IMG/VR virus record: IMGVR_UViG_3300020156_000025 | Coordinates: 1 to 64,000 of that record | Length of the DNA: 64,000 nucleotides | Direction: 5' to 3' (one strand) | Origin: a virus | Shown here: in pieces, positions 1 to 64,000 of the stretch | How the letters are laid out: the number at the start of each line of letters is the position of its first letter | Position numbering within the stretch: the stretch's first letter is position 1 | Notes under the pieces: generated by a model | Database searches by the model: none | The model's input: the letters and a program-made list of their open reading frames with translations, nothing else | Told to the model about the DNA's origin: nothing | Position numbers and translations under genes: made by a program

Positions 1-32
1 ACGGGGAGAAGACTGTTCCGAAGGAATAACCG

Positions 33-272
33 ATGAAGGTCGAACGGAAATATGTCAGCGCCTACCTGTTTTCTCGTGCCCGGGAGACGAACCGGGAACT
101 GAGGAGGCGTCTGCGGAGGGGAGAACGGATCGCGGGCGAGTTGCTGGACGCGCTCGACCGGGTGATCGAGGACCCGGGTAACGAGACGTGGAAGAAGATG
201 ATGGCGGTGCGCAAGAAGGCACATGCCGAGATGACGGGGAGAACGAAGAAGCAACAGACACGGAAACGATGA
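33..272 (+). CDS. hypothetical protein
   Basis: 79-aa ORF whose stop overlaps the next ATG (ATGA at 269-272). Confidence 0.6.
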   Translation: MKVERKYVSAYLFSRARETNRELRRRLRRGERIAGELLDALDRVIEDPGNETWKKMMAVRKKAHAEMTGRTKKQQTRKR

Positions 273-952
273 TCGCGTTCAACAGGCAATGGATACTGGC
301 CCTGCCGCCGCGCACGGGATCGACCGCCCTTGTGACCGACTTGCGGGAGGAGGGCGGACCGCATGCCGTGGACGGGTTCCACCATACGCCGCTGTCCCGC
401 TACCTTTCCTCGTTCAATGCGTGGCCGGAGGGGTTCACGGGGGTGGTGCTTTACCGGGACCCTGCGGAGAGGCTGGCGTCCGCGTGGTTCCACTCCGTGA
501 CCCAGCACGAGAATGTCCAGCAGGGGATGGGGGTGTTCCGGGTGGACCGGCAGGACTGGAAGATATTCCGGGACTGGGCCAGACAGACGCTCGTGAACAC
601 GTTGGTCCAGAGGGACCGCTACAAGTGGCCGCAGGACATGATCGCCACGGGAAAGGGGCCGCATTACCGGAGGCACGTGTTGACGTGGTCGCTGCCGTGC
701 GCGTGGTGGGCCGGAGGGCTCAGGCACGTGCCGGGTATCATGACATCGCTGGACGGGTTGAAATTGTTCCACCCCGACATGGTGCAGCGCACGGGGCTGG
801 GAGCCAGAGGCGGCACGAGCAACCGCACCAAGAACCACGCGCCGCCCTTGTTCGATGCCGTGACGCTGCTGCGCGACGAATTCGGTAAACGGCTGGAGCG
901 TATTTATGCGGATGACTTCAAGGTTCTTGCAAACTGTGCAAAGCAGGGCTAG
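269..952 (+). CDS. sulfotransferase family 2-like protein
   Basis: 5'-PSB-like PPRTGSTAL, 3'-PB-like RDPAERLASAW, C-terminal IYADDF; start chosen at the ATGA overlap. Confidence 0.65.
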   Translation: MIAFNRQWILALPPRTGSTALVTDLREEGGPHAVDGFHHTPLSRYLSSFNAWPEGFTGVVLYRDPAERLASAWFHSVTQHENVQQGMGVFRVDRQDWKIFRDWARQTLVNTLVQRDRYKWPQDMIATGKGPHYRRHVLTWSLPCAWWAGGLRHVPGIMTSLDGLKLFHPDMVQRTGLGARGGTSNRTKNHAPPLFDAVTLLRDEFGKRLERIYADDFKVLANCAKQG

Positions 953-963
953 ACCGGGGAGGT

Positions 964-1599
964 ATGAACGAGCAACCGACGGGTGACGGGGTAAACCATG
1001 CGAGATTCCTGATCGATGGACCGGAAGGGGAGAGGGTAGCGGTATCGCGCGCGGAACAGGTGTCTTGGTTGAAGGAGCGTCATCCGCTGGCCCGGTTCGG
1101 GCACATGCGGACGTGGGACATCGGGGCGTGCGTGGGGCAGTTCGGAAAGGCGCTGCTCGACGCGGAGTTGATCTTCCGGGAGGACTACTTGGGGTGGGAA
1201 CCGTTCCGCGACCAATACGAGCCGCACGTGACCGGTGCCGATGTAATGTTCCCGCACGTCGTGGTGCAACCGGCGGAGGCGATGGGAGAGTTCGTGTTCC
1301 GGAAGCCGGAGCCGAAGTTCGATCTGATCGCGTTCAACCACGTGCTGGAGCATCTGGACGATCCGCTTGAAGCGTTGGACCTTGCGGAGGTCGCCTTGCG
1401 CAACCGCGACGCGAGGATAATGGTGGCGGTGCCGCATTCGGACGACCAATGGGCGTGGGCGGAGGAGGGGCACCTGTGGATGTTCAACGACGTGACGCTG
1501 GCGCGGGTGGCGGACAGGGCAGGACTGTCGGTGAAGGACTCGCGCGTGGTGTCGTTCGCGCCGGGACGGAAGGAACTCTGGATGATGCTGGGGAGATGA
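964..1599 (+). CDS. class I SAM-dependent methyltransferase
   Basis: Motif I DIGACVG and FDLIAFNHVLEHLDDP...VAVP...GHLWMF, typical of glycan-associated Methyltransf_23 proteins. Confidence 0.8.
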   Translation: MNEQPTGDGVNHARFLIDGPEGERVAVSRAEQVSWLKERHPLARFGHMRTWDIGACVGQFGKALLDAELIFREDYLGWEPFRDQYEPHVTGADVMFPHVVVQPAEAMGEFVFRKPEPKFDLIAFNHVLEHLDDPLEALDLAEVALRNRDARIMVAVPHSDDQWAWAEEGHLWMFNDVTLARVADRAGLSVKDSRVVSFAPGRKELWMMLGR

Positions 1600-1868
1600 G
1601 CAACGGGCACAAGGACATACCCGTGACGGGAGACGGTGGCGGGCAGGGGGGTAGGATAGTCTACCGTTCGTGGCCGCTGTCGATTCCGGTGGGGAGCATG
1701 CTGTCGTGCCGGAAGGAATCGCCCGTCCTTGCCGCGGCCATAGTCGTGATCGAGAAGACGATGGCGAAGAAAGGCATCGAGACTTTCAAGCGATACGGGA
1801 ACCTGATCGTGACGGAACGGGAATGGGTGGGGGCGTTCCACGAGGGGGACGTGCCGGGGGAGCCTTGA
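1596..1868 (+). CDS. hypothetical protein
   Basis: ATGA-coupled to the methyltransferase stop; fills the gap. Confidence 0.45.
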   Translation: MSNGHKDIPVTGDGGGQGGRIVYRSWPLSIPVGSMLSCRKESPVLAAAIVVIEKTMAKKGIETFKRYGNLIVTEREWVGAFHEGDVPGEP

Positions 1869-1889
1869 CGGGAGGGGGACATCGGTGGC

Positions 1890-2237
1890 ATGTTCCCTCC
1901 CGAGATGCAAAATCTGGTCATAAAACGCGGGGCGATCATCGATTTGACGATCAAGGGTAAGAACGCGGAGGGGGAGGACTTCCCGTTTCCCGCGGAATGG
2001 CCCGTGGCCGGGGAGGTCCGGGATTATGCCGAAGCCACACCCGTGCGGCTCGATCTGGAGCCGGTGATCGAGGACGGGGTGATCCGGGTGAAGATATCCT
2101 CGCAGCCGCTTCCGCCGCAGGAATACGAGCTGGGGATCGTGGTGACGGACACCACCACCGATCCGTCCCTGCCCGCACCGTATTGGACGGAGACCGTGAA
2201 GCTGACCGTGCAGCCCGCCCTTCCGGGGGTGGCCTGA
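1890..2237 (+). CDS. small beta-rich virion/tail-associated protein (BppU-N-like)
   Basis: IKRGAIIDLTI...GVIRVKIS...YELGIVVTD...TETVKLTV pattern directly upstream of the tailspike; start may be ATG 1905. Confidence 0.5.
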   Translation: MFPPEMQNLVIKRGAIIDLTIKGKNAEGEDFPFPAEWPVAGEVRDYAEATPVRLDLEPVIEDGVIRVKISSQPLPPQEYELGIVVTDTTTDPSLPAPYWTETVKLTVQPALPGVA

Positions 2238-2270
2238 GTGTGTGCCGGAACCTCATACCGAATAGACAAG

Positions 2271-4931
2271 ATGCCTGAATTAACCACGCTGATTATCCAA
2301 GTGGGGAGTCCGTCGCCCCTGTCCACGCTGTTGATCAACTTCGGCCCGGCGGGAAGGGACGGGGGCTCCGAGGACGACGCGGTGGACGTGGCTTTCGCGA
2401 TCCACAACGCCCCGCCCTTGTCCACGCCCGCCGATAATGACGAATTAGGGAGGGTGGATAGCACGGATGGCTACACGCTCAAGCGGTGGACTTGGGGTGC
2501 GATGAAGACCGCGATGACCGCCCATAGCGAAACCTTGTTCGCGCCGCTCGCGCATGTGAATGACGTGGGCAATCCGCACGAGGTGACCAAGGCGCAGGTG
2601 GGACTGTCGGAAGTGGACAATACCAGCGATGCCGATAAGCCGGTATCGACCGCGACGCTGGCCGCACTCGCGGGGAAGGCCAGCAGCGTGCACGTGCATG
2701 ACATGTCGGACGTGACGGGGCTGGCGGCTGCGCTGGCGCTGGCCGCACCGTTCTATTCGTGCGAGAGTTTCGGGGCATTGCCTACGGCCAACGCGTCGCA
2801 GAACGTGGCGGCGGTCCAAGCCGCCCTTGACGCCGCCCATGCCGCGGGAGGGGGGACGGTGAAACTGGACCAACCCGGAACCTACGAGGTTGACTCGACC
2901 TTGCGGATCTACTCCTACACGGATTTCCTGCTTGGCCCGGGGGTGGTATTCAAGAAGGTCGCGGAATACGGGGAGTTCCTCGCCAATGACGGGGCATGGA
3001 CGCTGATCAACGACGACCGCATCCGCGTGGTGGGGCTGGTATTGGACGCGAACAACACCTCGGACATCGAGGCGATCCAGCCGGGGCTGAGGGGTCACGT
3101 GTCGTGGTATAATATTACCAACGTCCGCATGGAGCGGTGCAGGATCTATAACGGTGGCACGGCCCAATTCTCGGTCCATTGCTGTGCGTTCTACAATGCA
3201 TTTTTCGATGACATGGATTTCCCCGACGGGAAGGCAGGTATCCAGACAGGATCGGGGCAGAACCTCTACGTGCGGAATATCCGCGGGGATACGTTCGATG
3301 ACCTTCTCGCCTTGAACGCGCACGACTGGCCGGTGTCGTCGCCCAAGACCGGGGACCTGTCCAACGTGGTGATCGAGAACATGATCACCCGGTCGCAGCA
3401 CCGGATCATGGCGGGTTCGTGGACGACGTGGGCCGCTACCACCTACAGCGCGGGAGACCGCGTGGTCAGCTCCGGGAACGTCTATATCGCCTGCTTGCCC
3501 GTGAACACGTCGGCGGCTTCCACAGTGGCTCCGACCCATACCGCGGGGATCGTGACCGGAGCGGACGGCATCCCGTGGCGCTGGGAATATGCGGGCACGA
3601 ACACGGAGACCAACGTGCACAATATCACCTACCGGGATTGTAGGTTCTATTCGCAGGGTGTGCTGATGGATTCCAACAACGACATGGGCGGCTACTACCG
3701 GATGGTGGTGCCGGGGACCGAGGGCAATTCGTGCGTCGATGGCGTCACCTTTGAAAACTGCATCTTCGATCCCGACACCCCGGGGGCCGTGCTGTTGTCG
3801 GGACAGTCGCGCTACACGCGGGCCGTGTTCCGCAATTGCACGTTCAAGGGCGCGAATATCGGGGCGATCATCTCGCATACCCCCTACACGGTCCCGACCA
3901 GCTATGTCTCCGCCCATACCGCGGTGGTGGATTTCACGGACTGCCTTTTCCACAACACGGCATGGATCGCGGGGATCATCAGTAATTTGAAAGGGAACTT
4001 CACGACGATCCTGACCGGCCAAGGGAACCGGATGTCCGCCCTTGCGTTTATCAGCGGGTCGATCAACCGGGTGGATGGATTCGATCTGCCGGTGCGCGTG
4101 GACCATATCACCGCGCCGGTTTCGGGTGACCGGGCAAGGCTCAGGCTCACGTCGGGGGCCATCCTGCCGGGACTGGCCACGTATCGCAGGGGACGCTGGG
4201 TGCCGGTGGACGCGGACCAGCTCGGACCCGCGAACCGGCGGTTGATGATGTGCAACGCCACCACGTTCACGAGCGGTTCCGCGGCTGCCGCGGGCACGAT
4301 CTACCCGGGCGGGGCGTTGCACCTTACCGCTGGCTCCGCCGCCATCGGGTGGGCGATGGGGCGACTGCAACAGGTGGGGACCTACCAGAGTGAGGACGGG
4401 ACCAACTTCAACGCGCCGTTCGTGCTGCCGCTCACCATTACCGGGCAGGCGATTGACGGGGGCGTGATCCGCGTGCTCCACGGCGCTCCCTTGGCACTCA
4501 ATACCGGGTTCACGGCGAACGCGGCGGGTCCGGCCTACACTTCGAGGGGTATCGGTATCGAGATCGGCCGCGAGGGCGGCACCGGGAATCAAAAGGCGAG
4601 GATCATCGCGCACGACGGCACGAGCTACCGGCAATCGGCGTGGCTGGACCTAGGGGTCGCCCCGGGGCGCAACAACGTGTTCTCGTTCGAGTTGCTGAAC
4701 CGCGGGAACGGCACGGTGGAACTCTACTGGGGTCGGCCCACGTCGGGGAACCTGTCCGGTTCGATCATCGGTGAAACGGCGGGGGTGTCCATCTCCAACG
4801 GTCCGACCGGGGTGGGAGCCAACGCGGCGACTTGGGCCGTTGCCACGGCGGACAACTCCACCGTCCCGGTCAATGCGAATTCGATCCGTGCGGTGATCTA
4901 CCCGACATCGCTCGAATATCTGGCGTTCTAG
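2271..4931 (+). CDS. tailspike / receptor-binding protein with pectate-lyase-like beta-helix
   Basis: Fibre repeat NPHEVTKAQVGLSEVDNTSDADKPVS; beta-helix start FGA...AVQAALDAA...GGGTVKL..PGTY; repeated F.NC.F coils; CBM-like insert. Confidence 0.8.
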   Translation: MPELTTLIIQVGSPSPLSTLLINFGPAGRDGGSEDDAVDVAFAIHNAPPLSTPADNDELGRVDSTDGYTLKRWTWGAMKTAMTAHSETLFAPLAHVNDVGNPHEVTKAQVGLSEVDNTSDADKPVSTATLAALAGKASSVHVHDMSDVTGLAAALALAAPFYSCESFGALPTANASQNVAAVQAALDAAHAAGGGTVKLDQPGTYEVDSTLRIYSYTDFLLGPGVVFKKVAEYGEFLANDGAWTLINDDRIRVVGLVLDANNTSDIEAIQPGLRGHVSWYNITNVRMERCRIYNGGTAQFSVHCCAFYNAFFDDMDFPDGKAGIQTGSGQNLYVRNIRGDTFDDLLALNAHDWPVSSPKTGDLSNVVIENMITRSQHRIMAGSWTTWAATTYSAGDRVVSSGNVYIACLPVNTSAASTVAPTHTAGIVTGADGIPWRWEYAGTNTETNVHNITYRDCRFYSQGVLMDSNNDMGGYYRMVVPGTEGNSCVDGVTFENCIFDPDTPGAVLLSGQSRYTRAVFRNCTFKGANIGAIISHTPYTVPTSYVSAHTAVVDFTDCLFHNTAWIAGIISNLKGNFTTILTGQGNRMSALAFISGSINRVDGFDLPVRVDHITAPVSGDRARLRLTSGAILPGLATYRRGRWVPVDADQLGPANRRLMMCNATTFTSGSAAAAGTIYPGGALHLTAGSAAIGWAMGRLQQVGTYQSEDGTNFNAPFVLPLTITGQAIDGGVIRVLHGAPLALNTGFTANAAGPAYTSRGIGIEIGREGGTGNQKARIIAHDGTSYRQSAWLDLGVAPGRNNVFSFELLNRGNGTVELYWGRPTSGNLSGSIIGETAGVSISNGPTGVGANAATWAVATADNSTVPVNANSIRAVIYPTSLEYLAF

Positions 4932-5017
4932 CGGATGAAAGGGAAGGGTGTGGCGGTTTTGATCGGGGAGCTTGACTTTACACGGGGATTAGCCGTTCAA
5001 TGTTCCACGCAACCGCC

Positions 5018-5530
5018 ATGCCCGCCCAAACATTCAATCCCGTGACAGGGAAGTCGTGCGTCAAGCGATACGCCGACATTCCGTTCGCCCACAGGCAGCC
5101 GTTCCACGAGGGGCACTGCCATTTCATCCACGGCCATTCGTGGAGCTTCGAGTTCGAGTTCTCGGCGGACGCGCTGGATCACCGGGGCTTCGTGCAGGAC
5201 TTCGGTGATTTGAAGTGGCTGGGGCAGCTCATCACGGAGAACTTTGATCACGCGCTGGTGTTGCAAGAGGACGATCCGGAGCTGGCGTTCCTGATCCAAG
5301 CCCTGCGGGTGAAGGCGGAAGACCCGCAACACGCGCTGGCCAAATTGACCGTCCTTCCGTCATCGTCGAGTGAGGGGATCGCGGACTGGCTGTTCCAATG
5401 GGTGGGGCCTATGGTCTCGGACCGCTCCGGGGGGAGGGTGAAGTTGGACCGGGTGACGGTGTTCGAGGACTCGCGCAATTCCGCGACCGCGTGGGCACCG
5501 CCGGAGTTCACGGGCCTGATGGCGGGGTAG
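5018..5530 (+). CDS. queD: 6-carboxytetrahydropterin synthase
   Basis: FAHR...CHFIHGHSW...VQDFGDLK...FDH...SSE...VFED motifs. Confidence 0.9.
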   Translation: MPAQTFNPVTGKSCVKRYADIPFAHRQPFHEGHCHFIHGHSWSFEFEFSADALDHRGFVQDFGDLKWLGQLITENFDHALVLQEDDPELAFLIQALRVKAEDPQHALAKLTVLPSSSSEGIADWLFQWVGPMVSDRSGGRVKLDRVTVFEDSRNSATAWAPPEFTGLMAG

Positions 5531-5556
5531 TTCCGCCCGTCCTTCCAAAAACGATT

Positions 5557-6291
5557 ATGCAAACCGTGCAAATAGAGGAGCGCCGGTTGCTGCCGGTGCA
5601 GGAACGTTTCCATGCCTTCCAAGGGGAGGGCGTCCATATGGGGCGTAGTGCGTTTTTCATCCGCACCTACGGGTGTCCGGTGCAATGCCCGTGGTGCGAT
5701 TCCGCGGGGACGTGGCACCATGCCTACCGGCCCGAGGTGGACAAGCTGCGCATGTCGGTCGAGATGCTGGTGGAGGAGGCGCTGTTCTGCAACGCGGAGT
5801 TCGTGGTCGTGACGGGCGGGGAACCGCTGATCCATGACCTTGCGCCGCTCGTGAATGCGTTGCACGGGGAGGGGATTCAGGTGCATCTGGAGACCTGCGG
5901 TGCGTTCCCGATCAAAGGGGGTGCGATCTTCGACTGGATCACGCTGTCGCCGAAGGACAACCGCCCGCCCTTGAAGCACATGCTGCATCTTGCGGACGAG
6001 TTCAAGATCATCGTGGAGAAGCCGGAGGACATTGAACGGTGGTTCGACGTGATCCTTTACGAGACGAACGAATTGAGGGCGGAGACCGTGCAGGTATGGT
6101 TGCACCCGGAGTGGTCGCAACGGGAGAACCCCGCGGTGCTGGGGGCCATCTGCGAGGCGGTAAAGGGGCGGTCGCAGAAGCCGCGCTTCCGTGCCGGGTG
6201 GCAGATGCACAAACCCTACATGGTGGACGCGGGGGATGCACGGACCGCGCCGCGCGTGCCGCTGGGGGGAGACCCGGCGAGGGGGTATTGA
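5557..6291 (+). CDS. queE: 7-carboxy-7-deazaguanine synthase (radical SAM)
   Basis: ERFHAFQGEG...FIRTYGCPVQCPWCDS (CxxxCxxC), VVTGGEP, LETCG, TLSPK, QMHK. Confidence 0.92.
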   Translation: MQTVQIEERRLLPVQERFHAFQGEGVHMGRSAFFIRTYGCPVQCPWCDSAGTWHHAYRPEVDKLRMSVEMLVEEALFCNAEFVVVTGGEPLIHDLAPLVNALHGEGIQVHLETCGAFPIKGGAIFDWITLSPKDNRPPLKHMLHLADEFKIIVEKPEDIERWFDVILYETNELRAETVQVWLHPEWSQRENPAVLGAICEAVKGRSQKPRFRAGWQMHKPYMVDAGDARTAPRVPLGGDPARGY

Positions 6292-6292
6292 A

Positions 6293-6955
6293 ATGCACGC
6301 TTTGCAAAAACCGATTCAACCGAGACATATGAAACCGAGGATGTCCCCGGAGGGGGAGAACGAGCAGGTGAGGGCCGCGGAAGCAGGGGTGCGATGCCTC
6401 TTGCATCTGATCGGGGAGAACACGGAGAGGGAGGGGTTGAAGGACACGCCCGCCCGCTTCGTGAAGGCGTTCCGGGAGATGACGGCGGGGTTGCATGTCG
6501 ATCCGAAGCGGCATCTGGAGAAACGGTTCGCGCTGGACGATGCGGAGGAGAGCATCCGGTATGACGGGGTGGTGCTGTCGGGGTGGCTGCCCTTCGTGTC
6601 GCTGTGCGAGCATCACCTGCTGCCGTTCACGGGGGAGGCGCATATCGCCTATCTGCCCGCGGGGAAGGAGAGGACCGTGGTGGGGTTGTCGAAACTGGCC
6701 CGCTTGCTGGAGGACTATGCCCGCAGGCCGCAGATACAGGAACGCTTGACGCAGCAGGTGGCCGATGCGATCGAGACGGTGCTGCGACCGGAGGGGGTCG
6801 GGGTGGTGCTGAGGGGGAAACATTCCTGCCAGTGGTGCCGCGGGGTGAAGAAACCGGGGAGCATGCTCACGTCGTCCTTGCACGGGAGTTTCAAGACGCC
6901 CGCGGGGAGGATGGAGCTGTTCGAGCTAATCAAATTGGCGAAAGGGGGAGAGTAA
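6293..6955 (+). CDS. folE: GTP cyclohydrolase I
   Basis: EGLKDTPAR, SLCEHHLLPF.G, VGLSKLAR, RRPQIQERLT, HSCQWCRGV. Confidence 0.95.
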   Translation: MHALQKPIQPRHMKPRMSPEGENEQVRAAEAGVRCLLHLIGENTEREGLKDTPARFVKAFREMTAGLHVDPKRHLEKRFALDDAEESIRYDGVVLSGWLPFVSLCEHHLLPFTGEAHIAYLPAGKERTVVGLSKLARLLEDYARRPQIQERLTQQVADAIETVLRPEGVGVVLRGKHSCQWCRGVKKPGSMLTSSLHGSFKTPAGRMELFELIKLAKGGE

Positions 6956-6959
6956 GACC

Positions 6960-7640
6960 ATGACGAATGATCCCGATGACGAGCTGGAGCTGAACGCGGC
7001 GGGAGAGGGTGTGATGACCGATTACACCGATGACGACGACGATGACGAGGATGAGGACGAGGGGGGCAACGAGGAGGTGCCGGAACCTCAGAACATCCCC
7101 GTGCGCTCGCGCCGCAGGATGGTGGTGCTGGACCCGGTGGTGGCCCAGCAGAAGGTGCTGAACCTGCGCAAGCAGCGCAGGCAGGACAACAAGGAGCGGT
7201 TCCTGAAGCTGCTGGAGGAGAAACACCTCGGGGTGATATGCTATGCCGCGAAGGAAGCCGGGATTTCGGTCGGAACGATCAACCGGTGGATGCGCACGGA
7301 TCAGAACTTTCACGATCGCGTGCGGATGGTGGAGCACCGGCAGGTGGGCTTCGTGGAGCGGCACCTGTTCCGCGCGGTGGCGAACGGGAACGTGCGCGCG
7401 ATGACGTTTTTCCTGAGCACGAAGGGGGCGAAGCACGGATACGTGCAGGGCTTCGAGTTGCGGACGCCGGAACCGTTGCAGGTGGGGGTGGAGGTATCGA
7501 CACCCGATGTGCGGAAGGAGATGAACGACGAGGTGCTGTCGAAGACGCTGGCCAAGTTGATCGGGATGAGTCCCGAGATGGCCGCGGCCCTGCAATCGAC
7601 GCTGGTGGACAAGATCTCGGACCTTTCGCCGGAGGACTAG
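6960..7640 (+). CDS. putative terminase small subunit (HTH)
   Basis: Directly upstream of TerL; HTH AAKEAGISVGTINRW...D..F; GNVRAMTFFL. Confidence 0.7.
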   Translation: MTNDPDDELELNAAGEGVMTDYTDDDDDDEDEDEGGNEEVPEPQNIPVRSRRRMVVLDPVVAQQKVLNLRKQRRQDNKERFLKLLEEKHLGVICYAAKEAGISVGTINRWMRTDQNFHDRVRMVEHRQVGFVERHLFRAVANGNVRAMTFFLSTKGAKHGYVQGFELRTPEPLQVGVEVSTPDVRKEMNDEVLSKTLAKLIGMSPEMAAALQSTLVDKISDLSPED

Positions 7641-7647
7641 GACGGCC

Positions 7648-9114
7648 ATGAATCCGATGCTTACGGACAAGCAATACGCGGAGGTCTATAACCGGATGGT
7701 GCTGGCCGCGCGGCAATGTTTCATCACGTTCCTGTATCTCATGTTCCCGCAGGGGATGCCGGAGACGACATACAAGCTCGCGCCCTTGCACCTGTTCCTC
7801 GCGCAGAAGGTGATGCAGGCGTTCAGGCGTGAGGGGGCGAAGAACCGCGCGGTGTCGGTGCCGCCCCAGCACGGGAAAAGCCGGATGCTGGTGGTGAGGA
7901 CCGTGGCGTGGTTGATCGGGGCAAGGCCGGGAATCTCGATCGCCATTACCGGGTTCTCGCACTCGCTGCTGGTGGATTTCCTCAAGGAGGTGGAGGACCT
8001 GATGCAGACGCCCGCCTACCAGAGGATATTCCCGGGGGTGGTGCCGCGCTATGGACGGAACCGCGACGCGTCGAAATATTTCACGAACGGGGCATCGGTG
8101 GTGGCGAAGGCCGCGGGGTCTAAGCTGACGGGACGCCGGGTGGACTGGCTGATCATCGACGACGCGCACGCGGGACGGGCGGAGGCGGAGTCGGAGGTGC
8201 TGCGGAGCAAGGTGATCCAGTGGTTTTTCGCCGACTGCAAAACCCGCCTTTCGCAGGGGGCGCAGGTGTTCATCATCGGAACGAGATGGCATCCGGCGGA
8301 CCTGATCGGGTTCCTGACTTCGGACGAATACACGAAGCAGTTGAAGGACGCGGGACACGAGGAGGAGTTGTTCGAGGTGACGAACCTGCGCGCGATTTCG
8401 GAGGAGGGGGAGGAGGACCCGCTGGGGCGCGCGCCCGGGGAAGCGTTGTTCCCGGAGGAGCGACCGTTGCGGATGATGCAGGCACTCAAGGCCGCTCTTC
8501 CCGGATACGAGTGGGATTCGCAATACCGGGGGTCGCCGCGCTCGACGATGGGCGGGCAGGTGGACATATCCAAGCTGCGCTATCTGGACGCGGGGGCGGT
8601 GCCGTGGGACTACCTCGACGTGGCGCGGGGATGGGACTTGGCCATCTCGGAAAAGCAGGGGGCGGACTATACGGCGGGGGCGCTGGTGGGGAGGCACCGG
8701 CATACGGGGGACTACTATATCATCGACATGTTCCGGCGGAGGATGGCGTGGTCGAAACTGCGGGCGAACATGGTCAACGTGTCGCTGGAGGACCGCAGGG
8801 TGCGGAACGTGATGCGGGTGGGAATCGAAGGGGTGGCGGGATTCGACGTGGTATTTTCCGAGGTCCGGGACCTGCTGCTGGGAGAGGTGCAGGTGCTCAA
8901 GAAGAATCCGCCGAAGGGCGGGAAGTTGATCCGCGCGCAACCGTGGCTGAACCGGATCGAGGGTGGCAAGGTGTGGGTGGTGAACGGGCCGTGGAAAAAG
9001 GACTTTCTGGAGGAGCTGTTGCAGTTCCCGGAAGGCTCGCACGATGACCAGGTAGACGCGGTGTCGATCGGGTTCGAGATGCTGGAGCATCGCGAGAAAC
9101 TGCTGATCGCATAA
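7648..9114 (+). CDS. terL: terminase large subunit
   Basis: Walker A-like PPQHGKS, LIIDD, IGTRWH; nuclease domain WDLA...DYT and HDDQVDA. Confidence 0.95.
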   Translation: MNPMLTDKQYAEVYNRMVLAARQCFITFLYLMFPQGMPETTYKLAPLHLFLAQKVMQAFRREGAKNRAVSVPPQHGKSRMLVVRTVAWLIGARPGISIAITGFSHSLLVDFLKEVEDLMQTPAYQRIFPGVVPRYGRNRDASKYFTNGASVVAKAAGSKLTGRRVDWLIIDDAHAGRAEAESEVLRSKVIQWFFADCKTRLSQGAQVFIIGTRWHPADLIGFLTSDEYTKQLKDAGHEEELFEVTNLRAISEEGEEDPLGRAPGEALFPEERPLRMMQALKAALPGYEWDSQYRGSPRSTMGGQVDISKLRYLDAGAVPWDYLDVARGWDLAISEKQGADYTAGALVGRHRHTGDYYIIDMFRRRMAWSKLRANMVNVSLEDRRVRNVMRVGIEGVAGFDVVFSEVRDLLLGEVQVLKKNPPKGGKLIRAQPWLNRIEGGKVWVVNGPWKKDFLEELLQFPEGSHDDQVDAVSIGFEMLEHREKLLIA

Positions 9115-9158
9115 TCCCCTTGCTTGTTCGTTTCACCCCATGTTACGACCGGCTTGTC

Positions 9159-9485
9159 ATGACTGAACGAACAACCGACAATACCGCCGTATTCCAAGCA
9201 CTGGGTATCCGCGAGATCATCCCGATGGCCGACCACGTGATGGTCGCCCTTCACGGGCGCAAGGCCGAGAGTGAGGGGGGGATCGCGATTCCGGAGATTT
9301 CCCGCAGGGCGGAAGAATGGGGGGTGGTGATTGCCGCCGGGGACAAGGTGGAATTCCTGAGCCCCGGGCACGAGGTGTATGTCTCGCGCTTGCAGGGGAC
9401 GCACTATATCGAGAACGGGGTGGAGATCATCCTGATCCGTGAACCCGAGGTGAAGTGCACGCGCTTGCCGGAACAAGCCGTGTGA
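9159..9485 (+). CDS. groES: GroES-like co-chaperonin
   Basis: PMADHVMV...GGIAIP mobile loop...GVVIAAG...G.E..LIRE.EV. Confidence 0.8.
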   Translation: MTERTTDNTAVFQALGIREIIPMADHVMVALHGRKAESEGGIAIPEISRRAEEWGVVIAAGDKVEFLSPGHEVYVSRLQGTHYIENGVEIILIREPEVKCTRLPEQAV

Positions 9486-9526
9486 GGCCCTCCCTCTCTC
9501 CTTGCAAACCCTCGCCATCCACGATC

Positions 9527-9931
9527 ATGCCACAACAGCCACAACAATTCATCGCTCCGCCGCCGGAGAAAAACGGGGTAATCCAAGTCGGGCTTCCGCT
9601 GGTGTTCGGTATTCCGGGCCATATCGCGCCGCTGACCGGGTTGCCGCTCTTGCTGCGGGGAATGAATCTGTTGTTCTGGCAGGAGGACTTCGCCGTGCTG
9701 GAACTGGAATGGTTCGAAACCGACGAGCACGGGGGTCCGGTGCGGATCGGTGACAAGGGGGAGGAATTGTCGATCCGCAGGGGGAGATTCGCGATCGTGG
9801 AGGAGGCCGACGGATCGTGGACGAAGGGTTTCGAGTTGGAAGACTCGCAGCCCGCGGCCCCGGATGCCGGGGTGGCTTTGCAAACCGTGCAAAACAACGA
9901 ATCGACCGAAGATGAACAACACGACCAATGA
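9527..9931 (+). CDS. hypothetical protein
   Basis: ORF in the gene run with normal codon bias. Confidence 0.55.
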   Translation: MPQQPQQFIAPPPEKNGVIQVGLPLVFGIPGHIAPLTGLPLLLRGMNLLFWQEDFAVLELEWFETDEHGGPVRIGDKGEELSIRRGRFAIVEEADGSWTKGFELEDSQPAAPDAGVALQTVQNNESTEDEQHDQ

Positions 9932-10283
9932 CGAGGGGGAGGCCGAGCAAATCGACTTGGTGCCTGCGGAAGAGAAACCGGCCTCGCCTAAAGCGGTGAC
10001 ACCGCTGTGGAAGTGGGGGGCCATCGGATTGCTCACGTTGCTGGGCGGGGACAAGGGATTGGACCTGCACCGGTTCCTGAGCCATAACGAGACCAACCGG
10101 GATTGGCGGGAACCCTCGGGACTGGAAATCCATCTGGACTACCGGACGGGGGTTTACTACCTGTCGGGTCCCGACGGGGGACTGACGCCGCGCCTTGGCA
10201 CCGACGGGAAGCCGATGGTCAAGGAGGCGCACGCGATCGTTGAAAAGGTGCTAAAGAACGCCGCCGCCGGGTCCGAATTCTAA
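9912..10283 (+). CDS. hypothetical protein with a short hydrophobic segment
   Basis: LWKWGAIGLLTLLGG; stop overlaps the next start. Confidence 0.55.
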   Translation: MNNTTNDEGEAEQIDLVPAEEKPASPKAVTPLWKWGAIGLLTLLGGDKGLDLHRFLSHNETNRDWREPSGLEIHLDYRTGVYYLSGPDGGLTPRLGTDGKPMVKEAHAIVEKVLKNAAAGSEF

Positions 10284-10714
10284 TGCCTGTTAATACCGTG
10301 GAGGAAAACCGTCTGGTGTCTTTTGACAAACTCATGCTCCGTTTCCGCGAAGGGGGGAGTCTGGTGCTTTTGGCGGAGCTGCCGCCGGAGGACCAAGAAT
10401 TGGCGCTCGGTGCGGGGTGCGTCGCCCGCTTCCAAGGGGTGAGCTTCGTGTGGTTGCCGCCCTTGTCGGAAATCGACGCCGGGGAGGAGTTGCCGGAAGG
10501 AGGCGGAGGGCTTGATCCGGCGCTGTTCTTGCCGTTGCTGGAGATCTTGGACATGTCGATTGCCGAGGTGATCGCCGAGTCTCCGTCGGAGACACCGCGA
10601 TGGTGGCAGTTCAGGCGGAAACGCGCCCTGAGCGATCTGCGCAAGGGAATGGAAATCGCGAGGATGCTGGTGAAGGGGATTGCGGAGCGGAGCAAGGGGC
10701 TGGAGGGGGAATAG
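10283..10714 (+). CDS. hypothetical protein
   Basis: TAATG-coupled ORF. Confidence 0.55.
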   Translation: MPVNTVEENRLVSFDKLMLRFREGGSLVLLAELPPEDQELALGAGCVARFQGVSFVWLPPLSEIDAGEELPEGGGGLDPALFLPLLEILDMSIAEVIAESPSETPRWWQFRRKRALSDLRKGMEIARMLVKGIAERSKGLEGE

Positions 10715-10727
10715 AAGAAAACATTGC

Positions 10728-11267
10728 ATGCACAGGACCACGCCGGAGAGGATACTTGAAGCCTTGGGTGCACGGGGGGAGGCAACGTGCGCGGAATTGA
10801 TCGAAGCCATGCCGGATTTGAAACCGGGAAACATCCGGCGCGCCGTGTCGGTCATGTTCCTGAACCGGCGCATCGGAAGGATGCCGCACAAGGTTTGGAC
10901 CCCGGAGGGAAGGCAAGCGACGCAATGGACGCGCCCGGAACATCCGAGGTGCACGCTGTGCAGGGGGAAACGGAAGACGGGAAAGGGAGAGCGACATGAC
11001 CCGGCCAGACCGCCGAAGGGGCTGTGGACGAAGCCGGGACCGGGGAGGGAGGCCAGCCTGTGTCGTGCGCTGGAGGAGGAGCCCGCGGGCTTGACCCGGC
11101 AGGAACTGTCCGTCCGGACGGGATATTCGCCGATGCTGGTGTCGTGCGCGCTGGTGGCGCTGACATCGAAGGGGCTGGTGAAGAGGGGGACGGTGGACGT
11201 GATCACGGGCGGGCGCAAGGCAGCCCGGTGGTCGATTACCGCGAAGGGCCGGGAGGAGATGACGTGA
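10728..11267 (+). CDS. tandem winged-HTH DNA-binding protein
   Basis: Two wHTH-like units: ILEALGARGEATCAEL...IRRAV and GLTRQELSVRTGYS...LTSKGLVKR...WSITAKG. Confidence 0.6.
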   Translation: MHRTTPERILEALGARGEATCAELIEAMPDLKPGNIRRAVSVMFLNRRIGRMPHKVWTPEGRQATQWTRPEHPRCTLCRGKRKTGKGERHDPARPPKGLWTKPGPGREASLCRALEEEPAGLTRQELSVRTGYSPMLVSCALVALTSKGLVKRGTVDVITGGRKAARWSITAKGREEMT

Positions 11268-11815
11268 AGGGGACACGGCTGGTGGTGGCTAGCTGCGGGG
11301 AGGACGTGGCGTGGACGGAGGGGATGCCGGTGGACTCGGTGACGATCTATAACGCCGACCAGAAAAGGGAACTGCCCGGAAGTATCAGGGTGCCGAACGT
11401 GGCCCGCGAGGCGGGGATGTATGCCCGGCACATCCTGCGGAACTGGGACGATCTGGCGGAGGTGGAGGCGTTCGTGCAGGGGGACCCGTTCGACCATGTG
11501 AGTCCGACCGCCCTTGTTTCGCGCTTGCAGGCACCGATGAGGGCGGGGTTGACACCGCTGGGATACGTGCATCCGTTCCCGCACGGGTCGGGGCATCCGC
11601 ATATCGGATGGGCGAAGGGGTTGGCCTCGCGCACCCGCCTGCCCTTGCCGCCGCATTTCAACTGGGTGAGGGGGGCTCAGTTCAAGGTGACGAGGGAGGC
11701 CATAACGCGGAGGGGCAAGGGGTGGTGGCAGGGATGGTATTACGCCGTGATCGACGGGCACGAGTGGACGCCGTGGGGAGCGGAGAGGTTGTGGTGGTTG
11801 GTATTCGATCCTTGA
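11264..11815 (+). CDS. DUF3431-like (glycosyltransferase-associated) protein
   Basis: LVVA...EDVAW...IYN...PNVAREA..Y..HI..NWDDL....FVQGDPFDH...GAQF.V.RE.I...AERLW. Confidence 0.7.
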   Translation: MKGTRLVVASCGEDVAWTEGMPVDSVTIYNADQKRELPGSIRVPNVAREAGMYARHILRNWDDLAEVEAFVQGDPFDHVSPTALVSRLQAPMRAGLTPLGYVHPFPHGSGHPHIGWAKGLASRTRLPLPPHFNWVRGAQFKVTREAITRRGKGWWQGWYYAVIDGHEWTPWGAERLWWLVFDP

Positions 11816-11846
11816 CCGTCAAGCCCCCGGAAGGGTATTGGCGGGC

Positions 11847-12428
11847 ATGCAAGTGAACCGCGATAAAGGGGTGATCGTGTTGAACAATCCCCGGACGGGG
11901 GGGCCTTCGGTTGCTCGCCTGATGGGGTGCGCCCCGATCGATCCGGGGGCGGTGCATCTCACGTCGAAGGAGGCCCGGGCCTCGGTGTCCGCGGAGGAGT
12001 GGCGGGAGTGGACGAAGATCGTCACCGTGCGTGATCCGGTGGAGCGGTTCAGGTCAACGTGCGCGGCCCTCGGGGTGGAGCCGGGGCAGGCGCTGGAAAC
12101 TCTGGAAGCAACCCCGGTGGATGAATGGGACCGGGTGTGGGGGCATCAAGTGCGCTGGCTCGCGGGCAAGCTGGACGTGGTGCTGCTGACCCGGCATATC
12201 GCGAACTTCGCGAACCACGGGCAGTTCGGACGGGGCACGGTGCGCAGTAACGAGACCGGGGCTGGGAGAGCGGGAGGAACGACCCCGGGACTGGAGGAGA
12301 GGGTAAGGGCGCTGTATGCGGTGGACTATGCCAAGTTCGAGAAGCTCCGGCTGTGGCACCCCGACCCGGAGGTGGTCATGTTCGTGGGCGGGGAATGCGT
12401 GGCGTGCCGCGCGCAACGGAAGCGCTAA
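11847..12428 (+). CDS. sulfotransferase family 2-like protein
   Basis: NPRTGGPSV, VRDPVERFRS, HQVRWL, LYAVDYAKF. Confidence 0.65.
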   Translation: MQVNRDKGVIVLNNPRTGGPSVARLMGCAPIDPGAVHLTSKEARASVSAEEWREWTKIVTVRDPVERFRSTCAALGVEPGQALETLEATPVDEWDRVWGHQVRWLAGKLDVVLLTRHIANFANHGQFGRGTVRSNETGAGRAGGTTPGLEERVRALYAVDYAKFEKLRLWHPDPEVVMFVGGECVACRAQRKR

Positions 12429-12527
12429 AAGGGGCGGAGGTAACAGCCCGCCCTTGCCCGCGCTGGACACGATCCGCGGGGTGTGGCACAAAGGATTCGC
12501 AGCACACGTTCACGACATACCCACGCA

Positions 12528-13961
12528 ATGGCAATCTTCCCGTTCAAATCATTCCGCAAGCAGGCGTTGACCCTTGCCGACTTAAGCGATGCGGACAAGC
12601 GGGAGCTGTTCGGGCAGGCCGAACGCTCGCTGGCCGAACGCATGCCGGGGATCAAGGAGAGGCCCTTCATCGAAGCTCGTAACGGGGTGCCGATTTCCCG
12701 TCTCAAGGACTTCAACTCGTATCTTGAGGTCGGCTCGAAAAAGGTATGGGCTTCGTTCCGCGCCTGCCACCTGACCGCCAATATCCTAGTATCCGCGGAG
12801 ATGCAGGTGCTGAAGGTGAACAAGGACGGGGAGGCCGACGGTGATCCGCTGCCTACGAACGAATACCCGGGGTCGCTGCTGGTGTCGCCCAATCCTTACG
12901 ATTCGTGGGAGGAGATGGTCTACATGTGGACCTTCCACATGAAGCTGACCGGGAAGGCGTATTGGATGAAGGACGAATCGAACGCGCTGGGGCAGCCGAA
13001 GCACCTGTTCCCGTTGCTGCCGCAGTTCGTGGAGCTGGTGCCGGACCGGAAAACCAAGGTCAGGCATTACCAATACAAGGTCTCGGGGGAGACCCTGACC
13101 TTGAAGCCGGAGGAGGTGATCGAGTTCCGCAGGCCGCACCCTTCGTCGCTGATCCAAGGGCTCGGGGACGTGGAAGCGGGGACGGACCTGTTCCAGCTCT
13201 ACATGACCCGCAACACGCTGGAGGAGAGGTTCCTTGAAAACGGCGCGCAACCGTCGGGCATCCTGACCAAGAAGGATGTGGTCGAGGACGAGGACATGTG
13301 GACCATGCTCAAGAAGAAGTTCGACTCGGCGTATGCGGGGAAGAAGAACGCTGGCAAGACGGCGTTCCTGAACGGCGACTGGACCTATACCAAGATGGGC
13401 CTGTCGATGCAGGAAATGCAGGCTATCGAGCGGGAACGGTGGACGATCGAGCAGATTTTCCTGTGCCACGGCGTGCCCTTGTCGGTGGCCGGGCTGGAGT
13501 CGTCGGCCAACTATGCGACCGCCAAGCAGGACGAGATCAACTTCCGCAAATACGAATGCGTGCCGCTCTTGAACCTGCTGGTCGGGAAGCTGAACGGGGG
13601 ACGGACTCCGGACGGCAGCCCTCCGGTGAATCCGGGCTTGGCGTCCGTGTTCGGGGAAGACATCCGGTTCGATTACCGCTTGTCGGGACTGGTGGACGTG
13701 GAACAGGTGATGAAGGACTGGGCACCGCTGGTGCGCTTGGGCGGATTGACTCCGAACGAACTCCGCCGTCATGCGGGGATGGAGCCCGTGCAACAGCCGT
13801 TCCTCGACCAGTATTTCATCGAACAGGGGCTGGTGCCGATCGAGATGGCTGGTGCCTCGCAACCCGCGCCGGAGGAGGAGGCGAAGGGGATCGTGACGGG
13901 GACCGACCTCGGTGCCCGCGCCAAGATGCTCCGCAACCGCGCCAAGGGGTGCTGCCGGTGA
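12528..13961 (+). CDS. portal protein, HK97 family
   Basis: PNPY, LTGKAYW, LFPLLP, FLENGAQPSGIL, NAGKT, HGVP, LTPNELR. Confidence 0.93.
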   Translation: MAIFPFKSFRKQALTLADLSDADKRELFGQAERSLAERMPGIKERPFIEARNGVPISRLKDFNSYLEVGSKKVWASFRACHLTANILVSAEMQVLKVNKDGEADGDPLPTNEYPGSLLVSPNPYDSWEEMVYMWTFHMKLTGKAYWMKDESNALGQPKHLFPLLPQFVELVPDRKTKVRHYQYKVSGETLTLKPEEVIEFRRPHPSSLIQGLGDVEAGTDLFQLYMTRNTLEERFLENGAQPSGILTKKDVVEDEDMWTMLKKKFDSAYAGKKNAGKTAFLNGDWTYTKMGLSMQEMQAIERERWTIEQIFLCHGVPLSVAGLESSANYATAKQDEINFRKYECVPLLNLLVGKLNGGRTPDGSPPVNPGLASVFGEDIRFDYRLSGLVDVEQVMKDWAPLVRLGGLTPNELRRHAGMEPVQQPFLDQYFIEQGLVPIEMAGASQPAPEEEAKGIVTGTDLGARAKMLRNRAKGCCR

Positions 13962-14012
13962 TCCGTTTTGCACGCTTTGCAAAAACCTACCCTTACCCTG
14001 AGACGAAACGCC

Positions 14013-14717
14013 ATGATGGGTTCATTTTTCGATTGGTTGGCAGGATGGAACACCCGCCTTGAATCCATCGCGGGGGTGGGGGGTGCGCTGGGGGTGATCG
14101 CGCTGTGCTTTGCCAAGGTGCGGAGGGGGGTGATGGCGTTCTTCCGTTCGATCAAAACCAAGTGGGTCGCGCCGGACAAGGTGTTGCAGGAGATACGGCT
14201 CATGTCGGAGTATCAACGGGAGGCACGGAATGCAACCGTGTCCATATCCGATCGTTTGGCCTCGGTGGAACAGGAACTCCGCCCGTCGGGGAAACGTAGC
14301 ATGTCGCAGAACATTGCCGTGCTGATGGGGCAGCACAGGCATTCGTTCACGACACAGAACCGTCCGGCGTTCCAGTGCGACGTGAGCGGGAACAACCTGA
14401 TGGTGAGCGAAGCCTATTGCGTGCTGGTGGAAGCGACTTCGGAGGAGGACCTCGTGTCGCTGGGGTGGATGCAGTTCGTGTTCACCGAGGACGGGCCGGG
14501 GTTGCTGCAATCGTTCGTGGTGGCCGCGGCCAGCCGCTCGCCTTGGCGCGGGGTCGCGAGGCTGGTATCCAAGACGGGGACCAATCTCGGGAAGTGGGAG
14601 CTGCGGGCGGTGCCGATAGGCAAGAGGGACGACGGGGAGGCTCTGTATTCGGGGCACCTGTCGCCGCTGGATGAGATTGCCAAGACGGTCGCGGGAGAGT
14701 ATCGGTGGGCATGCTGA
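14013..14717 (+). CDS. membrane-anchored PAS-domain protein
   Basis: N-terminal TM (IAGVGGALGVIALCF), coiled segment, then FQCDVSGNNLMVSEAYC...EDLVSLGWMQFVFTED...RLVSKTG...RAVPI. Confidence 0.6.
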   Translation: MMGSFFDWLAGWNTRLESIAGVGGALGVIALCFAKVRRGVMAFFRSIKTKWVAPDKVLQEIRLMSEYQREARNATVSISDRLASVEQELRPSGKRSMSQNIAVLMGQHRHSFTTQNRPAFQCDVSGNNLMVSEAYCVLVEATSEEDLVSLGWMQFVFTEDGPGLLQSFVVAAASRSPWRGVARLVSKTGTNLGKWELRAVPIGKRDDGEALYSGHLSPLDEIAKTVAGEYRWAC

Positions 14718-16621
14718 TCCGTCGCAAGCGCCGCGTGGCGCACCGCTCTCCGGGACAACTCTTCGAGGCAATGCGGAAATCGCACGTGCCGGAGGGGGGG
14801 TGGACGATGCAGGAGTTCCGCTCGCGCAACGGGCTGTCGCTGGTGCGGGACATGGAACGGGTGCAGAAGGTGGCGCGTGCGAAGGGTGCGCGCATGACCG
14901 CCTCGAAGCTGCACGAGCTGATGCGCGGGCAGGTGTTGGGGGTGGTGAAGGAGTTCGAGCGGCTGCTGGCACGATCCTACGGGGGGGACGTGATTTACCG
15001 GAGGGGTATGTCGGTGCCGCACATGAAGGTGGTGGTGACGGTGGAACAACACGAGGGTCTATGGGCTCAGGCCATTGAAGCGGTGATGGCGGAACAGGAC
15101 CGTGCCGTGACCGCCCTTATGCGCCCGGCGATGCAGTCGGTGGCGGACGACGTGCTGGAGAAAACCGGGTTGCTGCTGACCGCGGAAAGGCCGAAGCCCG
15201 GGGCTCGGCGCGTGATGACCCACCGCGTGGACGACATGGCCCGGCAGGTGACGGGGATCAACGATACCACCCGCACGCGCCTTGCGCGCACGATCGCCCG
15301 GGGAATCGACGACGGGAAACACCCGTTCGAGGTGATGGCGCTGGTGCGGGACCGCGTGCCGGAGATCGCGACCAACCGGGTGCCCACGATCGTGCGGACC
15401 GAGATGGGGCGAGTGACCGATGCCGCGACGATCAGGGCGATGAAGGACAGCGAGGTGGTGACGCACGTTTCGGTGATGGGGTGCGAGGCGGTGGAGCCGG
15501 GAATCCCGACGTTCCGGGGGGTGCCGACGTGCAATATCAAAAATGTCCCGATCGAGTTTTCGGGGGACCTGCAATTCCACATAAACCATACGGGGAGTAT
15601 CGTGGCGTCGGGGTTCAAGGAGCAGACGGGACAGACGCCCCAGTTGCCGCTCAGGCCGGGGGGAGGGGTGGGGACATGGGAGGAAAACGGCTCGCCGGTT
15701 CCGGCGGTGATCGAGCAACCGGTGCCGGGTGCCCCGCCCGCGCCCCCGCGACCGCCCGCCCTTGACGATGACATCGCCATTCCCGTGCGCCGCCCGAGGG
15801 GGCACCTCGGTAGAAGAACCGCGCCGCTCACGGAGGAGGACGTGGACGTGGTGCTCGGGGCGATGACAGCCCAAGGAGGGAGGGTCGGGACGACGGGTAT
15901 TCCCGCGCAAGTGAGGCGTCAGCAGGTGCGTGACCTGACGGAAGCATTCGGGGTAACACCCGACGTGGTGATGGAGCGGGTGACGAGGACCGCCCGGACG
16001 ATCGCGGAAGGACTGGGAGCGAACGTCACCAGTTCGATCGTGCGCGTGACGCCTACGAGTTCGGCGTGGAACGTGAACGTGTATATGCGCGATCCCGAAA
16101 CCGGGAACACGTTGATGGAGATGACGCGCAAGGTGGACCCGGTGCTAAAGACCGCGGAGCATTCGTTTTTTCAGCTTAGGCGGCAGATGCAGGGGGGCGG
16201 TGCCGCGAAAGGCATGCTGTCCGACTTTCTGGACCTGTATGATCATGCCGGAATCGAGACGATCGAACTGGACGCGAATATCGACGTGGGCGGATACGCG
16301 TGGGCTCGCTACGGGTTCGTGCCGCGCTCGCAACGCGAGTGGGAGGCGCTGAGAGGTATCCTGCAAGAGCGGTTCGCGGGGATGGCCGACGACGGGTTGC
16401 TGAACACGTGGACGGACGAGCAGATCGACGTGGTTTCGATCGTCCTTGAGGCGGATGCCCCGGAGGCGATCCGTGCCGTGGCCGCGCTGCGCTTTCCGAC
16501 CGATGACGGGAACAATACCCCCGTGGGGAAAAAATTGCTGCTAGGGCGCTTCTGGAAGGGAAAACTTGAGCTTACCCATCCGGACACGTATGCTGTGTTC
16601 GCGTCCTACCTCGGGCGCTGA
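14711..16621 (+). CDS. MuF-family minor head protein with C-terminal GNAT-like extension
   Basis: GINDTTR...IVRTEMGR...HINHTG MuF core; Pro-rich linker; QGGGAAK...ELDANIDVGGYAWARYGF. Confidence 0.75.
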   Translation: MLIRRKRRVAHRSPGQLFEAMRKSHVPEGGWTMQEFRSRNGLSLVRDMERVQKVARAKGARMTASKLHELMRGQVLGVVKEFERLLARSYGGDVIYRRGMSVPHMKVVVTVEQHEGLWAQAIEAVMAEQDRAVTALMRPAMQSVADDVLEKTGLLLTAERPKPGARRVMTHRVDDMARQVTGINDTTRTRLARTIARGIDDGKHPFEVMALVRDRVPEIATNRVPTIVRTEMGRVTDAATIRAMKDSEVVTHVSVMGCEAVEPGIPTFRGVPTCNIKNVPIEFSGDLQFHINHTGSIVASGFKEQTGQTPQLPLRPGGGVGTWEENGSPVPAVIEQPVPGAPPAPPRPPALDDDIAIPVRRPRGHLGRRTAPLTEEDVDVVLGAMTAQGGRVGTTGIPAQVRRQQVRDLTEAFGVTPDVVMERVTRTARTIAEGLGANVTSSIVRVTPTSSAWNVNVYMRDPETGNTLMEMTRKVDPVLKTAEHSFFQLRRQMQGGGAAKGMLSDFLDLYDHAGIETIELDANIDVGGYAWARYGFVPRSQREWEALRGILQERFAGMADDGLLNTWTDEQIDVVSIVLEADAPEAIRAVAALRFPTDDGNNTPVGKKLLLGRFWKGKLELTHPDTYAVFASYLGR

Positions 16622-16628
16622 AACGATC

Positions 16629-16847
16629 ATGCCTGCGAAGCCCAAGGAAAGCCGCGAACTGTTCTCGACCAAACCGGAAACGGGAGGGAAGGAGGATGCA
16701 CACCTGCATGCGCCGTTGCTGGAAGAGGAGAACGGATCGTTGCTGGCGGACTCGCTGGCGATCGCCGCCGCCGTGCGGATGGGGGTGCCGGAAGCTGTCG
16801 CGATTGCCGCTATGGCTTCGCCGGAACACCTCGACCCGTCGGCGTAG
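16629..16847 (+). CDS. small hypothetical protein (candidate immunity partner of the MuF extension)
   Basis: 72-aa ORF starting 7 nt after the MuF stop. Confidence 0.45.
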   Translation: MPAKPKESRELFSTKPETGGKEDAHLHAPLLEEENGSLLADSLAIAAAVRMGVPEAVAIAAMASPEHLDPSA

Positions 16848-16884
16848 TTGACAGGAGAGGGGGAGTGGTGGCACTCTCCGCCGC

Positions 16885-17730
16885 ATGCCATTCCAAATTT
16901 TCAAGGGAGCCGTGCCGTCGGCCATCAAAGGGGTGCCGACGCAAGCCGAATTAGTGTCGCCCTTGAAAGGGAAGACGGTGTTTTTCCGCAATGCCGCCGG
17001 GGTGCTGATCGCGGGGCTGGTGGCGTCGCACGAGAAGGGTGCCAAGTATGCCGACGTGCGGCTTGCCGTGCCGTCTCCGGAAGGGGTGTTGATGGTGGGC
17101 AAGGACGCGGTGCCCGTGGAAGCCGGGCAATTGACCGTGAAGGACGCCGTGTTCGAGGAGCGCAAGCTGGCGGCGTGGACAAGCAACCGCGAGGTGGAAC
17201 TGGACGGGAAGGCACTCGCCGTGAAAGACAAGGAGACCGGGGTAATCACCGATTACAAACAGGTCATGTTCGCGGGTTACGGGTCCACGTTCGTCAATGT
17301 CACGGAGTCCGACCGGGTGGGGGACTACGTGCTGCCCGGAGCGTTCAAGGAGACGATCCGCGAATTCAAGAAGAACCCGGTAATGCTGGTCGATCACCGC
17401 AATTCCGTGCGCGAGATCGCGGGAAGTTACTCGGACATCCGCGAGGACGATGCCGGGTTGCGGCTCGTGGGGAAGGTGTCGGATGCGCCGGGGCTTACCG
17501 ATGTCCGTTTCTTGCTGATGGAAAGACACCTGCGCACCCTTAGCATGGGAGGTATATTCATCTACCTGCCCGACGGGCGGGGGATCGAGAAGGTGTATCT
17601 TTTCGAGGTGTCGCTGGTGGCGATTCCCGCCAATCCGGATGCGCTGATCGAGGCGCGCGGACTGGACGTGGAGACCGCCGGTAAGGCGTTCGAGTGGCAC
17701 GCCGCCGCGTTCAAGGGAGCCAAGGCATAG
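16885..17730 (+). CDS. prohead maturation protease (HK97 type) with N-terminal extension
   Basis: FAGYGSTF..D.VGD.VLPGAF, MLVDH, LSMGG, LFEVSLVAIPANP. Confidence 0.92.
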   Translation: MPFQIFKGAVPSAIKGVPTQAELVSPLKGKTVFFRNAAGVLIAGLVASHEKGAKYADVRLAVPSPEGVLMVGKDAVPVEAGQLTVKDAVFEERKLAAWTSNREVELDGKALAVKDKETGVITDYKQVMFAGYGSTFVNVTESDRVGDYVLPGAFKETIREFKKNPVMLVDHRNSVREIAGSYSDIREDDAGLRLVGKVSDAPGLTDVRFLLMERHLRTLSMGGIFIYLPDGRGIEKVYLFEVSLVAIPANPDALIEARGLDVETAGKAFEWHAAAFKGAKA

Positions 17731-18367
17731 GAGCGTTGGCCGTCCACACGGGGGGCGGAAGCACGCAGGGAATTTCACCCAAAAACGCGGCCCACCACGA
17801 ATAGGTGGAGTTCGCCATGACAAGGGAACGGGCGTTCGCCATCTCGACAAAGGCGTCGCCCGTTTCCATTTCCATCTCGGGAAGGATCGTGCGGGCGTAA
17901 GCGGTATCGTCGGTGAAGACCTTCACCCACTCGCCCGGGGCGTTCAGCATCTGGCGGCGATACCACTCGCCTAGGATCTCGGGGTATAGGTGGCGCTGAT
18001 TCTCGTAGTCGCCGCCGCGAATGTGGATCGCGCAAAGGTCGGGGTGGCGCTCGGGGGTCCAGAAACGGAACAGTTCGCGAATCTCGGCGGGATTGCTCCA
18101 GTAGGAGGGGTCCTGCCAGTAGCCGCGCAGGACCACGGAATGATTGCCGGGAACCTGCCCCTTGTGAATGCGCCGGTAGAAGGTGTCCGCGTAGGTGGCA
18201 GGGGGAAGTCCCTGCCCGGCGAACCACGGGAGGGAAAAATCCAGCATCAGTTGCGCGCCCATCCGCTGTGCGGTCTCGTAGGCGTGCGCGATCTGGAACA
18301 GTTGATTGCCGAGTCCGCCTTGCAGATGGGGGATCACGACGCCGCGGGAATGTGTCTGAGGTAGCAT
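17711..18367 (-). CDS. alpha-1,2-fucosyltransferase (GT11)
   Basis: GGLGNQLFQ, GYWQ, AIHIRGGDY, FTDD, ANSTYSWWAAFL; the only credible minus-strand gene. Confidence 0.88.
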   Translation of the reverse strand: MLPQTHSRGVVIPHLQGGLGNQLFQIAHAYETAQRMGAQLMLDFSLPWFAGQGLPPATYADTFYRRIHKGQVPGNHSVVLRGYWQDPSYWSNPAEIRELFRFWTPERHPDLCAIHIRGGDYENQRHLYPEILGEWYRRQMLNAPGEWVKVFTDDTAYARTILPEMEMETGDAFVEMANARSLVMANSTYSWWAAFLGEIPCVLPPPVWTANAPMPWLP

Positions 18368-18561
18368 GCGGGGGAGAGAATGACCCGAAGCGAACATTGA
18401 CTCAATCTATTTTGCAAACTGTGCATTTGGTTGACGAAGGTTGACGATTTGGGCAGAGTCCGCGCCAAGTTCACCTTGGCGAGACTTGAACCCGGTAGTG
18501 GAAGTAGGGTCGGAAGGCAGGGCGGGGCGACGCAAACCAAACCAACAATCCATCTAAAAAG

Positions 18562-20277
18562 ATGCCACTTACCGAAGCAGAAAAGAAGCGGCTCGCGTTG
18601 CTACTGAGCAAGGCCACCCGCACCGCCGCGGAAGAAACCGAGTTCAAGGCCCTCGAAGCACGCGCTTTGGCCGAGAACCTCGTGCTGGACGACGCGTTCA
18701 AGAAAGCCTTCGGCGAATCCGCCGAGGAAGCCACCCAGCTCTCGGACGAGCAGATCAAGACCCTGATTGCCGGTGCCCTGAGCGCCGAGCTGGAGGGCAA
18801 GGGTCTGACCGCCGACAAGCTCGTCACCGCGATCAAGACCGCGCTCACCCCTGCCGAAGGCAAGGTGGTGACGAAGGAGGATGTCGAAGCCGCCGTGAAA
18901 GGTCTGGTCAAGGACACCGCCATCGACACCGCGGCCATCGTGGACGCCGTGATCAAAGCCCTGCCCAAGCCGGGTGCGGGACTCAACCGCGCGGACCTCG
19001 ACGCCGCCCTTGAAAACTTCGTCAAGGTGCACGCCCGCGACGGGTCCAAGCATCTCTTCCCCGAGAACGGCCCGGGTGCGAACCATTACCCGATCGAACA
19101 CCGCAAGGGCAACCTGTCGGTGGGGCAGAAGCAGATGCTGAACCTCATCATGGGCAAGTGCGGCTCGGACGAGCATTTCATCCAGACCAATACCAAGCGT
19201 CCGGTCGGGATGAACGACGGCATCAGCGAGAAGCTGCTGGAAACCACCCGCCGCGCGGGTGAGCAGCGGGTCAAGTCGCTCCGGGATTCCATCCTCTACG
19301 GCGGCAAGGCGCTGACCTCCACCGGAGTAGGCACGGGTGACGAGCTGGTCCCGACGGACCTTGCCTCGGACCTCCAGATGCGGATGTATCTGGAGTCGCA
19401 GCTCGCCGCCGCGCTGATCGCGTCGGAAATCGACATGCCGACGAACCCGTTCAAGCTGCCCCTCAAGACGACCCGCACGGCGTTCTACAAGGGCTCCGAG
19501 AACCCGGGTGCGAACCCGACCGCTTCCCAGCCGGGAACCGCGGACATCACGCTCGATGCGAAGAAGCTCATCGGTGTGGCGGAGTTCTCCTACGAGATCG
19601 ACGAGGATTCGATCATCGCGATCCTGCCGATGCTCCAAGAGGACATGGCACAGGGCGCGGCGTTCTCCTTCGAGAACGCGGTGATCAACGGTGACACCAC
19701 CGCGACGCACCAAGACTCGGACATTCACGCGGTGACGAACCACCACGCGAAGCTGTTCAAGGGTCTGCGCAAGCTGGCCATCGCCGGTGCGATGAACACC
19801 TCGCTGGCTACCGGCGGGATTTCCACCGCGAACATCGCCGCCCTTCGCAAGAAGATGGGCAAGTGGTCGATCAAACCGTCCGATCTCATGATCGTGGCGG
19901 GTCCGATGGGCTACAACAAACTGGTGATGCTCGACGAGACGCTGACCGTGGAGAAGGTAGGGGGCCAAGCCCGCATCCTCTCCGGTGTCGCCGCTTCGCT
20001 GCTCGGTATGCCGATCATCGTATCGGAAGCGGTCCGCGAGGACTTGAACGCTTCCGGGGTGTTCGACAACACCACCACAACCAAGGGGTCCATTTTCATC
20101 GTTCACCGCCCGTCGTGGTTGGTGGGTGTGAAGCGGGGCTTCATGGTCGAGGTGGACCGCGACATCCGCCAGCAGATCAACTTCATCACCGCGTCCTTCC
20201 GCCGGGACTTCGTTCCGAAGGAAACCGTGTCTGCCACGATGCCGCTGGTCAGCCTCGGTTACAACTACGACGCGTAA
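18562..20277 (+). CDS. major capsid protein (HK97 fold) with long N-terminal scaffold/delta region
   Basis: Helical N-terminus, then TGDELVPTDL...ITLDAKKL...ENAVINGD...LLGMPIIVS; strong codon bias; followed by a terminator. Confidence 0.92.
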   Translation: MPLTEAEKKRLALLLSKATRTAAEETEFKALEARALAENLVLDDAFKKAFGESAEEATQLSDEQIKTLIAGALSAELEGKGLTADKLVTAIKTALTPAEGKVVTKEDVEAAVKGLVKDTAIDTAAIVDAVIKALPKPGAGLNRADLDAALENFVKVHARDGSKHLFPENGPGANHYPIEHRKGNLSVGQKQMLNLIMGKCGSDEHFIQTNTKRPVGMNDGISEKLLETTRRAGEQRVKSLRDSILYGGKALTSTGVGTGDELVPTDLASDLQMRMYLESQLAAALIASEIDMPTNPFKLPLKTTRTAFYKGSENPGANPTASQPGTADITLDAKKLIGVAEFSYEIDEDSIIAILPMLQEDMAQGAAFSFENAVINGDTTATHQDSDIHAVTNHHAKLFKGLRKLAIAGAMNTSLATGGISTANIAALRKKMGKWSIKPSDLMIVAGPMGYNKLVMLDETLTVEKVGGQARILSGVAASLLGMPIIVSEAVREDLNASGVFDNTTTTKGSIFIVHRPSWLVGVKRGFMVEVDRDIRQQINFITASFRRDFVPKETVSATMPLVSLGYNYDA

Positions 20278-20321
20278 CGTAGGTTTTCCGGTCCACCTTC
20301 CTTGGTATAGATCGGTTGCAC

Positions 20322-20363
20322 AAGCTCCCTGCCCGCTAGTCCGGGCAGGGGGTTTGTTGTTTT
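20322..20363 (+). terminator. rho-independent terminator after the capsid gene
   Basis: Stem CTCCCTGCCCG / CGGGCAGGGGG followed by TTTGTTGTTTT. Confidence 0.75.
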
Positions 20364-20448
20364 GCACGCTGTGCAAAATAGGTGGAATCCCTATCGCGCA
20401 AAAGGAAGGGTTGCGGGTAAAAAACGGACATGGTAGCGTCCGCGCACC

Positions 20449-21510
20449 ATGAAGGTGTTCACATACAAGGGGGAGCCTCGGTCCGAGGGGCGCTTTGGTC
20501 TGATCCAGACCAATCAGAAGTTGGAACTGACCGAGGCGGAAGCCTTGTCGGTGGCAGGGAATCCGGAGTTTGTTCCGGTCACGAAACGGGGAGCCGCGGG
20601 GTCCGCGCGCGAGAAGGTGGCGCTGGCCGGGACGCCGTTCTACGACCTGCGAACCATCCCGTGGGATAGCCCGAAACTGGGCAAGTGGCTGTTGGAGCGG
20701 CGCAAGCAGACGCTCATGAATATCGCCGAGGCGATGGTGCACGTGGGGTGCGACATTTTCATCTCCGAACACGACAATGCTTCGGACATCGCCGACACGG
20801 TGCATGCGGAAGCCACCGCGAACGGCTGGCATCTGCTGGACGAGAAGGAGCGCGCCGCGCTGGGTAGCGTGGAGAGTGCCACCGCCCTTGTGCCGCCGGG
20901 TATCCGGGTCGGTGACACGGTGCGGCTCGCCGCCGCTGGTGCCGACGGACAGTGCATGAACGTGGCCATGCTGGAGCACGGGGTCGCTTACGTGCAGTGG
21001 GGGCCGCAGGACGACTTGAACGATGCGACCTACCCGGTCGATGCGCTGGTGAAGGCGGAGGAATCCGGGGAGCAGGAGGAGGGGGAAGAGACTCCGCCGC
21101 AGAACGTCACGCCGTTTACCGGTAACGCCGACGGGAGAACGGCCTCCGAGCCGACCGTCACGTTCCGCTCGCTGGGGGAGTTGGCCGATGAGTCGCCGAA
21201 ATCCAAGGCCGGGAAAAAGGCCATCGCCGTGATCGAAGCCGAGTGCACGCGCGTGGGGGTCGATCCGAACGTGGTCGAGCTGTGGGCAGACCTTGGAGGC
21301 ATCCTTGACGGGGAGGAATTCGAGGAACCCGCACCGGACGGGGAACCCGACGGGGAGGATGCCGCGACCGGAACCGGGGAAGAGACGACTTCCGAAGAGG
21401 CGGAGGGGGGCGAGACAGGAACGGAAGAAACCGAAACCGGGGGAGACGAAGGGAATGTTTCCGACGACGACGCTTCCGGGGAATCCACCCAATCCGACGA
21501 ACAATCCTAA
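20449..21510 (+). CDS. hypothetical protein with YodC/DUF2158-like internal domain and acidic tail
   Basis: IRVGDTVRL...MNV......V.YVQW...YPVDALVK; E/D-rich C-terminus. Confidence 0.6.
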   Translation: MKVFTYKGEPRSEGRFGLIQTNQKLELTEAEALSVAGNPEFVPVTKRGAAGSAREKVALAGTPFYDLRTIPWDSPKLGKWLLERRKQTLMNIAEAMVHVGCDIFISEHDNASDIADTVHAEATANGWHLLDEKERAALGSVESATALVPPGIRVGDTVRLAAAGADGQCMNVAMLEHGVAYVQWGPQDDLNDATYPVDALVKAEESGEQEEGEETPPQNVTPFTGNADGRTASEPTVTFRSLGELADESPKSKAGKKAIAVIEAECTRVGVDPNVVELWADLGGILDGEEFEEPAPDGEPDGEDAATGTGEETTSEEAEGGETGTEETETGGDEGNVSDDDASGESTQSDEQS

Positions 21511-21533
21511 CCGTCCGGGCTTCACCGGATATA

Positions 21534-21746
21534 TTGCTCATGTGCCAAGTGCATTTGACCGAGGCCACCGTCCGCCGCGCCGCCCTTGACAAGGGGTTGA
21601 GCGCCGCGGAGGTGGAAGAGAAGGTGAAGGCGTTCAAGGACGCTTCCACCGATGCCGCCCGCCTTGCGGTGTGGCGGTCGCTCCAGTCCGACAAAAACGG
21701 CATGGGGTATTCGACGAAGATCGGGAACGCTCCCGATCATGGCTGA
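21534..21746 (+). CDS. small hypothetical protein
   Basis: 70-aa ORF in the gap before the adaptor gene. Confidence 0.4.
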   Translation: MLMCQVHLTEATVRRAALDKGLSAAEVEEKVKAFKDASTDAARLAVWRSLQSDKNGMGYSTKIGNAPDHG

Positions 21747-21775
21747 TGGAAACGCGCATATACTAGAACCCTGTC

Positions 21776-22378
21776 ATGGCTTCGACCCTTTCACGCCCGT
21801 ATTGCAGTCTGTCCCAAGTCCAGCGCGAGCTGGGGAACCATACCCCCGAGATCGAGGACAAACTGAAGGATTGCATCAACGCCGCATCGCGGGCGGTGGA
21901 CCGGATCTGTGGCAGGGACTTCTGGTTCCATGATCACACCAGTTCGGGATACGTGGTGCCGAGAGCCCGGGTGATGGGGGAGCTGGTGATGCTGCCCTTC
22001 GAGGTCAGGACCTTGACGGAGGTGGTCTTGGACGATGAGGTCGTGGATGCGGAAGACTACGATTATCAGGTCGGGAAACGCGTGATCGAATTGCTGGAAG
22101 GGACGTGGGGCGCTAGCCCGTTCCGGGGAACCTTGACGGTGTTCGGAACCTTCGGATTCCCGCTGGCCGAGTGTGCGTCGGAGCAGGTGCCGCCCCCGAC
22201 CTTGTTCGCCGAGGTGAGCAGGGCCACGACACTGATTGCCGCCGCGTGGTCGCACGAGGTCCGGAAAGAGCAGGTGGCGATCACGGGGGAACGCATCTCG
22301 TTGCTGGAGTCGAGGATACCACCGGAGGTGAACGGCCTGCTCCGGCCCTTCCATAGCAACCTGATGGCGCACTTCTGA
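21776..22378 (+). CDS. head-tail adaptor (gp6/gp15-like)
   Basis: YCSLSQV...INAASRAVDRICGRDF...V.GTFGF...IPPEV..LLRPF; position after the capsid gene. Confidence 0.75.
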   Translation: MASTLSRPYCSLSQVQRELGNHTPEIEDKLKDCINAASRAVDRICGRDFWFHDHTSSGYVVPRARVMGELVMLPFEVRTLTEVVLDDEVVDAEDYDYQVGKRVIELLEGTWGASPFRGTLTVFGTFGFPLAECASEQVPPPTLFAEVSRATTLIAAAWSHEVRKEQVAITGERISLLESRIPPEVNGLLRPFHSNLMAHF

Positions 22379-22935
22379 TGGCGGGGAGAATCACCATCCG
22401 GGTGCAGGACGAGGCTACCCGCAGGATGCTGAACCGTATCGCCCGCGCGATGACGCCCGGGGCACAGCGGGCGGTCCTGACACGGGTGGCTTGGATCACG
22501 CATGCACGGCTGGTGAGGCAGACGCCGAAGCGGTGGACGGGGCAGACCCGGCGTGACTGGAAGGTGGTGCCCCGAACCGACGGATCGGTGGCAGTAACCA
22601 ACGAGTCGAAGGTGATGGGGTGGCTGGAACGGGGAACCCGTTCGCATGGACCCACCCGCGCGCAGAAATTGTTCGTGCCGTTGACGCGACGTGCCGCGCA
22701 GGCAGGCCCCCGGGGGGTAATGTATGCCAATCGCCAGCATCAGTTGAACCAAGCGTTCGGGGTGACAGGAACACGCCGCCGTCCGCCCTTCGTGCACGGG
22801 GTGGATTTCGTGTTCACGCGGCGCGTGAGGGGGATACGGGCCTTGCGGATCGCGGAGCGGCAGGCGGTGTTCGCCAAGGTGACGCTGCGCTCGGCGATGA
22901 CTCAATGGTTGCGCTCGGTGGTGAAGGGTGGTTGA
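22378..22935 (+). CDS. neck/tail completion protein (HK97 gp10-like)
   Basis: TPKRWTGQTRRDW...WLERGTRSH; basic; synteny. Confidence 0.65.
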   Translation: MAGRITIRVQDEATRRMLNRIARAMTPGAQRAVLTRVAWITHARLVRQTPKRWTGQTRRDWKVVPRTDGSVAVTNESKVMGWLERGTRSHGPTRAQKLFVPLTRRAAQAGPRGVMYANRQHQLNQAFGVTGTRRRPPFVHGVDFVFTRRVRGIRALRIAERQAVFAKVTLRSAMTQWLRSVVKGG

Positions 22936-22944
22936 TTCAAGGGC

Positions 22945-23511
22945 ATGGCCATTACCGATGCGATGCACTGGACCGCTGCCGTGTGGGAGCTGGGGGAGCG
23001 ACTGACTCACCACACCAAGAACGGCGAGCTGCTGCAAGGGTTGAAGTGGATTCCGACCAACCGCGCCCGGGCCGAGACGATGGACACGCTGCCGTCCTTG
23101 CAGTTCCGGTCGGTGTCGTTCACGCAAGCAATCTTTCCGGGTGCGCGTAGCACGGAGACATCCGACATGAGCAAACTGAACGTGGTGGTCTCGGACACGC
23201 TGGTGGTGCGGCTTGAACTGACTTCGGACGTGGACGATTTGTGGGTGCGACGCCAGCCGGGAAACTCGCAGCAGAAGAAGGGGCATATGGAGTGGATGGC
23301 GCTGGTGCGCGATGCGATCGAAACCGACACGGAGGGGGTGGTGGATTGTTCGCTGGGTGGCTCGCTGTGCCGTCCGATCATGTTCGCGGGAATGGAGCCG
23401 GAAGGGGGGTCGCTGGGGATGACGACGGTGATCGAGGTGACGCTGCCGCTGATGCCGAATTGCCGGGGAGCGTTGCGCAAGCTGTTCGCGCCGCACGTGG
23501 TGGGCGGTTGA
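22945..23511 (+). CDS. putative tail terminator
   Basis: Synteny between neck and tube genes; size. Confidence 0.5.
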   Translation: MAITDAMHWTAAVWELGERLTHHTKNGELLQGLKWIPTNRARAETMDTLPSLQFRSVSFTQAIFPGARSTETSDMSKLNVVVSDTLVVRLELTSDVDDLWVRRQPGNSQQKKGHMEWMALVRDAIETDTEGVVDCSLGGSLCRPIMFAGMEPEGGSLGMTTVIEVTLPLMPNCRGALRKLFAPHVVGG

Positions 23512-23582
23512 ATGTGGTTGACAATCGGGGCTCCGGTAGCAAGATGCCGCCTGAGTAATCCACCACCCAAAAATTCACGATC

Positions 23583-23936
23583 ATGGCATGCGGAACCGTA
23601 GTTGGACAGGCACTCGTGTTCGGGGTCGATGATGACGAAGCCACGCTCGTCACGCAGTCGGTCCAGCACACGAAGAAGTCGGACAAGAAAGAGGCCCGGG
23701 ACAACTGCGGTAACGTGGTTGCGGTGGCCTACTACAACGTCACTTCCGAGGTGACGGTCGAGGGTATCGGCACGTCCACCCTCGCGGTGGGAGCTGCGCT
23801 GACGCTCGCCGGAACCGGACTCGGCACCGTATCGGGTGCGCTTTACGTGGATGAGGTCACCGTTGAGAAAAACAACGAGGAGTTCATCAAATCCACGGTC
23901 AAAGCGACCGCCTACACGGGCATCCCCGTGGTCTGA
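23583..23936 (+). CDS. putative tail tube protein
   Basis: Small beta-rich T/V/G protein with strong codon bias, upstream of the chaperones and tape measure. Confidence 0.6.
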   Translation: MACGTVVGQALVFGVDDDEATLVTQSVQHTKKSDKKEARDNCGNVVAVAYYNVTSEVTVEGIGTSTLAVGAALTLAGTGLGTVSGALYVDEVTVEKNNEEFIKSTVKATAYTGIPVV

Positions 23937-24109
23937 TAGATTGCCTTGGCTAGGGTGTCGAAAACAAGGAGGGCCTTCTGGCTGGTTGGTTAATACCTCC
24001 TTTTTGCACACCTTGCAAAACCCCGCACGGGTTCTCGGGACAGGCCCGTGCGGGATTGCTTTTCAAGTCCCCTGATGACCCCGCGACCCGCGGCCAATGG
24101 GTAAAGCAC

Positions 24110-24562
24110 ATGACCGGAGAGCAGAACCCCCAACAGGGAGGAAAACCGTTGCGCAAGGTGGATGAGCACACGCTCGTGGTGCGCGTTACGGATGCGGACT
24201 TCGCCGCCGCCCTTGCCTCGGTAGGGGTGCCGTTCATGGACCCGCCGGTAATGGTCAGGGAGGACGCTCAGGGGATACGGCACGCGACATGGAATTTCGA
24301 GCCGTATGACCCGGAGAGGGAGCTGGACGTGCAGAAGCTCGTGGGTGCTCAGCGCGACCCGCTGAAATTCTGCATGGATCATCCCCAGCACGTGCTCACG
24401 TATGCGCTTGCCGCGATCCTGAACGCGAAGTTGTTCGCGAGGGTGATGGCGGAGCGGCGCGCGTTCATTTCGTTCGACCTCGGGAATGGCCAGATCATGC
24501 ATGTCATGGAAGGCTCGCGGAAGGCGCGACGCCTGACGGCCCGGGGGTTCAAACGGATCTAG
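24110..24562 (+). CDS. hypothetical protein
   Basis: ORF between the tube and chaperone genes. Confidence 0.55.
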   Translation: MTGEQNPQQGGKPLRKVDEHTLVVRVTDADFAAALASVGVPFMDPPVMVREDAQGIRHATWNFEPYDPERELDVQKLVGAQRDPLKFCMDHPQHVLTYALAAILNAKLFARVMAERRAFISFDLGNGQIMHVMEGSRKARRLTARGFKRI

Positions 24563-24594
24563 CCCCGATCATTCAACCGAGAACCGAGGACACC

Positions 24595-25113
24595 ATGACC
24601 GACGAAACTACATTGACTCCGGAGGAGCAAGAAGAGGCCGACCGCGAATTGCGCGAACTGGGGGTGCCCGCCCTTGCGGCGGCGGACAATCAACGGGAGG
24701 TGGACGAGCGGGTGTTTCCCGCGTTGCTGAAACCCGGTGGAGCGATCGCCGGGATTCAGGTGAGTCCGTTGACGATCCAGACGCTGATCGTGTTCCAGAA
24801 GTTGAATAACCCGATCATGCTGGGCAAGCCTCTCGGCCAGATCGAGAACGCACTGGAGAAGGCTGTCGAGGTGCTGACGGTGCTGCGCCTGCCGATCATG
24901 GAGGTGTCCCGCATGGTGGCCGCGAACGATCCCGTGTTCGAGGACTACGTGATGGCCACGGCTGAAAGTCTGCCGCTCGACAGGGTGGACCCGCTGGGGC
25001 TGATGCAGGAGATCATCGACTATGTGAACGCGGCCAGCTCGCCGCGCGTGGAAGGTAAGGTTCCGCCCGAGATCGAGAAGGCATCGAAAGGGCGCAGGTC
25101 GGGAAACAAGTAG
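24595..25113 (+). CDS. tail assembly chaperone (G)
   Basis: Upstream of the tape measure; ends in slippery G GGA AAC. Confidence 0.75.
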   Translation: MTDETTLTPEEQEEADRELRELGVPALAAADNQREVDERVFPALLKPGGAIAGIQVSPLTIQTLIVFQKLNNPIMLGKPLGQIENALEKAVEVLTVLRLPIMEVSRMVAANDPVFEDYVMATAESLPLDRVDPLGLMQEIIDYVNAASSPRVEGKVPPEIEKASKGRRSGNK

Positions 25114-25313
25114 GCCCGCCTTGGCCGCTCCGGCTGGCGGCTAAGGTAGCGGGCGTGACCAACCACGATGTCGGCTATGTCATCCGGGAAATGCCGCTGG
25201 AGCTGGTGTTCGGATACGAGCATCACGCGATGGTGGAGGACGGGCTCATATGCACGCCGATTGTTCCATCCGCGAATCAATTGGCGATTGAAGACCTGAT
25301 GCGCTCCTTGTAG
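25101..25313 (+). CDS. tail assembly chaperone -1 frameshift extension (T part of G-T)
   Basis: GGGAAAC at 25101-25107; the -1 frame is open for 70 codons (GKQVGPPWPLRLAAKVAG...EDLMRSL) to TAG 25311-25313. Confidence 0.75.
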   Translation, partial: GKQVGPPWPLRLAAKVAGVTNHDVGYVIREMPLELVFGYEHHAMVEDGLICTPIVPSANQLAIEDLMRSL

Positions 25314-25338
25314 GGTCCGCGACAGATAGCCTGAACCT

Positions 25339-28300
25339 ATGGCCAACAACGACCAGTCAGTAACCATCGCATTCAACGCCACGGGGGACGCCGTGGTCAC
25401 GCTGGTAAGCCGGTTGACCGGGGGGCTGGACACGCTCGCCCGGTCTTCCGCGTTGGCGGAAAGGGGGCTGAACCGGTTGTCGCAATCGTTCACCGGGATG
25501 GGGCAGGTGAGTGCGGCTGCCGCGGGTAAAATCGCCAACGGTTACAGTGCGTCGCAACGGGCGATGGAAGCGACGACGCTGACGGCGAACCAGTTCGCGA
25601 CGACGCTGAACCGGGTGCGGAGTTCGACATCCGCCGCAACGAATGCGTTGGCGGGGATGAGAACGCAGACCGCGGCGGTAGTGAAGGTGAAGCAGCAGGC
25701 CACGCGGGAAGCCAACAACCTCGGTCTGTCGCTAAAGACGGTGGCCCAGCAGGGTGCCGCGATGGCCGGGGTAACGGTCGGAATCGCGACGATCGGGAAC
25801 GAACTCCGGATGATCGTCTCGACCGCGGCGGATTTCGAGGAGGCTATGGCCGCGGTGGGTGCCGTGGGCGGGGTCGAGGCAGGGTCGTCCACGTTCCGTA
25901 GCCTTGAAGCGGCGGCGGAGCGGGTGGGGGACACCACGAAGTTCTCCGGGACGCAGGCCGCGCAAGGATTGCGGGAGCTGGTCGCCGCGGGTATGAGTGC
26001 CAAGGAGTCCACGACCGCCCTTGCCGACGTGGTGGATCTGAGCATTGCAGGGGAAATGGACATGGCGCGGGCGTCCGAGATCGTGGTCGCCTCGCTTACC
26101 GCGTTCAAGCTGGAGGCGGAAAGCACGGCACGGGTCACGGACGTGCTCGCGCGAGCCGCCAACGCGTCGCCAGCATCCGTCAACGATCTCGGGGAGTCGC
26201 TGAAATTCGTGGCCCCCATCGCGCAGGCGCTCAAGGCCCCGATCGAAGACATCGGAGCCGCCCTTGCGATCCTCGCCAACAGTGGGATCAAGGGAGGGAA
26301 CGCGGGCCGCGGTCTGTCTTCCGTGATGGCGAAGCTGGTCGCACCGACCGCGGAGGCTAAGTCGATGCTGGACTCGCTGGGAATCTCTCTGGAGTCGATC
26401 AACCCGTCCATCGTCGGAATGGAGCGGGCGATGGCACAGCTTTCCAAAATGAACCAGCAGACGCTGGTGCGGATGTTCGGGGTAGAAAACCTCGACATTG
26501 CCAACGTGCTCGCATCGAACGCGGACCGGATGGGCGAGTTCAGGCAGGCCATGTCGGACAGCACCATCACGGCGAGGGGGATGGCGAAAGCCATGTCGGA
26601 CACGCTGAAAGGGGACATGCAGGAGGCGAGCAGCGCGATCGAAGCGGTCCGCAAGGCAATCGGGAATCTGTTCAAGGGGGATCTGCGTTCCCGGGTGCAG
26701 GGGTTCACGGAGTGGTTGCGGGAAAACCAGCAGGCCATCGTCGGGGTGGCGGACACGATGCGCGACCTTGCCCCTGTCGTGGTCACGGTGCTGGGGCACT
26801 ACGTCGCGTTCAAGGGTTTGGCGATGGGGCTGACGCTCGGGAGGCAGGCCGTGGCGTGGGCTCTGGAAACCGCCGCGGTGGTGCGGAACACGGCGTCGAT
26901 CATGGCGAACGCCAATGCCCGCCGATACATGATGCAGGTCGGAATGTTCAACGCGGGTATTCCGATGGGGGTGGCCACGGCGCTCACGTCGAACGTGAGT
27001 TCGTTGTTCGCCGCCGCGTTCGGGGGAGGAGCCACCATTGCCGCGGTCAAGGCGGGATTGACGTTGGTGGGCAGTTCGGCCATCGCCGCCATCATCGGGT
27101 GGGGGCTGGGGAGTTACATCGAGTCTCAATTCAAGATCGGGGACCGGGTAGCCGCCGCGGTGTTCAAAACCTTCGATTCGCTGAATGCCGCCGCGGACGA
27201 TTCGATCAAGACGGTGCAAGGGATGATCGATGCGGCCAAGACGGAGGAACAGCTCGGTGAGGCCCGGGTGCGCGGGGAAAGGGAGCTTGCCAAATGGAAG
27301 GAGATTTCCAACCGGGCGGAGGACGAGTCGAAGACGCTGGCGGAGACCGTCGTGCAAACTTTGCAAAGACGGATGGAGCTGGCCGACCGGACGTTTGCGC
27401 GCAATCAGGCGAACCTCGCGCAGCAGCGGGAAGGTGCCGCCCTTGCCGAGGAGGAACTCAAGAGCAAGCAGGTCGCGCTCTACCACGAGGAGAAGGCGAT
27501 CGCGTTGCGCAAGTCTCAGCTCGACATGGAGAAGAGCACCCGGAGGAACGCCGTGGGCGTCAACCGGAATCTTCTGGAGCGGTCCGACGCCGGAACGAAG
27601 GAGGCGGCATACGATGCCGAGGAGCGTAGGATCACGTCGCTGGCCAATCACTACCGGACCCGATTCAACGCGGTGGCCGCGGCGGCGGGAGTGACAGTCA
27701 TCAACGGGGACCGTGAGATCCGGACCGTGGACGGGGTGATCGCTTACTTCCGTGCCGCGATGCGCGCCGCGGGTGAGACGGGGAGCGCGGCGGTCCGCGG
27801 GGACGCCAGCCTGCATATCCTGACCAGATTCGCGCAGAGTGCGGACGCGATCATCCAAGCCCGGACGAAGCTGAACGAGACCGTCGCGAAGGACGAGAAG
27901 GCGGAGGAGAACGCGCTGCTCAAGAAGCGGGACCTGATGCTGGAGATCCAGATCGCGGAAGCGAAGGCAGCGGGGAACAACACCGGGGCGGAGAGGCTTG
28001 AGAGGGAGCTTCGCGTCTTGCAAGAGAAGCGCCGGATCATGGACGAGTTGAAGGTGTCGGAACGCGAAGCGACCGCCCTTGCGACACGGAAGGTGGATGC
28101 GGAGATAGCGGCCAACCGACCGCCATCGGAGAGACCGGTGGACGTGGTGGCATCGTCGCTCCAGCAGGTAGGAGGCGGCGGGGGCTTCTTCATCGCGGGA
28201 ACACAGAGCATCGGGGAGCGGCAGGTCCGGCTTGCGGAACAAGCCAACGCGCACCTTGCTGGAATCGCGGCCCGGTTGGGGGTGGGACTCTCTCCGGGAA

Positions 28301-28455
28301 TCCTTCCGGGCGGGCCGCAGGTGACTGGATTGAACGGGCTCGGACGCACGCGGGAAACCGAATTGCTTGGACGGATCGCGGAGTTGCTGAACAGCATCGA
28401 CGAACGCGGTAGGCGCAATCCCGGGAGCACGGCGCTCACGGTGGAAACACTCTAA
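25339..28455 (+). CDS. tape measure protein (TP901 core)
   Basis: ADFEEAMAAV...TTKFS...AAQGL..L..AG...DVLARAAN...LGESLKFVAP...GIKGGNAG; 1038 aa, helical. Confidence 0.93.
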   Translation: MANNDQSVTIAFNATGDAVVTLVSRLTGGLDTLARSSALAERGLNRLSQSFTGMGQVSAAAAGKIANGYSASQRAMEATTLTANQFATTLNRVRSSTSAATNALAGMRTQTAAVVKVKQQATREANNLGLSLKTVAQQGAAMAGVTVGIATIGNELRMIVSTAADFEEAMAAVGAVGGVEAGSSTFRSLEAAAERVGDTTKFSGTQAAQGLRELVAAGMSAKESTTALADVVDLSIAGEMDMARASEIVVASLTAFKLEAESTARVTDVLARAANASPASVNDLGESLKFVAPIAQALKAPIEDIGAALAILANSGIKGGNAGRGLSSVMAKLVAPTAEAKSMLDSLGISLESINPSIVGMERAMAQLSKMNQQTLVRMFGVENLDIANVLASNADRMGEFRQAMSDSTITARGMAKAMSDTLKGDMQEASSAIEAVRKAIGNLFKGDLRSRVQGFTEWLRENQQAIVGVADTMRDLAPVVVTVLGHYVAFKGLAMGLTLGRQAVAWALETAAVVRNTASIMANANARRYMMQVGMFNAGIPMGVATALTSNVSSLFAAAFGGGATIAAVKAGLTLVGSSAIAAIIGWGLGSYIESQFKIGDRVAAAVFKTFDSLNAAADDSIKTVQGMIDAAKTEEQLGEARVRGERELAKWKEISNRAEDESKTLAETVVQTLQRRMELADRTFARNQANLAQQREGAALAEEELKSKQVALYHEEKAIALRKSQLDMEKSTRRNAVGVNRNLLERSDAGTKEAAYDAEERRITSLANHYRTRFNAVAAAAGVTVINGDREIRTVDGVIAYFRAAMRAAGETGSAAVRGDASLHILTRFAQSADAIIQARTKLNETVAKDEKAEENALLKKRDLMLEIQIAEAKAAGNNTGAERLERELRVLQEKRRIMDELKVSEREATALATRKVDAEIAANRPPSERPVDVVASSLQQVGGGGGFFIAGTQSIGERQVRLAEQANAHLAGIAARLGVGLSPGILPGGPQVTGLNGLGRTRETELLGRIAELLNSIDERGRRNPGSTALTVETL

Positions 28456-28466
28456 CCTAGACACTC

Positions 28467-29234
28467 ATGCCCATAGACTATGATACGACGCTCCCGGGGG
28501 TGGTATGGCGGAATGGCCAGAAGCTCGCGACCTTGCTTGAGACCACGGGGGGTGAGGTGGTGTTCGACGACGTTGGGGTCGCTTCGGGCACGCTGGTCTA
28601 TCAATGCATGTATGCGAACTCGGTCGCCCTTGTGGCTAGCTTCACCCGGCATCCCAGCTTCGCGTTCCTGAAACGGAAGAATGCCCGGATCGTGCGCGAG
28701 GAGGCCGGGATGGCGAGGGTGACGATCAATTTCGAGGGTATTCCGACGGGGGAAGAAAACGAGAACCGCAAGACCTATACGCTCCACGGGGGGACGGGAA
28801 CGGAGCCGATCGAATCGCACACCCAGTTCGGGACTTTTGCAGGGAAGTGGAACGATCCCGCGACGTGGGTAAACGGTGCCCGGTTCGCCACGCAAGGGGA
28901 GGACAGGGGCAAGTTCTTGGGCTTCGTGGCCGCGCAGGGGGACGATGACCCGAATCCGAAAGCGGGGGTGCAGTCCTACTATGCGCCCACGCTGGTGTAT
29001 TCGGAGGTGGAGCTGCGGTCCAAGGCGAACTCGTCGAGCATCGCGGTGAACATGAACAACCTAGGCAAGATCGACACGCCCCCCAATTCCGACGTGCTGC
29101 CGCAGGTGTCGTCGGGGAGGGACTGGCTGCTGACGGATTGCACGGTGGAGGAGGTGGGGGACGGGGTTCGGATCACCCGCCGCTGGAGATTGTCGGGACG
29201 GAACGGGTGGGACCCGGACATTTACGGAGATTGA
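28467..29234 (+). CDS. tail protein downstream of the tape measure
   Basis: Synteny; ends WDPDIYG. Confidence 0.6.
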   Translation: MPIDYDTTLPGVVWRNGQKLATLLETTGGEVVFDDVGVASGTLVYQCMYANSVALVASFTRHPSFAFLKRKNARIVREEAGMARVTINFEGIPTGEENENRKTYTLHGGTGTEPIESHTQFGTFAGKWNDPATWVNGARFATQGEDRGKFLGFVAAQGDDDPNPKAGVQSYYAPTLVYSEVELRSKANSSSIAVNMNNLGKIDTPPNSDVLPQVSSGRDWLLTDCTVEEVGDGVRITRRWRLSGRNGWDPDIYGD

Positions 29235-29237
29235 CCT

Positions 29238-30905
29238 ATGGCCGCATCTGCAAACGTGACGCTCGGGGGGAGGACCCGGTTGAAGGGATTCAAGGTGCCG
29301 GGACAACCCGCCCTTGAAGCCGCGTTGAACCGCTTGGCTACCGAGATCAATTCGATCCCGGACGTTCAGTTCGAGGGAGGACAGGGACTGGACGTGACGG
29401 AGCACAACGGTAAGATCGTTGTAGCATTGCGCAACGGTGCGCGGGGATGGCGTCCCCGTTACGAGCCGACGTTCGTGGACGGGAAGCTGCGCATCGGGCT
29501 AGGGACGGTGGGGTTGCACGCGGACGGGAACGGGGCGGGCGGGGTGGTCGAGCCGTATTTCCCTAGGTTCGAGGGGAAGGTGCTGAACCATGCGATCCCG
29601 CCCGAGCTGCCGGTGGAGCAGATAGACGACGGGGACAACAAGATCATCCTGCGCTGCTGTCTCTACGATTCTCGGATCGAGGTGGTGTCCGCGGAGGAGG
29701 ACATGGACAAGGACGTGGGGGAGTGGATTATCACGCTCGCGACCTTTACCAAGGAGGGTGCGAAGATCTCGGACCTCCGGCACCTGTTCACTTCGGACGT
29801 GCTGATTCTGGACGCGTCGGAGTCGTGCGACATCGAAGGCTCGGACGATCCGGACCCGAGCGACGATTCCGACGGCGACGATAGCGACGATAGCGACGAG
29901 CCGCCGCCGTCCGATTCGGACGAGAGCGATGATTCCGACGATAGCTCGGGGAGCGGGGACGGGTGCTGCCCGGAAATCGCGCTCGACGCTACGGTGGTGA
30001 GTCCGGCGTCGCCGTTCTGTTTCTCCAGCGGGGATTCGCCGTATCCCTACTGGGTGGCGGGGTCGGTGAGTATTTCCAAGGCGTCCACCTGCGACGGATG
30101 CGAGGAAAAGCCCGTGTCGGTGCACGTGCAGGTGGGGGACGCGAGCACCAGTGCCAACCTGTTCCCGGGCGGTCCGCCCTTCACGTTCCTGCTTCATCCG
30201 TCGTTCGGTTCGCCGTGCGCCACGGTCCCGGTGACGGCCACCATCGCTTCCCTTACCAGTGTGGCGGGGACCTGCCCGTGCTTCGCCACTAAGTCGGTGG
30301 ACATCACCCTGCCCGGTCTGGAGCCGGACTGCGAATGCTCGGACGACTCCAGCGGAAGCTCCGACGATAGCGACGGAGGGGAGCTTCTGATGATGGCCCC
30401 GCCCGGGGAGATGATGCTGATGACGGAGGGTAGCGACGACTCCGCGCTCGATGACAAGGAGGCGGTGGTCGAGTCGTCCTTGTTCCCGACGGGGTATGCG
30501 GCGATGCGTTGCGTGGAGTCGCCGGAGACGTGGTTCACCGACACGTTCCGGGTGGAAATCACGGGGCGCGTCACGTTGCACCGGATCGATGCAATGTTCG
30601 CCGACGTGTGCGATCCCGGGACGATCCGCGTTGTTTCCGCCGTGCCCGACTTGCCGCGACCTGTGGGATGTGTTGCACGCGAATTCCCGCCGATGCACTG
30701 GAGTGTCTTGCTGAACCGCATGGTGCCGTCCTCGGAGGAGGGGGCGCATGTCGTGGTGCGCTGCGGATGGTTCTTGCGCCCGCGCAGCGTCATGGTCACG
30801 GTGGCCGGAATCCGCAAGGGCCGTTCGGGGCAGCGATTCGTGCCGAGGTCCAAGGAGGAATTCGACCGGAGCCAGGCGTTCTGGTCACAGCTCAAGGACC
30901 GATGA
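29238..30905 (+). CDS. tail-tip protein with Ser/Asp-rich linkers, Cys-rich domain and C-terminal chaperone-like domain
   Basis: DDSD repeats; Cys-rich middle; K.AVV...YAAMRCVESPETWF.D...V.GIRKG C-terminal module. Confidence 0.55.
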   Translation: MAASANVTLGGRTRLKGFKVPGQPALEAALNRLATEINSIPDVQFEGGQGLDVTEHNGKIVVALRNGARGWRPRYEPTFVDGKLRIGLGTVGLHADGNGAGGVVEPYFPRFEGKVLNHAIPPELPVEQIDDGDNKIILRCCLYDSRIEVVSAEEDMDKDVGEWIITLATFTKEGAKISDLRHLFTSDVLILDASESCDIEGSDDPDPSDDSDGDDSDDSDEPPPSDSDESDDSDDSSGSGDGCCPEIALDATVVSPASPFCFSSGDSPYPYWVAGSVSISKASTCDGCEEKPVSVHVQVGDASTSANLFPGGPPFTFLLHPSFGSPCATVPVTATIASLTSVAGTCPCFATKSVDITLPGLEPDCECSDDSSGSSDDSDGGELLMMAPPGEMMLMTEGSDDSALDDKEAVVESSLFPTGYAAMRCVESPETWFTDTFRVEITGRVTLHRIDAMFADVCDPGTIRVVSAVPDLPRPVGCVAREFPPMHWSVLLNRMVPSSEEGAHVVVRCGWFLRPRSVMVTVAGIRKGRSGQRFVPRSKEEFDRSQAFWSQLKDR

Positions 30906-32632
30906 TCTTCGATGAATATTTCGACAAGGTGGTGCTGATCGCGATGGACCCTGCGGGGGAACGCGCGGCAAGGGCCGCGGGGGAGATGGTGCGGCTGGGT
31001 CTGTCGGACAAGACGGAGATCGTGCGCGGGATGCCCGGTAACGAGATGGGCAAGCCGGGATGGTGGCCGAACGGACGGGGTGCGTGGGGGTGCTACCTGT
31101 CGCACTTGGCGCTGCTGATGCGGATGAAGCAAGAGGGCTGGGAGACGTTGCTGCTGCTGGAGGAAGACGTGGTGTTCCAAGAGGACACGGCAACGCTGCT
31201 GCCCGAGGTGATGGCGTCGCTGCCCTCGGACTGGACGCAGTTGTATCTCGGGGGCCAGCACAGGGTGCCGCCGCACCGGCTGCCCGGAACGCCCGCCCTT
31301 GTGAGGGGGAGTAGCATCCACCGCACTCATGCATACGCGGTGCACCGGAAGGGGTTGAACCATTTGATCGCGCACCTGATGGAACTGCCCGCGTTCCAAC
31401 AGGCGAAGAAAGGCGGGACGAAGCTGCACATAGACCACCATTACGAGATGGCTCACCGGGCCAACCGGTGGAAGGTCTATGCGCCGTCGTTCTGGCTGGC
31501 CGGGCAGGGTGCGGGGTGGTCGGAGATACGGGCCAAGCAAGTGACCGCCGCGTGGTGGCACCGGAAGGAGACGCACCGCGAATACCGCGGCTTGCCGGTG
31601 CTGCTGGGGGAGGCTGCCGCGGCCAACTACGGGAACGACGAAACGGAGAAGACCTTGCAGGCGATGGCGGAGGAGGACCCGAGGGAATTCGAGCGCATCC
31701 TTGTGGTTCTCGCGCAACAGGCGTTCCTGCATCAAACCTTGCCCGCGATCCGAAAGGTTCGACCGTGGCAACGGGCATGGCTAGAGGCCAATTGGCCCGC
31801 CGGGGTGGCGCAGCCCGATGATTTCGACCGACTGAGGGATTACCCGAGGGCCAAGCTGTTCGAGCATTCTTGGCTGAATCCCGTGCGCCGGAAAACCAGA
31901 ATCGCAACCGAGAACGATAACATGACACCTGATATTTCGACAGCCGGAGGGGGCAGCCCGTTGTTCGTGTTCAGCTCGCCGCGCAGCGGAAGCACGCTGC
32001 TGGTATCCATACTGGACGGGCACGGGGACATCACGATGAACGGGGAACGCCGGGATTTCCTGTGGAGTCTCCGCAATCTGTGGGACCACCGGGGGGCTTT
32101 GCAGAAAAACTCCCCGCGGGCGTTCCTTCCGATCGACGAGCAGGTGCAACAGGGGAACTTCCCTTCGCACGTGAACCATTCGACGGAAGAGTCGTGGGCG
32201 GAGGGGGTGCGGGCGCTGTTGCGCGGGTGGGTCAATCCGGGGGAAGGGGACCGTTGGTGGGGGATGAAGGACGTGCATGTCGCCAAGCTAGGGATGGGTA
32301 TGGGGGTCGAGATGTGGAGCTGGCTCCAGACCGTGATGCCCGATGCCCGGATCGTGTTTCTGACGCGCGACACGGGAGCGGTGGAGAGGAGCATGGAGCG
32401 GACGCTGGCGTGGTGGGTGCCTAGTTACGGGAACTGCATCGGGAACTGTATGCGCAAGGTGAAGGTGCAGCAGAACGCCTTCCGGGAATATCACGCGCTC
32501 AACCCGTCCACCACGGCACTTGTGGATTACGAGGACCTGACGGATTTCGCCCGCTTGCAGGCGAGCCTAGGGACCATCGGGGTCAAGCTCGATCCGGAGG
32601 TGCACGCGGAAAGAATCGCGGTAAGATTGTGA
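30902..32632 (+). CDS. GT25 glycosyltransferase - sulfotransferase fusion
   Basis: N-terminal GCYLSH, LLLEEDV, LYLGG, THAYAV; C-terminal FVFSSPRSGSTLL, WGMKD, PDARIVFLTRD, YEDL. Confidence 0.8.
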   Translation: MIFDEYFDKVVLIAMDPAGERAARAAGEMVRLGLSDKTEIVRGMPGNEMGKPGWWPNGRGAWGCYLSHLALLMRMKQEGWETLLLLEEDVVFQEDTATLLPEVMASLPSDWTQLYLGGQHRVPPHRLPGTPALVRGSSIHRTHAYAVHRKGLNHLIAHLMELPAFQQAKKGGTKLHIDHHYEMAHRANRWKVYAPSFWLAGQGAGWSEIRAKQVTAAWWHRKETHREYRGLPVLLGEAAAANYGNDETEKTLQAMAEEDPREFERILVVLAQQAFLHQTLPAIRKVRPWQRAWLEANWPAGVAQPDDFDRLRDYPRAKLFEHSWLNPVRRKTRIATENDNMTPDISTAGGGSPLFVFSSPRSGSTLLVSILDGHGDITMNGERRDFLWSLRNLWDHRGALQKNSPRAFLPIDEQVQQGNFPSHVNHSTEESWAEGVRALLRGWVNPGEGDRWWGMKDVHVAKLGMGMGVEMWSWLQTVMPDARIVFLTRDTGAVERSMERTLAWWVPSYGNCIGNCMRKVKVQQNAFREYHALNPSTTALVDYEDLTDFARLQASLGTIGVKLDPEVHAERIAVRL

Positions 32633-33192
32633 TGCAGGTGTTCCGGATCAGTGACGCGCCCCGCGAGGGGGAAACCCCGATAAAACCCGTGTGGGGGTTG
32701 GGGAAGGTGCGGGGGAATTGCTCGGCGCAGGCGTCGGCGATGGCCGCGGTGCTGCGGACGGACGTGTATCCGGCGGTGGTGCTGGAGCACGACGCGGAGC
32801 GTCTGCGGGAGGGGTGGCCGGATTTTGCACAATGTGCAAACGCGGGCATGGACTGGTTGTGGTTGGGGGGTTCAACCATCTGGTGCGATGAGCGGGGGGA
32901 GGAAGTCCGGGACAGGCCGATGCCGTGGATGCCGTCTCCGGTGGCGGGGGTGGCGAAGGTGGACGGGCTCTACACGACGCACGCGGTGGCGATCCTGACG
33001 CCGGACGGGGCGATGCGGGCGCTGTGCGCCGCACTGCAAGGAATCCGCAAGGGGTGGCCGGTGGACGTGGCGATCATCATGGAGTGCAGGCATATGGGCT
33101 GGGAACGCTGGTGCGTGACCGAGCCGTGGTTCTGCCAGCGGGGGGTGAACCGCAGGTGGACGGACAAACCGCTGCCGCCGCCCTTGCCATGA
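32629..33192 (+). CDS. short GT25-like glycosyltransferase
   Basis: VVLEHDA, WLWLGG, TTHAV, PVDV; coupled to neighbouring genes. Confidence 0.55.
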   Translation: MMQVFRISDAPREGETPIKPVWGLGKVRGNCSAQASAMAAVLRTDVYPAVVLEHDAERLREGWPDFAQCANAGMDWLWLGGSTIWCDERGEEVRDRPMPWMPSPVAGVAKVDGLYTTHAVAILTPDGAMRALCAALQGIRKGWPVDVAIIMECRHMGWERWCVTEPWFCQRGVNRRWTDKPLPPPLP

Positions 33193-33929
33193 GGACTCTG
33201 GTGCTGTCCTGCGACACGCTGGGAATGGAGGTGATTCCGACCGTGATCCGCTCGGTCGAACGGCACACGGAGGGGGCGCTGCGGGTGGTGGTGTATTCAC
33301 GGGGAATGCATGCGGAGGGGTTCAGGAGGGGTAGGCTGGAGGTGGAGTTCCGCAGACCGAGGGAAGAATTCGGGCAAGCCAAGGGGCGGATCGCCGCGGA
33401 AATGTTCGACCGCTTGTGGTGCATTGCGGATTTGCAGGACACGGAACGGGTGATGATTCTGGACTGGGACCAACTGGCGGTCGGATGTCTGGAGGAGCTG
33501 TGGGACGTGGAGATGACGGGGCAATTCGGGGCGTTCGTGCGCTCGCCCTTCGGCAAGACGTTCAAGTCGTCCCGGTGGATAGGGGAAGGTTACTGGGCGC
33601 AGGACATGCCGGGGGTGGAGCAACCGTTTTTCCGTTTCGGGGGGATGTTGAATCTGGAGGAGTGCCGGAAGGCGGGGATTTTGCAAACCGTGCAAGGGTT
33701 GGCGGGGAATGGATCGACCGAGCAGGCGTTGCTGGCCCACGCAATGGGAGGGAACTACGCGGGGTTGGACCGGAAATGGAACAATCTTGTCAAATACGAG
33801 GGCTTGGTTCCGGATGCCCGCATCCTGCATTGGCACGGGGGGAAGAAGCCTTGGAGCCACGACGGGCTGGACCATGCGGAGTTGTGGCACGCGGCCCGGT
33901 GCTCGTGGAGGGAAATCCGGTTGACTTGA
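33189..33929 (+). CDS. GT8-family glycosyltransferase
   Basis: RVMILDWD (DxD), LEELW, MLNL, EQALL, LDRKWN, ILHWHGGKKPW. Confidence 0.8.
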   Translation: MRTLVLSCDTLGMEVIPTVIRSVERHTEGALRVVVYSRGMHAEGFRRGRLEVEFRRPREEFGQAKGRIAAEMFDRLWCIADLQDTERVMILDWDQLAVGCLEELWDVEMTGQFGAFVRSPFGKTFKSSRWIGEGYWAQDMPGVEQPFFRFGGMLNLEECRKAGILQTVQGLAGNGSTEQALLAHAMGGNYAGLDRKWNNLVKYEGLVPDARILHWHGGKKPWSHDGLDHAELWHAARCSWREIRLT

Positions 33930-33956
33930 AGTGTCGGGGTGGGGCATGGTCCGGGC

Positions 33957-36308
33957 ATGGAGCTGGTCCTCAACCTTAACACCGTCACCTTCGTTCAAAA
34001 GGTCGATGTGAGTCTGGAAGTCACGGGGTTTTCTTGCAAGGTGAGGGATACCTTGCAGCTCGACGTGAAATTCTCGAACGGTCTGGCGCTGGTCGCCCCG
34101 GGGGAGGAAGTATCGCTGGTGTTCGGTATCAAGGAGACGCTGGCCGACACGGAATTCCTGGCCTATATCGCGACGTGGACGGAGGTGGAGGCCGGACATT
34201 ACCGGGGTCAGTTGTCGCTCAACACGGCGAATCTGGTGGGGGCCATCGGGAGTGCCGAATCGCTGGCCGCGCTCGGGGAGTTGACGTGGAGCACGGACGG
34301 AGGGGAGCAATGGCAGTCCAGTCCGACGCTGAACGTGACGATCCGGGGGGACGTGGTGACGGGGCTGGAATCCGCGCCCTTGAACATGCCCACGGCGAAC
34401 GGGGTGCCGTCGCCCATCGACATTTCGGGGGAGCCGTTGAACGAGACGCTGGCAATGGCGTCGATCAACTCCACGCTGGTCGATGCGGTGGACGGGGAGA
34501 CCCTGACTTTGAACGGGGTGGTGTTCACGTTCCGGGATTACCCCGCGAGCGAGCCGCTCGACGTGCTGATCGCCATAGGGGACCCGGGTGCCACGCGGGC
34601 CAACCTTGCCGCGAAGCTGGTCACGTATGAGGCCAACACGCGCGTGATCGCGACGAACGGGTCCGGGATCTCGCTCACGTCCCGGGACCGCGGGGTGGAC
34701 GGGAATGCCATGACTCTTTCGACGGACTCCGCGGGGTTTGAGGTCACGCCTTTCGCGGGCGGGGTGGACGGGACGCCGGGAGGACGGGGGCAGTTGGCGT
34801 ATTCGGACAACGGACTGACCTACGAATGCTCGGACGATTTTCCTTACACGTGGGTGGGGCATGCGACCGGGAACTCGTCGCAAGGGGCGCAGGGGGAGGC
34901 CGATGCCGGGAAGCTGGCGGAATTCGCGGCGGACGGGGCACTGGCCGCATCGGAGAAGTTCACGGTCCGGGACAACACGCCGCCCGCCGGAACGTGGGAT
35001 GTCCGGTTGCGGTCATCGTCCGGGGTGCAGCGTGTCGAGTTCCAGCAGAACGCTCATGAGCTTCTGGTCGCCGCCCCGACGTTGACGGGAGACCTGACGC
35101 AGACGCACCAGAACCGGAGTGGAACGATTCCGGCGGCGCGCTCCTACGCGACCGAGGCAGCCGCCCTTGCGGCCAATTCCTCGGGCAATACCAAATTGCT
35201 CAAGAACGGGGAGATCTACGAGGACGTGGCGAGCGGGGTGGTGCGGGCCGTGCCCGGATACCCCACGGTGACGACATCCAGTCCGGCAAGCGGAGGGTCC
35301 GTCACCTTGACCGATCTGGTGGATTCGCTGTATATCGTCAATTCTTCAGGGGTGTTGGCCGCGCTCACGGTGAACTTTCCGGGGGTGTCGGCGTGCCGGA
35401 ACGGGCAGACCATCAGCATCCGGTTCGACTGCAACGTGACCGCACTGACGTGGGCGGCGGGATTAGCCACGATCCTTAACGCGCCGGTGTCGGCGGGGGC
35501 GAACCAGACATACACCTTCGTCTGCTACGGTGTGTCGGGACTGGGCAGCCCCGTGTGGCAGTGCGTTTCGCGCACCTTCCCCCAGTCGGAGGCGATCGAA
35601 TCCTTGTGGGACATGCACCGCGTGGTGCAGTTGCCGTATTTCACTTCCGTGGTATCGGGGACGGCCTCAAGCTCGGCGGCTTTGCAGGTCCTCGGAATCG
35701 GGGTGCACTGCGGAACGTCGAACGGGAGTTACGCCCGCGGGATCGTGGGTGCATCGACGAATTTCGATCCGCAGACCACGGGAGGAAACATGCGCGCGGG
35801 GCAGCGCATGCGCTTCTGCGCCGTGGGGGAGTTCGTCGCTCTGGCGGTGGCCAACGGCGGGGTGCTCCGCATGCTGGTCGGGGCCACGGTCGCCGCTCCG
35901 CCCCTTGCCGACGCGAACGCGCTTTCCGCCGCGGGCTTCGGGGTCGAGTGGGCCTACGACGGTGCGAACTCCCGCATGCAGGTCAGGTTGGTGAGCCACA
36001 ACGGCACGACCTACCAGACTTCCGCGTGGGCTCCGTTCCGTGCGGAACACAACCGCAGATGCGCGATCATTCTGGACCACGTGGGGGACGGGACGCTGAA
36101 CCTTTACGCGGCGGAAAACGGACCGACGGACCGCGGGTGTCCGAGGCCCAATCCGGTCGCGGTGGCGACGTTGTTCGGGGTGCCCACGGGGACACTCGGC
36201 GGGGGCTATGTCGCGTTCGACGCCGTATCCGCATCCGCCGCATCCGCACCGTCCTTCGGATCGTCGCTGAGGTTCAAGCTCAGGGAGGTCAGGCTGGTGC
36301 TGGATTGA
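33957..36308 (+). CDS. tail fibre / receptor-binding protein
   Basis: Ala/Gly/Thr/Ser-rich, 783 aa; C-terminal domain resembles that of the tailspike at 2271-4931. Confidence 0.7.
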   Translation: MELVLNLNTVTFVQKVDVSLEVTGFSCKVRDTLQLDVKFSNGLALVAPGEEVSLVFGIKETLADTEFLAYIATWTEVEAGHYRGQLSLNTANLVGAIGSAESLAALGELTWSTDGGEQWQSSPTLNVTIRGDVVTGLESAPLNMPTANGVPSPIDISGEPLNETLAMASINSTLVDAVDGETLTLNGVVFTFRDYPASEPLDVLIAIGDPGATRANLAAKLVTYEANTRVIATNGSGISLTSRDRGVDGNAMTLSTDSAGFEVTPFAGGVDGTPGGRGQLAYSDNGLTYECSDDFPYTWVGHATGNSSQGAQGEADAGKLAEFAADGALAASEKFTVRDNTPPAGTWDVRLRSSSGVQRVEFQQNAHELLVAAPTLTGDLTQTHQNRSGTIPAARSYATEAAALAANSSGNTKLLKNGEIYEDVASGVVRAVPGYPTVTTSSPASGGSVTLTDLVDSLYIVNSSGVLAALTVNFPGVSACRNGQTISIRFDCNVTALTWAAGLATILNAPVSAGANQTYTFVCYGVSGLGSPVWQCVSRTFPQSEAIESLWDMHRVVQLPYFTSVVSGTASSSAALQVLGIGVHCGTSNGSYARGIVGASTNFDPQTTGGNMRAGQRMRFCAVGEFVALAVANGGVLRMLVGATVAAPPLADANALSAAGFGVEWAYDGANSRMQVRLVSHNGTTYQTSAWAPFRAEHNRRCAIILDHVGDGTLNLYAAENGPTDRGCPRPNPVAVATLFGVPTGTLGGGYVAFDAVSASAASAPSFGSSLRFKLREVRLVLD

Positions 36309-36345
36309 GGATTGACTCGGGCGGGCTGACAGGGGATGAAGGGGC

Positions 36346-36672
36346 ATGCCAAATCCCATTGTCTCCATCAGTCCGGTCGATGATGCCAACGCTTGCTTGC
36401 TGCCGGTGCAGCCGGGACCGGAGAAGACATGTGCCGTGGCCGTGGCGTGCGAGGACGCATCCGATGCCGCGGTGGTGGATTTCACGTGGGAACTCCAGTT
36501 CAAGCCCGCCGGGGCCGCGACGTGGCACGGTATCCCGGAGGAGGAGGGGGGCACGGCAACGCGGACGGGTCCGGGGCTGGTGGAGTTCAGTCCCACGCAC
36601 CTGTGTGAATATCGGGTGGCGGTGACGGCGCTCGGAACCGGCGGTGCGGCGGTGTTCGTGACCACGAACTAG
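36346..36672 (+). CDS. small beta-rich hypothetical protein
   Basis: ORF after the fibre gene. Confidence 0.55.
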   Translation: MPNPIVSISPVDDANACLLPVQPGPEKTCAVAVACEDASDAAVVDFTWELQFKPAGAATWHGIPEEEGGTATRTGPGLVEFSPTHLCEYRVAVTALGTGGAAVFVTTN

Positions 36673-36737
36673 AGGGGGGTGGAATCGGGGCTTGGCATGA
36701 TGGTCGGGATAGTCTAGGTATCCTGACCATTCAAGCC

Positions 36738-37409
36738 ATGAGACCTAACCGATGGATCGCGCTGGCCGCGTGCATGCTCGCCCTTGCGGGATGCGCGGGA
36801 ACACAGAAGGTAGCCCCGCGGGTAGTGCAGGCCGAGGTGCCCAAGGCACGGGCCGTCGCGCCGGTCGCCGGAAAGGTGCGGGACAACGCTCATGCCGTGG
36901 AGGTGTCCGCGGCCAAGGTGGAGGTGACGGCGGCGAACGTGTCGCGGGAGGCGAAGGACTTGCGCCGCATCGTGGGCTCGCTGACGACGGAAGCGGAACG
37001 CCTGCGGAAGGTGGAGGCGATGACGGCGCAGGAGAAGGCCGACCTGTGGGCCAAGCTCACGGAAGTGTCCCGGTCCTCGGCGCTGCTGGAGTCCTACGTG
37101 GAGGAACAGAACAAGGCACTGTCGGTCCATCACGAGCAACGCAGGCAACTGACGGTGGCGATCGCCGAGCTGGAGGGGGCGGTGCGGGAAAAGGACACGG
37201 AGGTGGCGGGTCTGAGGTTGCAGCTCAAGGACGAGGAGGAGAGCGCGAAGACGCAGGCCGAGTTCGCCCGCACGGAATCGCAGCGGGCCGACCGGGAAGC
37301 GGCGAAGGCGGCGACCTCGAAAGGGACCGCGAAAGCCTTGGGCTGGGGGCTGGTAGCGGTGTCGCTGCTGCTGGCAGGGGCATGCGTGGTGATCTATCTC
37401 CGCAGGTAA
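36738..37409 (+). CDS. putative unimolecular spanin (lipoprotein with C-terminal TM)
   Basis: Lipobox LALAG-C, long coiled coil, C-terminal ALGWGLVAVSLLLAGACVVIYLRR; next to holin and endolysin. Confidence 0.6.
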   Translation: MRPNRWIALAACMLALAGCAGTQKVAPRVVQAEVPKARAVAPVAGKVRDNAHAVEVSAAKVEVTAANVSREAKDLRRIVGSLTTEAERLRKVEAMTAQEKADLWAKLTEVSRSSALLESYVEEQNKALSVHHEQRRQLTVAIAELEGAVREKDTEVAGLRLQLKDEEESAKTQAEFARTESQRADREAAKAATSKGTAKALGWGLVAVSLLLAGACVVIYLRR

Positions 37410-37440
37410 ACGGCTGGAGGAAACAAAACGAACCGACATT

Positions 37441-37839
37441 ATGAAATTCGACACGCTGAAATCGAACTGGCGGGAGTTGCTGGGAATCCTGCTGACGCTA
37501 GGGTTGCTGGTCGTGCTCGCCCTTGCGCTGGGATCGAGGGAGGTGGCGGGGGGTGCGCCCCCGGAACCGCTGCCGGAGGGATACGGGGAAGGACGGCCTT
37601 ACTTGGCTCTGATCCTGACGTTCCTCTTGGGGATGGTGGGGAACATGCTCCAGTTCTGCCTGTGCCTCGGGATGGCATGGTTCGGGTTGCGGGTGACGCT
37701 GCCGGAATCGGCCAAGGTGATTTTCTCCCGCACGTTCGACACGTGGTGGAAGGGGGGGACGACGCAGGAGCATATCCGGATCGGGCTGGTGGCCGCGGCG
37801 GTGCTCGCCCTTGTCGCCGGGTTGGTGTCGATCAACTGA
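37441..37839 (+). CDS. putative holin
   Basis: 132 aa with three hydrophobic segments, directly upstream of the endolysin. Confidence 0.6.
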   Translation: MKFDTLKSNWRELLGILLTLGLLVVLALALGSREVAGGAPPEPLPEGYGEGRPYLALILTFLLGMVGNMLQFCLCLGMAWFGLRVTLPESAKVIFSRTFDTWWKGGTTQEHIRIGLVAAAVLALVAGLVSIN

Positions 37840-37846
37840 CAACCTT

Positions 37847-38584
37847 TTGCAAACCGTGCAAAAACGCCTGCGACCGAATGGACTGGAGTGGTCATTGACG
37901 GTGCTCACCGCGTTGGCGTGGGGCACCTTGCTGTTGTTCCTGATGCAGACGTGCAAGGGGGCCACGGGGAACATTGCAGCGGGACCGCTGGAAATCTCCC
38001 CGCAGGCGCATGCGCTGATCGTCAAGCATGAGACGGGAGGGGAAGCGTATTACCGGCGCTACCTGTCGAAGCCGTCTTGGCCGGGGGGTCAGAGCGGGGT
38101 CACGGTGGGCATCGGCTACGATGTGGGGTATAACACGAAGGCGCAGGTGCTGGCCGATTGGAAGCGGCTGCCGGAGGTGCAGCGGAACGCGCTCGCCACG
38201 GCTGCCGGGGTGAAGGGGGCGCTGGCCAAGCAACGTGCCCGGGGGTTGCGATGGTTCGGGGTGCCGTGGCCGCAGGCCAAGGAGGTGTTCGAGGCGCGGA
38301 GCATGCCCCGGTTCGGGGTGCTCGTGGCCAAGGCGTTCCCGGGAGTGACCACGATGCACCCGCACGTTCAGGGGGTGATGCTGTCGCTGGGGTTCAACCG
38401 GGGGACCGCGATGGCGGGGGCGTCCCGGCTGGAGATGCGGCAGTGCCGGGAGGCAATCCCGGAGAACCCGCGCGCCTTGCCGGGGTATATCCGCAGGATG
38501 AAAAGGCTGTGGGTCGGGAAGGGACTGGACGGATTGTTGCAACGGAGGGAAGAAGAAGCTTGCCTGATCGAGCGGGCCTTGTAG
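37847..38584 (+). CDS. endolysin (lysozyme/pesticin-like muramidase) with N-terminal hydrophobic segment
   Basis: LIVKHETGG...WPGGQSGVTVGIGYDVG...SLGFNRG...GLLQRREEEA; start TTG 37847 or GTG 37856. Confidence 0.8.
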   Translation: MQTVQKRLRPNGLEWSLTVLTALAWGTLLLFLMQTCKGATGNIAAGPLEISPQAHALIVKHETGGEAYYRRYLSKPSWPGGQSGVTVGIGYDVGYNTKAQVLADWKRLPEVQRNALATAAGVKGALAKQRARGLRWFGVPWPQAKEVFEARSMPRFGVLVAKAFPGVTTMHPHVQGVMLSLGFNRGTAMAGASRLEMRQCREAIPENPRALPGYIRRMKRLWVGKGLDGLLQRREEEACLIERAL

Positions 38585-38845
38585 GGTGGGCGTCGGTTTC
38601 CCGCGCCGGGGGGTGCACAAGGGGAGCCGTCCATAAGAGACTAAAGTCACACCCCGCGCGCATGATCCAAGGGGAGGCATGCCGCGGGGTGTTTCGTGCC
38701 CGCGTGTCACACTCTATAATACGGCGTGCCGTGTAACCGCTGCTAACCCCCCGGAACCGAAAATAATCGGATTTCGCCGTCAAGTAATACTCAATGAGTT
38801 ACGACGATTTATACCCCTCGTTAATGCAAACTTTGCAAAATCGAC

Positions 38846-38873
38846 TTGCTAAACGAAACCCGGACTGTATCCT
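38846..38873 (+). promoter_or_regulatory. early promoter repeat
   Basis: TTGCTA-AACGAAACCCGGACTG-TATCCT. Confidence 0.7.
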
Positions 38874-38900
38874 GTGGACACATTCGATCTGCTTCCGCCC

Positions 38901-39236
38901 ATGACTCTCGCCACTAAAATCCGCCGCCGCTTGTCCGCCCTTGAACGGGTGCTGAATCGCCGCAACCCTTACAGCCATCCTAGCTATGGACGTGCGTATG
39001 ATACGTCGCTGAAAATTGGAGGAAAATTCGTTTCCCTGACTCGGCTAGGTGTTACCACTGAACTGTTCGAGGTGGGGTTCGATTACACGGAACTCTCCGT
39101 CTATTCGGTATACGTGAAGCCCTCCGATGAGCCTCTGGCCACCAGCCAATTCATGGTGTTCGGCGCAAACACGCCATCCGAGGTTCTTTCAATCCTGAAC
39201 CAATACTGGCCTTCCGCGCTCTGCCGCCCCGCCTGA
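38901..39236 (+). CDS. hypothetical early protein (lower GC)
   Basis: First ORF after the promoter. Confidence 0.55.
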   Translation: MTLATKIRRRLSALERVLNRRNPYSHPSYGRAYDTSLKIGGKFVSLTRLGVTTELFEVGFDYTELSVYSVYVKPSDEPLATSQFMVFGANTPSEVLSILNQYWPSALCRPA

Positions 39237-39286
39237 TTTTTGCACACTGTTCAAAACCGCCTGAAACCCTCCACCCTCACACGACC

Positions 39287-39559
39287 ATGCAAACGATTTC
39301 CGGATACTACGAATTGAAAGGTTCCACGTGGAACATCGAGGCCGAGGTGGAGACCTCGGAGGTGGCATGCGGGGTGGAAGCCCGCCGGGGCCGCGAAGGT
39401 GCGGAAACCCGCGACCTGACCCGCACCGCACCGACCGCCCTTGCCGACGTGACCGTCCGCCGCGTGCTGCCCGACGGGCGCACCGGGGAGATTGTCCGGG
39501 GAGAGGAAAAACAGGAACTCGCCGCCGCGCTGCTGGAGCAGCTTGCGGAAATGTGGTGA
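39287..39559 (+). CDS. hypothetical protein
   Basis: ORF with A/C-rich leader. Confidence 0.6.
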   Translation: MQTISGYYELKGSTWNIEAEVETSEVACGVEARRGREGAETRDLTRTAPTALADVTVRRVLPDGRTGEIVRGEEKQELAAALLEQLAEMW

Positions 39560-39568
39560 CGCAAAATC

Positions 39569-39597
39569 TTGCTAAACGAAACCCGGTGCCGCATGCT
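39569..39597 (+). promoter_or_regulatory. early promoter repeat
   Basis: TTGCTA-17 nt (AACGAAACCCGGTGCCG)-CATGCT. Confidence 0.7.
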
Positions 39598-39641
39598 GCG
39601 CACCGTTCGCAAATCGAAACCGACCGACCAAATACCGACCG

Positions 39642-41291
39642 ATGAGTGCAAAGAGTGATTATACCGATACGATGGACGTGCATAACCTAGCCGGGGTGGG
39701 GGTGTTCCTGACCCGGACAAGGGAACCTAACCGCACGATCGACGCCTTGCGGGAACTGGCGCAGAAGGACGGGCAGCCGTTCGAGAAGTGGGACCTCGCG
39801 ATGGGGTGGCAGAAGTGGGTGATGCGCAATAACGTCATCGTGCACGAGAAGGACGGGTTGACGGAGCCGCTGGCCGCGCTCAAGAGCGTCGGGGGGATGC
39901 CGACGGGGACGCCCAAGACCGGGTGGAGCGTGATGGAGTGCATGCACCCGTTCCTAGGGGGGTATTCGGGACCGCCGAATCCGACGATGGTGCAGGTGCT
40001 TCGGCACTATGCGTTCACTTTCGCGGAAACGGGGCAGCGGCTGGTGATCGTGGCCCCGGAGGGTTTCACGCTGCCGCAGGAACTCCAGCACGATCTGGTG
40101 GTGGTGGATTATGACCTGCCCGACAAGGAGGAGCTTGACGGAATGCTGGACGCCGCCCTTGCGTTCGCGTTCAAGGACCCCCGGCAGAGGGCGAGCGTGT
40201 TCACCGCGGAGCAGCGTGAAACGCTGGTCGGGAACGCGTCGGGAATGACCCGTCTTGAGGCGGAGGGGGCGTTCGCGGAAGCCGTGGTGCGGAACCGGAA
40301 ACATTTGTCCGACCCGATCCCGAACCTGCCCTTCGAGCAGATGAACCGGGTGGTGATGAGCGCCAAGACGCAGGTGGTGAAACGCTCGGAGGTGCTGGAA
40401 CTGATGCCGGTCGGGAACATGGCCGAGGTGGCGGGACTGGAGAATCTCAAGAGCTGGGTGCGCCGCCGCAAAACCTGCTTCACGAAGGCGGCGGAGGCCG
40501 CGGGGGTTGACCGCCCGAGGGGGTGCGCGCTGATCGGACCGCCGGGAACGGGAAAGAGTCTCTCGGCCAAGGCGATCGCGCACGAGCTGGGAATCCAGTT
40601 GATCCGCTTCGACGTGGGGCGGGTGTTCGGTTCGCTGATCGGGCAATCGGAACAGCGGGTGCGCGCCGCGTTGAAACACTTGGAGGCGATGGCCCCGTGC
40701 GTGGCCTTCATCGACGAGGTGGACAAGGCGGGGTTCGATCCGCGCCAAGGAGGCGGGGATTCGGGGGTGGGGAAAAGGGTGATGGGGTCGATCCTGACGT
40801 TCATGCAGGAGACCACGCAGCCGGTGTTCTGGCTGTTCACCGCGAACCGGGTATCCGGGATGCCGCCGGAGATGCTCCGCAAGGGGCGTCTGGACGAGGT
40901 GTTCGCCGTGATGCCGCCCACGTCGGCGGAACGCATGCAGGTGCTGCGCTTGCACCTTGCCAAGCGGAAACAGGACCCCGACAAGATCAAAGGACTGGAA
41001 CGGGTGGTGGCCATCAGCGAAGGCTACGTCCCGGCGGAAATCGAGGCCGCGGTGAAGGAGGCCGTGGTGCGCGTGTTCGCCGACGGGATCGAACTGACGG
41101 CGGACATCCTGTGCGAGGAATTGCAGAACATGAAACCGATGAAGGATGCCTTCCCGGAGGATTTCGCGGAGATGAACGCGTGGGCGGAGAACAACGCCCG
41201 GCACGCGTCGGAGCCGGAAACGGAACTCGCCGTGGTGATGGTGAACCCGACGCAAGGGGGAGTCCGCCGCCGCAGGGGGGGCAACCTGTAG
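39642..41291 (+). CDS. AAA+ ATPase, Ycf46-like
   Basis: Degenerate N-terminal AAA; VAGLENLKSW, GPPGTGKSL, FIDEVDK, TAN, LRKGRLDE. Confidence 0.88.
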   Translation: MSAKSDYTDTMDVHNLAGVGVFLTRTREPNRTIDALRELAQKDGQPFEKWDLAMGWQKWVMRNNVIVHEKDGLTEPLAALKSVGGMPTGTPKTGWSVMECMHPFLGGYSGPPNPTMVQVLRHYAFTFAETGQRLVIVAPEGFTLPQELQHDLVVVDYDLPDKEELDGMLDAALAFAFKDPRQRASVFTAEQRETLVGNASGMTRLEAEGAFAEAVVRNRKHLSDPIPNLPFEQMNRVVMSAKTQVVKRSEVLELMPVGNMAEVAGLENLKSWVRRRKTCFTKAAEAAGVDRPRGCALIGPPGTGKSLSAKAIAHELGIQLIRFDVGRVFGSLIGQSEQRVRAALKHLEAMAPCVAFIDEVDKAGFDPRQGGGDSGVGKRVMGSILTFMQETTQPVFWLFTANRVSGMPPEMLRKGRLDEVFAVMPPTSAERMQVLRLHLAKRKQDPDKIKGLERVVAISEGYVPAEIEAAVKEAVVRVFADGIELTADILCEELQNMKPMKDAFPEDFAEMNAWAENNARHASEPETELAVVMVNPTQGGVRRRRGGNL

Positions 41292-41385
41292 GAGGATTTC
41301 AACCGGGGGACGCGGGGCGGCGGTTTTCTGTAAGGGAACGTCTTTGCAAACTTTGCAGAATCCGCCCCGTCTCCCCCGTATTTTA

Positions 41386-41414
41386 TTGCTAAACGAAACC
41401 CGATACCCTAACCT
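41386..41414 (+). promoter_or_regulatory. early promoter repeat
   Basis: TTGCTA-17 nt (AACGAAACCCGATACCC)-TAACCT. Confidence 0.7.
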
Positions 41415-41466
41415 GTCCTTGTCGCCCGCCAAACCGCGACTTTCCACTCCAAACCGCCAAACCGCC

Positions 41467-42096
41467 ATGCCTGCGATCCAGACCCTCACGGGGGATGTCA
41501 ATCTCCGCGCCGCTTCCGCCAAATGCCACGTGTGGCATGCGTCCGCTCCGGGAACCGCCACGTTCGGATTCGCGGAAGCGTTGCTCTTCGTCAACGCCCG
41601 CAACGGGAGGGGGGCGAGCACGCTGTCGATGCCCGATCCGCAGGGTTCGGTGCTTGGATTCTCCCCGGACATCGGGGGGAAGATGACCGCCGCCGCGTAT
41701 GACGTTTGCGAAGGGGAAATCCTGAAACTCATATCATCCGTGCGTTCGGGGCCGATGGCGGTGCACCAGTGCGCGACCATGTTCCTGCGGGTGCGGGCCA
41801 ACGCCGCGGTGCAGCGGGTGGACATGCCGCTCTTGAACGATCCGTCGTGCAGGTTTACCGGGGGCTTCATCCAAGGACCTTTCGACGTGCTGACGCCCGA
41901 GCAGGTGGACGCGCTGGAAGTCAAGGTGCCCGAGGCGTTCCGCCGCCTGATGATGCCGGGGCCGATGACGGAGCGGCTGTTCCGTGTCACTGTCCTGCAA
42001 GAGGCGAAGGCGGAGGTGGTGGCCGTGACCATGCGCGACGGGAAACAGGTGCAGGTGGAGACCGCCGTGCGCCGCCGCAAGCTCCGTCTCGACTGA
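41467..42096 (+). CDS. hypothetical protein
   Basis: ORF after the promoter; ends AVRRRKLRLD. Confidence 0.65.
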   Translation: MPAIQTLTGDVNLRAASAKCHVWHASAPGTATFGFAEALLFVNARNGRGASTLSMPDPQGSVLGFSPDIGGKMTAAAYDVCEGEILKLISSVRSGPMAVHQCATMFLRVRANAAVQRVDMPLLNDPSCRFTGGFIQGPFDVLTPEQVDALEVKVPEAFRRLMMPGPMTERLFRVTVLQEAKAEVVAVTMRDGKQVQVETAVRRRKLRLD

Positions 42097-42142
42097 GGAC
42101 CGATTTTCAACCGTAACCAAACAATAACCAGAGCCGACACTT

Positions 42143-42634
42143 ATGAGCCATACCACATCGATCAAAACCGTGGCGATCAAAAGCATCACCGCCGTGCGCG
42201 CCGCGGTGGAGGAGCTGAACCGCAAGGGCATCCGCTGCGAATTGCGGGAAAACTCCGTGCCGCGCATGTATTACCCGAACCAGCTACAGATGCACAAGGG
42301 GCGCAAGAACGAGATCGCGGATGCCGTGATCCATCTTCCGGGTTCGCGGTATGACGTGGCGCTGCTCAAGCAGGAGGACGGCAGCTACGAATGCGTGTTC
42401 GACGATTGGCAGAAGGAGGTGGCGAAGGTGCTGGGGCAGCCGTTCAAGGGCACCACGGAGCACTGGAGCGGAAACCGCCCGGACACCGAGCAGACGTTGC
42501 ATTCGGTGGGGAAATTCTTGCAGGAATACTCGGTGTGCGCCGCGGTGGAAGCGGCGACGATGGCCGGGTATTCGGTGCTCGGGCATTCGACCGATGCCAA
42601 CGGGTGCGTGCAACTGCAAATCTCCGTGGACTGA
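42143..42634 (+). CDS. DUF1257 (Ycf35-like) protein
   Basis: MSHTTSIKT..IK....AAVEEL...YDVAL.KQEDGSYE..FDDW...LQEY. Confidence 0.7.
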   Translation: MSHTTSIKTVAIKSITAVRAAVEELNRKGIRCELRENSVPRMYYPNQLQMHKGRKNEIADAVIHLPGSRYDVALLKQEDGSYECVFDDWQKEVAKVLGQPFKGTTEHWSGNRPDTEQTLHSVGKFLQEYSVCAAVEAATMAGYSVLGHSTDANGCVQLQISVD

Positions 42635-42684
42635 AACCCGCCCGCCCTTGACTCCCGCCCTCTCATCTTCCGATCCGAATTCTC

Positions 42685-42882
42685 ATGAAGACCATAACCG
42701 TTACCATTGATCAGGTAGGCCGCCCGAAAATCGAAGCAAACGGCTTCGCGGGTTGCGGATGCACGGACGCTACCCGTCCGATTGAAAACGCATTCTCCAC
42801 CAATCCCGCCGACAAGGTGGTGGACGTGAAGCCCGAGATGCACCAAGGCGGGGAGATGGAACACCATCTCTACCAGCAGTAA
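42685..42882 (+). CDS. DUF2997 protein
   Basis: ITVTID..G...IEANGFAGCGC.DAT..IE.A. Confidence 0.75.
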   Translation: MKTITVTIDQVGRPKIEANGFAGCGCTDATRPIENAFSTNPADKVVDVKPEMHQGGEMEHHLYQQ

Positions 42883-43019
42883 CCCTTTCTCGCCCGGCCC
42901 CCCGGAGACAACACAGTGAACGCGGGGAGGGGTAACACCCTCCAGAACCCCCCGGAATCCCCCTCCCCGCTTCACCCTTCCCTTTCCCTTTTCCTTTCCA
43001 CACCAACCGCCAAACCACC

Positions 43020-43391
43020 ATGAACACACAGCTTATCACGATCGCCCCGGACGGATCGATTTCCGGACTCGACTTCAAACGCAAGGGTCTCGACCTGCGA
43101 CAATTCGGACACGCCGCGACGCGCCGCATCTCGGAGGTGGAGTGGGATGAGGAGCGCCAGAAATGGCGGGTGGTGTTCCTGATGGGGGGATGGGCCGGTG
43201 ACGTGGCCACCGCGGAACATTGCGTGCGGGTGGGGTTGCCGCTGCCGGGGTCCGCAACGCTGGCGGACGGGGCGGTCAAGCCAAAGAACATGCTCATGTT
43301 CACCGATTATGAAGACGCGGTGGCATTTGAAATCACGATTGTGCAGGCCGCGCGCCTGTCCGGGAATGCCGCCCTTGTAGGGAACGCCTGA
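43020..43391 (+). CDS. hypothetical protein associated with the DUF2997 module
   Basis: ITIAPDGSI...RRISEVE...A..FE. Confidence 0.6.
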   Translation: MNTQLITIAPDGSISGLDFKRKGLDLRQFGHAATRRISEVEWDEERQKWRVVFLMGGWAGDVATAEHCVRVGLPLPGSATLADGAVKPKNMLMFTDYEDAVAFEITIVQAARLSGNAALVGNA

Positions 43392-43417
43392 ACTTCACCC
43401 TGAACCACATTAATCCG

Positions 43418-43606
43418 ATGAGTCCTGAACGATTTCTTACCTGCCTGAACCTGCTTATCTTCGCCGCTGCGGGGGCTACCTTGGTCTTTTTTATCCGTGA
43501 TGCGAACGCGCTCGCGAGGGTGAGTCCGGAAGCGGGAAAAGCCGTGTGGTCCTTGTTCTGGTTCATGATTGCGGTTGCCAATCTTCCCTCCTACCCGCGC
43601 CGATGA
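43418..43606 (+). CDS. small membrane protein
   Basis: 62 aa, two hydrophobic segments, ATGA-coupled to the next gene. Confidence 0.55.
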   Translation: MSPERFLTCLNLLIFAAAGATLVFFIRDANALARVSPEAGKAVWSLFWFMIAVANLPSYPRR

Positions 43607-43977
43607 AAACGCACCTGATTCATTTCGTTCCGGAAATCGACCTGTCCTTGACCCATGCCGAAATGGCCCTGCTGTGGGCGTCGGCAAACGTTCATCCCGC
43701 CGCAAGGGAACACGCCGGGTTCTTCGGGCACATGCTGATCCGGCAGAAGGACGGGGGTGAGGCGTGCGAGCACCGGCTGACACAGGCTCAGGTGACGCTG
43801 TTGATCGAGGTGCTGGAAGGGCCTAAACTGCATGCCGACGAGGAAACCCTGAATGATCTGCACCGGCTTAAAATCGACCTTTACGGGGCGCTGGAGGCGA
43901 TGGCCGCAATGGAGGGGACGATTCCCGCCGTGGAGGCTGCACCGCCTGCGACCGACTCCTCCACCCGGAAGGGGTAA
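43603..43977 (+). CDS. hypothetical protein
   Basis: ATGA-coupled ORF. Confidence 0.55.
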   Translation: MKTHLIHFVPEIDLSLTHAEMALLWASANVHPAAREHAGFFGHMLIRQKDGGEACEHRLTQAQVTLLIEVLEGPKLHADEETLNDLHRLKIDLYGALEAMAAMEGTIPAVEAAPPATDSSTRKG

Positions 43978-44039
43978 GAACAACCGTTCCGGGAAACATT
44001 GCACTGACAACCGACCGAATATCAACCGACCGAACCACC

Positions 44040-44531
44040 ATGAAAATTCAACTCGACTCATCCGCACTCACGACCCTGATGGAGGCCGCGGGGCCGGAAT
44101 TCATCGTCGAAATCACGCAGGCCGTGGCCGATAACTTTTCCCGCCGCTACCTGCATTCGCTGGCGTCCGCGCCCGAAATCAAACAATCTCTGGAGAGAGC
44201 CCGGACGGCGGTGAACGATGCCGTGAGGGAGGAATTCATGAAAATGTTCGGGAGTCTAGACACCCGGACCTACCTCGGGAACGTGCGGGTGAACCTGCGA
44301 CCGGAGGTCAAGGAGGCGATCCGGGGACACGCGCTCGAATGCTACCAGACCGACCTGCGCGAGGCGGTGAAGGAGGAGGTGGGGAGACTTTCCCGGGAAG
44401 TGATCGAGGACCGGGTGAACAGGCGGCTGGAGCGGCTGATGGACGAGGAGATCAACGAACGCGCGCAGAAATTGTTCAACGCGAAGCTCGCGGAATTCCG
44501 CCGGGCTGCGGATGCCGCAACCGCGACGTGA
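44040..44531 (+). CDS. hypothetical helical protein
   Basis: ORF with A/C-rich leader. Confidence 0.6.
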   Translation: MKIQLDSSALTTLMEAAGPEFIVEITQAVADNFSRRYLHSLASAPEIKQSLERARTAVNDAVREEFMKMFGSLDTRTYLGNVRVNLRPEVKEAIRGHALECYQTDLREAVKEEVGRLSREVIEDRVNRRLERLMDEEINERAQKLFNAKLAEFRRAADAATAT

Positions 44532-44793
44532 GGATTTCCCGCCGGGTGCTTGGCGGTGCCCGGAGGGGGTTGACAGTGGAAAGACAAAACGCCCGGTTCC
44601 CTTTGGCGGGGAACCGGGCGAATTGCTCTCTGACTAACACGACTCGTGAAGGTTTGCCGGGGCGGCTCGCTGCCTGCGACACCCCGGGACCTGCAAGCGC
44701 GGCCACTCTCGGACGGGAGGGGCGGGGGAGGCAAGGCAAAATTTCCTTGAGTCGTCCGGACGGGAACATACCGTAAGGATTCCTGAATAACCG

Positions 44794-45249
44794 ATGAGAA
44801 AAACCGATTCTCGGGGAAAGCTGCCCTCCCCGGCGCAATTGCGGGCACGCGCGTGGAGAAAGAAGGCGGAGGGGTGGGCGGAGTGGCTCGATCCGGACGA
44901 GCATGCCGTGGCGATGCACGTGCACAATTGCACGGCGGGGATGACGTGCGACGCGTCGGGAATCCTCTGTCCGCACCATTTCACGGAGGGGTTGTTTTAC
45001 CATGACACGCTGATCGTGCATCCGCCGCGGATCGCGGGGTTGTGCTGGGAACGGGTGAGGGGGTTGCTGGAGACGCTGGTGCGGAGGGGGGCGCTGCACA
45101 TGGAGGAGGCGGGGGACAGGGACGGGACGCATTTCTGGTTCACGCTGCGATACGGATGGAAGCCGGGGAAACGGGAACAGAAGAGGATCGCCCTTGCACG
45201 TGCGCTGGAGCGCGAAGCTTACGGGGAGAAAGGAGAAGGGGAGCGATGA
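44794..45249 (+). CDS. hypothetical protein
   Basis: ATGA-coupled to the replication initiator. Confidence 0.55.
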   Translation: MRKTDSRGKLPSPAQLRARAWRKKAEGWAEWLDPDEHAVAMHVHNCTAGMTCDASGILCPHHFTEGLFYHDTLIVHPPRIAGLCWERVRGLLETLVRRGALHMEEAGDRDGTHFWFTLRYGWKPGKREQKRIALARALEREAYGEKGEGER

Positions 45250-46619
45250 TCGCGGAATTCGAGACCAAGGAGGAGGAGCAGGCGTATTTCGGATCGTTCT
45301 ACAGATACAAGCTGTGGAGCATGCGGATGATCCGCGACTGGTGGCCGCTGCTGACGAACTCGCAGAGGATCGTGCTGACCTTCGTGTTCGACCGCACGAT
45401 CGGGTGGCGGAAGAGATGGGAGCAGGTGACGTTGCACCACCTGACCCACGGGGTGGAGTCGGAGGACGGGAAGGAATGGATCGGGGGAACGGGGTTGTCG
45501 AAACCGACCCTGATCGAGGCGATGCGGGGGTTGCGGGACATGGGGTTGATACTGGACCGGTGGAACCCGCAGAGGCAGCGCAACGAAATCTGCATCGAAC
45601 TGGAATGGAACCTCGTGGAAGGGGAAACGATCGAAACGAGCCGACATATGGGAGGATTACCGGAACCGAAGAGAGGGCACCGCGGGGGGCGCGGGGCGGG
45701 GAATTTTGCAAACCGTGCAAAGCCCGGAAGGGGGGAAGGGGAGGTCCCGGAAGGGGGGGAGGGTGTAAAGAAACCTTACCCTGCGGGTGTAAAGAAACTT
45801 TACCCTAATAATAAGAAAGGGAAAAACCATAGGTTGAATGCTACGCATTCAACGGGTTCCCCGGGGGAAGGGGAGGCTCCGGGGACGGAGGGGGAGACCC
45901 CTGCCGATGCCGATGCAGCACCCGCTGCCGCCCTTGCCGATGTCGCCGCATCCGCTCTTGCCCGCACGCGGGAACGCCGGGAGGCGAAAAAGGGGAAGGG
46001 AGGAGCCGCGGGGATCGCGGCGGTGTGGGACGACGCGGTGCGTGCCGCCTTGCCCGATGCGCCGCGGGTGGCGGTGACGAAGGCGGACGTGGCAATCCTC
46101 GGGAAATATGCCCGCCGTTTCGCTGCCGCGAATCCCGCGACGCCGTTCGCGGAATACGTGGGGTGGTGCGTAGGGTGGTGGGCGGTGATCCGCGCGCAGG
46201 AGTTCGGGTGGATGCGGGACGGGGGGCCGGAGTTGCCGTCGATCCGCTTTCTCGTGAAGTTCTCGGACCGGTTCGAGCAATGCCACGCGCACCGCGCCGC
46301 CCTTGAGCAGAGGGCCGCGATGACGGCGAGGGAACTGGAGATCGACCGCAGGGTGCGGAGGGGGCAGACGCGGGACGCCGCGGAGCTGGAGGTGGACAAG
46401 GTGGACGCGCTGCGCCGGGAGCAGCGGAAGTTGGAGGATGCGCGGAGGGCGCTGGCGCAGGAGCGCAGGATGGGGGAGGCGGCGTCGGCCCGGAGAGCGG
46501 AGGCGGAACGGCGGAAGGCGGAACTGCGGGAACGCCGGGAACGCATCGACGTTGCCCGCCGCCGCGCCGCGGAATCGCCCGATCCGTCCGGGGCCGGGGG
46601 CTTCGGAACGTGGGATTAG
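45246..46619 (+). CDS. replication initiator (lambda O-like N-terminal wHTH)
   Basis: LTNSQRIVL..V.DRTIGWRK....V...GTGLSK.T....L.DMGLI; internal direct repeats; upstream of DnaC-like and DnaB genes. Confidence 0.7.
   Translation: MIAEFETKEEEQAYFGSFYRYKLWSMRMIRDWWPLLTNSQRIVLTFVFDRTIGWRKRWEQVTLHHLTHGVESEDGKEWIGGTGLSKPTLIEAMRGLRDMGLILDRWNPQRQRNEICIELEWNLVEGETIETSRHMGGLPEPKRGHRGGRGAGNFANRAKPGRGEGEVPEGGEGVKKPYPAGVKKLYPNNKKGKNHRLNATHSTGSPGEGEAPGTEGETPADADAAPAAALADVAASALARTRERREAKKGKGGAAGIAAVWDDAVRAALPDAPRVAVTKADVAILGKYARRFAAANPATPFAEYVGWCVGWWAVIRAQEFGWMRDGGPELPSIRFLVKFSDRFEQCHAHRAALEQRAAMTARELEIDRRVRRGQTRDAAELEVDKVDALRREQRKLEDARRALAQERRMGEAASARRAEAERRKAELRERRERIDVARRRAAESPDPSGAGGFGTWD
45761..45806. 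repeat. iteron-like tandem repeat (candidate replication origin)
   Basis: GGGTGTAAAGAAACCTTACCCT (45761-45782) and GGGTGTAAAGAAACTTTACCCT (45785-45806), followed by an A-rich tract. Confidence 0.7.
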
Positions 46620-46704
46620 ACGGAAACATTGCAAGGCTGCCGGGGTGTGACCATGATTGGCACATGCCCGTTGAACGGAACACCCGACCGAACCCGACTC
46701 ACCG

Positions 46705-47361
46705 ATGATCGAACCGACCGAACCGAACGAAACGACGAAGCCATTGGCCGGACCGCGCAACCTGCTGCCGGATTCGGACGTGGAGAAGATGCTGGAGAAC
46801 GCGGGAATCCCGCGCCGCTGGAGGGGGAAGGAGTGCACGCTGGCGGGGCTCGGGACGGAGCCCGCGAAACTGCTGCGCCAGTGGCTGGAGGGAGGGGAGC
46901 ACCGGGAGGTGACGGGGAGGGTGCTGGACGTGGGGCAGGACTCGCGCGAATCGCTGGACCTGTGCATGCGGCTGGCACGGGGGATGGTGCTGACCGGGTG
47001 CGGGGTGCGGGTAATGTCCATCGTCGCCTTGCTCGACCTGATACAGGGAGGGGAGGACGAGAGGGGGAGGACGATGGCGGAGCTGCTGAACGTGTCGTGG
47101 TTGATGGTGCTGGGGGTGATCGACGCGTGGTCGCCGGAGAACGCGCCGTTCAAGGGGGAGGACAAGTTGCGGCTGGACTGGTTCATGCGCCGCTGGCTGA
47201 TCGACGGGAGGAACCTGATCTTGCAGGGGGACAGGGCGATGGCGGAGGACCGGTTCTGGTCGCAGGGGCTGCGCTCGCTGGCGAACGGGGCGCTGGTGCT
47301 GCCGCCCGTCTTTCCCCCTCGGAACGACTCCCGCACCTTTCACGATACCGCACCTAGATGA
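46705..47361 (+). CDS. DnaC/IstB-like helicase loader, degenerate
   Basis: AGIPRRW...G..V..MS...LLD...LLNVSWLMV; lies between initiator and DnaB; no GKT motif. Confidence 0.5.
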   Translation: MIEPTEPNETTKPLAGPRNLLPDSDVEKMLENAGIPRRWRGKECTLAGLGTEPAKLLRQWLEGGEHREVTGRVLDVGQDSRESLDLCMRLARGMVLTGCGVRVMSIVALLDLIQGGEDERGRTMAELLNVSWLMVLGVIDAWSPENAPFKGEDKLRLDWFMRRWLIDGRNLILQGDRAMAEDRFWSQGLRSLANGALVLPPVFPPRNDSRTFHDTAPR

Positions 47362-48641
47362 GCACGCTCGGGAATCAATTCCTGCGCGCGGTGGTGGATG
47401 CGCAGGACACGGCGGCTTTCCGGCGGACGCAACGGCGTCTGTTCGTGGAGGCGGAGGTGCCGGTGTATGACGCGGTGATGGCGCACGTGATGGCGCACGG
47501 AAGGGTGCCGTCGCTGTCGGCGCTGTCGGTGGCGGGGGTGACGCTGCCGGAGGCGAGGCACGACGAGCCGGTGTCGTGGTTCGCGGAACGTCTCAGGAAC
47601 CGGGCGGCGTGGGGGGCGATGAACGAGAGGCACCCGGCGTTCGTGCAGGCGATGCGCGACAAGGACGTGGTGCAGGCGGAGGCCGTCGCCGCGGAGATGC
47701 TGGCGGAGGCGCGCGCGATGCTCGGGGCCGGGGGGTCGTATTCGTCGTTCGCGGCGGAGGCGGAGGCGATCGGGGCGCTCTACCATTCGGCCAAGATGCA
47801 CACGGGGTTGATGGGGGTGACGATGCGCTGGCCGACGCTGAACGCGCTGACCGACGGGGCGCAAGGGGGGGACGTGATCGCGCTGGTCGGGAGGCCGGGG
47901 GAGGGGAAGTCGTGGAACTTGCAGGAACTCGCCCTTGCCGCGCATGAGGACGGGTTGGAGACGGCGGTGGTTTCGATGGAGATGGGCGTGCGGCAGTTGT
48001 GCCGACGCATGATCGCGCGCAAGATCGGGGCGAATCCGCGGGACATCAAACGGGGAACGCTGCCGCACTGGGCGGAGGGGGATTTGTTCGGGGCCATCGC
48101 GGAGTTGACCGATGCCGCCCCGATGCACGTGCTGGCGGGGGACATGCAGAAGGAGGTGGGGGGAATCGAGAGCATGCTGGACGACCGCAACGTGTCCGCC
48201 CTCTACGTGGACGCGGCTTACCTGCTGTCGCCGTCGGCGAGGATGTCGAACGGGGTGTCGAAGTGGGAGACCATCGGGCAGGTGATCAAGGAATTGAAGC
48301 AGCTTGCGGTGAGGAGGGACATCCCGGTGTTCATCACGGTGCAGTTCAACCGGAACCAGAAACGCAAGGCGTCCCGGGAAATGGACCTCGGGGACATCGC
48401 GGGTTCGGACTCGATCCCGCAGGACTGCTCGATAGTGGTGGGTATCAGGCGGGGACCGGCACCGTTCGACGAGGTGATCCGGGAGCATCACGTGCTCAAG
48501 AACCGGGAGGGGGATGCGGGGAAATACAACGTCAATTTCCGCTTCCAGCCGGTGAATTTCGACGAGGTGGAACTGGAGGTGACGGAGAACGGGAACGCTT
48601 CGGCGGGAGCGCCGTCGGCATCGACCGACTGGATGGTGTAG
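47358..48641 (+). CDS. dnaB: replicative DNA helicase (DnaB-like)
   Basis: GRPGEGKS, SMEM, YVD, LKQLA....IPV...QFNR, SDSIPQD, LKNREG. Confidence 0.92.
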   Translation: MSTLGNQFLRAVVDAQDTAAFRRTQRRLFVEAEVPVYDAVMAHVMAHGRVPSLSALSVAGVTLPEARHDEPVSWFAERLRNRAAWGAMNERHPAFVQAMRDKDVVQAEAVAAEMLAEARAMLGAGGSYSSFAAEAEAIGALYHSAKMHTGLMGVTMRWPTLNALTDGAQGGDVIALVGRPGEGKSWNLQELALAAHEDGLETAVVSMEMGVRQLCRRMIARKIGANPRDIKRGTLPHWAEGDLFGAIAELTDAAPMHVLAGDMQKEVGGIESMLDDRNVSALYVDAAYLLSPSARMSNGVSKWETIGQVIKELKQLAVRRDIPVFITVQFNRNQKRKASREMDLGDIAGSDSIPQDCSIVVGIRRGPAPFDEVIREHHVLKNREGDAGKYNVNFRFQPVNFDEVELEVTENGNASAGAPSASTDWMV

Positions 48642-48688
48642 GCAGGAATATGCACACTTTGCAAAAAGGCACGAAACGGAACGACACG

Positions 48689-51580
48689 ATGAAAAGAAGA
48701 GCAAGCAAGCACATCAATAGCGTGGGTAATCTGGACGATCCGGACGTGGTGTTCGTGTGCGATTCGCCGTGGCAACAGGTGTGGGACGAAGGGGGGGTGA
48801 TGACCGGACCGCAAATGGACATCGTGCGGGAGGCGTGCGCGGGGGCCGGGTTGAAGGGGAACCGCTGCGCGTTCATCACCTGTTCCCCGCCGATTCCGCC
48901 GGAGGCGGCGGCGACGGACGCGAGGACGAGGGATTTCCTCGCCTTGCACGCGGAGGAGTTCGCGGAGGAGTTGGGGCGCTTGCTGCCGACGGCGAAGCTG
49001 GTGGTGCCGTTCGGGAAAACCGCGCTGCGGATGGTGGCGGGGAAGTCGGTGGAGATTTCCAAGTGCCGGGGCACCGTGGGGAGGTTCGCGAACGCGGGGG
49101 AGGTGCCGGTGCTGCCGTTGTTCTCGCCCGCGCACGTGTTGCGCAAGCCCGAGGTGAGGGGGGTGTTCGAGTCGGACTTCGGGCAGATACGGGCGTTGCG
49201 GGAATCGGGCTGGGACGGGACGATCTTCGAGCGTTCGATCGCGGGGGCGCACTACGAGTGGGTGACGGACCTGTCGCCCTTGCTCGCGGAGAGGCCGAAG
49301 CGGCTGGCCTTGGACACCGAGACGCTGGGTTACGAGTGGCGGCACGGGAGGCGCATCCTGACGGTGCAATTGACGTGGAAGAAAGGGCACGCGTGGGTGG
49401 TGCCGTTGCAGCGGGGTTACTTCAACAATCCGGAGTTGCGGGGGGAATCGACCCGGCACCTGCCCTTGTTGTCGAAGGTGGACGTGCGGAGACTGGAAGG
49501 GCAGTTGCGGGAGCTGCTGGGGGACCCCCGGACCAAGGTGGTGGGGCACAACCTGAAATACGACCTCCACCACCTGCGCAACCACGGGATCGAGGTGGCG
49601 AACTGGTATGCGGACACGATGCAGTTGGCGTTCCTCGCGGACGAGAACATGCTGTCGAAGTCGTTGGACGATTGCGCCCGGCGCTGGGTGCCGGAGCTGG
49701 GGGGGTATGCGGACGCGTTCAACACCGATCCGGTGCATCAAGGGAAGAGCAGGATGGATCTGGTGCCGCACGACAAGATGATCCGTTACGGGGGCGGGGA
49801 CACGGATGCGTGCTTCCGCCTGTGCGAACGGTTGGTGGAGCTGGGGATGCAGGACGAGCGGCAATGGACCACGTTCCGGCGGGTTCAGATGCCGGGGTTG
49901 AGGACTTTTTTCGAGATGGAACGGAAGGGCATCCGGATCGACCGCGACGCGCTGCGCGAACTCGGGACGGTGCTGGCGAGGCAGGAGCAGGAGATGTATC
50001 AGTCGCTGATGCGGCAGGCCGCGGCCAAGGCTCCCGCCGTGCTGCGCAGGCACGAGGCGGCGGGGTTGTCGTTCACTCGGTCGGCGTTCACGGCGGACCT
50101 GTTGTTCTCGACCGACGGGTTCAAGTTGAAGCCGATCGTGTTCACGGACGGGACCAAGAACCTGCCGGACGAGGAGAAGATACCGAGCACGAGCACGAAA
50201 ACGCACCTGCCCTTTTTCGACCATATCCCGTTCGTGGCGGAGTTGATCGAATACCAGCAGGTGCAGAAGATGCGCAGCACCTACGTGGGATTGCCGGGAG
50301 GGGAGGAATCCGTGCTGCTCAAGCGGACGGCGAAAGGGAAGGTCAACGCGGCGGTGGTGCGGTTGTTCCGGGAGGCGGGAAGGGAGGATGAACTGCCCCC
50401 GGCCAAGACCGTGCCGGTGCGGTCGCGCAACCGGATGATGAAGATAGAGCCGGTGAAGGCGGAGGTGGTGGCCTCGGTGACATCGCCGAAGGGGGGGTTC
50501 CGGATCGACGTGGACACGGCGGGGGATTGCTGGAAGGTCGGGCAACGCGAACCGACCGGGTTCTGGCAGTATCTCGGGGAGGGTCTGGAGGGGGACATCA
50601 TCCATCCTTCGTTCCGTCTGGACAATACGGTGACGGGCCGCTCGTCGTCGCAGAATCCGAACGCGCAGAATTTCCCGAAGCGGGGGAAGCTGGCGAAGGC
50701 ATACCGGAAAATCTTCAAGCCCCGGCCCGGGTTCGTGTTCATCGAGTGCGACCTTTCGCAGGCTGAACTCCGGATCGCGGCGTGGATGGCGAACGATCCG
50801 GTGATGCTCCGCATTTACCGCGAGGGCGGGGACATCCATACGATGATCGCGGCCCGGTCGATGGGACTCACGGACGGGGCGTTCGCGGAACTTCCCGCGG
50901 AGGAACGCAAGGCGGCGCGGCAGAAGGCGAAGGCGGTGAACTTCGGGTTCCTCTACGGGATGTGGTGGAAGAAATTCAAGAATTACGCCAAGACGCAATA
51001 CGGGGTGTCGCTGACGGACCGGGAGTCGGAGAAGATGCGGGAAATGTTCTTCCGCACGTTCCCGGCGCTGGAGGGGTGGCACACGGACATGAAGGCGTTC
51101 GTGAACCGGCACGGGTTCGTGCGTTCGTTGCACGGGGCGTTGCGGCGGTTGCCGGACATCAACTCCAACGACAAGGGGGTGCAGCAGGAGGCGGAGCGGC
51201 AGTCGGTGAACTCGCCCGTGCAACGCTTCGCGTCGGACGTGGGGATCATGGCGATGGCCAGGTTCGGGAGGGATTGCCCGTGGGACGACATGTTCCCGGT
51301 GGCGTTCATCCATGACGCGCTCGTGGTGGAGGCGAGGGAGGAACGCGCGGAGGAGTGCGCGGCGGCAATGAAATATTGCATGGAGACGGTGCCGTTGGAG
51401 GCGTGGTTCGGAATCGTGCCGCCCTTGCCTATCGTGGCGGACGTGAGTATCGGAACCTCGCTGGGGGAGATGGAGGAGAGGCCGGACATCGTGGCCGCGA
51501 TGCCCGCGTGGTTCCGTCCGGAACTCGACCTTGCGCCCCCGGCGGGGAGTGTTTTGCAAACCGTGCAAAATCGCGGGTGA
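48689..51580 (+). CDS. polA: family A DNA polymerase with N-terminal UDG-like domain and 3'-5' exonuclease
   Basis: Exonuclease motifs DTET, HNLKYD, YGGGD; polymerase motifs TGRSSS..PN.QN, DLSQAELR, RQKAKAVNFGFLYG, IHDAL. Confidence 0.95.
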   Translation: MKRRASKHINSVGNLDDPDVVFVCDSPWQQVWDEGGVMTGPQMDIVREACAGAGLKGNRCAFITCSPPIPPEAAATDARTRDFLALHAEEFAEELGRLLPTAKLVVPFGKTALRMVAGKSVEISKCRGTVGRFANAGEVPVLPLFSPAHVLRKPEVRGVFESDFGQIRALRESGWDGTIFERSIAGAHYEWVTDLSPLLAERPKRLALDTETLGYEWRHGRRILTVQLTWKKGHAWVVPLQRGYFNNPELRGESTRHLPLLSKVDVRRLEGQLRELLGDPRTKVVGHNLKYDLHHLRNHGIEVANWYADTMQLAFLADENMLSKSLDDCARRWVPELGGYADAFNTDPVHQGKSRMDLVPHDKMIRYGGGDTDACFRLCERLVELGMQDERQWTTFRRVQMPGLRTFFEMERKGIRIDRDALRELGTVLARQEQEMYQSLMRQAAAKAPAVLRRHEAAGLSFTRSAFTADLLFSTDGFKLKPIVFTDGTKNLPDEEKIPSTSTKTHLPFFDHIPFVAELIEYQQVQKMRSTYVGLPGGEESVLLKRTAKGKVNAAVVRLFREAGREDELPPAKTVPVRSRNRMMKIEPVKAEVVASVTSPKGGFRIDVDTAGDCWKVGQREPTGFWQYLGEGLEGDIIHPSFRLDNTVTGRSSSQNPNAQNFPKRGKLAKAYRKIFKPRPGFVFIECDLSQAELRIAAWMANDPVMLRIYREGGDIHTMIAARSMGLTDGAFAELPAEERKAARQKAKAVNFGFLYGMWWKKFKNYAKTQYGVSLTDRESEKMREMFFRTFPALEGWHTDMKAFVNRHGFVRSLHGALRRLPDINSNDKGVQQEAERQSVNSPVQRFASDVGIMAMARFGRDCPWDDMFPVAFIHDALVVEAREERAEECAAAMKYCMETVPLEAWFGIVPPLPIVADVSIGTSLGEMEERPDIVAAMPAWFRPELDLAPPAGSVLQTVQNRG

Positions 51581-51589
51581 CGCAAAATC

Positions 51590-51618
51590 TTGCTAAACGA
51601 AATCCGGTATGCTACGCT
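51590..51618 (+). promoter_or_regulatory. early promoter repeat
   Basis: TTGCTA-17 nt (AACGAAATCCGGTATGC)-TACGCT. Confidence 0.7.
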
Positions 51619-51653
51619 GCCCTCGTCCTTTGCAGGAAACCAAATAACCGATC

Positions 51654-52079
51654 ATGAGTGCTCAACCTGTCCGCAAACGCCGTGTCCAAGTCGAAGCTCC
51701 CGCCGTGCCGCAGGAAATCCGGGACAAGGCGGTGAAATTCTACACGGAAAACCTCGCCGCGAACGCCGCCCTTGCCTTGGCCGCGAAGAGTCGCAAGGAG
51801 CTGCTGGCCGCGATGAACGCCGCCGGGCTTTCGAGCGCGCAGATCGAGGGACTGGTGAACAACAAGCTCCAGACCCTCGACGTGACGGTCGCCCCGTCCG
51901 TGCGTCAGGTCGTGTCGGTGCCGGTGCTGTCCAAATTGACCAGCGTGGACGTGCTGGTGGAGGTCTGTTCCGCGTCGCAGGAGTCGGTCCGGAACGCGCT
52001 GGGGGAGGCGGTGTTGCAACAATGCCTCGTCACCGTGGAGGGGGAGGTGAATGTCTCCGTGAAGGTGCCGAAGGCGTGA
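51654..52079 (+). CDS. hypothetical protein
   Basis: ORF after the promoter; begins MSAQPVRKRR. Confidence 0.65.
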   Translation: MSAQPVRKRRVQVEAPAVPQEIRDKAVKFYTENLAANAALALAAKSRKELLAAMNAAGLSSAQIEGLVNNKLQTLDVTVAPSVRQVVSVPVLSKLTSVDVLVEVCSASQESVRNALGEAVLQQCLVTVEGEVNVSVKVPKA

Positions 52080-52133
52080 GCCTTGCCTGTTCCGACGAAA
52101 CATTGCACCCCTTCCGTAGCCATCTATCCGCCC

Positions 52134-52826
52134 ATGCCCGTGAAACCATCGACCAAACCCTCCCGTCCCGATCCCGTTGCATCGTTCGTGTCGGACGTGA
52201 CCCGTCTGCTGCTGCCGGTGACCCCGGGGGAGGTGAGGGACCCGGCGCGGCTGGTCCGCTTCGTGCAGGACGTGATCGCGGACGCTCCCCTTGCCGGACA
52301 TCACGACCACGGAACCGGGCACTGGCACTCGGTGCTGCGGAACGGGTGCAGGCTGTGCCCGGAGACGGGAGAAGGAGAGGGGATGGACGGGGACCGTGCC
52401 AAAATCCGCGCTACGGTGGGGTTGTTCGCGCTGTTCCATGACTGCCGCCGCACGCACCCTTACGCCGATGTGTCGCACGGGGCCTTGGCGCAGGGCTACC
52501 TGCTGTCTCTCCGCAACGTGCTCCGTTCACTCGGGGTTCCGGACCGGGTGGTGCTCGCCGCGGGGTGGGCGTGCGCGTGGCATACCGTGATCGACAAGCC
52601 GCGGGAGAGTGTGTTGTTCGGGGCCGTGGACCTGCGCATCGCGGGACGGAAGATGCTGCCGGGTTGGAAGCCGTGGTGGTTCGATGCCATCGGAACCTGC
52701 CTCGACGCGGACCGGCTGGATTTGCCCCGGGTGGGGATCGCGCCGTCGCCGGAATACCTGTGGACGGACAGGGCGAAAGAAGAGGCAAGGAACAACACCG
52801 CCCTTCGCGGGGCGAAAGCGGAATGA
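52134..52826 (+). CDS. HD-domain phosphohydrolase-like protein
   Basis: HG..HW..V..NG, FALFHDCRR, HG, HT, TCLDADRLDL.RVGI.P. Confidence 0.75.
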   Translation: MPVKPSTKPSRPDPVASFVSDVTRLLLPVTPGEVRDPARLVRFVQDVIADAPLAGHHDHGTGHWHSVLRNGCRLCPETGEGEGMDGDRAKIRATVGLFALFHDCRRTHPYADVSHGALAQGYLLSLRNVLRSLGVPDRVVLAAGWACAWHTVIDKPRESVLFGAVDLRIAGRKMLPGWKPWWFDAIGTCLDADRLDLPRVGIAPSPEYLWTDRAKEEARNNTALRGAKAE

Positions 52827-53161
52827 GCTTGCAGGTCTACATGGTCAGGCCGGTGATGGCGTTCCGCTCGGAATTTCCCGTTGTCGCGCACGTGCGGAGG
52901 TGGGTGGACCCGGGGGCCGCGCTGGCGTTCGAGGCGGAATCCTTGGAGGATGCGGAGCGGATCGCGTGGAACCGGTTGCGGGGAAAATTCATACCCAAGA
53001 CCCCGGCGTTGCGGGTAGCGGGGCTGTGCGTGGTCGAAATGGAGGGGGAGGAAGCGGAGATCGCGCGCGCCGCCGTGCGCGGGGCTGCTCCGGCCCCGCC
53101 GGGGCCGGTGGAAGAGGGGAATTCAGGAACGGAGGAAACCGGAACCGGGGACGCGGAATGA
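52823..53161 (+). CDS. hypothetical protein
   Basis: ATGA-coupled on both sides. Confidence 0.55.
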   Translation: MSLQVYMVRPVMAFRSEFPVVAHVRRWVDPGAALAFEAESLEDAERIAWNRLRGKFIPKTPALRVAGLCVVEMEGEEAEIARAAVRGAAPAPPGPVEEGNSGTEETGTGDAE

Positions 53162-54165
53162 ACGAAGGAAAACTGCGCTTCATCATGGGGCAGCTCGGGG
53201 TCGAGATCTTGCACGTGAACGACAAGGGGTGGATGGTGGCGAGGTGTCCGCTGGCCCCCTATACGCATGACCGTGCGATTGACCGCACCCCGTCCTTCAA
53301 TGTCCGCGCGTCGGAAAACAAGCTCTCCGGATTCCATTGTTTCCAGTGCGGTGAGTCGGGCCGGATTTCTAAGCTAATCAACAAGCTGGGGCATTACCGG
53401 GAGGAGGATTATGCGCATTTGGCGTTGTTGGCGGAGATGGCGGAGACGCCGGAACATTTCGGGGAGTTCGAGGAGGACGAGCGGGTGGTGGAGGAGCCGG
53501 AATTGGACAAGCTGGTGTATCTGACCATGTATCCCCTGCCTTATGAGGAGAGGGAGGCGAGGGAGTATCTGGAGCGGCGCGGGATCGGGAGAGATACCGC
53601 CCGCTTGCTGGAGTTGCGGTATGACCCGGAGAAACGACGCATCCTGTTCCCGGTGTTCGATTGGCAGCACGGATTGAAGGGGTTTTCGGGGCGGACGATC
53701 ATCCCGGACGAGCGCAGGCCGAAGCATGTGCCGAAGGTGAAGGACTATGTGGGGATGAAAAAGGAGCGCGTCGTGCTGGGGGAGCACCTGATCCAGACGG
53801 AGCATCCGTTGCTGGTAGTGGAGGGGTTGTTTGCCTATGCGCACGTCGTGGAGGTGGGGGCGAGGGAGTTTTGCAACCCGGTGGCGACGCTGGGGTCGGC
53901 AATGTCTCGGACGCAACGGAATTTGATCGTAGCGTGGGACAGGCCGGTCATCATGTTATACGACGATGACGCGGCGGGGGACAAGGGGTTGTTCGGGAAT
54001 CTGGATCGCGCGGCGGGGAAGCATGAGGGGGGAGGAGCGATTGACTTGTTGAAGATGCATGTGCCGGTGGGGGTGGGAATGTTCCCGAAGCGGACCGGGG
54101 ACCCGGACGATCTCACGACCGGGGAATTGCGACGCATCGTGACGCGGGGGACCGAATGGAAATAG
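53158..54165 (+). CDS. DNA primase (Zn finger + TOPRIM)
   Basis: CP....H...PSF...CFQCG; YLERRGI; RILFP...GFSGR; VVEG; YDDDAAG; DPDD. Confidence 0.88.
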   Translation: MNEGKLRFIMGQLGVEILHVNDKGWMVARCPLAPYTHDRAIDRTPSFNVRASENKLSGFHCFQCGESGRISKLINKLGHYREEDYAHLALLAEMAETPEHFGEFEEDERVVEEPELDKLVYLTMYPLPYEEREAREYLERRGIGRDTARLLELRYDPEKRRILFPVFDWQHGLKGFSGRTIIPDERRPKHVPKVKDYVGMKKERVVLGEHLIQTEHPLLVVEGLFAYAHVVEVGAREFCNPVATLGSAMSRTQRNLIVAWDRPVIMLYDDDAAGDKGLFGNLDRAAGKHEGGGAIDLLKMHVPVGVGMFPKRTGDPDDLTTGELRRIVTRGTEWK

Positions 54166-54184
54166 ACGGGGAAGCAAGGAAAAC

Positions 54185-54213
54185 TTGCGTAACAAAACCC
54201 GATCTACTACGTT
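54185..54213 (+). promoter_or_regulatory. variant of the early promoter repeat
   Basis: TTGCGT-17 nt (AACAAAACCCGATCTAC)-TACGTT. Confidence 0.55.
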
Positions 54214-54221
54214 CGCCCTAC

Positions 54222-54605
54222 ATGTCCGACGAACACCCAACCGAAGCCGTCCGCGCCATGATCCGGGGCGTTTTCGGAAGCTGCGAAGACTTCGAAGACC
54301 GTCCTTGCGCGGTGGCGGTGGTGGAGTTGCCCGGGGGTGCGGTGATGGTGGCGATGGAGGACAACGGGTGCGTGGTGGTGCCCGATTTGCGGGAGTTGTC
54401 GGTGCTGCGGCTGGTCGCGGCTGGATTCGACTACTTCACCGCGGAGAGACTTTCGGTGTGGCTGGCCGGGACAACTTTGCAAACCGTGCAAAGCTCCGGA
54501 CCGGAGACACCGTTGATGGAAAGCAGCGAGGCTGCATCGAACCGCCCCGGAGGGGCATTGAAAGAAGAAACAAACCAAACGACACAGGACAATGGCCAAG
54601 AATAA
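54222..54605 (+). CDS. hypothetical protein
   Basis: ORF 8 nt after the promoter -10. Confidence 0.55.
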   Translation: MSDEHPTEAVRAMIRGVFGSCEDFEDRPCAVAVVELPGGAVMVAMEDNGCVVVPDLRELSVLRLVAAGFDYFTAERLSVWLAGTTLQTVQSSGPETPLMESSEAASNRPGGALKEETNQTTQDNGQE

Positions 54606-55764
54606 CAGGGACGACGAAGAGTGGGGGCAGACCGGACAAGCCGCCCTTGAACGCATGAACCGTGCCGACGAGGAACATGCCAAGCGGAAGGCCCGCGGTT
54701 TCATGCCGCTGCGCTTCTGGTTGAGCAACACGCCGGAGGCGATCAAGAAGGGGGACAACGAGTGCGAGCTGGTGATCCTCGACGATTGCGTGGTCTCGGA
54801 CAAGCCGGGGAAGGGAGCCATCCTGATCCGGGAGCACAACCTGCAAGGGCCGGACGGGAAGTGGGGGAATCACGAATCGTGCGCCGCCGATTTCGACGAT
54901 TGCCCGATTTGCGCCAAGACGGGCAAGGAGGGATATCACATCCTGTTCCTGACCGTGCTGGTGTTGAAGCCGTGGGAATCGAAGGACAAGAAGAGATCGT
55001 CGGAGTATTCCAAGATGCTGCTGCCGATTTTCCTCAGCCAACGGGACACGTTCCTCGACCTCCAGAAACATGCGCTCAAGAGCAGGGGCACGATGCGGGG
55101 CATGAAAATCCGCTTGCGCCGCGGGAAGGACTCCAAGCGGTCGATCGGGGAACCGGTGCTTATGGAGGACGGGAACATGTTCAAGGTCATGTCGGAGAAG
55201 TGGCTGGAGAAATGGTTCGGCCACGAGGCGGTGATTTCCCGCGACGGCAAGACCGTGCTCAAGGAGGCGAACGAGGACATCCAGCCGTTCGACTACAAGA
55301 AATTGTTCCCGAAGCCCGACGTGGAGGAGTTGCGCGAGCGATTCGGGGGCAAGACCCGGGCAGGCTCGAAGCGTGAGTTCGAGGAGGAGTTCCCGGACCA
55401 GCAGACGAACCGCGTGGGTGGTCGCCGCCGTTTCGACGATGACGACGATGACCCGGAGGACGACATTCCGGGGAACGCCGGGGCTGCGGCCAAGAAGCAG
55501 GGCGCGAAGGGGCGCTTTGCGGACGACGAGGACGAGCCCGAGGAAACGCCTGCCGCCGGGAGGGCCGGTAAGGCGGACGCGGACGAGGGGGACGATGATC
55601 CGCCCGTGCGCTCGCGCCGCCCGTCAACGGCGAGGGAGGAAACCGGGGATGCGCCGGTCCGTTCCCGCCGGACGGGGGGCACAGCCGCTGCATCCGCTGC
55701 GAAAGAACCGATCGGGGACGATGATCCGGACGACCCGGACGCCGACGATGGCTGGAACGACTGA
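54592..55764 (+). CDS. putative single-stranded DNA-binding protein (gp32-like)
   Basis: RFWL...EH...C......CPIC Zn site; very acidic disordered C-terminus ending DDGWND; replication context. Confidence 0.65.
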   Translation: MAKNNRDDEEWGQTGQAALERMNRADEEHAKRKARGFMPLRFWLSNTPEAIKKGDNECELVILDDCVVSDKPGKGAILIREHNLQGPDGKWGNHESCAADFDDCPICAKTGKEGYHILFLTVLVLKPWESKDKKRSSEYSKMLLPIFLSQRDTFLDLQKHALKSRGTMRGMKIRLRRGKDSKRSIGEPVLMEDGNMFKVMSEKWLEKWFGHEAVISRDGKTVLKEANEDIQPFDYKKLFPKPDVEELRERFGGKTRAGSKREFEEEFPDQQTNRVGGRRRFDDDDDDPEDDIPGNAGAAAKKQGAKGRFADDEDEPEETPAAGRAGKADADEGDDDPPVRSRRPSTAREETGDAPVRSRRTGGTAAASAAKEPIGDDDPDDPDADDGWND

Positions 55765-55805
55765 TCCGCCCTTGACCGCTTGAACCGACCACGGGGGAAC
55801 GCACG

Positions 55806-57299
55806 ATGAAACGAGTGAACTGCAAGGCAACGAACGCCACGTCCGGAACCACGCCCGGAACCGCACGGGTGGGGGCGATGGTGGGGTTGCCGCTGGAATG
55901 GTTTTCCCGCGAGGAAGCCATCCGGCTGAGGAAGTCGTTGACGTGCACCCCCGTGGTTTCGTCGGTGGCGCTGTCGTATGGACCGCCGCCTGAACCGATC
56001 GAACAATACCGGGTGGACCGGGATGCCGGGGTGGTTCACGTGCCGCTGTGCACGGGGTTGAGGTGGCTGCGGGAGAACCGGAAGCCGTGGGTGGACGAGC
56101 GGGTAAAGGGGGAGGACCTGACCTATCCGCGCGGACCCCGGGCGAGGGACGAGGGGCAACAGGAATTCTTCAATGCGCTGCTTGCGGGAATGCTGTTGCA
56201 GTGGACGCCGGAGGGGGAGGGAGGGGTGTTCGCGCAGGCTCCGACGGGGAGCGGCAAGACCGTGGCGCTGCTGTGGTGCATTGCACGGGTGGGGAAACCC
56301 GCGCTGGTAATCGTGCCGTCCGTCGAACTCGCCCTTCAATGGAAGCAGGAGGCGATGGACAAGCTCGGGTTGGAGGACGCGCAGGTGGGGATCGTGGGAG
56401 GTGGGTCGAAGACGGGATGGAAGGGGAAGCATCTCGTGGTGGCGGTGATCAACTCGGCGGTGAAACAGGGGGAGGAGTTTTGCAAATCGTTCGGGATCGT
56501 GGGATGGGACGAGGGGCACAGGGTCCCCGCCAACACGTTCTCGCGCTCCTTGACCATGTTCCCGGCGGCAATCCGGGTGGTGTTGTCCGCGACGCCGGAG
56601 CGCAAGGACGGGATGCACGTGATGATCCATAACGCGGTGGGGGAGGTGTCGGTGGCTTCCAAGGTGAGGGTGATGCCGCTGGTTTACATGGAGACGAATT
56701 ACCGGGATACCCGTGCGGTGAAGTGGGGGGATCTCCAACTGTCCCGGATTCTCACGCTGATTTCCAAGGACGAGGTGCGGAACGGATGGATCGGGAGGAA
56801 AGCCGCGGAGCTGGTGCTGCGCGAGGGGCGTTGCGTGCTGGTGCTGTCGGACCGGATCGAACAACTCTACCGGATCGAACAACACGCCTTGCGCGCGGGG
56901 GTGCCCGCGGAGGCGATCGGGACTTTCGCCGGGCAGCAGGTGACGGGCATTTCCAAGCAACGCGGGCGCAAGGTGGTGGAAGGGGGGGAGGTATCGCGGG
57001 AGGCCCGGAAGAGGATCAAAACCGACGAAGGGGTGCGGTTGATATTGGCGACGTTCGGGAGCATGAAGGAGGGGGTGGATATTCCGCGCATAGATGCCGG
57101 GATCGAGGCGATGCCGAAATCCACCGCGGTGCAGGCTTGCGGACGCGCCCGCCGATACATGGAAGGGAAGAGGACTCCCGTGTGGTATTCGATTGTGGAT
57201 ACGGGGGTGCCGATGCTAAAAGGATTCGCTTCGGCCCGGAGGAAAGAACTGACCCGGGCGAAGAATGTCACTTTCAAACTCATACCGGACATCGAATGA
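55806..57299 (+). CDS. superfamily II DNA helicase
   Basis: APTGSGKT, DEGH, LSATPER.DG, EGVDIP, QACGRARR. Confidence 0.9.
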   Translation: MKRVNCKATNATSGTTPGTARVGAMVGLPLEWFSREEAIRLRKSLTCTPVVSSVALSYGPPPEPIEQYRVDRDAGVVHVPLCTGLRWLRENRKPWVDERVKGEDLTYPRGPRARDEGQQEFFNALLAGMLLQWTPEGEGGVFAQAPTGSGKTVALLWCIARVGKPALVIVPSVELALQWKQEAMDKLGLEDAQVGIVGGGSKTGWKGKHLVVAVINSAVKQGEEFCKSFGIVGWDEGHRVPANTFSRSLTMFPAAIRVVLSATPERKDGMHVMIHNAVGEVSVASKVRVMPLVYMETNYRDTRAVKWGDLQLSRILTLISKDEVRNGWIGRKAAELVLREGRCVLVLSDRIEQLYRIEQHALRAGVPAEAIGTFAGQQVTGISKQRGRKVVEGGEVSREARKRIKTDEGVRLILATFGSMKEGVDIPRIDAGIEAMPKSTAVQACGRARRYMEGKRTPVWYSIVDTGVPMLKGFASARRKELTRAKNVTFKLIPDIE

Positions 57300-57856
57300 G
57301 ATCTAAACTGGAGCAAGCCGCGAGTCGGATCAAAACGGAACAAGCCAAGGTGCCGTATCATCTCGGTCCGGCGTATAAGTCGGCGCGCCGCGCGCGCTAT
57401 CAGGAGGACGAGGAATATCGCCAGAGGTGCATCGAGACCGCGACGGAACACCGCCGGAAGGTGATGCGGGAGTCGCCGTCGGCGAGGGAATACCGCGATA
57501 CCGTGACCGGGAACCTGTCCCGCATGGAAGACTTCGGGACGTGGCACGCGATCCGCGTTCAGGTGGGCCGGAAGCCGTCGCATACCAGCGGGGTGACGTT
57601 CAGCACGAACCAGATCGCGCGCCTGATCGCAAGACGACCGGAGGCGGTGGCCGGGTGGCAGGACAGGGGGCTGTTCCCCGAGCCCAGGCACGCCGTGCTG
57701 GACGAGAACGGGAAGGAGACCGGGCGACGGGTCTATACCGCGGAGGAGGCAAGGAAACTCGCCCTTGCCGCCAAGAAGTGGTTCTACGGGAAGAGCACGC
57801 ACCTTGCGTCGCAGGGGCCGAAGGCGGTGGCGGAATTCCACGCCGCTTGCTGCTGA
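57296..57856 (+). CDS. putative MerR-like HTH DNA-binding protein
   Basis: FSTNQIARLIAR.PEAV..W...GLFPEP...GRRVYT.EE. Confidence 0.55.
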   Translation: MRSKLEQAASRIKTEQAKVPYHLGPAYKSARRARYQEDEEYRQRCIETATEHRRKVMRESPSAREYRDTVTGNLSRMEDFGTWHAIRVQVGRKPSHTSGVTFSTNQIARLIARRPEAVAGWQDRGLFPEPRHAVLDENGKETGRRVYTAEEARKLALAAKKWFYGKSTHLASQGPKAVAEFHAACC

Positions 57857-57914
57857 TCCCGACGGGAACCGCTTTGCATGCTTTGCAAAAATCAACCGAC
57901 CAAACAGACAACCG

Positions 57915-58286
57915 ATGAACGAGGATGAACCGAACCAAACCCCGGTGCGCTCGCGCCGTGCGCGTGCCGCGGGGGCAGTGAACCGGCACGAGGGTGCCGC
58001 GACCGTGGAGACGGAATTGAAAACCCCGGACGTGGAGCGCCCGTCCAAGACCCGCGCGCTCGCCCTTCCGGTCGAGGGTCTGCCGCCCGATCCGGCCTAC
58101 GTGACGATAGGCGCGGGGTTCATGGAGAATCTCGGTAACTATGAATCGCTGCGGATTTATGCCTCCGTGACCTTGCCGTGCGACAACACGCGGAGCGCCA
58201 TCGTGAAGGCGAAGGACCGGGCACTCGCCTTGGTCGAGGAGTTCGTGGAAGACGAACGCCGCGCGATGCTCCAGACGAGGAGTTGA
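57915..58286 (+). CDS. conserved phage hypothetical protein
   Basis: VTIGAGF.ENLGNYESLRI.ASVTLPC; upstream of recA. Confidence 0.65.
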   Translation: MNEDEPNQTPVRSRRARAAGAVNRHEGAATVETELKTPDVERPSKTRALALPVEGLPPDPAYVTIGAGFMENLGNYESLRIYASVTLPCDNTRSAIVKAKDRALALVEEFVEDERRAMLQTRS

Positions 58287-58361
58287 TGCTCCCCGTTTCT
58301 ACCTGCTGCCCCCCGCCCTGCCCTGTAACCCCCCGAACCACCCTATACCAGCCCAACTAAA

Positions 58362-59657
58362 ATGCCTGCGAAGAAAGCCGCCAAGAAGACCGCGACGAAA
58401 CAAGCCAAGGGGAACGACGCGCCCGTCCGTTCCCGCACCGGAGGGGGAGGGGAGCTAGCCCGACTGAGGACGGAGATCAATGCCAAGAAAGGACCGGACA
58501 CGGTGATGACGGGGAACACCCTGCCGCCCGCGCGACATATCCCGACCGGATCGTTCCTGTTGGACCTTGCCACGATGGGGGGAATTCCGGAGCGGCAGGC
58601 GACGATGCTTTATGGTTACGAATCGTCGGGGAAGACCGCGGTGCTGATGCGGAACATTGCCGAGTTCCAGCGAAAATATCCGAAGCAGGTCGCGGTGCTG
58701 ATCGATGCGGAGCACATGTATGATCCGCTGTGGGCGGCGCAGTTGGGGGTGGACACGTCCCGATTGGAGGTAGCTAGGCCGGAGACCGGGGAGGAGGCGG
58801 TGGACGTGTTCATCGCCATGATGGAGTGTCTGGAGGTGGGGTATATTGCGCTGGATTCCGTGCCTACGTGCGTGCCGCAGGTGGTGGTGGAGAGGTCGGC
58901 GGAAGACGACACGATGGCTTCCCTTGCCCGGTTGATGGGTAAGTTCTGCTCCAAGGTGTTGACGACGTGGGGTAAGGAGCGCAAGCGGGGGCACTATGTC
59001 ACGGTGGCGTATATCAACCAGTTCCGGTCCAAGGTGGGGCTGGTGTTCGGGGACCCGCGAACGCTGCCCGGTGGCAGGCAGATCAATCACTTGCCGACGA
59101 CCAAGATCGAACTCAAGGGGGACGAGGTGATGGGGGAGGACTCGGTGGGAAACAACGTCTCGCTCCACAACAAAATGACATTCAAGGTGACGAAGGCCAA
59201 GAACGGCTGTTCGATCCGCTCCGGGGAGGTGATGATGGTCATGTCGCCCGACAACGAGCACGGGATGCCGACGGGGGCTTACGACGATTACAAGACCGTG
59301 TTGGTGTATGCGCAACGCTTCGGGCTGTTGACGGGGGCGGGGGCGAACTACCGGTTGGACCTGCTGGGATATGCCAAGATGAAGCTGGGGGACATCGAGC
59401 GCGCGCTGCGGCGCGACCAAGGGAAATTCGACCGGCTCAAGGCGTGCATGATCGTCATGCAACGCGTGTCCAAAAACCTGCCGCCCTTGCCGCCCGACAA
59501 TTTTCTCGTGGGACCGGGAGTGACGGTGCCTGCCGAATTCATTGCCGTCGTGGTGAGGGACCACGAGCGTAAGAAAAACGCCGAATCGCCTCCCGCGCCC
59601 GCGGTGGAGGAAGATGACGGCTTCGACGATAGCGACGAAGAGGACGAAGCGGCTTGA
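58362..59657 (+). CDS. recA: RecA-family recombinase
   Basis: IPTGS..LD...GGIP, YGYESSGKT, IDAEH, LDSV, ARLM, INQFR.KVG..FG.P..PGG. Confidence 0.93.
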   Translation: MPAKKAAKKTATKQAKGNDAPVRSRTGGGGELARLRTEINAKKGPDTVMTGNTLPPARHIPTGSFLLDLATMGGIPERQATMLYGYESSGKTAVLMRNIAEFQRKYPKQVAVLIDAEHMYDPLWAAQLGVDTSRLEVARPETGEEAVDVFIAMMECLEVGYIALDSVPTCVPQVVVERSAEDDTMASLARLMGKFCSKVLTTWGKERKRGHYVTVAYINQFRSKVGLVFGDPRTLPGGRQINHLPTTKIELKGDEVMGEDSVGNNVSLHNKMTFKVTKAKNGCSIRSGEVMMVMSPDNEHGMPTGAYDDYKTVLVYAQRFGLLTGAGANYRLDLLGYAKMKLGDIERALRRDQGKFDRLKACMIVMQRVSKNLPPLPPDNFLVGPGVTVPAEFIAVVVRDHERKKNAESPPAPAVEEDDGFDDSDEEDEAA

Positions 59658-59680
59658 ACCCCTGACGGGAGGATACTGCC

Positions 59681-60280
59681 GTGCCTGAGAGAGACATTCC
59701 CTTGTCGCAGCTATTCGAGCTGGTGGAGAAGCCCAAGAAGGGTATTTGCGTGGTCAAATACTGCCGGAAGAAGCGTGCGGTCACGAGCACACTGTGCGCG
59801 ATGCACAAGATGCATGCGTTCCGGATGCGCAACCCGTTGCTGGCGACCTACCTCCGGTTGCGGGACGGGGCCAAGCGCCGGGGGCTGGAGTTCGGATTGA
59901 CGCGCGAACAGTTCCGCGAGCTGTGCGAGATCACCGGGTATCTGGAGGGGAAAGGAACGAGCCCGTTGTCCATGACGCTCGACCGGATCGATGCGCGGAG
60001 GGGATATGTGCCGGGAAACTTGCAGGTGATGACGTTGCGGGACAACGTGGCGAAGGGGAACCGGGAGAGGGAAATCACGTTCCGGGACGGGATACGGATT
60101 CCGTGGACGGAGATTTCGGTGCAGGCCGAACTGTTCAATGCCCGGGAAGTCGAACGGAGGAAAAGCTACGTGGTGTATTTCCGGGGGGAGGAGCGAACCG
60201 CCCCGCCCTTGCCTGACATGCAGGGGAGACATTGGCTGGACGATGATGCCGGTGATGATACAGGGAACGAACCGTTTTGA
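59681..60280 (+). CDS. HNH-like endonuclease
   Basis: AKRRGLEF.LT...C..TG...LDRID..RGY.PGN....N..K. Confidence 0.7.
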   Translation: MPERDIPLSQLFELVEKPKKGICVVKYCRKKRAVTSTLCAMHKMHAFRMRNPLLATYLRLRDGAKRRGLEFGLTREQFRELCEITGYLEGKGTSPLSMTLDRIDARRGYVPGNLQVMTLRDNVAKGNREREITFRDGIRIPWTEISVQAELFNAREVERRKSYVVYFRGEERTAPPLPDMQGRHWLDDDAGDDTGNEPF

Positions 60281-60284
60281 AGCT

Positions 60285-60677
60285 ATGAACGAGGATTACC
60301 GATCGAGACGTGGACTGGCCGTGCCGAAAAGGGAGCGCGGGGTGAAAACGGTGTCGCATGTGCGGGCACCGAAGCAGGAGAGGGCAATGGCCGAGAGGCT
60401 GGGGGGCAGGTGCACGCCCGCCAGCGGATCGCGGGACGTGAAGGGGGACGTGAGGGTGGAGGGGGTGCTGCGTCTGGAATGCAAGAACACGACCAAGCAA
60501 TCGTTCTCGGTGACGCGGGAGATGATCGAGAAGATCGAGCAAGCCGCGATCAACGCCGGGGAATTGCCCGCGGTGCAGATAGACTTCATCGACGCGCGCG
60601 GAAACGTGGAGGCCAGTGTGGCGGTGGTGCCGTGCTGGGTGCTGGACTCGCTGGCACAGGGAAGGGGGGAGGGATGA
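60285..60677 (+). CDS. PD-(D/E)XK nuclease, Hjc-type resolvase-like
   Basis: QERAMA..LGG....ASGS...KGDV......ECKNT. Confidence 0.7.
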   Translation: MNEDYRSRRGLAVPKRERGVKTVSHVRAPKQERAMAERLGGRCTPASGSRDVKGDVRVEGVLRLECKNTTKQSFSVTREMIEKIEQAAINAGELPAVQIDFIDARGNVEASVAVVPCWVLDSLAQGRGEG

Positions 60678-61696
60678 GTCTTGCCCGCCGCGTGTTGCAG
60701 ACGATGCGGGAACCCCGGAATCCCGGGCCGCAGAGCGTTCCGGTGCGCTCGCGCCGTCCTGTTTTGCAAACCGTGCAAACCGAGAGTCCCGCCGCCGGAA
60801 CGGAAGAGGAGGAGGAGGACGAGCCGTGCGTGACGGCGGGATGGGACGTGGAGCAGGCGTTCGTGACCCGCGCCGCCCTTGTGATGGACCGACAGGGGGA
60901 GGAGTCCCGGACGGGTAGCGAGCTAATCCACCTGTCTTCCATGCTGGCGAAAGACTGGTGCCCGAGGAGACACGTGTTGGCGGCGCGACACGGGGAACGC
61001 CAACTCAAGAGGGTGATGGCTCAGGACCGGATCGTGTGGGAGATGGGACGGGCGGCGGAAAGGCACCTGCGGAACCAGTTCATCGCGTCGCACGGGAGGA
61101 CTCGGGTGGTGGGCAGATGGCAATGTGCGTGCGAGGCGCTCAAGGTGGACGGAAGGGGGCTGTCTGCCGCCGCCTTGCGTTCGGGCAGGCATCGCTGCGC
61201 ACGTTGCAACGGGAACCCGATACACTACGGGGAGCTTCCGGTGACGGGGGACAACCTGACGGGTTCCCCGGACTTGCAATTCATTGAGGGTGCCTCGGTG
61301 GGGCGGCACGTCACCGAGATCAAATCGATCAACAAGCGGGAATACGACCTGCTGACGGGTCCGCTGCCGGTGCACGTGCTCCAGTTGTCGGGCTATGTGC
61401 TGATGCTGCGGGCGGCGGGGGTGGTGGTCGATACAGCCCGGGTGGCGTATGTCTGCAAGGACTACGTGCCGCCGGGAACCAGTCCCTACAAGGAGTATGT
61501 GGTGATGCGACCGGGGCTGGAGTTGCCCGCCGCGCAACGGGCCGGGATCGGGCTGATCCAAGAGCAGGCGTCCGCGCTGGGAGCCACGCTCAGGAACTCG
61601 GGGCCTTTGCCGCCCCGGCTGACCAAGTGCACGGCTCCGACCGCGACGGCGGCGAAGGGGTGCAGCCAGTGCGCGCTGTGCTTTTCCTTGGACTGA
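60674..61696 (+). CDS. Cas4-like PD-(D/E)XK exonuclease
   Basis: WCPR, G.PD, EIKS, QLSGY, C-terminal C...C..C...C cluster; internal CxC/CxxC insert. Confidence 0.72.
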   Translation: MSLARRVLQTMREPRNPGPQSVPVRSRRPVLQTVQTESPAAGTEEEEEDEPCVTAGWDVEQAFVTRAALVMDRQGEESRTGSELIHLSSMLAKDWCPRRHVLAARHGERQLKRVMAQDRIVWEMGRAAERHLRNQFIASHGRTRVVGRWQCACEALKVDGRGLSAAALRSGRHRCARCNGNPIHYGELPVTGDNLTGSPDLQFIEGASVGRHVTEIKSINKREYDLLTGPLPVHVLQLSGYVLMLRAAGVVVDTARVAYVCKDYVPPGTSPYKEYVVMRPGLELPAAQRAGIGLIQEQASALGATLRNSGPLPPRLTKCTAPTATAAKGCSQCALCFSLD

Positions 61697-61730
61697 GGCC
61701 GGGGACATGCTAGGGCTACCGGAGCAACCG

Positions 61731-62324
61731 ATGAACAGCCAACCAGTGAGGAGCAGGAGATCGCCGCGGGGGATAAAAACGATGGGCATAGACCCGTCCT
61801 TGAACGGCACCGCGGTGGTGGCGTGGCAGAAGGAGCTTGACCCGGAACTCTACGGACCCGCGGGGGCGGTGCTGGAGATGCATCTGACTCCCAAGCTCAC
61901 GGGCATGGAGAGACTGGTGTGGCTGAGGGAGCAAATGCTCGCCATTATCGAGGGGGCGAGACCGGACGTGATCGTGCTTGAGGACTATGCGCTGGGGATA
62001 AGGGGGAAGGGACTGATCGGGTCGCTGGAGTTCGGCGGGGTGCTCAGGTTGCTGTTGCACGAATGGTCCCGGATGAGGAACGTTCCGGTGTGGAAGATAC
62101 CCCCGGCCAACCTTAAACAATTCACGACGGGGAAAGGGAATGCGGATAAGCCGCAGATGGTGATGGCGTGCTATAAGCGATGGAGCTACGATCCGTTGGG
62201 GTCGAGTCACGATTTGGCCGACGCCTATGCGCTGGCGCGGGTGGGACACGCGCTGGTCGATCCCTCCGTGAAAACAACACAGGTGGAACGCTCCGCGCTG
62301 TCAAAGGCGGTGCGTCTCGTGTAA
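61731..62324 (+). CDS. ruvC: RuvC-like Holliday junction resolvase
   Basis: GIDPSL..T, VLEDY, P.NLK...TGKGNADK, DLADAYALA. Confidence 0.85.
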   Translation: MNSQPVRSRRSPRGIKTMGIDPSLNGTAVVAWQKELDPELYGPAGAVLEMHLTPKLTGMERLVWLREQMLAIIEGARPDVIVLEDYALGIRGKGLIGSLEFGGVLRLLLHEWSRMRNVPVWKIPPANLKQFTTGKGNADKPQMVMACYKRWSYDPLGSSHDLADAYALARVGHALVDPSVKTTQVERSALSKAVRLV

Positions 62325-62432
62325 CTGCCCGTATCCCTGAAATTAGGCGATAGGGGGGAATTTTCCTCGGTTAAGAATCAACGAGTTATACCGGTTTCTG
62401 CAAAGATTTGCTGCAAACTTTGCAAAATCGAC

Positions 62433-62461
62433 TTGCTAAACGATACCCGGTGCCGCATGCT
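62433..62461 (+). promoter_or_regulatory. early promoter repeat
   Basis: TTGCTA-17 nt (AACGATACCCGGTGCCG)-CATGCT; 32 bp identical to 38825-38856 starting at 62412. Confidence 0.7.
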
Positions 62462-62485
62462 GTCCCCCGTCAACCGAAACCGCCA

Positions 62486-62782
62486 ATGAAAACCGATCCT
62501 GATACTTCCACGTTGTCTATCGCTGCCGACAAGTTCCGTTTGTTCGATTTCACCGATCCGGACAACAAAACCCTCCGCACCTACGCAACCCGCGAGCGAC
62601 TGAATACCGCAATCGATCGTCTTGCGTCCGGTTTGTTGCAATCCTTTCGCTCCAGCGTGACGCTGGTGCCGCTGTGCACGCCTGCCGGTCGCCATACCGC
62701 GCTGTTTATCCTTCGTTCTGACACCGCCCACTTGACTACGTTTTTCGTGAATCGCGGATTCGCGGTCTATGTGGGAGGCTGA
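62486..62782 (+). CDS. hypothetical early protein (lower GC)
   Basis: First ORF after the promoter. Confidence 0.55.
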   Translation: MKTDPDTSTLSIAADKFRLFDFTDPDNKTLRTYATRERLNTAIDRLASGLLQSFRSSVTLVPLCTPAGRHTALFILRSDTAHLTTFFVNRGFAVYVGG

Positions 62783-62893
62783 TCCTTGTCCCCCGTCCGC
62801 CCCGGAACTTTTTGCAAACTGTGCATTGCGTTCCGGGGCGGGAGGGAGCCAAGCTCCGCTCCGCAACAAAAACAACCGACCAAAAACAGAGAA

Positions 62894-63991
62894 ATGAAAG
62901 CAACTGCCAAGCCTAGCCAACAGATCGAAAATGGCACCGAGGTGGAATTCAAGGGGTATTCGGAACCGGTGGACAAGCCGGTGCTGACCGCCGGAGAACG
63001 CGTGTTCATCGTGGGCTTCAACGAGGACGAGGCCACCTATAACGTCGCCAAGACCGCCCGCGGGGCGGGGGTGGAATCCCTGCTCCCGAGCGAATTCGTG
63101 GTGATGGGGGCCAAACCCTCCGTGGTGGCCAAGAAAGCCGCGAAGAAAGCGGCGAAGAAAGCCGCCAAGGTCGCGACCCCGGAAACCGAGACGGAGGAGA
63201 CCGAGGAACATGAACCGCCCGTGGTCGTGGACGGAACCAAGGAATCCGCCGCCCCTTCCGCGAAGCCCGCGGCCAAGAAAGTCGCTGCCAAGAAGGCGGC
63301 GAAGAAAGCCGCGAAAAAGGCGGAAACGGTCCCGGTCGTGTTCCAGCCCGTGAAACTGTCCGCCGCCATGAAGGCGGAGGTGGAAGCGGCCAAGGGGAAT
63401 CTGGTTCAGGCGGCGAAACGCTGCTGCGCCAAGAGCGATGTCATGGACTTCACCCTAGGGGGTTTGCTTGCCAAGATCTATGATGACAAGCTCCACGAGG
63501 AGGTGAAGGATGAGGCAGGGAACCAGATGTATGAGGGTTCCAGCGGCTTCGGGGCGTTCTGCGAGGTGTTCATCGGGTGCGGGGGCCGCAAGGCGTTCTA
63601 CCTGATCGATACGTTCCGCACCTGCCAGCGCCTGAAGATCACGGAGAAAATGGTGGAGGGAATCGGCTGGTCGAAGCTGAAAGAGGCCCTCCGCGCCTTG
63701 ACCGAGGAAAACGTCAACGAAATCCTGACGCTCGCCCGGTCCACCCCGTATGACCAGTTCCGCACGGCCATGCGCCAGCGGATCGTGGACGCGGGGGACA
63801 ATGCACACGGGAACCGCAATACCGTGGTGCTCACGTCGATGCGCTTCGCCTTCCACGCCGACAAGGCCGAGGTCGTGAAGGCCGCACTTGACAAGGCCAA
63901 GGCGTCGCTCGGCCTCAAGGGGGACGACGTGAAGACGAACTCCGATGCATTCGCGCACATTGTCAGCGAATGGTATCAGATCGCAGAGTAA
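62894..63991 (+). CDS. hypothetical DNA-binding protein with histone H1-like AKKA repeats
   Basis: Two (AAKK)n tracts; SH3-like N-terminus; helical C-terminal domain. Confidence 0.65.
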   Translation: MKATAKPSQQIENGTEVEFKGYSEPVDKPVLTAGERVFIVGFNEDEATYNVAKTARGAGVESLLPSEFVVMGAKPSVVAKKAAKKAAKKAAKVATPETETEETEEHEPPVVVDGTKESAAPSAKPAAKKVAAKKAAKKAAKKAETVPVVFQPVKLSAAMKAEVEAAKGNLVQAAKRCCAKSDVMDFTLGGLLAKIYDDKLHEEVKDEAGNQMYEGSSGFGAFCEVFIGCGGRKAFYLIDTFRTCQRLKITEKMVEGIGWSKLKEALRALTEENVNEILTLARSTPYDQFRTAMRQRIVDAGDNAHGNRNTVVLTSMRFAFHADKAEVVKAALDKAKASLGLKGDDVKTNSDAFAHIVSEWYQIAE

Positions 63992-64000
63992 ACCTCGACT

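What the first reader, a model, noticed from the sequence alone, without database searches (positions are those of the whole stretch)
928..62825. Genome-wide, quasi-periodic TGCA-N5-TGCA site array
Seen: at least 22 copies of consensus TTTGCA-(A/C)(A/G)C(C/T)(G/T)-TGCAAA, which is AT-rich in a GC-rich genome; fewer than about one is expected by chance for the 8 fixed bases. About half lie inside genes in different frames (LQTVQ, ANRAK, AQCAN, ANCAK), so this is a DNA-level signal. The asymmetric spacer (AACCG, AACTT, AACTG, CGCTT and others) always reads the same way on the + strand. Across the replication arm the gaps are 2944, 2904, 2923, 3397 and 2890 bp (45707, 48651, 51555, 54478, 57875, 60765); left-arm gaps are mostly 2-5.5 kb. 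Four copies sit just upstream of the early promoter repeat. Established: mycobacteriophage L5 stoperators are dispersed, oriented repressor sites, and matS/parS sites organise DNA. Inference: binding sites for a dimeric protein that coats or organises the whole genome (silencing, stepwise DNA entry, nucleoid organisation or self-marking). No integrase is visible here, so a non-lysogenic role is plausible. Candidate binders are 10728-11267, 57296-57856 and 62894-63991.
Basis: partly seen in the sequence, partly recalled or inferred. Interest (0 to 1): 0.78.

Follow-up and report, generated by a model that had tools for sequence, protein, structure and literature searches.

The report
Evenly spaced palindromic boxes in phage
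A soil phage and its uncultured relatives each carry dozens of copies of a lineage-specific 17-19 bp palindrome spread at unusually even distances over the whole genome, most likely binding sites for an unidentified protein that acts genome-wide.

Summary
The window holds 25 TGCA-N5-TGCA matches against 0.65 expected. Of these, 22 plus one variant are true 19-bp boxes, TTTTGCA-MRCYK-TGCAAAA. The whole 89,984-bp phage record has 34.

New here:
- Related uncultured phages carry the same architecture with other cores: TGAC-N5-GTCA, TGAA-N5-TTCA, TGCA-N6-TGCA.
- An unrelated phage contig has 38 TGCA-N5-TGCA boxes in 35 kb.
- Spacing is more even than random in 7 of 8 genomes tested. It is not periodic: the ~2.9-kb run has P = 0.22.
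- Boxes sit in free non-coding slots, just after stop codons and ahead of a promoter or start codon. In the related phages 17 of 113 lie deep inside genes, several of them long.
- The only asymmetry in this phage is the centre base: C in 33 of 34 boxes.
- Flank changes are not compensated, so hairpin selection is unlikely.
- No integrase was found and there are no prophage relatives.
- The lambda-O-like initiator has its own iterons, which are not the box.

The binder remains unidentified.

Best reading: a stoperator/KorB-like genome-wide operator array (0.4). Rivals are a DNA-metabolism coverage role and a phage-specific promoter.

The scan noted the same boxes from another window of this genome (e1-6114815).

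The parts
925..943 (+). box (TCTTGCAAACTGTGCAAAG), in the last codons of gene 269-952, 23 nt before start 964
5555..5573 (+). box between QueD-like and QueE-like genes, 16 nt before start
6291..6309 (+). box 2 nt after QueE-like stop, 22 nt before FolE-like start
9876..9894 (+). box near the end of gene 9527-9931, 20 nt before start 9912
13966..13984 (+). box 7 nt after the portal stop
18410..18428 (+). box 136 nt upstream of the major head gene
20360..20378 (+). box directly after the terminator-like hairpin that follows the major head gene; a box occupies the same interval in G001, G003 and G004
24002..24020 (+). box between tail genes 23616-23936 and 24149-24562; a box occupies the same interval in G001 and G004
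27350..27368 (+). box deep inside the 1038-aa tape-measure gene
32823..32841 (+). box (the only one with centre A) in the gap 32632-33084
33679..33697 (+). box inside gene 33084-33929
37845..37863 (+). box 8 nt after a stop, 34 nt before the next start
38822..38840 (+). box 8 nt upstream of an early-promoter repeat
39238..39256 (+). variant box (second half TTCA), 33 nt before start 39287
41342..41360 (+). box after the AAA+ gene, 29 nt upstream of the promoter repeat at 41385
45704..45722 (+). box inside the linker of the lambda-O-like initiator gene, 38 nt before its iterons
48648..48666 (+). box at the DnaB / DNA polymerase junction
51552..51570 (+). box in the last codons of DNA polymerase, 21 nt upstream of the promoter repeat at 51589
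54475..54493 (+). box after primase, inside small gene 54312-54605; a box occupies the same interval in G001
57872..57890 (+). box 18 nt after a stop, 27 nt before start 57915
60762..60780 (+). box at or inside the 5' end of the exonuclease gene
62409..62427 (+). box 8 nt upstream of the promoter repeat at 62432; a box occupies the same interval in G001
62810..62828 (+). box forming the loop of a longer GC-rich inverted repeat, 68 nt before gene 62894
38845..38883 (+). sigma-70-like 'early promoter repeat' (CTTGCTAAACGA...); other copies at 39568, 41385, 51589, 62432 and, outside the window, about 66934

Best explanation
The boxes are double-stranded-DNA binding sites for a two-fold symmetric, lineage-specific DNA-binding protein that I could not identify. 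The array, not the single site, is the working unit.

Sites are kept at roughly even distances over the whole chromosome. They are parked in whatever non-coding slot exists, right behind a stop codon and ahead of the promoter or ribosome-binding site of the next gene. Some also lie inside long genes, where no such slot exists.

The most likely job is genome-wide control of RNA polymerase traffic, in the manner of mycobacteriophage stoperators or the KorB operators of plasmid RK2. Protein bound at each box, or spreading from it, would limit or insulate transcription along the single co-directional gene array. It would also sit just upstream of the strong host-type early promoters.

Shown: the site class, its statistics, its placement, its turnover between relatives and the lack of hairpin covariation. 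Inferred: protein binding, the dimer, and the transcriptional output.
For: - Discrete site class. There are 34 sites of at least 24 bits, nothing between 10 and 24 bits, and shuffles reach at most 18 bits.
- Same architecture with changed half-sites in relatives. G001 has 19 copies of TTGAC-N5-GTCAA. G003 has TGCA-N6-TGCA, G004, G005 and G007 have TGAA-N5-TTCA, and G006 has TGAA-GTGTC-TTCA. Both halves change together, as for a dimer.
- Within a genome, flank deviations are not compensated. In G000 only 1 of 12 and 1 of 11 deviant pairs at flank positions 1 and 2 still pair, and total pairing equals the shuffle expectation. This argues against a hairpin and for base-specific recognition.
- Placement. 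39 of 109 boxes begin -3 to +10 nt after a stop (random positions 1.8%). 34 of 113 have a start codon less than 40 nt downstream (random 6.3%). Only 17 of 113 are deep inside genes.
- Strong sigma-70-like promoters follow within 75 nt at 11 of 113 boxes, against 1.6% of 3,200 control positions, mostly at offset 5-13. Five of the 6 early-promoter repeats of G000 have a box 8-29 nt upstream.
- Even spacing in G000, G001, G003, G004, G005, G006 (CV 0.28-0.60; P 0.044 down to 0 of 5000, also against random gene starts) and in G008.
- The centre base is C on the coding strand in 33 of 34 boxes, so the array is polar relative to the one transcription direction.
- The box is the only widespread intergenic motif besides the early promoter repeat.
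- Published analogues, passages read: Cluster O 17-bp dyad repeats (PMC4351075), oriented TLS/T1 repeats (PMC11447400), KorB OB sites with long-range silencing (PMC11790492). For stoperators I read the abstract of PMC9283540.
Against: - No binder was found. Among 49 unannotated proteins the only regulator-like hit is a weak MarR_2 match, in a protein without homologues in the relatives.
- No lysogeny functions were found, so a repressor-type silencer lacks its usual context.
- Boxes lie upstream of the -35 element, not over the promoter.
- Boxes that overlap or hug the stop codon are badly placed to end the upstream transcript cleanly.
- In G008, 26 of 38 boxes are inside genes.
- Box positions are conserved with G001 (8 shared of 33 intervals, P = 0.003) but not with G003 (P = 0.95) or G004 (P = 0.32). 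This fits a coverage function better than gene-specific control.
- Orientation bias is weak or absent in G003, G004 and G006.
- All genes share one strand, so polarity relative to transcription cannot be told apart from polarity relative to replication or packaging.
Confidence: 0.4

Rival explanations
1. Coverage function in DNA metabolism rather than transcription. The boxes would be evenly spaced entry or action sites for a replication, recombination, nicking, packaging or condensation factor. Examples are helicase or primase reloading, T5-like site-specific nicks, or loading sites for a spreading ParB-type protein. They would sit between genes only because that is where a 19-bp palindrome costs nothing.
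For: - Even spacing in 7 of 8 genomes.
- Boxes inside long genes: the tape-measure and QueC-fusion genes in G000, PolA in G001, and in G008 five in a 1734-aa ORF and two in a 964-aa ORF.
- Positions turn over between relatives while evenness is kept.
- A box always lies upstream of, never inside, the expression signals of the next gene.
- A strand-fixed centre base could mark a nick or a template strand.
- ParB_N-domain genes were found in 9 of the 11 records checked; none in G008, G007 not checked.
- There is a large recombination module: UvsX-like, endonuclease VII, a PD-(D/E)XK nuclease, an exonuclease and a RuvC-like protein.
Against: - No enzyme is linked to the box.
- The ParB_N proteins are small and show no helix-turn-helix, and ParB_N genes are common in phages generally (recalled).
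- The O-like initiator has its own iterons.
- Isolated half-sites are at background frequency.
- The consistent 8-10 nt spacing to -35 elements in several genomes hints at an interplay with RNA polymerase.
- No read-level data exist: the runs found are held as contigs only.
Confidence: 0.25
2. The box is itself a phage-specific (middle or late) promoter. Transcription would start just 3' of the box and give short leaders. Where a box precedes a sigma-70-like promoter, the two would be tandem promoters used at different times.
For: - 34 of 113 boxes have a start codon less than 40 nt downstream, often with the order box, 4-12 nt, Shine-Dalgarno, ATG.
- In G000 several leaders are short, CA-rich and lack a Shine-Dalgarno sequence.
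- No other repeated motif that could be a late promoter exists in the structural region.
- After the major head gene the order terminator-then-box is conserved in G000, G001 and G003.
- The number, co-orientation and intergenic bias resemble T7-type promoter sets (recalled).
Against: - No phage RNA polymerase or sigma factor was found in the PHROGs and Pfam scans.
- A palindromic promoter is unusual.
- Boxes deep inside long genes, and 26 of 38 boxes inside genes in G008, make no sense as promoters.
- Positions are poorly conserved with G003 and G004.
- Shine-Dalgarno use does not differ between box-proximal genes and the rest (16 of 48 against 251 of 613, P = 0.36).
Confidence: 0.15
3. The binder is a host protein, such as a global regulator or nucleoid protein whose site differs between host lineages. 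Phages would accumulate its sites to recruit or titrate it.
For: - An unrelated phage contig (G008) carries the same TTTTGCA-N5-TGCAAAA box as G000. Only an AAA+ domain and a GroES-like protein match between them.
- Distant relatives G009 and G012 also use TGCA-N5-TGCA.
- Close relatives of G000 use other cores. This would fit specificity set by the host.
- No phage-encoded binder was found.
Against: - The host is unknown, so the site could not be looked for in host genomes.
- The box does not match the spacing of the regulator sites I could recall (FNR/CRP, LacI family, ARG box, matS; recalled, not tested).
- Recruiting a host factor at 1 site per 0.9-6 kb, evenly spaced, has no known precedent.
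Confidence: 0.1
4. RNA-level (or single-strand DNA) hairpin with a 6-7 bp stem and a 5-nt loop. It would act in mRNA processing, stability or translation at gene junctions.
For: - All boxes are transcribed in one sense.
- They lie at gene junctions.
- Both halves change together between genomes.
- The loop centre is strand-specific in G000.
Against: - No compensation within genomes.
- The four variant boxes break a core pair (C-U or A-G).
- Boxes upstream of promoters are not in the transcript made from those promoters.
- No Rfam family matches.
- The stem is weak and AU-rich.
Confidence: 0.05

Closest known systems
17-bp dyad repeats of Cluster O mycobacteriophages (Corndog: TGTTCGG-NNN-CCGAACA, 34 copies) - PMC4351075, passages read
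   Same: - More than 30 copies spread over a roughly 70-kb siphovirus genome.
- Invariant inverted arms around a variable centre.
- About one third lie in coding DNA and the rest between genes.
- The phage is not obviously temperate.
- ParB-like domain proteins and an AAA ATPase are present.
- The authors predict a dimeric binder, and the function is unknown.
   Different: - The sequences are unrelated, with a 3-nt rather than a 5-nt centre.
- The authors saw no meaningful orientation and a denser right end. Here the centre base is strand-fixed (33 of 34) and spacing is significantly even.
- Here the motif core changes between relatives. The five Cluster O genomes are too similar to show that.
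Stoperators of mycobacteriophage L5 / Cluster A - PMC9283540 abstract and PMC6550527 search listing; details recalled
   Same: - Two to three dozen dispersed sites, mostly in short intergenic gaps.
- One orientation relative to transcription.
- The consensus differs between related phages.
   Different: - Stoperators are asymmetric 13-bp sites bound by a monomeric immunity repressor of temperate phages.
- Here the sites are dyad-symmetric, no repressor or integrase was found, and no site overlaps a promoter core.
KorB operators (OB, TTTAGC-S-GCTAAA) of plasmid RK2 - PMC11790492, passages read; number and classes of sites recalled
   Same: - A palindrome with T-rich and A-rich outer flanks, dispersed over a replicon.
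- Some sites sit next to promoters and some far from any promoter.
- The bound protein acts over kilobase distances.
   Different: - KorB is a ParB-family CTPase with a DNA-binding domain and partner proteins.
- The ParB_N proteins here show no DNA-binding domain.
- OB has a 1-bp centre, not a 5-nt one.
21-nt oriented intergenic repeats of T1-like phage TLS - PMC11447400, passages read
   Same: - A virulent siphovirus without its own RNA polymerase.
- 18-21 co-oriented intergenic repeats of unknown function.
- The authors themselves compare them with stoperators and UP elements.
   Different: - The TLS repeats are direct, not palindromic.
- They lie about 76 nt upstream of start codons.
Lambda-type origin iterons inside the O gene (recalled)
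   Same: - 19-bp dyad-symmetric sites.
- One box lies inside the O-like gene in G000, G001, G004 and L040.
   Different: Each O-like gene carries its own separate tandem iterons with a different sequence, so the box is not the iteron.

Membership tests
L5-type stoperators | Many dispersed copies, mainly in short intergenic gaps | tested here: met
   There are 34 copies. Only 6 of the 34 are deep inside genes.
L5-type stoperators | Asymmetric site read by a monomeric repressor | tested here: not met
   The site is a 19-bp near-palindrome. Only the centre base is asymmetric.
L5-type stoperators | Orientation follows the direction of transcription | tested here: inconclusive
   33 of 34 boxes have centre C on the coding strand. 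But 117 of 120 called genes share one strand, so no reversed arm exists to test. Relatives show weaker bias.
L5-type stoperators | Temperate phage with a cognate immunity repressor, and one site acting as operator over the early promoter | tested here: not met
   No PF00589 or PF00239 match and no prophage relatives. No repressor-like family was found. Boxes lie 8-29 nt upstream of the -35 element.
Cluster O-type dispersed dyad repeats (function unknown) | More than 30 invariant inverted repeats with a variable centre throughout a non-temperate siphovirus genome | tested here: met
   The comparison is with passages of PMC4351075. The sequence and the phage lineage are unrelated, so this is likeness of kind, not homology.
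ParB/KorB-type loading sites | A ParB-family protein with a site-specific DNA-binding domain encoded by the same element | tested here: inconclusive
   ParB_N-like genes were found in G000, G001, G003, G004, G005, G006, G010, G011 and G012; none in G008, G007 not checked. By eye, the alignment shows only the N domain, an acidic linker and in some a CxxC tail. These proteins were not scanned for a DNA-binding domain here.
Lambda-type ori iterons | Tandem copies inside the initiator gene, bound by the O-like protein | tested here: not met
   The tandem iterons at 45761-45806 have a different sequence and are unique in the genome. The box occurs there once.
Phage single-subunit RNA polymerase promoters (T7 type) | A phage-encoded RNA polymerase, and a conserved asymmetric promoter of about 20 bp ending at the transcription start | tested here: not met
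   No RNA polymerase or sigma family turned up in the PHROGs and Pfam scans of about 120 proteins. The site is palindromic. The transcription start could not be tested.
Intrinsic terminators | A GC-rich hairpin followed by a U tract | tested here: not met
   The T tract precedes the AU-rich stem and an A tract follows it. Only 8 of 113 boxes have a strong hairpin just upstream, close to the 5% expected.
DpdA (7-deazaguanine) target motif | Co-occurrence with dpdA and que genes | tested here: not met
   G001 is a complete record with 19 boxes. It has no orthologue of the QueD, QueE, FolE, DpdA-like or QueC-like genes.

The most novel reading that the evidence does not exclude
Lytic phages of several unrelated lineages keep an evenly spaced lattice of palindromic landing sites, one per 0.9-6 kb, placed inside genes where necessary. 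The lattice would serve a protein that must reach every part of the phage chromosome. It would then be a phage chromosome-organising or chromosome-marking system: for example loading sites for a spreading or sliding protein, or for replisome or recombination reloading. Its specificity would be re-set in each lineage. That would be a new functional class, and it would also explain the unexplained Cluster O repeats.
Probability: 0.3. Interest if true: 0.8.

Novelty: new variant of a known kind. Interest (0 to 1): 0.6.

Why it matters
Dispersed repeats of unknown function have been on record in a few phage groups for years without an explanation: the Cluster O 17-bp repeats since 2015, and the T1/TLS repeats.

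This case adds three handles.
- The array is statistically even, which points to coverage of the whole DNA molecule.
- The architecture is conserved while the half-site is re-set between relatives. This gives a natural covariation experiment for finding the binder.
- An unrelated phage carries the same box at three times the density, mostly inside genes.

If the binder is found, it would show how a virulent phage with one 90-kb co-directional gene array partitions or marks its chromosome.

Tried and rejected
- Box as 7-deazaguanine (DpdA) target. Rejected: G001 has boxes but no que or dpdA orthologues.
- Lambda-O-like initiator (45246-46619) as binder. It was attractive because a box lies inside that gene in G000, G001, G004 and L040. 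But each O-like gene has its own tandem dyad iterons. By eye, the recognition helix does not follow box type. The distance from box to iterons is 38-1200 bp; my rough hand estimate (no call) suggests this is not clearly closer than chance.
- Protein 10764-11267 (weak MarR_2). It has no homologue in any relative, so it cannot be the family-wide binder.
- ParB_N proteins. Present in nearly all relatives, but no DNA-binding domain was seen. Left as a lead.
- Family-conserved unknown proteins.
  - 51705-52079: the atlas suggests it is DUF7173-like. The structure model has pLDDT 49.9 and is unusable.
  - 43020-43391: the model has pLDDT 76.1, and no PDB fold match at E <= 0.001.
  - PDB profile searches of alignments A3, A4 and A6 gave nothing better than E 0.14.
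- RNA evidence. Two soil metatranscriptome runs hold small shares of the stretch, only as short low-depth contigs scattered over it. They say nothing about starts, ends or strand. The loose ends of the DNA run at 38825 and 39229 are assembly branch points at repeated box-plus-promoter cassettes, not DNA ends.
- Terminator coupling. Only 8 of 113 boxes follow a strong hairpin.
- Shine-Dalgarno replacement. No difference between box-proximal genes and the rest.
- Isolated half-sites are at background frequency.
- Cultured relatives. None: TerL identity is at most 32% in GenBank phages, and the DNA search gave only short polymerase matches.
- The host could not be identified. There are no tRNA genes and no prophage relatives.
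- The test 'conservation at synonymous positions' also could not be run, because no relative is close enough to share the same box at the same codons.
- Literature search for evenly spaced phage palindromes returned nothing relevant. I make no claim that the phenomenon is absent from print. Supplementary files were not consulted.

Full report
**What the sequence is.** The window is bases 1-64000 of an 89,984-bp IMG/VR virus record. It has 62.9% G+C, and a 10-base overlap of its ends suggests a circular assembly. My codon-usage gene caller finds 120 ORFs, 117 of them on the + strand.

PHROGs and Pfam identify the following:
- QueD-, QueE- and FolE-like genes
- small and large terminase, portal, protease, major head protein and tape measure
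- an AAA+/DUF1257/DUF2997 block
- a lambda-O-like initiator, DnaB, PolA, primase and a helicase
- UvsX-like recombinase, endonuclease VII, an exonuclease, a RuvC-like protein and RNase H
- a ParB_N-like protein next to a DpdA-like transglycosylase, and a QueC fusion

No tyrosine or serine recombinase was found. There are no tRNA genes, no Rfam match and no cultured close relative (TerL at most 32% identical). The major head protein has no relatives in 185,579 species genomes. A soil metagenome run holds the stretch completely. I read it as an uncultured, apparently virulent soil siphovirus.

**The observation.** TGCA-N5-TGCA occurs 25 times in the window against 0.65 expected, and 34 times in the record against 3 for the reversed control pattern. 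Thirty of the 34 have T-rich left and A-rich right flanks. A weight matrix built from them finds exactly 34 sites of at least 24.3 bits: those 30 plus four one-base core variants at 39241, 67426, 74088 and 83325. Nothing scores between 10 and 24 bits, and 20 shuffles reach at most 18.0 bits. The consensus is TTTTGCA-[AC][AG]C[CT][GT]-TGCAAAA.

Read as half-sites, the two spacer dinucleotides draw on the same set (AA, CA, CG on either side) and occur in both arrangements: AA with CG 10 times and CG with AA 3 times. The site is therefore a 19-bp palindrome whose only strand-fixed feature is the centre base: C 33, A 1, G 0. This is despite a G-rich + strand.

**Relatives.** TerL and major-head searches of IMG/VR gave nine related contigs. 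None has the TGCA-N5 box. Each has its own box with the same architecture, ttTGnn-N5-nnCAaa:
- G001 (87,985 bp, complete, 44 shared proteins): 19 copies of TTGAC-CGTCG-GTCAA
- G002: the same core as G001
- G003 and L015: TGCA-CGATCT-TGCA, with an N6 spacer
- G004, G005, G007: TGAA-N5-TTCA
- G006: TGAA-GTGTC-TTCA
- L019: TGCA-CGATG-TTCA

More distant contigs, found with the O-like protein, have TTGCAC-N4-GTGCAA or TGCAC-N3-GTGCA.

A scan of IMG/VR for the full G000 pattern gave mostly single hits. One contig stood out: G008 (35 kb, 51% G+C). It has 38 TGCA-N5-TGCA boxes with free spacers. Its genes are unrelated to G000 apart from an AAA+ domain and a GroES-like protein.

**Spacing.** The coefficient of variation of the gaps is 0.51 (G000), 0.46 (G001), 0.60 (G003), 0.52 (G004), 0.43 (G005) and 0.28 (G006), against about 0.9 for random placement. 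P ranges from 0.044 down to 0 of 5000 simulations, and is about the same when the null picks random gene starts. G008 has CV 0.47 (0 of 5000). G012 has CV 0.65, P = 0.15, not significant. The array is over-dispersed, not periodic.

**Placement** (113 boxes in 8 related genomes):
- 39 of 109 boxes begin -3 to +10 nt after the stop codon of the upstream gene. The stop is often the TGA of the box itself. Random positions give 1.8%.
- 34 of 113 have a start codon less than 40 nt downstream, against 6.3% for random positions.
- 17 of 113 are deep inside genes, several of them long: the tape-measure and QueC-fusion genes in G000, and PolA in G001.
- Strong sigma-70-like promoters follow 11 of 113 boxes, against 1.6% of control positions, mostly 5-13 nt after the box.
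- In G000, five of the six early-promoter repeats have a box 8-29 nt upstream.

In G008, 11 boxes fill tiny gaps just before start codons and 26 lie inside genes, five of them in one 1734-aa ORF.

Box positions are shared with G001 more often than chance (8 of 33 ortholog intervals, P = 0.003). They are not shared with G003 (P = 0.95) or G004 (P = 0.32). The slot after the major head gene is the most constant one.

**DNA or RNA.** When a flank base departs from T...A, the partner does not compensate. In G000 only 1 of 12 and 1 of 11 deviant pairs still pair, and total pairing equals the shuffle expectation. The four core variants break a pair. Boxes upstream of promoters are outside the transcripts made from those promoters. 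The evidence therefore favours base-specific recognition of duplex DNA by a symmetric protein. The joint change of both halves between genomes fits a dimer whose specificity evolves.

**Who binds.** I could not tell.
- The O-like initiator was the first suspect. PF04492 matches 3 of 4 orthologues, best E 1e-3, below the cut-off, and a box lies inside the gene in four genomes. But every O-like gene carries its own tandem dyad iterons. In G000 these are two copies of a 22-bp repeat at 45761-45806, overlapping and followed by the most A+T-rich stretch of the gene. That is the likely origin, and it uses a different sequence.
- ParB_N-like genes were found in 9 of the 11 records checked, but I saw no DNA-binding domain in them.
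- Among 49 unannotated G000 proteins the only regulator-like Pfam hit is a weak MarR_2 match in 10764-11267. That protein has no homologue in any relative.
- Structure prediction of two family-conserved unknown proteins gave nothing usable.

**Reading.**
- I hold with about 0.8 confidence that the boxes are protein-binding sites on DNA and that the array as a whole is what is selected.
- For the output I commit, at 0.4, to genome-wide control of transcription of the stoperator/KorB kind. In favour: polarity with the single transcription direction, the seat just upstream of strong early promoters, and the lack of any other intergenic motif. The best-understood dispersed site arrays on phage and plasmid replicons that I could compare here are transcriptional (stoperators, KorB; PMC9283540 abstract, passages of PMC11790492). 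Further cases are recalled, not checked: P1 C1 operators, phiC31 conserved inverted repeats.
- The main rival (0.25) is a DNA-metabolism coverage role. It explains the evenness, the intragenic boxes and the positional turnover at least as well, but has no enzyme attached to it.
- A promoter role (0.15) fits the short leaders. It does not fit the intragenic boxes or the absence of a phage polymerase or sigma factor.
- A host-encoded binder (0.1) is raised by G008 sharing the G000 box.

**Comparison with what is known.** The nearest published case is the 17-bp dyad repeat of Cluster O mycobacteriophages. It has 34 copies, a third of them in coding DNA, the phages are not temperate, and the function is unknown (PMC4351075, passages read). 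The T1-like phage TLS has oriented 21-nt intergenic repeats, also unexplained (PMC11447400, passages read). This finding is a new variant of that kind. The additions are the demonstrated evenness, the strand-fixed centre base, the re-setting of the half-site among relatives, and the occurrence of the same box in an unrelated phage.

Noticed in passing
window 45761-45806 (inside gene 45246-46619): Two tandem 22-bp dyad-symmetric iterons (GGGTGTAAAGAAACYTTACCCT, spacing 24) overlap and are followed by the most A+T-rich stretch of the gene (up to 72% A+T in a 63% G+C genome). They lie in the linker of a lambda-O-like initiator gene that sits upstream of DnaB. This is a likely replication origin. 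The O-like genes of G001, G003, G004 and L040 each have their own 2-3 tandem iterons.
   Followed up: partly
window 5000-6955; record 78475-79425 and 86923-89355 (L005/L006): A 7-deazaguanine DNA-modification gene set: QueD-, QueE- and FolE-like genes, a DpdA-like transglycosylase next to a ParB_N-like gene, and an 810-aa QueC-like fusion. It is absent from the complete relative G001.
   Followed up: partly
G008 = IMGVR_UViG_3300026142_000152 (L159, L160): An unrelated 35-kb phage contig with 38 TTTTGCA-N5-TGCAAAA-type boxes (1 per 0.92 kb). They are evenly spaced, their spacers are free, and 26 lie inside genes, including five in one 1734-aa virion protein ORF. Shine-Dalgarno motifs are rare in it (about 7-9% of genes).
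   Followed up: partly
window 7098-7131, 55603-55636, 57942-57975, 60725-60756: A repeated DNA stretch coding P-V-R-S-R-R occurs in otherwise unrelated genes: small terminase, 54592-55764, 57915-58286 and the exonuclease. One copy lies immediately before box 60765. It is possibly a shared docking peptide. Earlier notes of the scan flagged it too.
   Followed up: no
window 38785-38863, 62372-62450; record about 66880-66960; also 39229-39267 and record 67414-67452: Longer duplicated cassettes (box plus early promoter, and variant box plus flanks) occur in three and two copies. They break the source assembly graph at these points (loose ends).
   Followed up: partly
window 17711-18337 (minus strand): This is the only convincing minus-strand gene. 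It encodes a glycosyltransferase-like protein lying between the head protease and the major head gene. Methyltransferase and sulfotransferase hits occur among nearby unknown genes.
   Followed up: no
window 60243-60677: A small protein carrying a PD-(D/E)XK-type nuclease motif (D...E-x-K). It is 50-56% identical in G001 and G003, and lies between the endonuclease VII-like and exonuclease genes.
   Followed up: no
G001 (L009-L013): G001 has further repeated intergenic motifs: CCTTGCAAAGGTT (about 11-15 copies, promoter-like), TTCTAACAGTTGAA, and CCCTAGATTGC, which follows two boxes by about 12 nt.
   Followed up: no
window 15734-15764, 302-332, 31271-31301: Copies of a motif ending in CGCCCTTG appear among the direct-repeat families. 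Earlier notes of the scan call this octamer strand-polar and over-represented. I did not test that.
   Followed up: no

Follow-up and report, generated by a model that had tools for sequence, protein, structure and literature searches.

A strand-polar octamer dispersed through the genome of an uncultured soil phage: a possible Chi-type signal

The 89,984-bp record of an uncultured soil phage displays a one-way gene organization, with all 83 confidently called genes on the + strand. The window analysed here comprises positions 1 to 64,000 of this record. Table 1 lists the genes of interest within it, together with the octamer CGCCCTTG, which recurs along its length. The terminase gene likely sets the packaging direction used below for the orientation argument, and the first 10 bases of the contig are identical to the last 10. 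The DnaG-type primase would be a candidate reader of CGCCCTTG if the word served priming. The SF2 helicase is a candidate phage-side motor, and the Cas4-like exonuclease a candidate phage-side reader or partner. The phage RecA is listed for context only, as a strand-exchange protein and possible cargo for a Chi-activated enzyme. Domain searches found no FtsK_SpoIIIE, integrase or resolvase domain in the phage and no HNH domain in the genome. Scans of 70 proteins revealed no recognisable nickase, with many genes lacking a family. Because neither an integrase nor a resolvase domain was found, lysogenic silencing is unlikely.

Table 1. Selected genes and occurrences of CGCCCTTG in the window.
Feature	Coordinates	Strand	Evidence or context
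Large terminase	7648..9114	+	Pfam Terminase_6C E 3.9e-13, Terminase_6N E 2.2e-4
DnaG-type primase	52609..54165	+	NCBIfam dnaG domain E 8.5e-20; weak CHC2 zinc ribbon
SF2 helicase (ResIII/DEAD)	55806..57299	+	Pfam ResIII E 2.5e-15
RecA homologue	58362..59657	+	Pfam RecA E 7.7e-42; nearest Atlas clusters viral RecA
Cas4-like/PD-(D/E)XK exonuclease, 428 aa	60410..61696	+	PHROG 2506 exonuclease E 2.3e-24; PHROG 1706 CRISPR/Cas-associated E 5.4e-06
CGCCCTTG array, 48 copies in window	325..60881	+	Continues to 85,236 of full record, 59 total
Sole minus-strand CGCCCTTG	3845..3852	-	Exact match
Intergenic CGCCCTTG	12449..12456	+	Between gene 11838-12428 and portal gene 12483-13961
Intergenic CGCCCTTG	42643..42650	+	Between genes 42143-42634 and 42685-42882
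Intergenic CGCCCTTG	55767..55774	+	Between gene 54592-55764 and helicase gene 55806-57299

Exact counting across the record places CGCCCTTG 59 times on the forward strand and once on the reverse, and the word is the commonest octamer of the phage genome. A sequence-only reading of the window had reported at least 47 plus-strand copies and one minus-strand copy. The exact figures are 48 and 1 (n = 49), and both the lone minus copy and the outermost plus copies (the initial one at 325, the final one at 60874-60881) lie where that reading had put them. Its chance expectation of 2-3 copies per strand was about right (roughly 1.9), and the similar counts on both strands that it had named as evidence against a polar signal are not seen at 59:1. 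Over 100 dinucleotide-preserving shuffles of the window, CGCCCTTG averaged 3.76 copies on both strands together, with a maximum of 8, and none of the 100 reached 49. Read backwards as a control, the word occurs 5 times forward and 12 times reverse in the whole record. Its density amounts to one copy per ~1.3-1.5 kb, and the one-strand enrichment of the 8-10-mer is approximately 20-30-fold.

The conserved word is longer than the octamer. Among the 59 copies, the preceding base is C in 46, T in 10 and G in 3, never A; the following base is C in 32, A in 14, T in 12 and G in a single case. The extended form of ~10 nt, YCGCCCTTGH, occurs 55:0 across the record, equivalent to 611 per Mb on one strand. 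One single-mismatch variant, CGCCCTTC, is polar too (15:2), and others show no polarity (TGCCCTTG, 9:5; CGTCCTTG, 10:8). Neither a hairpin context nor a partner motif at fixed offset was found around CGCCCTTG, which appears as a bare word.

With respect to genes, 34 copies are read as xxC-GCC-CTT-G, 13 as xCG-CCC-TTG and 3 as CGC-CCT-TGx, and the remaining nine lie outside called genes. The two frames noticed earlier are therefore three, and the intergenic positions noticed with them all fall between called genes (Table 1). The 50 copies within called genes lie anywhere between 4% and 98% of the way along a gene, and every copy but one occupies the sense (non-template) strand. Since all genes lie on the + strand, DNA-level and RNA-level readers of the word are inseparable here. 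Gaps between copies in the window have a mean of 1,288 bp (minimum 243, maximum 3,308), with every stretch within 3.3 kb of some copy. Their coefficient of variation (CV) of 0.587 compares with 0.97 by chance, and a value as low arises in ~1 in 20,000 simulations; a smallest gap as large as 243 bp is equally rare. Counts per 10 kb along the record are 7, 6, 10, 9, 8, 6, 5, 4 and 4, and the arc upstream of the terminase region, 22% of the circle, contains 12 of the 59 copies, indicating no end clustering. Spacing tracks genome distance rather than gene boundaries.

A polar excess of this kind could have no function at all and simply follow from preferences for amino acids, codons or dicodons on a coding strand with strong skew. 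The + strand is indeed compositionally skewed (GC skew +0.07 to +0.22), coding fully accounts for further polar words, GNTGGTGG (73:5) among them, and GCTGGTGG is observed 18 times for 13.5 expected under the coding null. Codon-aware nulls were computed over the 83 called + strand genes (71,517 nt), which contain 50 forward copies of CGCCCTTG and 1 reverse. Against these 50, a codon permutation null predicts 1.90 copies, and within-gene permutation of synonymous codons predicts 3.07 +/- 1.75 (maximum 9 in 300 shuffles). A dicodon-preserving Euler shuffle (n = 200) raises the expectation to 15.0 +/- 3.3 (maximum 25), and a context-preserving swap, which is over-constrained as a null, to 22.1 (maximum 29). 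When all octamers are ranked under a protein-preserving null, CGCCCTTG is the top outlier (z 27). The excess thus persists in the codon- and dicodon-aware tests that the sequence-only reading had proposed, including the dicodon shuffle under which its disappearance had been named as the refuting outcome. The codons involved are minority choices: GCC-CTT encodes 42 of the 247 Ala-Leu pairs against an expectation of 8.4, and CCC-TTG 22 of the 117 Pro-Leu pairs against one of 6.6, with CTT accounting for 9.7% of Leu codons. Coding bias is further opposed by the C-rich composition of the word on a G-rich strand, its presence in three frames and between genes, the exclusion of A before it and near-exclusion of G after it, and its even spacing. 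CGCCCTTG is selected at the nucleotide level as a DNA word, not for protein. A functionless by-product is refuted as far as shuffles can do so, and we assign it virtually no probability.

Comparative searches of 57 related IMG/VR stretches and three named relatives did not recover CGCCCTTG. No comparable word occurs in those three, related by DNA polymerase (36-46% identity), or in 26 other related stretches of at least 15 kb. Among 29 related stretches of at least 15 kb, only L068 carries a polar word clearly above the usual best scan hit. The lineage of L068 and L047 has a different dispersed polar word, AACGGTCG, found 8 times in genes, in three frames, for 0.38 expected under synonymous shuffles. 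An unrelated IMG/VR contig, L214 (9.6 kb; 61.6% G+C, similar to the phage), contains CGCCCTTG at 6:1, with five copies in sense orientation relative to called genes and with the flank rule seen in the phage. No protein common to this contig and the phage was detectable, and the occurrence hints that the word extends beyond a single phage lineage.

The earlier suggestion that the word could identify the host failed. The sample comprised 1,254 bacterial genomes, with the octamer counted in 401 Alphaproteobacteria and YCGCCCTTGH in 401 Gammaproteobacteria, 201 Acidobacteriota and 251 Actinomycetota. The octamer reached at most 316 per Mb as a total count; maxima for the extended form, also totals without skew information, were ~68, ~79 and ~88 per Mb, respectively. 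Such totals are uninformative: because the complement, CAAGGGCG, is favoured by coding in G+C-rich genomes, they cannot separate a Chi-type word from coding bias. The two highest-count Alphaproteobacteria examined for polarity showed none (25 of 33 copies antisense in G055; 31:24 in G129).

CGCCCTTG fits best, although tentatively, as a Chi-type, direction-sensitive DNA signal. The sequence-only reading had proposed a Chi- or KOPS-like polar motor signal; the word proves real, strand-polar, independent of codon and frame, and Chi-like in its statistics, and the KOPS part of the proposal is not upheld. Under a Chi-type scheme, a host helicase-nuclease of the RecBCD, AddAB or AdnAB class would load on a free phage DNA end, run leftward and meet 5'-YCGCCCTTGH-3' on the 3'-ended + strand. 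On this encounter, the enzyme would halt degradation and turn to RecA loading, leaving the phage genome spared and recombined instead of destroyed. We infer that the reader is a helicase-nuclease and that it is the right-hand end that becomes exposed; the latter assumes either that the last-packaged DNA enters first or that this end is freed by a pac cut or a broken fork. The even genome-wide spacing, without end clustering, would reflect permuted headful ends. It fits a signal that needs early encounter wherever an end arises, and the identical contig ends and the Terminase_6 type are compatible with ends that are permuted and headful. The argument is without precedent, because P1, the single Chi-rich headful phage checked, is neither polar nor evenly spaced in our recount (31:19; gap CV 1.5).

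Several points stand against the Chi interpretation. CGCCCTTG is C-rich on a G-rich strand, and the experimentally defined Chi words of which we know are G-rich. No host genome with polar abundance of the word was found in the sampled bacteria. With all genes on the + strand, RNA or a transcribing polymerase could be acted on instead. This phage brings its own RecA and Cas4-like exonuclease, whereas the Chi-rich phages of a lambdoid survey are, in its account, those without a Rec module (Zheng et al., Genome Res 2025, PMC12315714). The copies here are evenly spread rather than clustered at one end; those of LLS and MD8 are described as concentrated at the right end (PMC12315714).

Other readers of the word deserve consideration. 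It is possible, if somewhat unlikely, that CGCCCTTG marks site-specific single-strand nicks that a phage enzyme would cut in one packaged strand, by analogy with T5, phiKMV-like phages and Pseudomonas phage tf. The copies lie on the non-template strand, where nicks act as clamp-loading enhancers in T4 late transcription. In tf, 14 nicks were physically demonstrated in the 9-nt consensus 5'-TACT/RTGMC-3' on the top strand only, and near-variants of this consensus are reported as confined to the same strand (Glukhov et al., PLoS One 2012, PMC3517423). The present word, known here as contig sequence, similarly is an asymmetric, structure-free consensus of 8-10 nt, above chance and nearly confined to one strand in its short (59:1), extended (55:0) and CGCCCTTC (15:2) forms. 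However, the other one-mismatch variants lack polarity, the density is ~2x that of tf (one per 1.5 kb vs 14 in 46,267 bp), and the protein scans yielded neither an HNH domain nor a nickase. The strand rule of tf is independent of transcription because its gene blocks are convergent (PMC3517423), unlike the one-way genes of this phage. A distinctly improbable alternative is that the word acts through transcription or RNA, either as an oriented non-template roadblock or loading site resembling stoperators, or as an RNA motif, YCGCCCUUGH, to which a protein, a small RNA or a nuclease would bind. Gene orientation (83 of 83 on the + strand, with all copies but one in the sense strand) would suit such a role. 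A parallel exists in cluster A mycobacteriophages, whose repressors are reported to bind more than 20 dispersed asymmetric 13-mers that are oriented with transcription and inactive when reversed (PMC9283540). This match in orientation is uninformative here because all genes point one way. Moreover, stoperators are described as sites of temperate phages that lie in promoters and short intergenic spacers (PMC9283540), whereas this word of 8-10 nt is mostly intragenic (50 of 59 copies), follows genome distance instead of gene boundaries, has no RNA structure around it, and occurs in a phage for which lysogenic silencing is unlikely.

The word could instead be a private signal for a phage DNA enzyme, which we regard as unlikely. 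It may exert Chi-like control over the phage's own SF2 helicase, Cas4-like exonuclease or RecA, a set that would spare or process its own DNA. Alternatively, it may form an extended start site for the DnaG-type primase, on the strand that would always be the lagging-strand template in one-way replication. The phage carries all four genes, the word is missing from the relatives searched, and the lineage of L068 and L047 has its own polar word. In addition, the 1.3-1.5 kb spacing, more even than chance, lies within the range of bacterial Okazaki fragment lengths. Nonetheless, primase recognition sites known to us span only 3-5 nt, and a long word is no general need of this replisome because only L068 of the 29 related stretches has a clear polar word. 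The primase start site raised by the sequence-only reading has no positive evidence, the named relatives and 26 related stretches, grouped with this phage by DNA polymerase rather than by primase, being without a comparable word. At 428 aa, the nuclease falls far short of the size of Chi-reading subunits such as AddB or RecC, and the contig L214, if real, has the word with no detectable protein in common. In a related and rather improbable scenario, YCGCCCTTGH would be a 'self' mark written by the phage rather than a copy of a host signal. It would be read one-way by the phage helicase-nuclease-RecA set, or by a nickase acting on the non-template strand to seed the loading of a clamp or helicase. 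Marked phage DNA would then be processed or spared and unmarked host DNA would not, and related lineages could carry other words, for example AACGGTCG.

If CGCCCTTG is indeed a host Chi, it would add a new Chi sequence, belonging to a soil bacterium that is as yet unstudied, would provide a sequence tag linking phages to that host, and would extend the Chi-rich strategy to a large lytic-type siphovirus with its own RecA. If it is a nick site or phage-private signal, it would represent the densest such system described and a defined 10-nt handle toward the enzyme. Either way, a word this short, exact and abundant lends itself to direct tests, whether on virion DNA or with purified enzymes.

KOPS and SRS words orient FtsK and SpoIIIE; KOPS reverse their orientation at the terminus and function in resolving chromosome dimers. 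CGCCCTTG shares with them the trait of a polar over-represented octamer; its orientation never flips over 90 kb and no FtsK domain was found in the phage, and a KOPS/FtsK role is not supported. The EcoP15I sites of T7, an asymmetric 6-mer, likewise occur in one orientation, through avoidance of the inverse orientation there and enrichment of an 8-10-mer here. The word is dissimilar to the Chi words GCTGGTGG and GCTGGCGC. Nevertheless, the Chi-rich phages documented in the lambdoid survey offer close parallels: LLS, a lambdoid phage of E. coli, has 23 Chi sites, 20 of them actively oriented, at a density of one per 1.86 kb; the density in P1 is one per 1.90 kb; and the 32 copies of the P. aeruginosa phage MD8 are given as top strand only (PMC12315714). 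In these phages, as here, the word is reported as the top octamer, at ~1.3-1.9 kb per copy and in excess beyond codon usage. Nearly all copies in LLS and MD8 lie on the top strand, described as that of the late genes (PMC12315714), and those of the present phage lie on the strand of the terminase and structural (late) genes. The Chi sites of P1 are clustered and divide 31:19 between the strands, and CGCCCTTG is evenly spaced and divides 59:1; should it be a host Chi, its polarity would be stricter and its spacing more even than in any case compared.

The octamer CGCCCTTG occurs 48 times on the + strand of the window and once on the - strand (48:1, an order kept throughout), in agreement with an earlier count of at least 47 copies against a single one; the ratio for the whole record is 59:1. 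Dinucleotide shuffles of the window yield 3.8 copies, both strands combined. It is the commonest octamer of the genome, and the commonest 9-mer is CCGCCCTTG (46:0). Its flanks are constrained, with C or T on the 5' side in 56 of 59 copies and A in none, and G on the 3' side only once in 59. These constraints indicate a functional word close to YCGCCCTTGH, which is found 55:0 in the record. The 7-mer CGCCCTT stands at 79:7 and the variant CGCCCTTC at 15:2; the remaining one-letter variants display no polarity. CGCCCTTG is a bare word: the sequence surrounding its 59 sites has the same folding energy as random sites, and no second motif lies at a fixed offset. Spacing within the window is regular, the gaps (243 to 3,308 bp) having a coefficient of variation of 0.587 against 0.97 ± 0.13 by chance, a value reached in about one of 20,000 simulations. 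Successive 10-kb segments of the record hold 7, 6, 10, 9, 8, 6, 5, 4 and 4 copies, so the right arm is somewhat sparser, and no pile-up is present beside the terminase region.

Coding does not explain this excess. Called genes hold 50 copies, compared with 1.9 under a codon shuffle, a mean of 3.07 (maximum 9 in 300 shuffles) under a within-gene synonymous-codon shuffle, and 22.1 (maximum 29) under a swap, made over-constrained on purpose, that preserves neighbouring bases. The sequence-only reading had set a dicodon-preserving shuffle as the test of polar enrichment, and the enrichment stands: this procedure, which retains every dicodon count and hence much of CGCCCTTG itself, gives 15.0 ± 3.3 copies and never more than 25 in 200 shuffles. 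The same reading had placed the word in at least two reading frames and between genes. Three frames are in fact used (34, 13 and 3 copies), and nine copies lie outside called genes. The word is built from minority codon pairs, with 42 occurrences of GCC-CTT (8.4 expected) and 22 of CCC-TTG (6.6 expected). When all octamers are scored against the synonymous-shuffle null, the CGCCCTTG family ranks first (z 27). Within the power of shuffle tests, a coding artefact is therefore excluded as the origin of the excess. The numerous G-rich polar words are accounted for by coding under the same null, E. coli-type Chi (GCTGGTGG 18:1, GNTGGTGG 73:5) among them, and Chi of this type was rejected as a signal. 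Very strong purine- and G-rich words of the sense strand, such as GGAGGA (197:1) and GGGGGAGG (44:0) over the whole record, reflect long Shine-Dalgarno-like sequences and coding skew.

The sole other strong octamer family under the synonymous-shuffle null is the palindrome TTTGCAAA, which is strongly over-represented and found at 25 places in the record. Its longer form TGCAAACCGTGCA mostly has TTT before it and AA after it, and together these form a small inverted repeat, TTGCA-N5-TGCAA. Judged from its sequence, the flanked element resembles a phage promoter or operator. Relatives of the phage possess analogous palindromes, either of the TTGCAA type or AATCGATT.

The record comprises 89,984 bp and is rated complete by CheckV, in class 'linear'. 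The identity of its terminal ten bases suggests a circularly closed assembly; for the genome, circular closure or terminal redundancy is more probable than a simple linear record. The protein cluster of the portal itself includes a 93,755-bp contig. G+C content ranges from 62 to 66%, and the + strand is G-rich all along, with a GC skew of +0.07 to +0.22. A GC3-based gene call places 83 genes on the + strand and four doubtful ones on the - strand. The phage is a siphovirus, and its main genes and elements are collected in the table below. Six-frame searches of the genome detected no integrase, resolvase, HNH, TGT or FtsK domains, and a tRNA gene search found none. The QueE-like protein and the QueC-like domain hint, at the level of sequence, at 7-deazaguanine chemistry. 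Such a modification was nonetheless dropped as a reader of CGCCCTTG, no TGT/DpdA domain having been detected in the genome despite these genes.

Features of the phage genome and their positions, where located
Feature	Position	Strand	Remarks
Terminal identical 10 bases, ACGGGGAGAA	record 1-10 and 89975-89984
TGCAAACCGTGCA, longer form of TTTGCAAA	window 5558, 9879, 33682, 37848, 45707, 51555, 54478, 60765; record 77792, 85705	+	10 copies
QueE-like radical SAM protein	window 5398-6291		best NCBIfam matches are QueE models, E 1.5e-28, below cut-offs
QueC-like domain	record 86779-89355		end of an 858-aa protein; right arm
Large terminase, HK97-type portal, prohead protease, capsid protein, tape-measure protein			
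Glycosyl- and sulfotransferases			among tail genes
AAA+ ATPase, DnaB-like helicase, DnaG-type primase, SF2 helicase, RecA, Cas4-like exonuclease
Family A DNA polymerase			weak UDG-like part
RNase H, NUDIX protein, 2OG-Fe(II) oxygenase			right arm
Assembly graph break in the source run	window 38677-39343		word depth climbs from about 92 to 164

The graph break and the accompanying rise in depth point to a repeat a few hundred bases long. The record originates from a soil metagenome, and near-identical short contigs are present in two soil metatranscriptome runs from other studies; these RNA libraries provide low cover, which may derive from DNA. Comparison of strains across three contig runs revealed two differences in 20 kb, too little divergence for testing conservation of the word.

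By DNA polymerase, the nearest named phages are 36-46% identical, with Aeromonas, Rhizobium, Agrobacterium, Rhodobacter and Pseudomonas as hosts. Three named relatives, Aeromonas HJ05, Rhizobium L338C and Rhodobacter RcMenchie, were compared over their first 50 kb. Every listed gene lies on one strand in this span, where CGCCCTTG is not enriched (0:2, 0:12 and 0:3, respectively) and no comparably strong polar word occurs. Among portals in public data the nearest reach about 60% identity, and none of the IMG/VR relatives, four retrieved by polymerase and 57 by portal (24-60% identity), carries CGCCCTTG at comparable density. A protein-preserving word scan of 29 related stretches of at least 15 kb produced a single result beyond the usual best matches (about 1e-5 to 1e-7), namely AACGGTCG (P 8e-9) in L068 (IMGVR_UViG_3300014804_000005), a distant relative with a portal 45-46% identical. 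In this lineage, which comprises L068 and L047, the word is dispersed, confined to one strand (9:0 in 21 kb) and found in three frames; genes hold eight copies, where synonymous shuffles give 0.38. The notion that several relatives possess polar words of their own was weakened, all other candidates lying within the scan background. Among these was TGCGCGTG in the stretch L019 (P 3e-7), which contains the lactococcal Chi heptamer. An apparent polar word in a further stretch, L056, proved to be a tandem repeat. Portal searches did not recover a relative in genome contigs and gave distant matches only in plasmids, and a RecA search of the Atlas returned viral clusters and no host.

Outside these relatives, IMG/VR was scanned for pairs of CCGCCCTTG spaced 340-370 nt, which retrieved at least 120 stretches unrelated to the phage. 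Among the matches listed, 242 copies are antisense to genes, 84 sense and 107 unclear, according to a classifier whose accuracy at confident positions is about 87-93% when tried on all-plus genomes. Their flanks break the Y...H rule, and their sense strand carries CAAGGGCG (Lys-Gly type codons). They were rejected as carriers of the same signal and attributed to a coding bias for CAAGGGCG, favoured in G+C-rich DNA. Only L214 (IMGVR_UViG_3300029747_000168) resembles the phage among the matches listed, with six sense copies, no antisense copy and one unclear by the classifier. This 9.6-kb stretch of an unrelated virus (61.6% G+C) has CGCCCTTG at 6:1, with five copies sense to called genes and an identical flank rule (never G after the word), and may represent another phage of the same host. 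Two further stretches, L201 and L287, are weak candidates with four sense copies each. A literature search for CGCCCTTG and its complement yielded nothing useful, the complement appearing in cloning primers; it lies at the start of fluorescent-protein genes.

Across 401 sampled Alphaproteobacteria, CGCCCTTG typically outnumbers its reversed control by a factor of 3-4 and reaches at most 316 per Mb. The extended form YCGCCCTTGH peaks at about 68 per Mb in 401 Gammaproteobacteria, 79 in 201 Acidobacteriota and 88 in 251 Actinomycetota; its density in the phage is 611 per Mb on one strand. None of the sampled bacterial genomes is an outlier. Because of the CAAGGGCG coding bias, total counts fail as a host search; they favour neither presence nor absence of a host Chi, and the true host need not be an outlier. 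No polarity was detected in G055 and G129, the two densest alphaproteobacterial genomes examined. Within positions 1-200000 of contig 1 of G129 (53% G+C), the word is 16 times commoner than the reversed control, on both strands and often within G-CGCCCTTG-A, suggesting that this bacterium has another repeated element, one without polarity.

Among described phenomena, Chi enrichment in phages comes closest, and we tentatively favour a Chi-type signal as the role of CGCCCTTG. Under this reading, a host helicase-nuclease would enter at a right-hand DNA end and, starting at the 3' terminus of the + strand, read along it until tamed by the first copy met; the even, genome-wide spacing would suit permuted genome ends. 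Against it stands the lack of clustering at an end. P1, the sole Chi-rich headful phage checked, also argues against it, its Chi sites being neither one-stranded (31:19) nor even but clumped. One-strand nicks of the type described in phage tf, where PMC3517423 reports 14 sites with a 9-nt consensus on one strand only, fit the sequence facts as well as the Chi-type reading does. They lack a candidate enzyme and are judged a rather unlikely explanation. We consider it improbable that the word serves a reader private to the phage, either a helicase-nuclease or a primase. A reader acting on transcription or RNA would agree with the shared direction of all genes, but is quite improbable. A stoperator model in particular is at odds with the copies inside genes, the absence of structure around the word and the absence of lysogeny genes.

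Polar over-represented words are already known from Chi-rich and nicked phages. According to PMC12315714, Chi lies on the top strand in the Chi-rich phages LLS (20/23) and MD8 (32/32), and codon usage offers no explanation. Both the statistics of the word and its orientation relative to late genes are matched here. Unlike the Chi-rich lambdoids of the survey, the phage brings its own RecA and exonuclease, which weighs against the Chi-type reading. The case is unusual in uniting several features: the word is almost absolutely polar (59:1, with 55:0 in its extended form), regularly spaced and C-rich within a G-rich strand, and the phage supplies its own RecA.

What the first reader, a model, noticed from the sequence alone, without database searches (positions are those of the whole stretch)
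7098..61763. Shared short peptide tag PVRSR(R) on seven unrelated DNA-handling proteins
Seen: exact PVRSR occurs 8 times in 7 non-homologous proteins. These are TerS (7098, PVRSRRR), PolA (50414, PVRSRNR, inside an insertion), SSB twice (55603, 55654), the ORF before recA (57942), the RecA N-terminal tail (58422), the Cas4-like nuclease N-terminal tail (60740) and the RuvC N-terminal tail (61743). Near-matches are PVRRPR in the MuF linker (15782), PVRKRR at the N-terminus of ORF 51654, and VRRR at the C-termini of the AAA ATPase and ORF 41467. The codons differ between copies (gtg cgc tcg cgc / gtc cgt tcc cgc / gtg agg agc agg / gtg cgg tcg cgc) and the motif is always in the coding frame, so selection acts on the peptide rather than the DNA. 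It always lies outside the catalytic core. Inference: a phage-wide short linear motif that docks replication, recombination and packaging proteins on one hub (analogous to clamp-binding or SSB-tail motifs). It could instead target them to a compartment or mark them for a kinase, protease or unfoldase. I know of no described phage motif like this.
Basis: partly seen in the sequence, partly recalled or inferred. Interest (0 to 1): 0.85.

Follow-up and report, generated by a model that had tools for sequence, protein, structure and literature searches.

The report
Shared arginine tag on phage proteins
Ten otherwise unrelated proteins of this uncultured 90-kb phage, mostly enzymes that copy, recombine or package DNA, carry the same five-residue peptide (Pro-Val-Arg-Ser-Arg) on a floppy tail, and related phages keep variants of it, so it looks like an undescribed address label whose reader is still unknown.

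Summary
Observation confirmed. PVRSR occurs 8 times in the window and 13 times in the whole 89,984-bp phage record. It sits in 10 non-homologous proteins, against 0.04 expected; no shuffle of 2000 gave more than 2. Twelve of 13 copies lie within 50 residues of a protein end, in hydrophobic-poor tails. The SSB tail is predicted disordered.

Twelve related phage records keep arginine-cluster variants (PVRxR, RTRR, RKRTRP, RRRR). These include cultured Aeromonas phage HJ05, Pseudomonas phage SM1 and Rhizobium phage L338C. The variants sit at the same sites while the flanks diverge, and RuvC carries the tag at either end. Three unrelated control phages show no enrichment. So this is a real, selected, position-independent linear motif.

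My best guess (0.4) is a tether to phage DNA coated by the gp32-like SSB. The main rival (0.25) is the clade's Cdc48-like AAA+ module, whose family C-tail carries the same signature.

Caveat: the Arg codon CGC is over-used in the tags (19 of 26).

Earlier AI notes of this scan report similar tags in six other phage genomes. My paper searches found no description.

The parts
7098..7112 (+). PVRSR (then RRMVVLD) at residue 47 of the small terminase-like protein (gene 6960-7640). It follows a 46-residue acidic N-tail.
   Evidence: phrog_4044 matches residues 66-122; orthologues carry PRRRRLIINE / FRDRRKIKG at this place
50414..50428 (+). PVRSR (then NRMMKIE) at residue 586 of DNA polymerase A (gene 48659-51580). 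It lies in a segment absent from the G003 orthologue.
   Evidence: (exonuclease domain 214-393, polymerase domain 647-934)
55603..55617 (+). First PVRSR(R) in the C-terminal tail (residue 338) of the gp32-like single-stranded-DNA-binding protein (gene 54592-55764)
   Evidence: tail residues 256-390 pLDDT 31-44; core is gp32-like, Z 8.6-8.7
55654..55668 (+). Second PVRSR(R) in the same tail (residue 355), 31 residues from the acidic, Trp-containing C-terminus
57942..57956 (+). PVRSR(R) at residue 10 of a 123-aa protein of unknown function (gene 57915-58286)
   Evidence: orthologues begin with TRPRKR, TRVRQRR, NRRR, RQRQR
58422..58436 (+). PVRSR(T) at residue 21 of the RecA/UvsX-like recombinase (gene 58362-59657), N-terminal tail
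   Evidence: RecA domain 38-293; aligned with EPVRRRS in G002; EVRSRSRP in phage L338C RecA
60740..60754 (+). PVRSR(R) at residue 23 of the Cas4-like exonuclease (gene 60674-61696), N-terminal tail
   Evidence: phrog_2506 residues 73-338
61743..61757 (+). PVRSR(R) at residue 5 of the RuvC-like resolvase, if translation starts at ATG 61731 (gene 61731-62324). Codons are CCA GTG AGG AGC AGG.
   Evidence: orthologues in HJ05, G003 and G006 carry the tag at the C-terminus instead
51666..51683 (+). Near-match PVRKRR at residue 5 of ORF 51654-52079. Translation of this N-terminus is uncertain.
   Evidence: (orthologues: TPVRTRTRK, APTRTRKK)
15782..15799 (+). Near-match PVRRPR in a Pro-rich linker of the MuF-like head protein (gene 14711-16621)
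41262..41276 (+). VRRRR, 4 residues from the C-terminus of the Cdc48/VAT-like AAA+ ATPase (gene 39642-41291)
   Evidence: (7 of 8 aligned orthologues have the cluster here)
42067..42093 (+). VRRRKLRLD at the C-terminus of the 209-aa protein that follows the AAA+ gene (gene 41467-42096). This is an arginine cluster plus a hydrophobic-x-hydrophobic-Asp end.
   Evidence: (orthologues: RKRRRVIE, RKRRGINL)

Best explanation
PVRSR(R) is this phage's version of a clade-wide short linear motif. The consensus is a hydrophobic residue or Pro-Val, then Arg-x-Arg-(Arg).

I read it as an address label. It would hold the phage's DNA-transaction proteins on one nucleoprotein platform, namely the replicating phage DNA coated by the gp32-like single-stranded-DNA-binding protein.

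The proposed contact is an exposed arginine cluster on a flexible tail. It would bind either the nucleic-acid backbone or the SSB bound to it. Two known systems work this way:
- The N-terminal LAST motif (KRKST) of T4 gp32 docks on the neighbouring DNA-bound gp32.
- Short basic 'sled' peptides keep cargo on DNA.

Shown: the motif is real, lies in disordered tails, is position-independent, is kept across the clade and is absent from control phages.

Inferred: what it binds.
For: Statistics and placement:
- 13 copies against 0.037 expected.
- 12 of 13 lie within 50 residues of an end (P=4e-4).
- Flanks have hydrophobic fraction 0.166 against 0.279+-0.023 at random places.
- The SSB tail is disordered in the model.

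Conservation at orthologous sites with diverging flanks:
- The PolA segment has an Arg cluster in 7 of the 9 records that have the segment. G006-G009 were judged by residue number.
- The AAA+ C-tail has it in 7 of 8 orthologues.
- RecA N-tail: PVRSRT in G000, PVRRRS in G002, VRSRSR in L338C.

Position independence: RuvC has the tag N-terminal in G000 and SM1, and C-terminal in HJ05, G003 and G006.

Bearers are DNA-contacting proteins: TerS, PolA, SSB, RecA, nuclease and RuvC. In relatives the list adds DnaB, helicase and ParB.

Link to gp32:
- The SSB has a gp32-type fold. RB69 2a1k_A gives Z 8.7, rmsd 4.6, 173 aligned. T4 1gpc gives Z 8.6. The next rows score 5.0 or less.
- In 7 of 11 records it carries the cluster in its N-terminal tail (within about 20 residues of the likely start). 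That is where gp32 has KRKST (PMC12893549 passages).

Sled precedent: peptides with three or four basic residues bind and slide on DNA whatever their exact order (PMC4797294 passages).

Controls: 0 of 3 unrelated phages are enriched. In 8 of 13 clade records no shuffle of 300 reached the observed number.
Against: - Pro, Val and Ser are invariant in 13 of 13 copies in this genome. Plain electrostatic DNA binding does not require that. It points to a stereospecific protein reader.
- This phage's own SSB lacks the tag at its N-terminus.
- TerS, the MuF-like protein and the AAA+ ATPase are not known SSB clients.
- Several tags sit next to long acidic tracts.
- By the loose terminal-cluster measure, G000 itself is not significant (69 of 300 shuffles reach it). 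Its case rests on the exact 5-mer.
Confidence: 0.4

Rival explanations
1. The tag is read by the phage's own Cdc48/VAT-like AAA+ machine. This is the conserved five-gene block of AAA+, a 209-aa protein, DUF1257, a 65-aa protein and a 123-aa protein. The machine would remodel, extract or recycle the tagged DNA-bound proteins.
For: - The block is present in 11 of 12 relatives examined. The twelfth, G005, is a 36%-complete fragment.
- AAA+ residues 250-508 are closest to VAT, Cdc48 and p97 (E 5e-57).
- p97 is known to bind arginine-rich linear motifs: VBM EhRRRRLxhh and VIM (PMC5389986 passages).
- The tails AVRRRKLRLD and PVRSRRRMVVLD resemble the VBM.
- Among the 150 best family representatives, 59 carry an Arg cluster in the last 45 residues. 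The density is 1.32 per 100 aa in tails against 0.11 in bodies.
- 5 of the 150 carry PVRxR in the tail and none in the body. One ends EPVRSRRRLG.
Against: - The AAA+ N-terminal 245 residues fold as a second, degenerate AAA-like domain (pLDDT 87.8). Foldseek hits are NorQ, RuvBL, FtsH and spastin, E 4e-7 to 6e-5. This is not a p97-type N domain.
- The ATPase and its neighbour are themselves tagged, like clients.
- The gp32-like SSB co-occurs with the AAA+ in the same cultured phages, so co-occurrence cannot separate the two readers.
- Mycobacteriophage Corndog has a distant homologue (27%) but no terminal-cluster enrichment.
Confidence: 0.25
2. The tag docks on a host factor, such as a chaperone, an unfoldase adaptor site or a polyanion like polyphosphate or RNA. 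Alternatively it targets proteins to a phage-made compartment or condensate.
For: - It is position-independent and sits at termini, like a targeting signal.
- Some relatives' versions (KRTRP, RKRR) look like basic targeting signals.
- Many tags continue with hydrophobic-x-hydrophobic-acidic residues.
Against: - Cultured hosts are ordinary Proteobacteria: Aeromonas, Pseudomonas and Rhizobium.
- The preferred variant differs from phage to phage (S here, T in G001 and G003, R in HJ05 and G008). A conserved host hub would not predict that.
- None of the 38 proteins scanned with Pfam resembles a shell or import protein.
Confidence: 0.12
3. The tag is a site of modification or cleavage, for example for a kinase, an arginine-modifying enzyme or a dibasic-site protease.
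For: - Ser is flanked by arginines.
- R-x-R-R resembles dibasic cleavage sites (recalled, not tested).
Against: - The central Ser is replaced by Arg, Lys, Thr or Ala in relatives.
- Cleavage at tags 3-10 residues from an end would remove almost nothing.
- No kinase or protease family appears among the 38 proteins scanned.
Confidence: 0.05
4. The recurrence is driven by a nucleotide-level element, either a DNA or RNA signal near gene boundaries or a short cassette copied between genes. The peptide would be a by-product.
For: - CGC fills 19 of 26 tag Arg codons against 32% genome-wide (P=1.7e-5). Next-base context does not explain this.
- 5 of 13 copies share the 12-mer GTGCGCTCGCGC.
- Most copies lie near gene starts or ends.
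- The second most recurrent peptide, LQTVQ, does stem from a DNA box.
Against: - All 13 copies are in the gene's reading frame.
- The 12-mer occurs nowhere else on either strand.
- Two copies use AGG, AGA and AGC codons.
- Flanking DNA is unrelated.
- Relatives with 41-62% GC keep the peptide class at the same protein sites.
- Pairwise codon identity is not above expectation (P=0.11).
Confidence: 0.04

Closest known systems
LAST motif of phage T4 gp32, (Lys/Arg)3(Ser/Thr)2: KRKST at residues 3-7 (PMC12893549, abstract and passages read)
   Same: - It is a short basic Ser/Thr-containing peptide on the flexible N-tail of a gp32-type SSB, and it makes a protein contact on DNA.
- The SSB here has the gp32 fold.
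- 7 of 11 clade SSBs carry the arginine cluster in the N-terminal tail.
   Different: - Here the peptide is spread over about ten unrelated proteins.
- It sits at either end or in linkers.
- It is Arg-only with Pro-Val in front.
- It is missing from the N-terminus of this phage's own SSB.
- Binding to the SSB core is untested.
Molecular sleds: adenovirus pVIc (core KRRR) and other short basic peptides (PMC4797294, abstract and passages read)
   Same: Three or four basic residues on a flexible peptide are attached to proteins that work on DNA. The class tolerates sequence variation between genomes.
   Different: Sled activity does not depend on residue order. That does not explain the invariant Pro, Val and Ser in 13 of 13 copies here. 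No DNA binding was measured.
VCP-binding motif (EhRRRRLxhh) and VIM of p97/Cdc48 cofactors (PMC5389986, passages read)
   Same: These are arginine-rich linear motifs shared by unrelated proteins and read by a Cdc48-type AAA+ ATPase. The phage encodes a Cdc48/VAT-like AAA domain, and some tags match the h-RRRR-L-x-h pattern.
   Different: The receptor of VBM and VIM is the p97 N domain. The phage ATPase has a degenerate AAA-like domain in that place.
Clamp-binding and SSB C-terminal-tip motifs of bacterial replisomes; basic loops of the T7 DNA polymerase thumb insertion that bind acidic tails of gp2.5 and gp4 (all recalled, no call)
   Same: The logic is the same: a short peptide on many DNA enzymes, read by one hub. 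The PolA copy sits in an insertion, as in T7.
   Different: The sequences are unrelated. No clamp gene was seen among the proteins scanned. The polarity is reversed: here the clients are basic and several tails are acidic.

Membership tests
gp32 LAST motif | The carrier is a gp32-type SSB | tested here: met
   VIA Z 8.7 (2a1k_A, rmsd 4.6, 173 aligned) and Z 8.6 (1gpc, 174 aligned). The next rows score 5.0 or less. The top five Foldseek rows are all gp32.
gp32 LAST motif | The motif sits at the extreme N-terminus of the SSB | tested here: not met
   The G000 SSB begins MAKNNRDDEE and has no cluster there. Its two copies are in the C-tail. 7 of 11 clade SSBs do carry an N-tail cluster.
gp32 LAST motif | Composition is (Lys/Arg)3(Ser/Thr)2 | tested here: inconclusive
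   PVRSRR has three Arg and one Ser (10 of 13 copies have the third Arg). Relatives have RTRTR and RKRTR.
gp32 LAST motif | It binds the core of the adjacent DNA-bound SSB | not testable with these tools
p97 VBM/VIM | The receptor is a p97-type N domain with an inter-subdomain cleft | tested here: not met
   The whole N-terminal 245 residues are accounted for by an AAA-like alpha/beta-plus-lid fold. pLDDT is 87.8. Foldseek probability is 1.00 to NorQ, RuvBL, FtsH and spastin.
p97 VBM/VIM | Pattern is E-h-R-R-R-R-L-x-h-h | tested here: inconclusive
   AVRRRKLRLD and PVRSRRRMVVLD fit loosely. PVRSRRPA at a C-terminus and PVRSRTGGGG do not.
Molecular sled | A short peptide with three or four basic residues | tested here: met
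   10 of 13 copies read RSRR.
Molecular sled | Activity is indifferent to residue order, so non-basic positions should be free | tested here: not met
   Pro, Val and Ser are invariant in 13 of 13 copies.
Molecular sled | It binds and slides on DNA | not testable with these tools
   This needs a binding or single-molecule assay.
AT-hook | Core is Arg-Gly-Arg-Pro | tested here: not met
   0 of 13 copies have Gly between the arginines. The definition is recalled.
Twin-arginine export signal | N-terminal S-R-R-x-F-L-K followed by a hydrophobic stretch | tested here: not met
   Copies occur at C-termini and in linkers. Flanks have hydrophobic fraction 0.166. The definition is recalled.

The most novel reading that the evidence does not exclude
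The tag is the recognition signal of a phage-encoded Cdc48/VAT-like AAA+ machine with its DUF1257 and small partner proteins. This would be a ubiquitin-free 'tag and extract' system that pulls replication, recombination and packaging proteins off DNA or recycles them. The 13 identical copies in this genome would reflect co-evolution with that single reader.
Probability: 0.2. Interest if true: 0.85.

Novelty: new variant of a known kind. Interest (0 to 1): 0.68.

Why it matters
Short docking peptides organise replisomes in cells. In phages only a few are known, and each is tied to one partner.

Here one peptide class marks most DNA-transaction proteins of a whole clade of 70-110-kb phages. The clade includes cultured phages of Pseudomonas aeruginosa, Aeromonas hydrophila and Rhizobium. 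Its reader can therefore be found with ordinary pull-downs and tag deletions.

Whichever reader emerges would explain how these phages assemble their replication and recombination machinery. It would also give a function to an unstudied, widespread AAA+ gene block. That family has 7,675 representatives at E<=1e-30.

Tried and rejected
**Close relatives for a synonymous-change test.** None were found.
- Megablast of 47000-62000 against phages gave no match.
- A RecA peptide scan of IMG/VR found none.
- A metagenome scan found only relatives of 40% identity or less.

**Host.**
- The genome-contig scan with the SSB alignment stopped for lack of a conserved stretch. I did not try another query there.
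- The host of G000 stays unknown. Only the hosts of cultured relatives are known.

**Co-folding.** AAA+ residues 1-525 with the triple-tagged N-tail of the protein at 69213 returned 'no answer', score 0.00. This counts neither for nor against binding.

**Searches that added nothing.**
- The Atlas search for the 209-aa neighbour gave nothing usable.
- A PDB sequence search with the SSB profile gave 0 hits. Only the fold comparison found gp32.
- The word-index search with ORF 51654 returned only a 115-aa protein that is 99% identical.
- The Cas4-like search found 3 homologues of 35-36% identity, without the tag.

**Readings considered and dropped.**
- I considered a compartment or nuclear-type signal in a compartmentalised host. 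I dropped it once cultured relatives proved to infect Aeromonas, Pseudomonas and Rhizobium.
- AT-hook and Tat-signal readings fail on sequence and position.

**Other tests.**
- The pairwise codon-identity test was not significant (P=0.11). The CGC test was.
- Corndog served as an out-group carrying the AAA+. It has no widespread tags, but its AAA+ is only 27% identical, so the test is weak.

**Paper searches that found no description.** 'PVRSRR' anywhere (0 papers); short linear motif, bacteriophage, replication proteins, docking; DUF1257/DUF2997; Aeromonas phage HJ05 (0 papers); vB_RleS_L338C (listing only); arginine-rich, linear motif, phage-encoded, recruitment, replisome. Supplements were not opened.

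Full report
**What the window is.** The window is the first 64 kb of an 89,984-bp virus record rated 100% complete. Its GC content is 63% and almost all genes lie on the + strand. No cultured phage is close at the DNA level.

**The observation.** All eight PVRSR copies sit at the stated coordinates in the frames of long ORFs. One further match, at 24856 on the - strand, lies in a frame broken by stops. Five more exact copies lie beyond the window in the same record, at 64490, 68529, 69225, 69282 and 69360.

In my gene set of 113 proteins (26,945 residues), PVRSR occurs 13 times in 10 proteins. Composition predicts 0.037. No shuffle of 2000 within-protein shuffles gave more than 2. It is the most over-represented 5-mer.

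The runner-up, LQTVQ, comes from a DNA box (TTTGCA-N5-TGCAAA) that belongs to another finding.

The tagged proteins are not homologous to each other. Their identities hold:
- PolA, RecA, RuvC and the Cas4-like exonuclease match clearly.
- TerS matches only weakly.
- The 'SSB' has no Pfam match, but its modelled core (pLDDT 80-92) has a T4/RB69 gp32-type fold. VIA gives Z 8.7 and 8.6, with 173-174 residues aligned. The next rows score 5.0 or less.

**Where the tag sits.** Every copy lies outside the matched domains.
- Twelve of 13 are within 50 residues of a terminus. Random placement in the same proteins reaches this with P=4e-4.
- The 20-residue flanks are poor in hydrophobic residues: 0.166 against 0.279+-0.023, with 0 of 5000 random draws as low.
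- The SSB tail with its two copies is modelled as disordered, pLDDT 31-44.
- The PolA copy lies in a segment that the G003 orthologue lacks.
- Three N-terminal cases depend on start-codon choice. They are RuvC, the first two copies in the protein at 69213, and the PVRKRR near-match.
- For the near-match ORF, the only database hit is a 115-aa protein, 99% identical over 82% of the query. That may be a shorter public call of this gene.

**Peptide or DNA?** The evidence mostly favours the peptide.
- All copies are in frame.
- The commonest 12-mer (5 of 13 copies) occurs nowhere else on either strand.
- Two copies use AGG, AGA and AGC codons.
- Flanking DNA is unrelated.
- Pairwise codon identity is not above expectation (P=0.11).

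One result points the other way. CGC fills 19 of 26 tag arginine codons against 32% in the genome (binomial P=1.7e-5). Neighbouring-base context does not explain this. Peptide-level selection is therefore clear, but a nucleotide-level history or extra constraint is not excluded.

**Relatives.** Profile scans of IMG/VR found nine related records of 31-92 kb and 41-62% GC. I read them whole. Protein searches of cultured phages added three more: Aeromonas phage HJ05, Rhizobium phage L338C and Pseudomonas phage SM1.

They share the terminase, portal, capsid, PolA, primase, gp32-like SSB, helicase, RecA, nuclease and RuvC genes, at 25-59% identity. They also share a five-gene AAA+ block.

None carries many exact PVRSR copies. 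Each carries its own arginine-cluster variant at the same places:
- G001 has RTRR(R), plus APVRSRRR and APVRKR at C-termini.
- G003 has RKRTRP.
- G006 has PVR[RK]R.
- HJ05 has P-x-RRR.
- G008 has [KR]RRR.
- L338C has EVRSRSRP on RecA and TVRTRNR on the orthologue of ORF 57915.
- SM1 has clusters on the ends of AAA+, PolA, SSB, helicase, RecA, exonuclease, RuvC and ParB.

Conservation at orthologous sites:
- The PolA segment has a cluster in 7 of the 9 records that have the segment. For G006-G009 this was judged by residue number.
- The AAA+ C-tail has it in 7 of 8 orthologues.
- RuvC carries it at the N-terminus in G000 and SM1, but at the C-terminus in HJ05, G003 and G006.

Shuffle tests:
- PVR.R is enriched in G000, G001, G006 and HJ05 (0-1 of 500 shuffles reach it). 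It is weaker in G004 (15 of 500) and not enriched in the other six records.
- For an arginine cluster within 30 residues of an end, no shuffle of 300 reaches the observed count in 8 of 13 clade records. In three more records, 4-12 shuffles reach it.
- Two clade records are not significant by this loose measure: G000 itself and the L338C piece (69 of 300 each).
- None of the three control phages (Bordetella IFTN4, Microcystis JY26, Corndog) is significant.

**Many tags run on.** Several continue as R-R-x-hydrophobic-x-hydrophobic-acidic: RRRMVVLD in TerS, RNRMMKIE in PolA, RRRKLRLD at a C-terminus, and RRKIRLD after PVRSRK in the protein at 68169. The 'second tag' noted by another reader of this genome therefore overlaps this one.

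**Candidate readers.**

(a) DNA or the SSB-DNA filament.
- The bearers are DNA-contacting proteins.
- Short basic peptides bind and slide on DNA whatever their order (PMC4797294).
- T4 gp32 uses an N-terminal KRKST to dock on its DNA-bound neighbour (PMC12893549).
- 7 of 11 clade SSBs carry the cluster in the N-terminal tail.
- Against: Pro, Val and Ser are invariant here, and G000's own SSB N-terminus lacks the tag.

(b) The AAA+ block.
- Its active domain is closest to VAT, Cdc48 and p97.
- p97 reads arginine-rich motifs (PMC5389986).
- Of the 150 best family representatives, 59 have an arginine cluster in the last 45 residues. That is twelve times the density in the protein body.
- Against: the N-terminal 245 residues are a degenerate AAA-like domain, not a p97 N domain. 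The ATPase is itself tagged. The SSB co-occurs with it everywhere, so the association does not discriminate.

(c) A host factor or compartment, a modification or cleavage site, and a nucleotide-level element all score lower. The reasons are given under the rivals.

I put 0.4 on a tether to the phage DNA/SSB nucleoprotein and 0.25 on the AAA+ module. The remainder goes to the other rivals.

Earlier AI notes of this scan describe similar arginine tags in six other phage genomes. I used their leads (LAST motif, VBM) and tested them here. My paper searches found no description.

Noticed in passing
window 42067-42093; also G000 68550-68582 (beyond the window): C-termini ending basic-(I/L)-R-L-D follow directly on the arginine cluster. 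Many AAA+ family members end in a similar L-x-L-D-[SG] after a V-R-x-R-x-R stretch (listing). The two 'tags' of this genome therefore look like halves of one tail signature.
   Followed up: partly
window 39642-40376: The first 245 residues of the AAA+ ATPase model as a second AAA-like domain. Its Walker A place is taken by a conserved T-R-T-R-E-P. The protein would then be a tandem AAA+ with a dead first ring.
   Followed up: partly
window 54592-55764: The 'SSB' has a T4 gp32-type fold with conserved Cys97, Cys104 and Cys107. PHROGs files it under unknown function (phrog_17226).
   Followed up: yes
window 60755-60790 and 51550-51580: The peptide LQTVQ recurs in 6-7 proteins. It is the in-frame reading of the TTTGCA-N5-TGCAAA DNA box. 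One box lies directly after the Cas4-like tag and one at the PolA C-terminus.
   Followed up: no
window 62894-63991: A 365-aa conserved protein has AKKAAKKAAKK repeats. Its orthologues in HJ05 and SM1 end in KPAA-type repeats. This looks like a histone-H1/AlgP-like DNA-binding tail.
   Followed up: no
window 58362-58410 and G000 64076-64120: RecA and the 146-aa protein at 64076 begin with the same Lys-rich peptide, MPAK[KR]-x-AKKTA.
   Followed up: no
window 55740-55764, 46590-46619, 48620-48641, 59610-59657: Several replication proteins end in acidic, aromatic tips: SSB ...DDGWND, the 457-aa protein ...GFGTWD, DnaB ...STDWMV and RecA ...DDGFDDSDEEDEAA. This may be a second, acidic class of tail motif.
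   Followed up: no
window 48659-49200: PolA carries an N-terminal uracil-DNA-glycosylase-like region. Pfam UDG gives E 2.6e-4, which is below the curated cut-off. SM1's PolA is annotated with the same domain.
   Followed up: no
the 13 tag sites, G000: The arginine codon CGC is used in 19 of 26 tag positions against 32% genome-wide. CGG is used once against 36% genome-wide. This is unexplained.
   Followed up: partly
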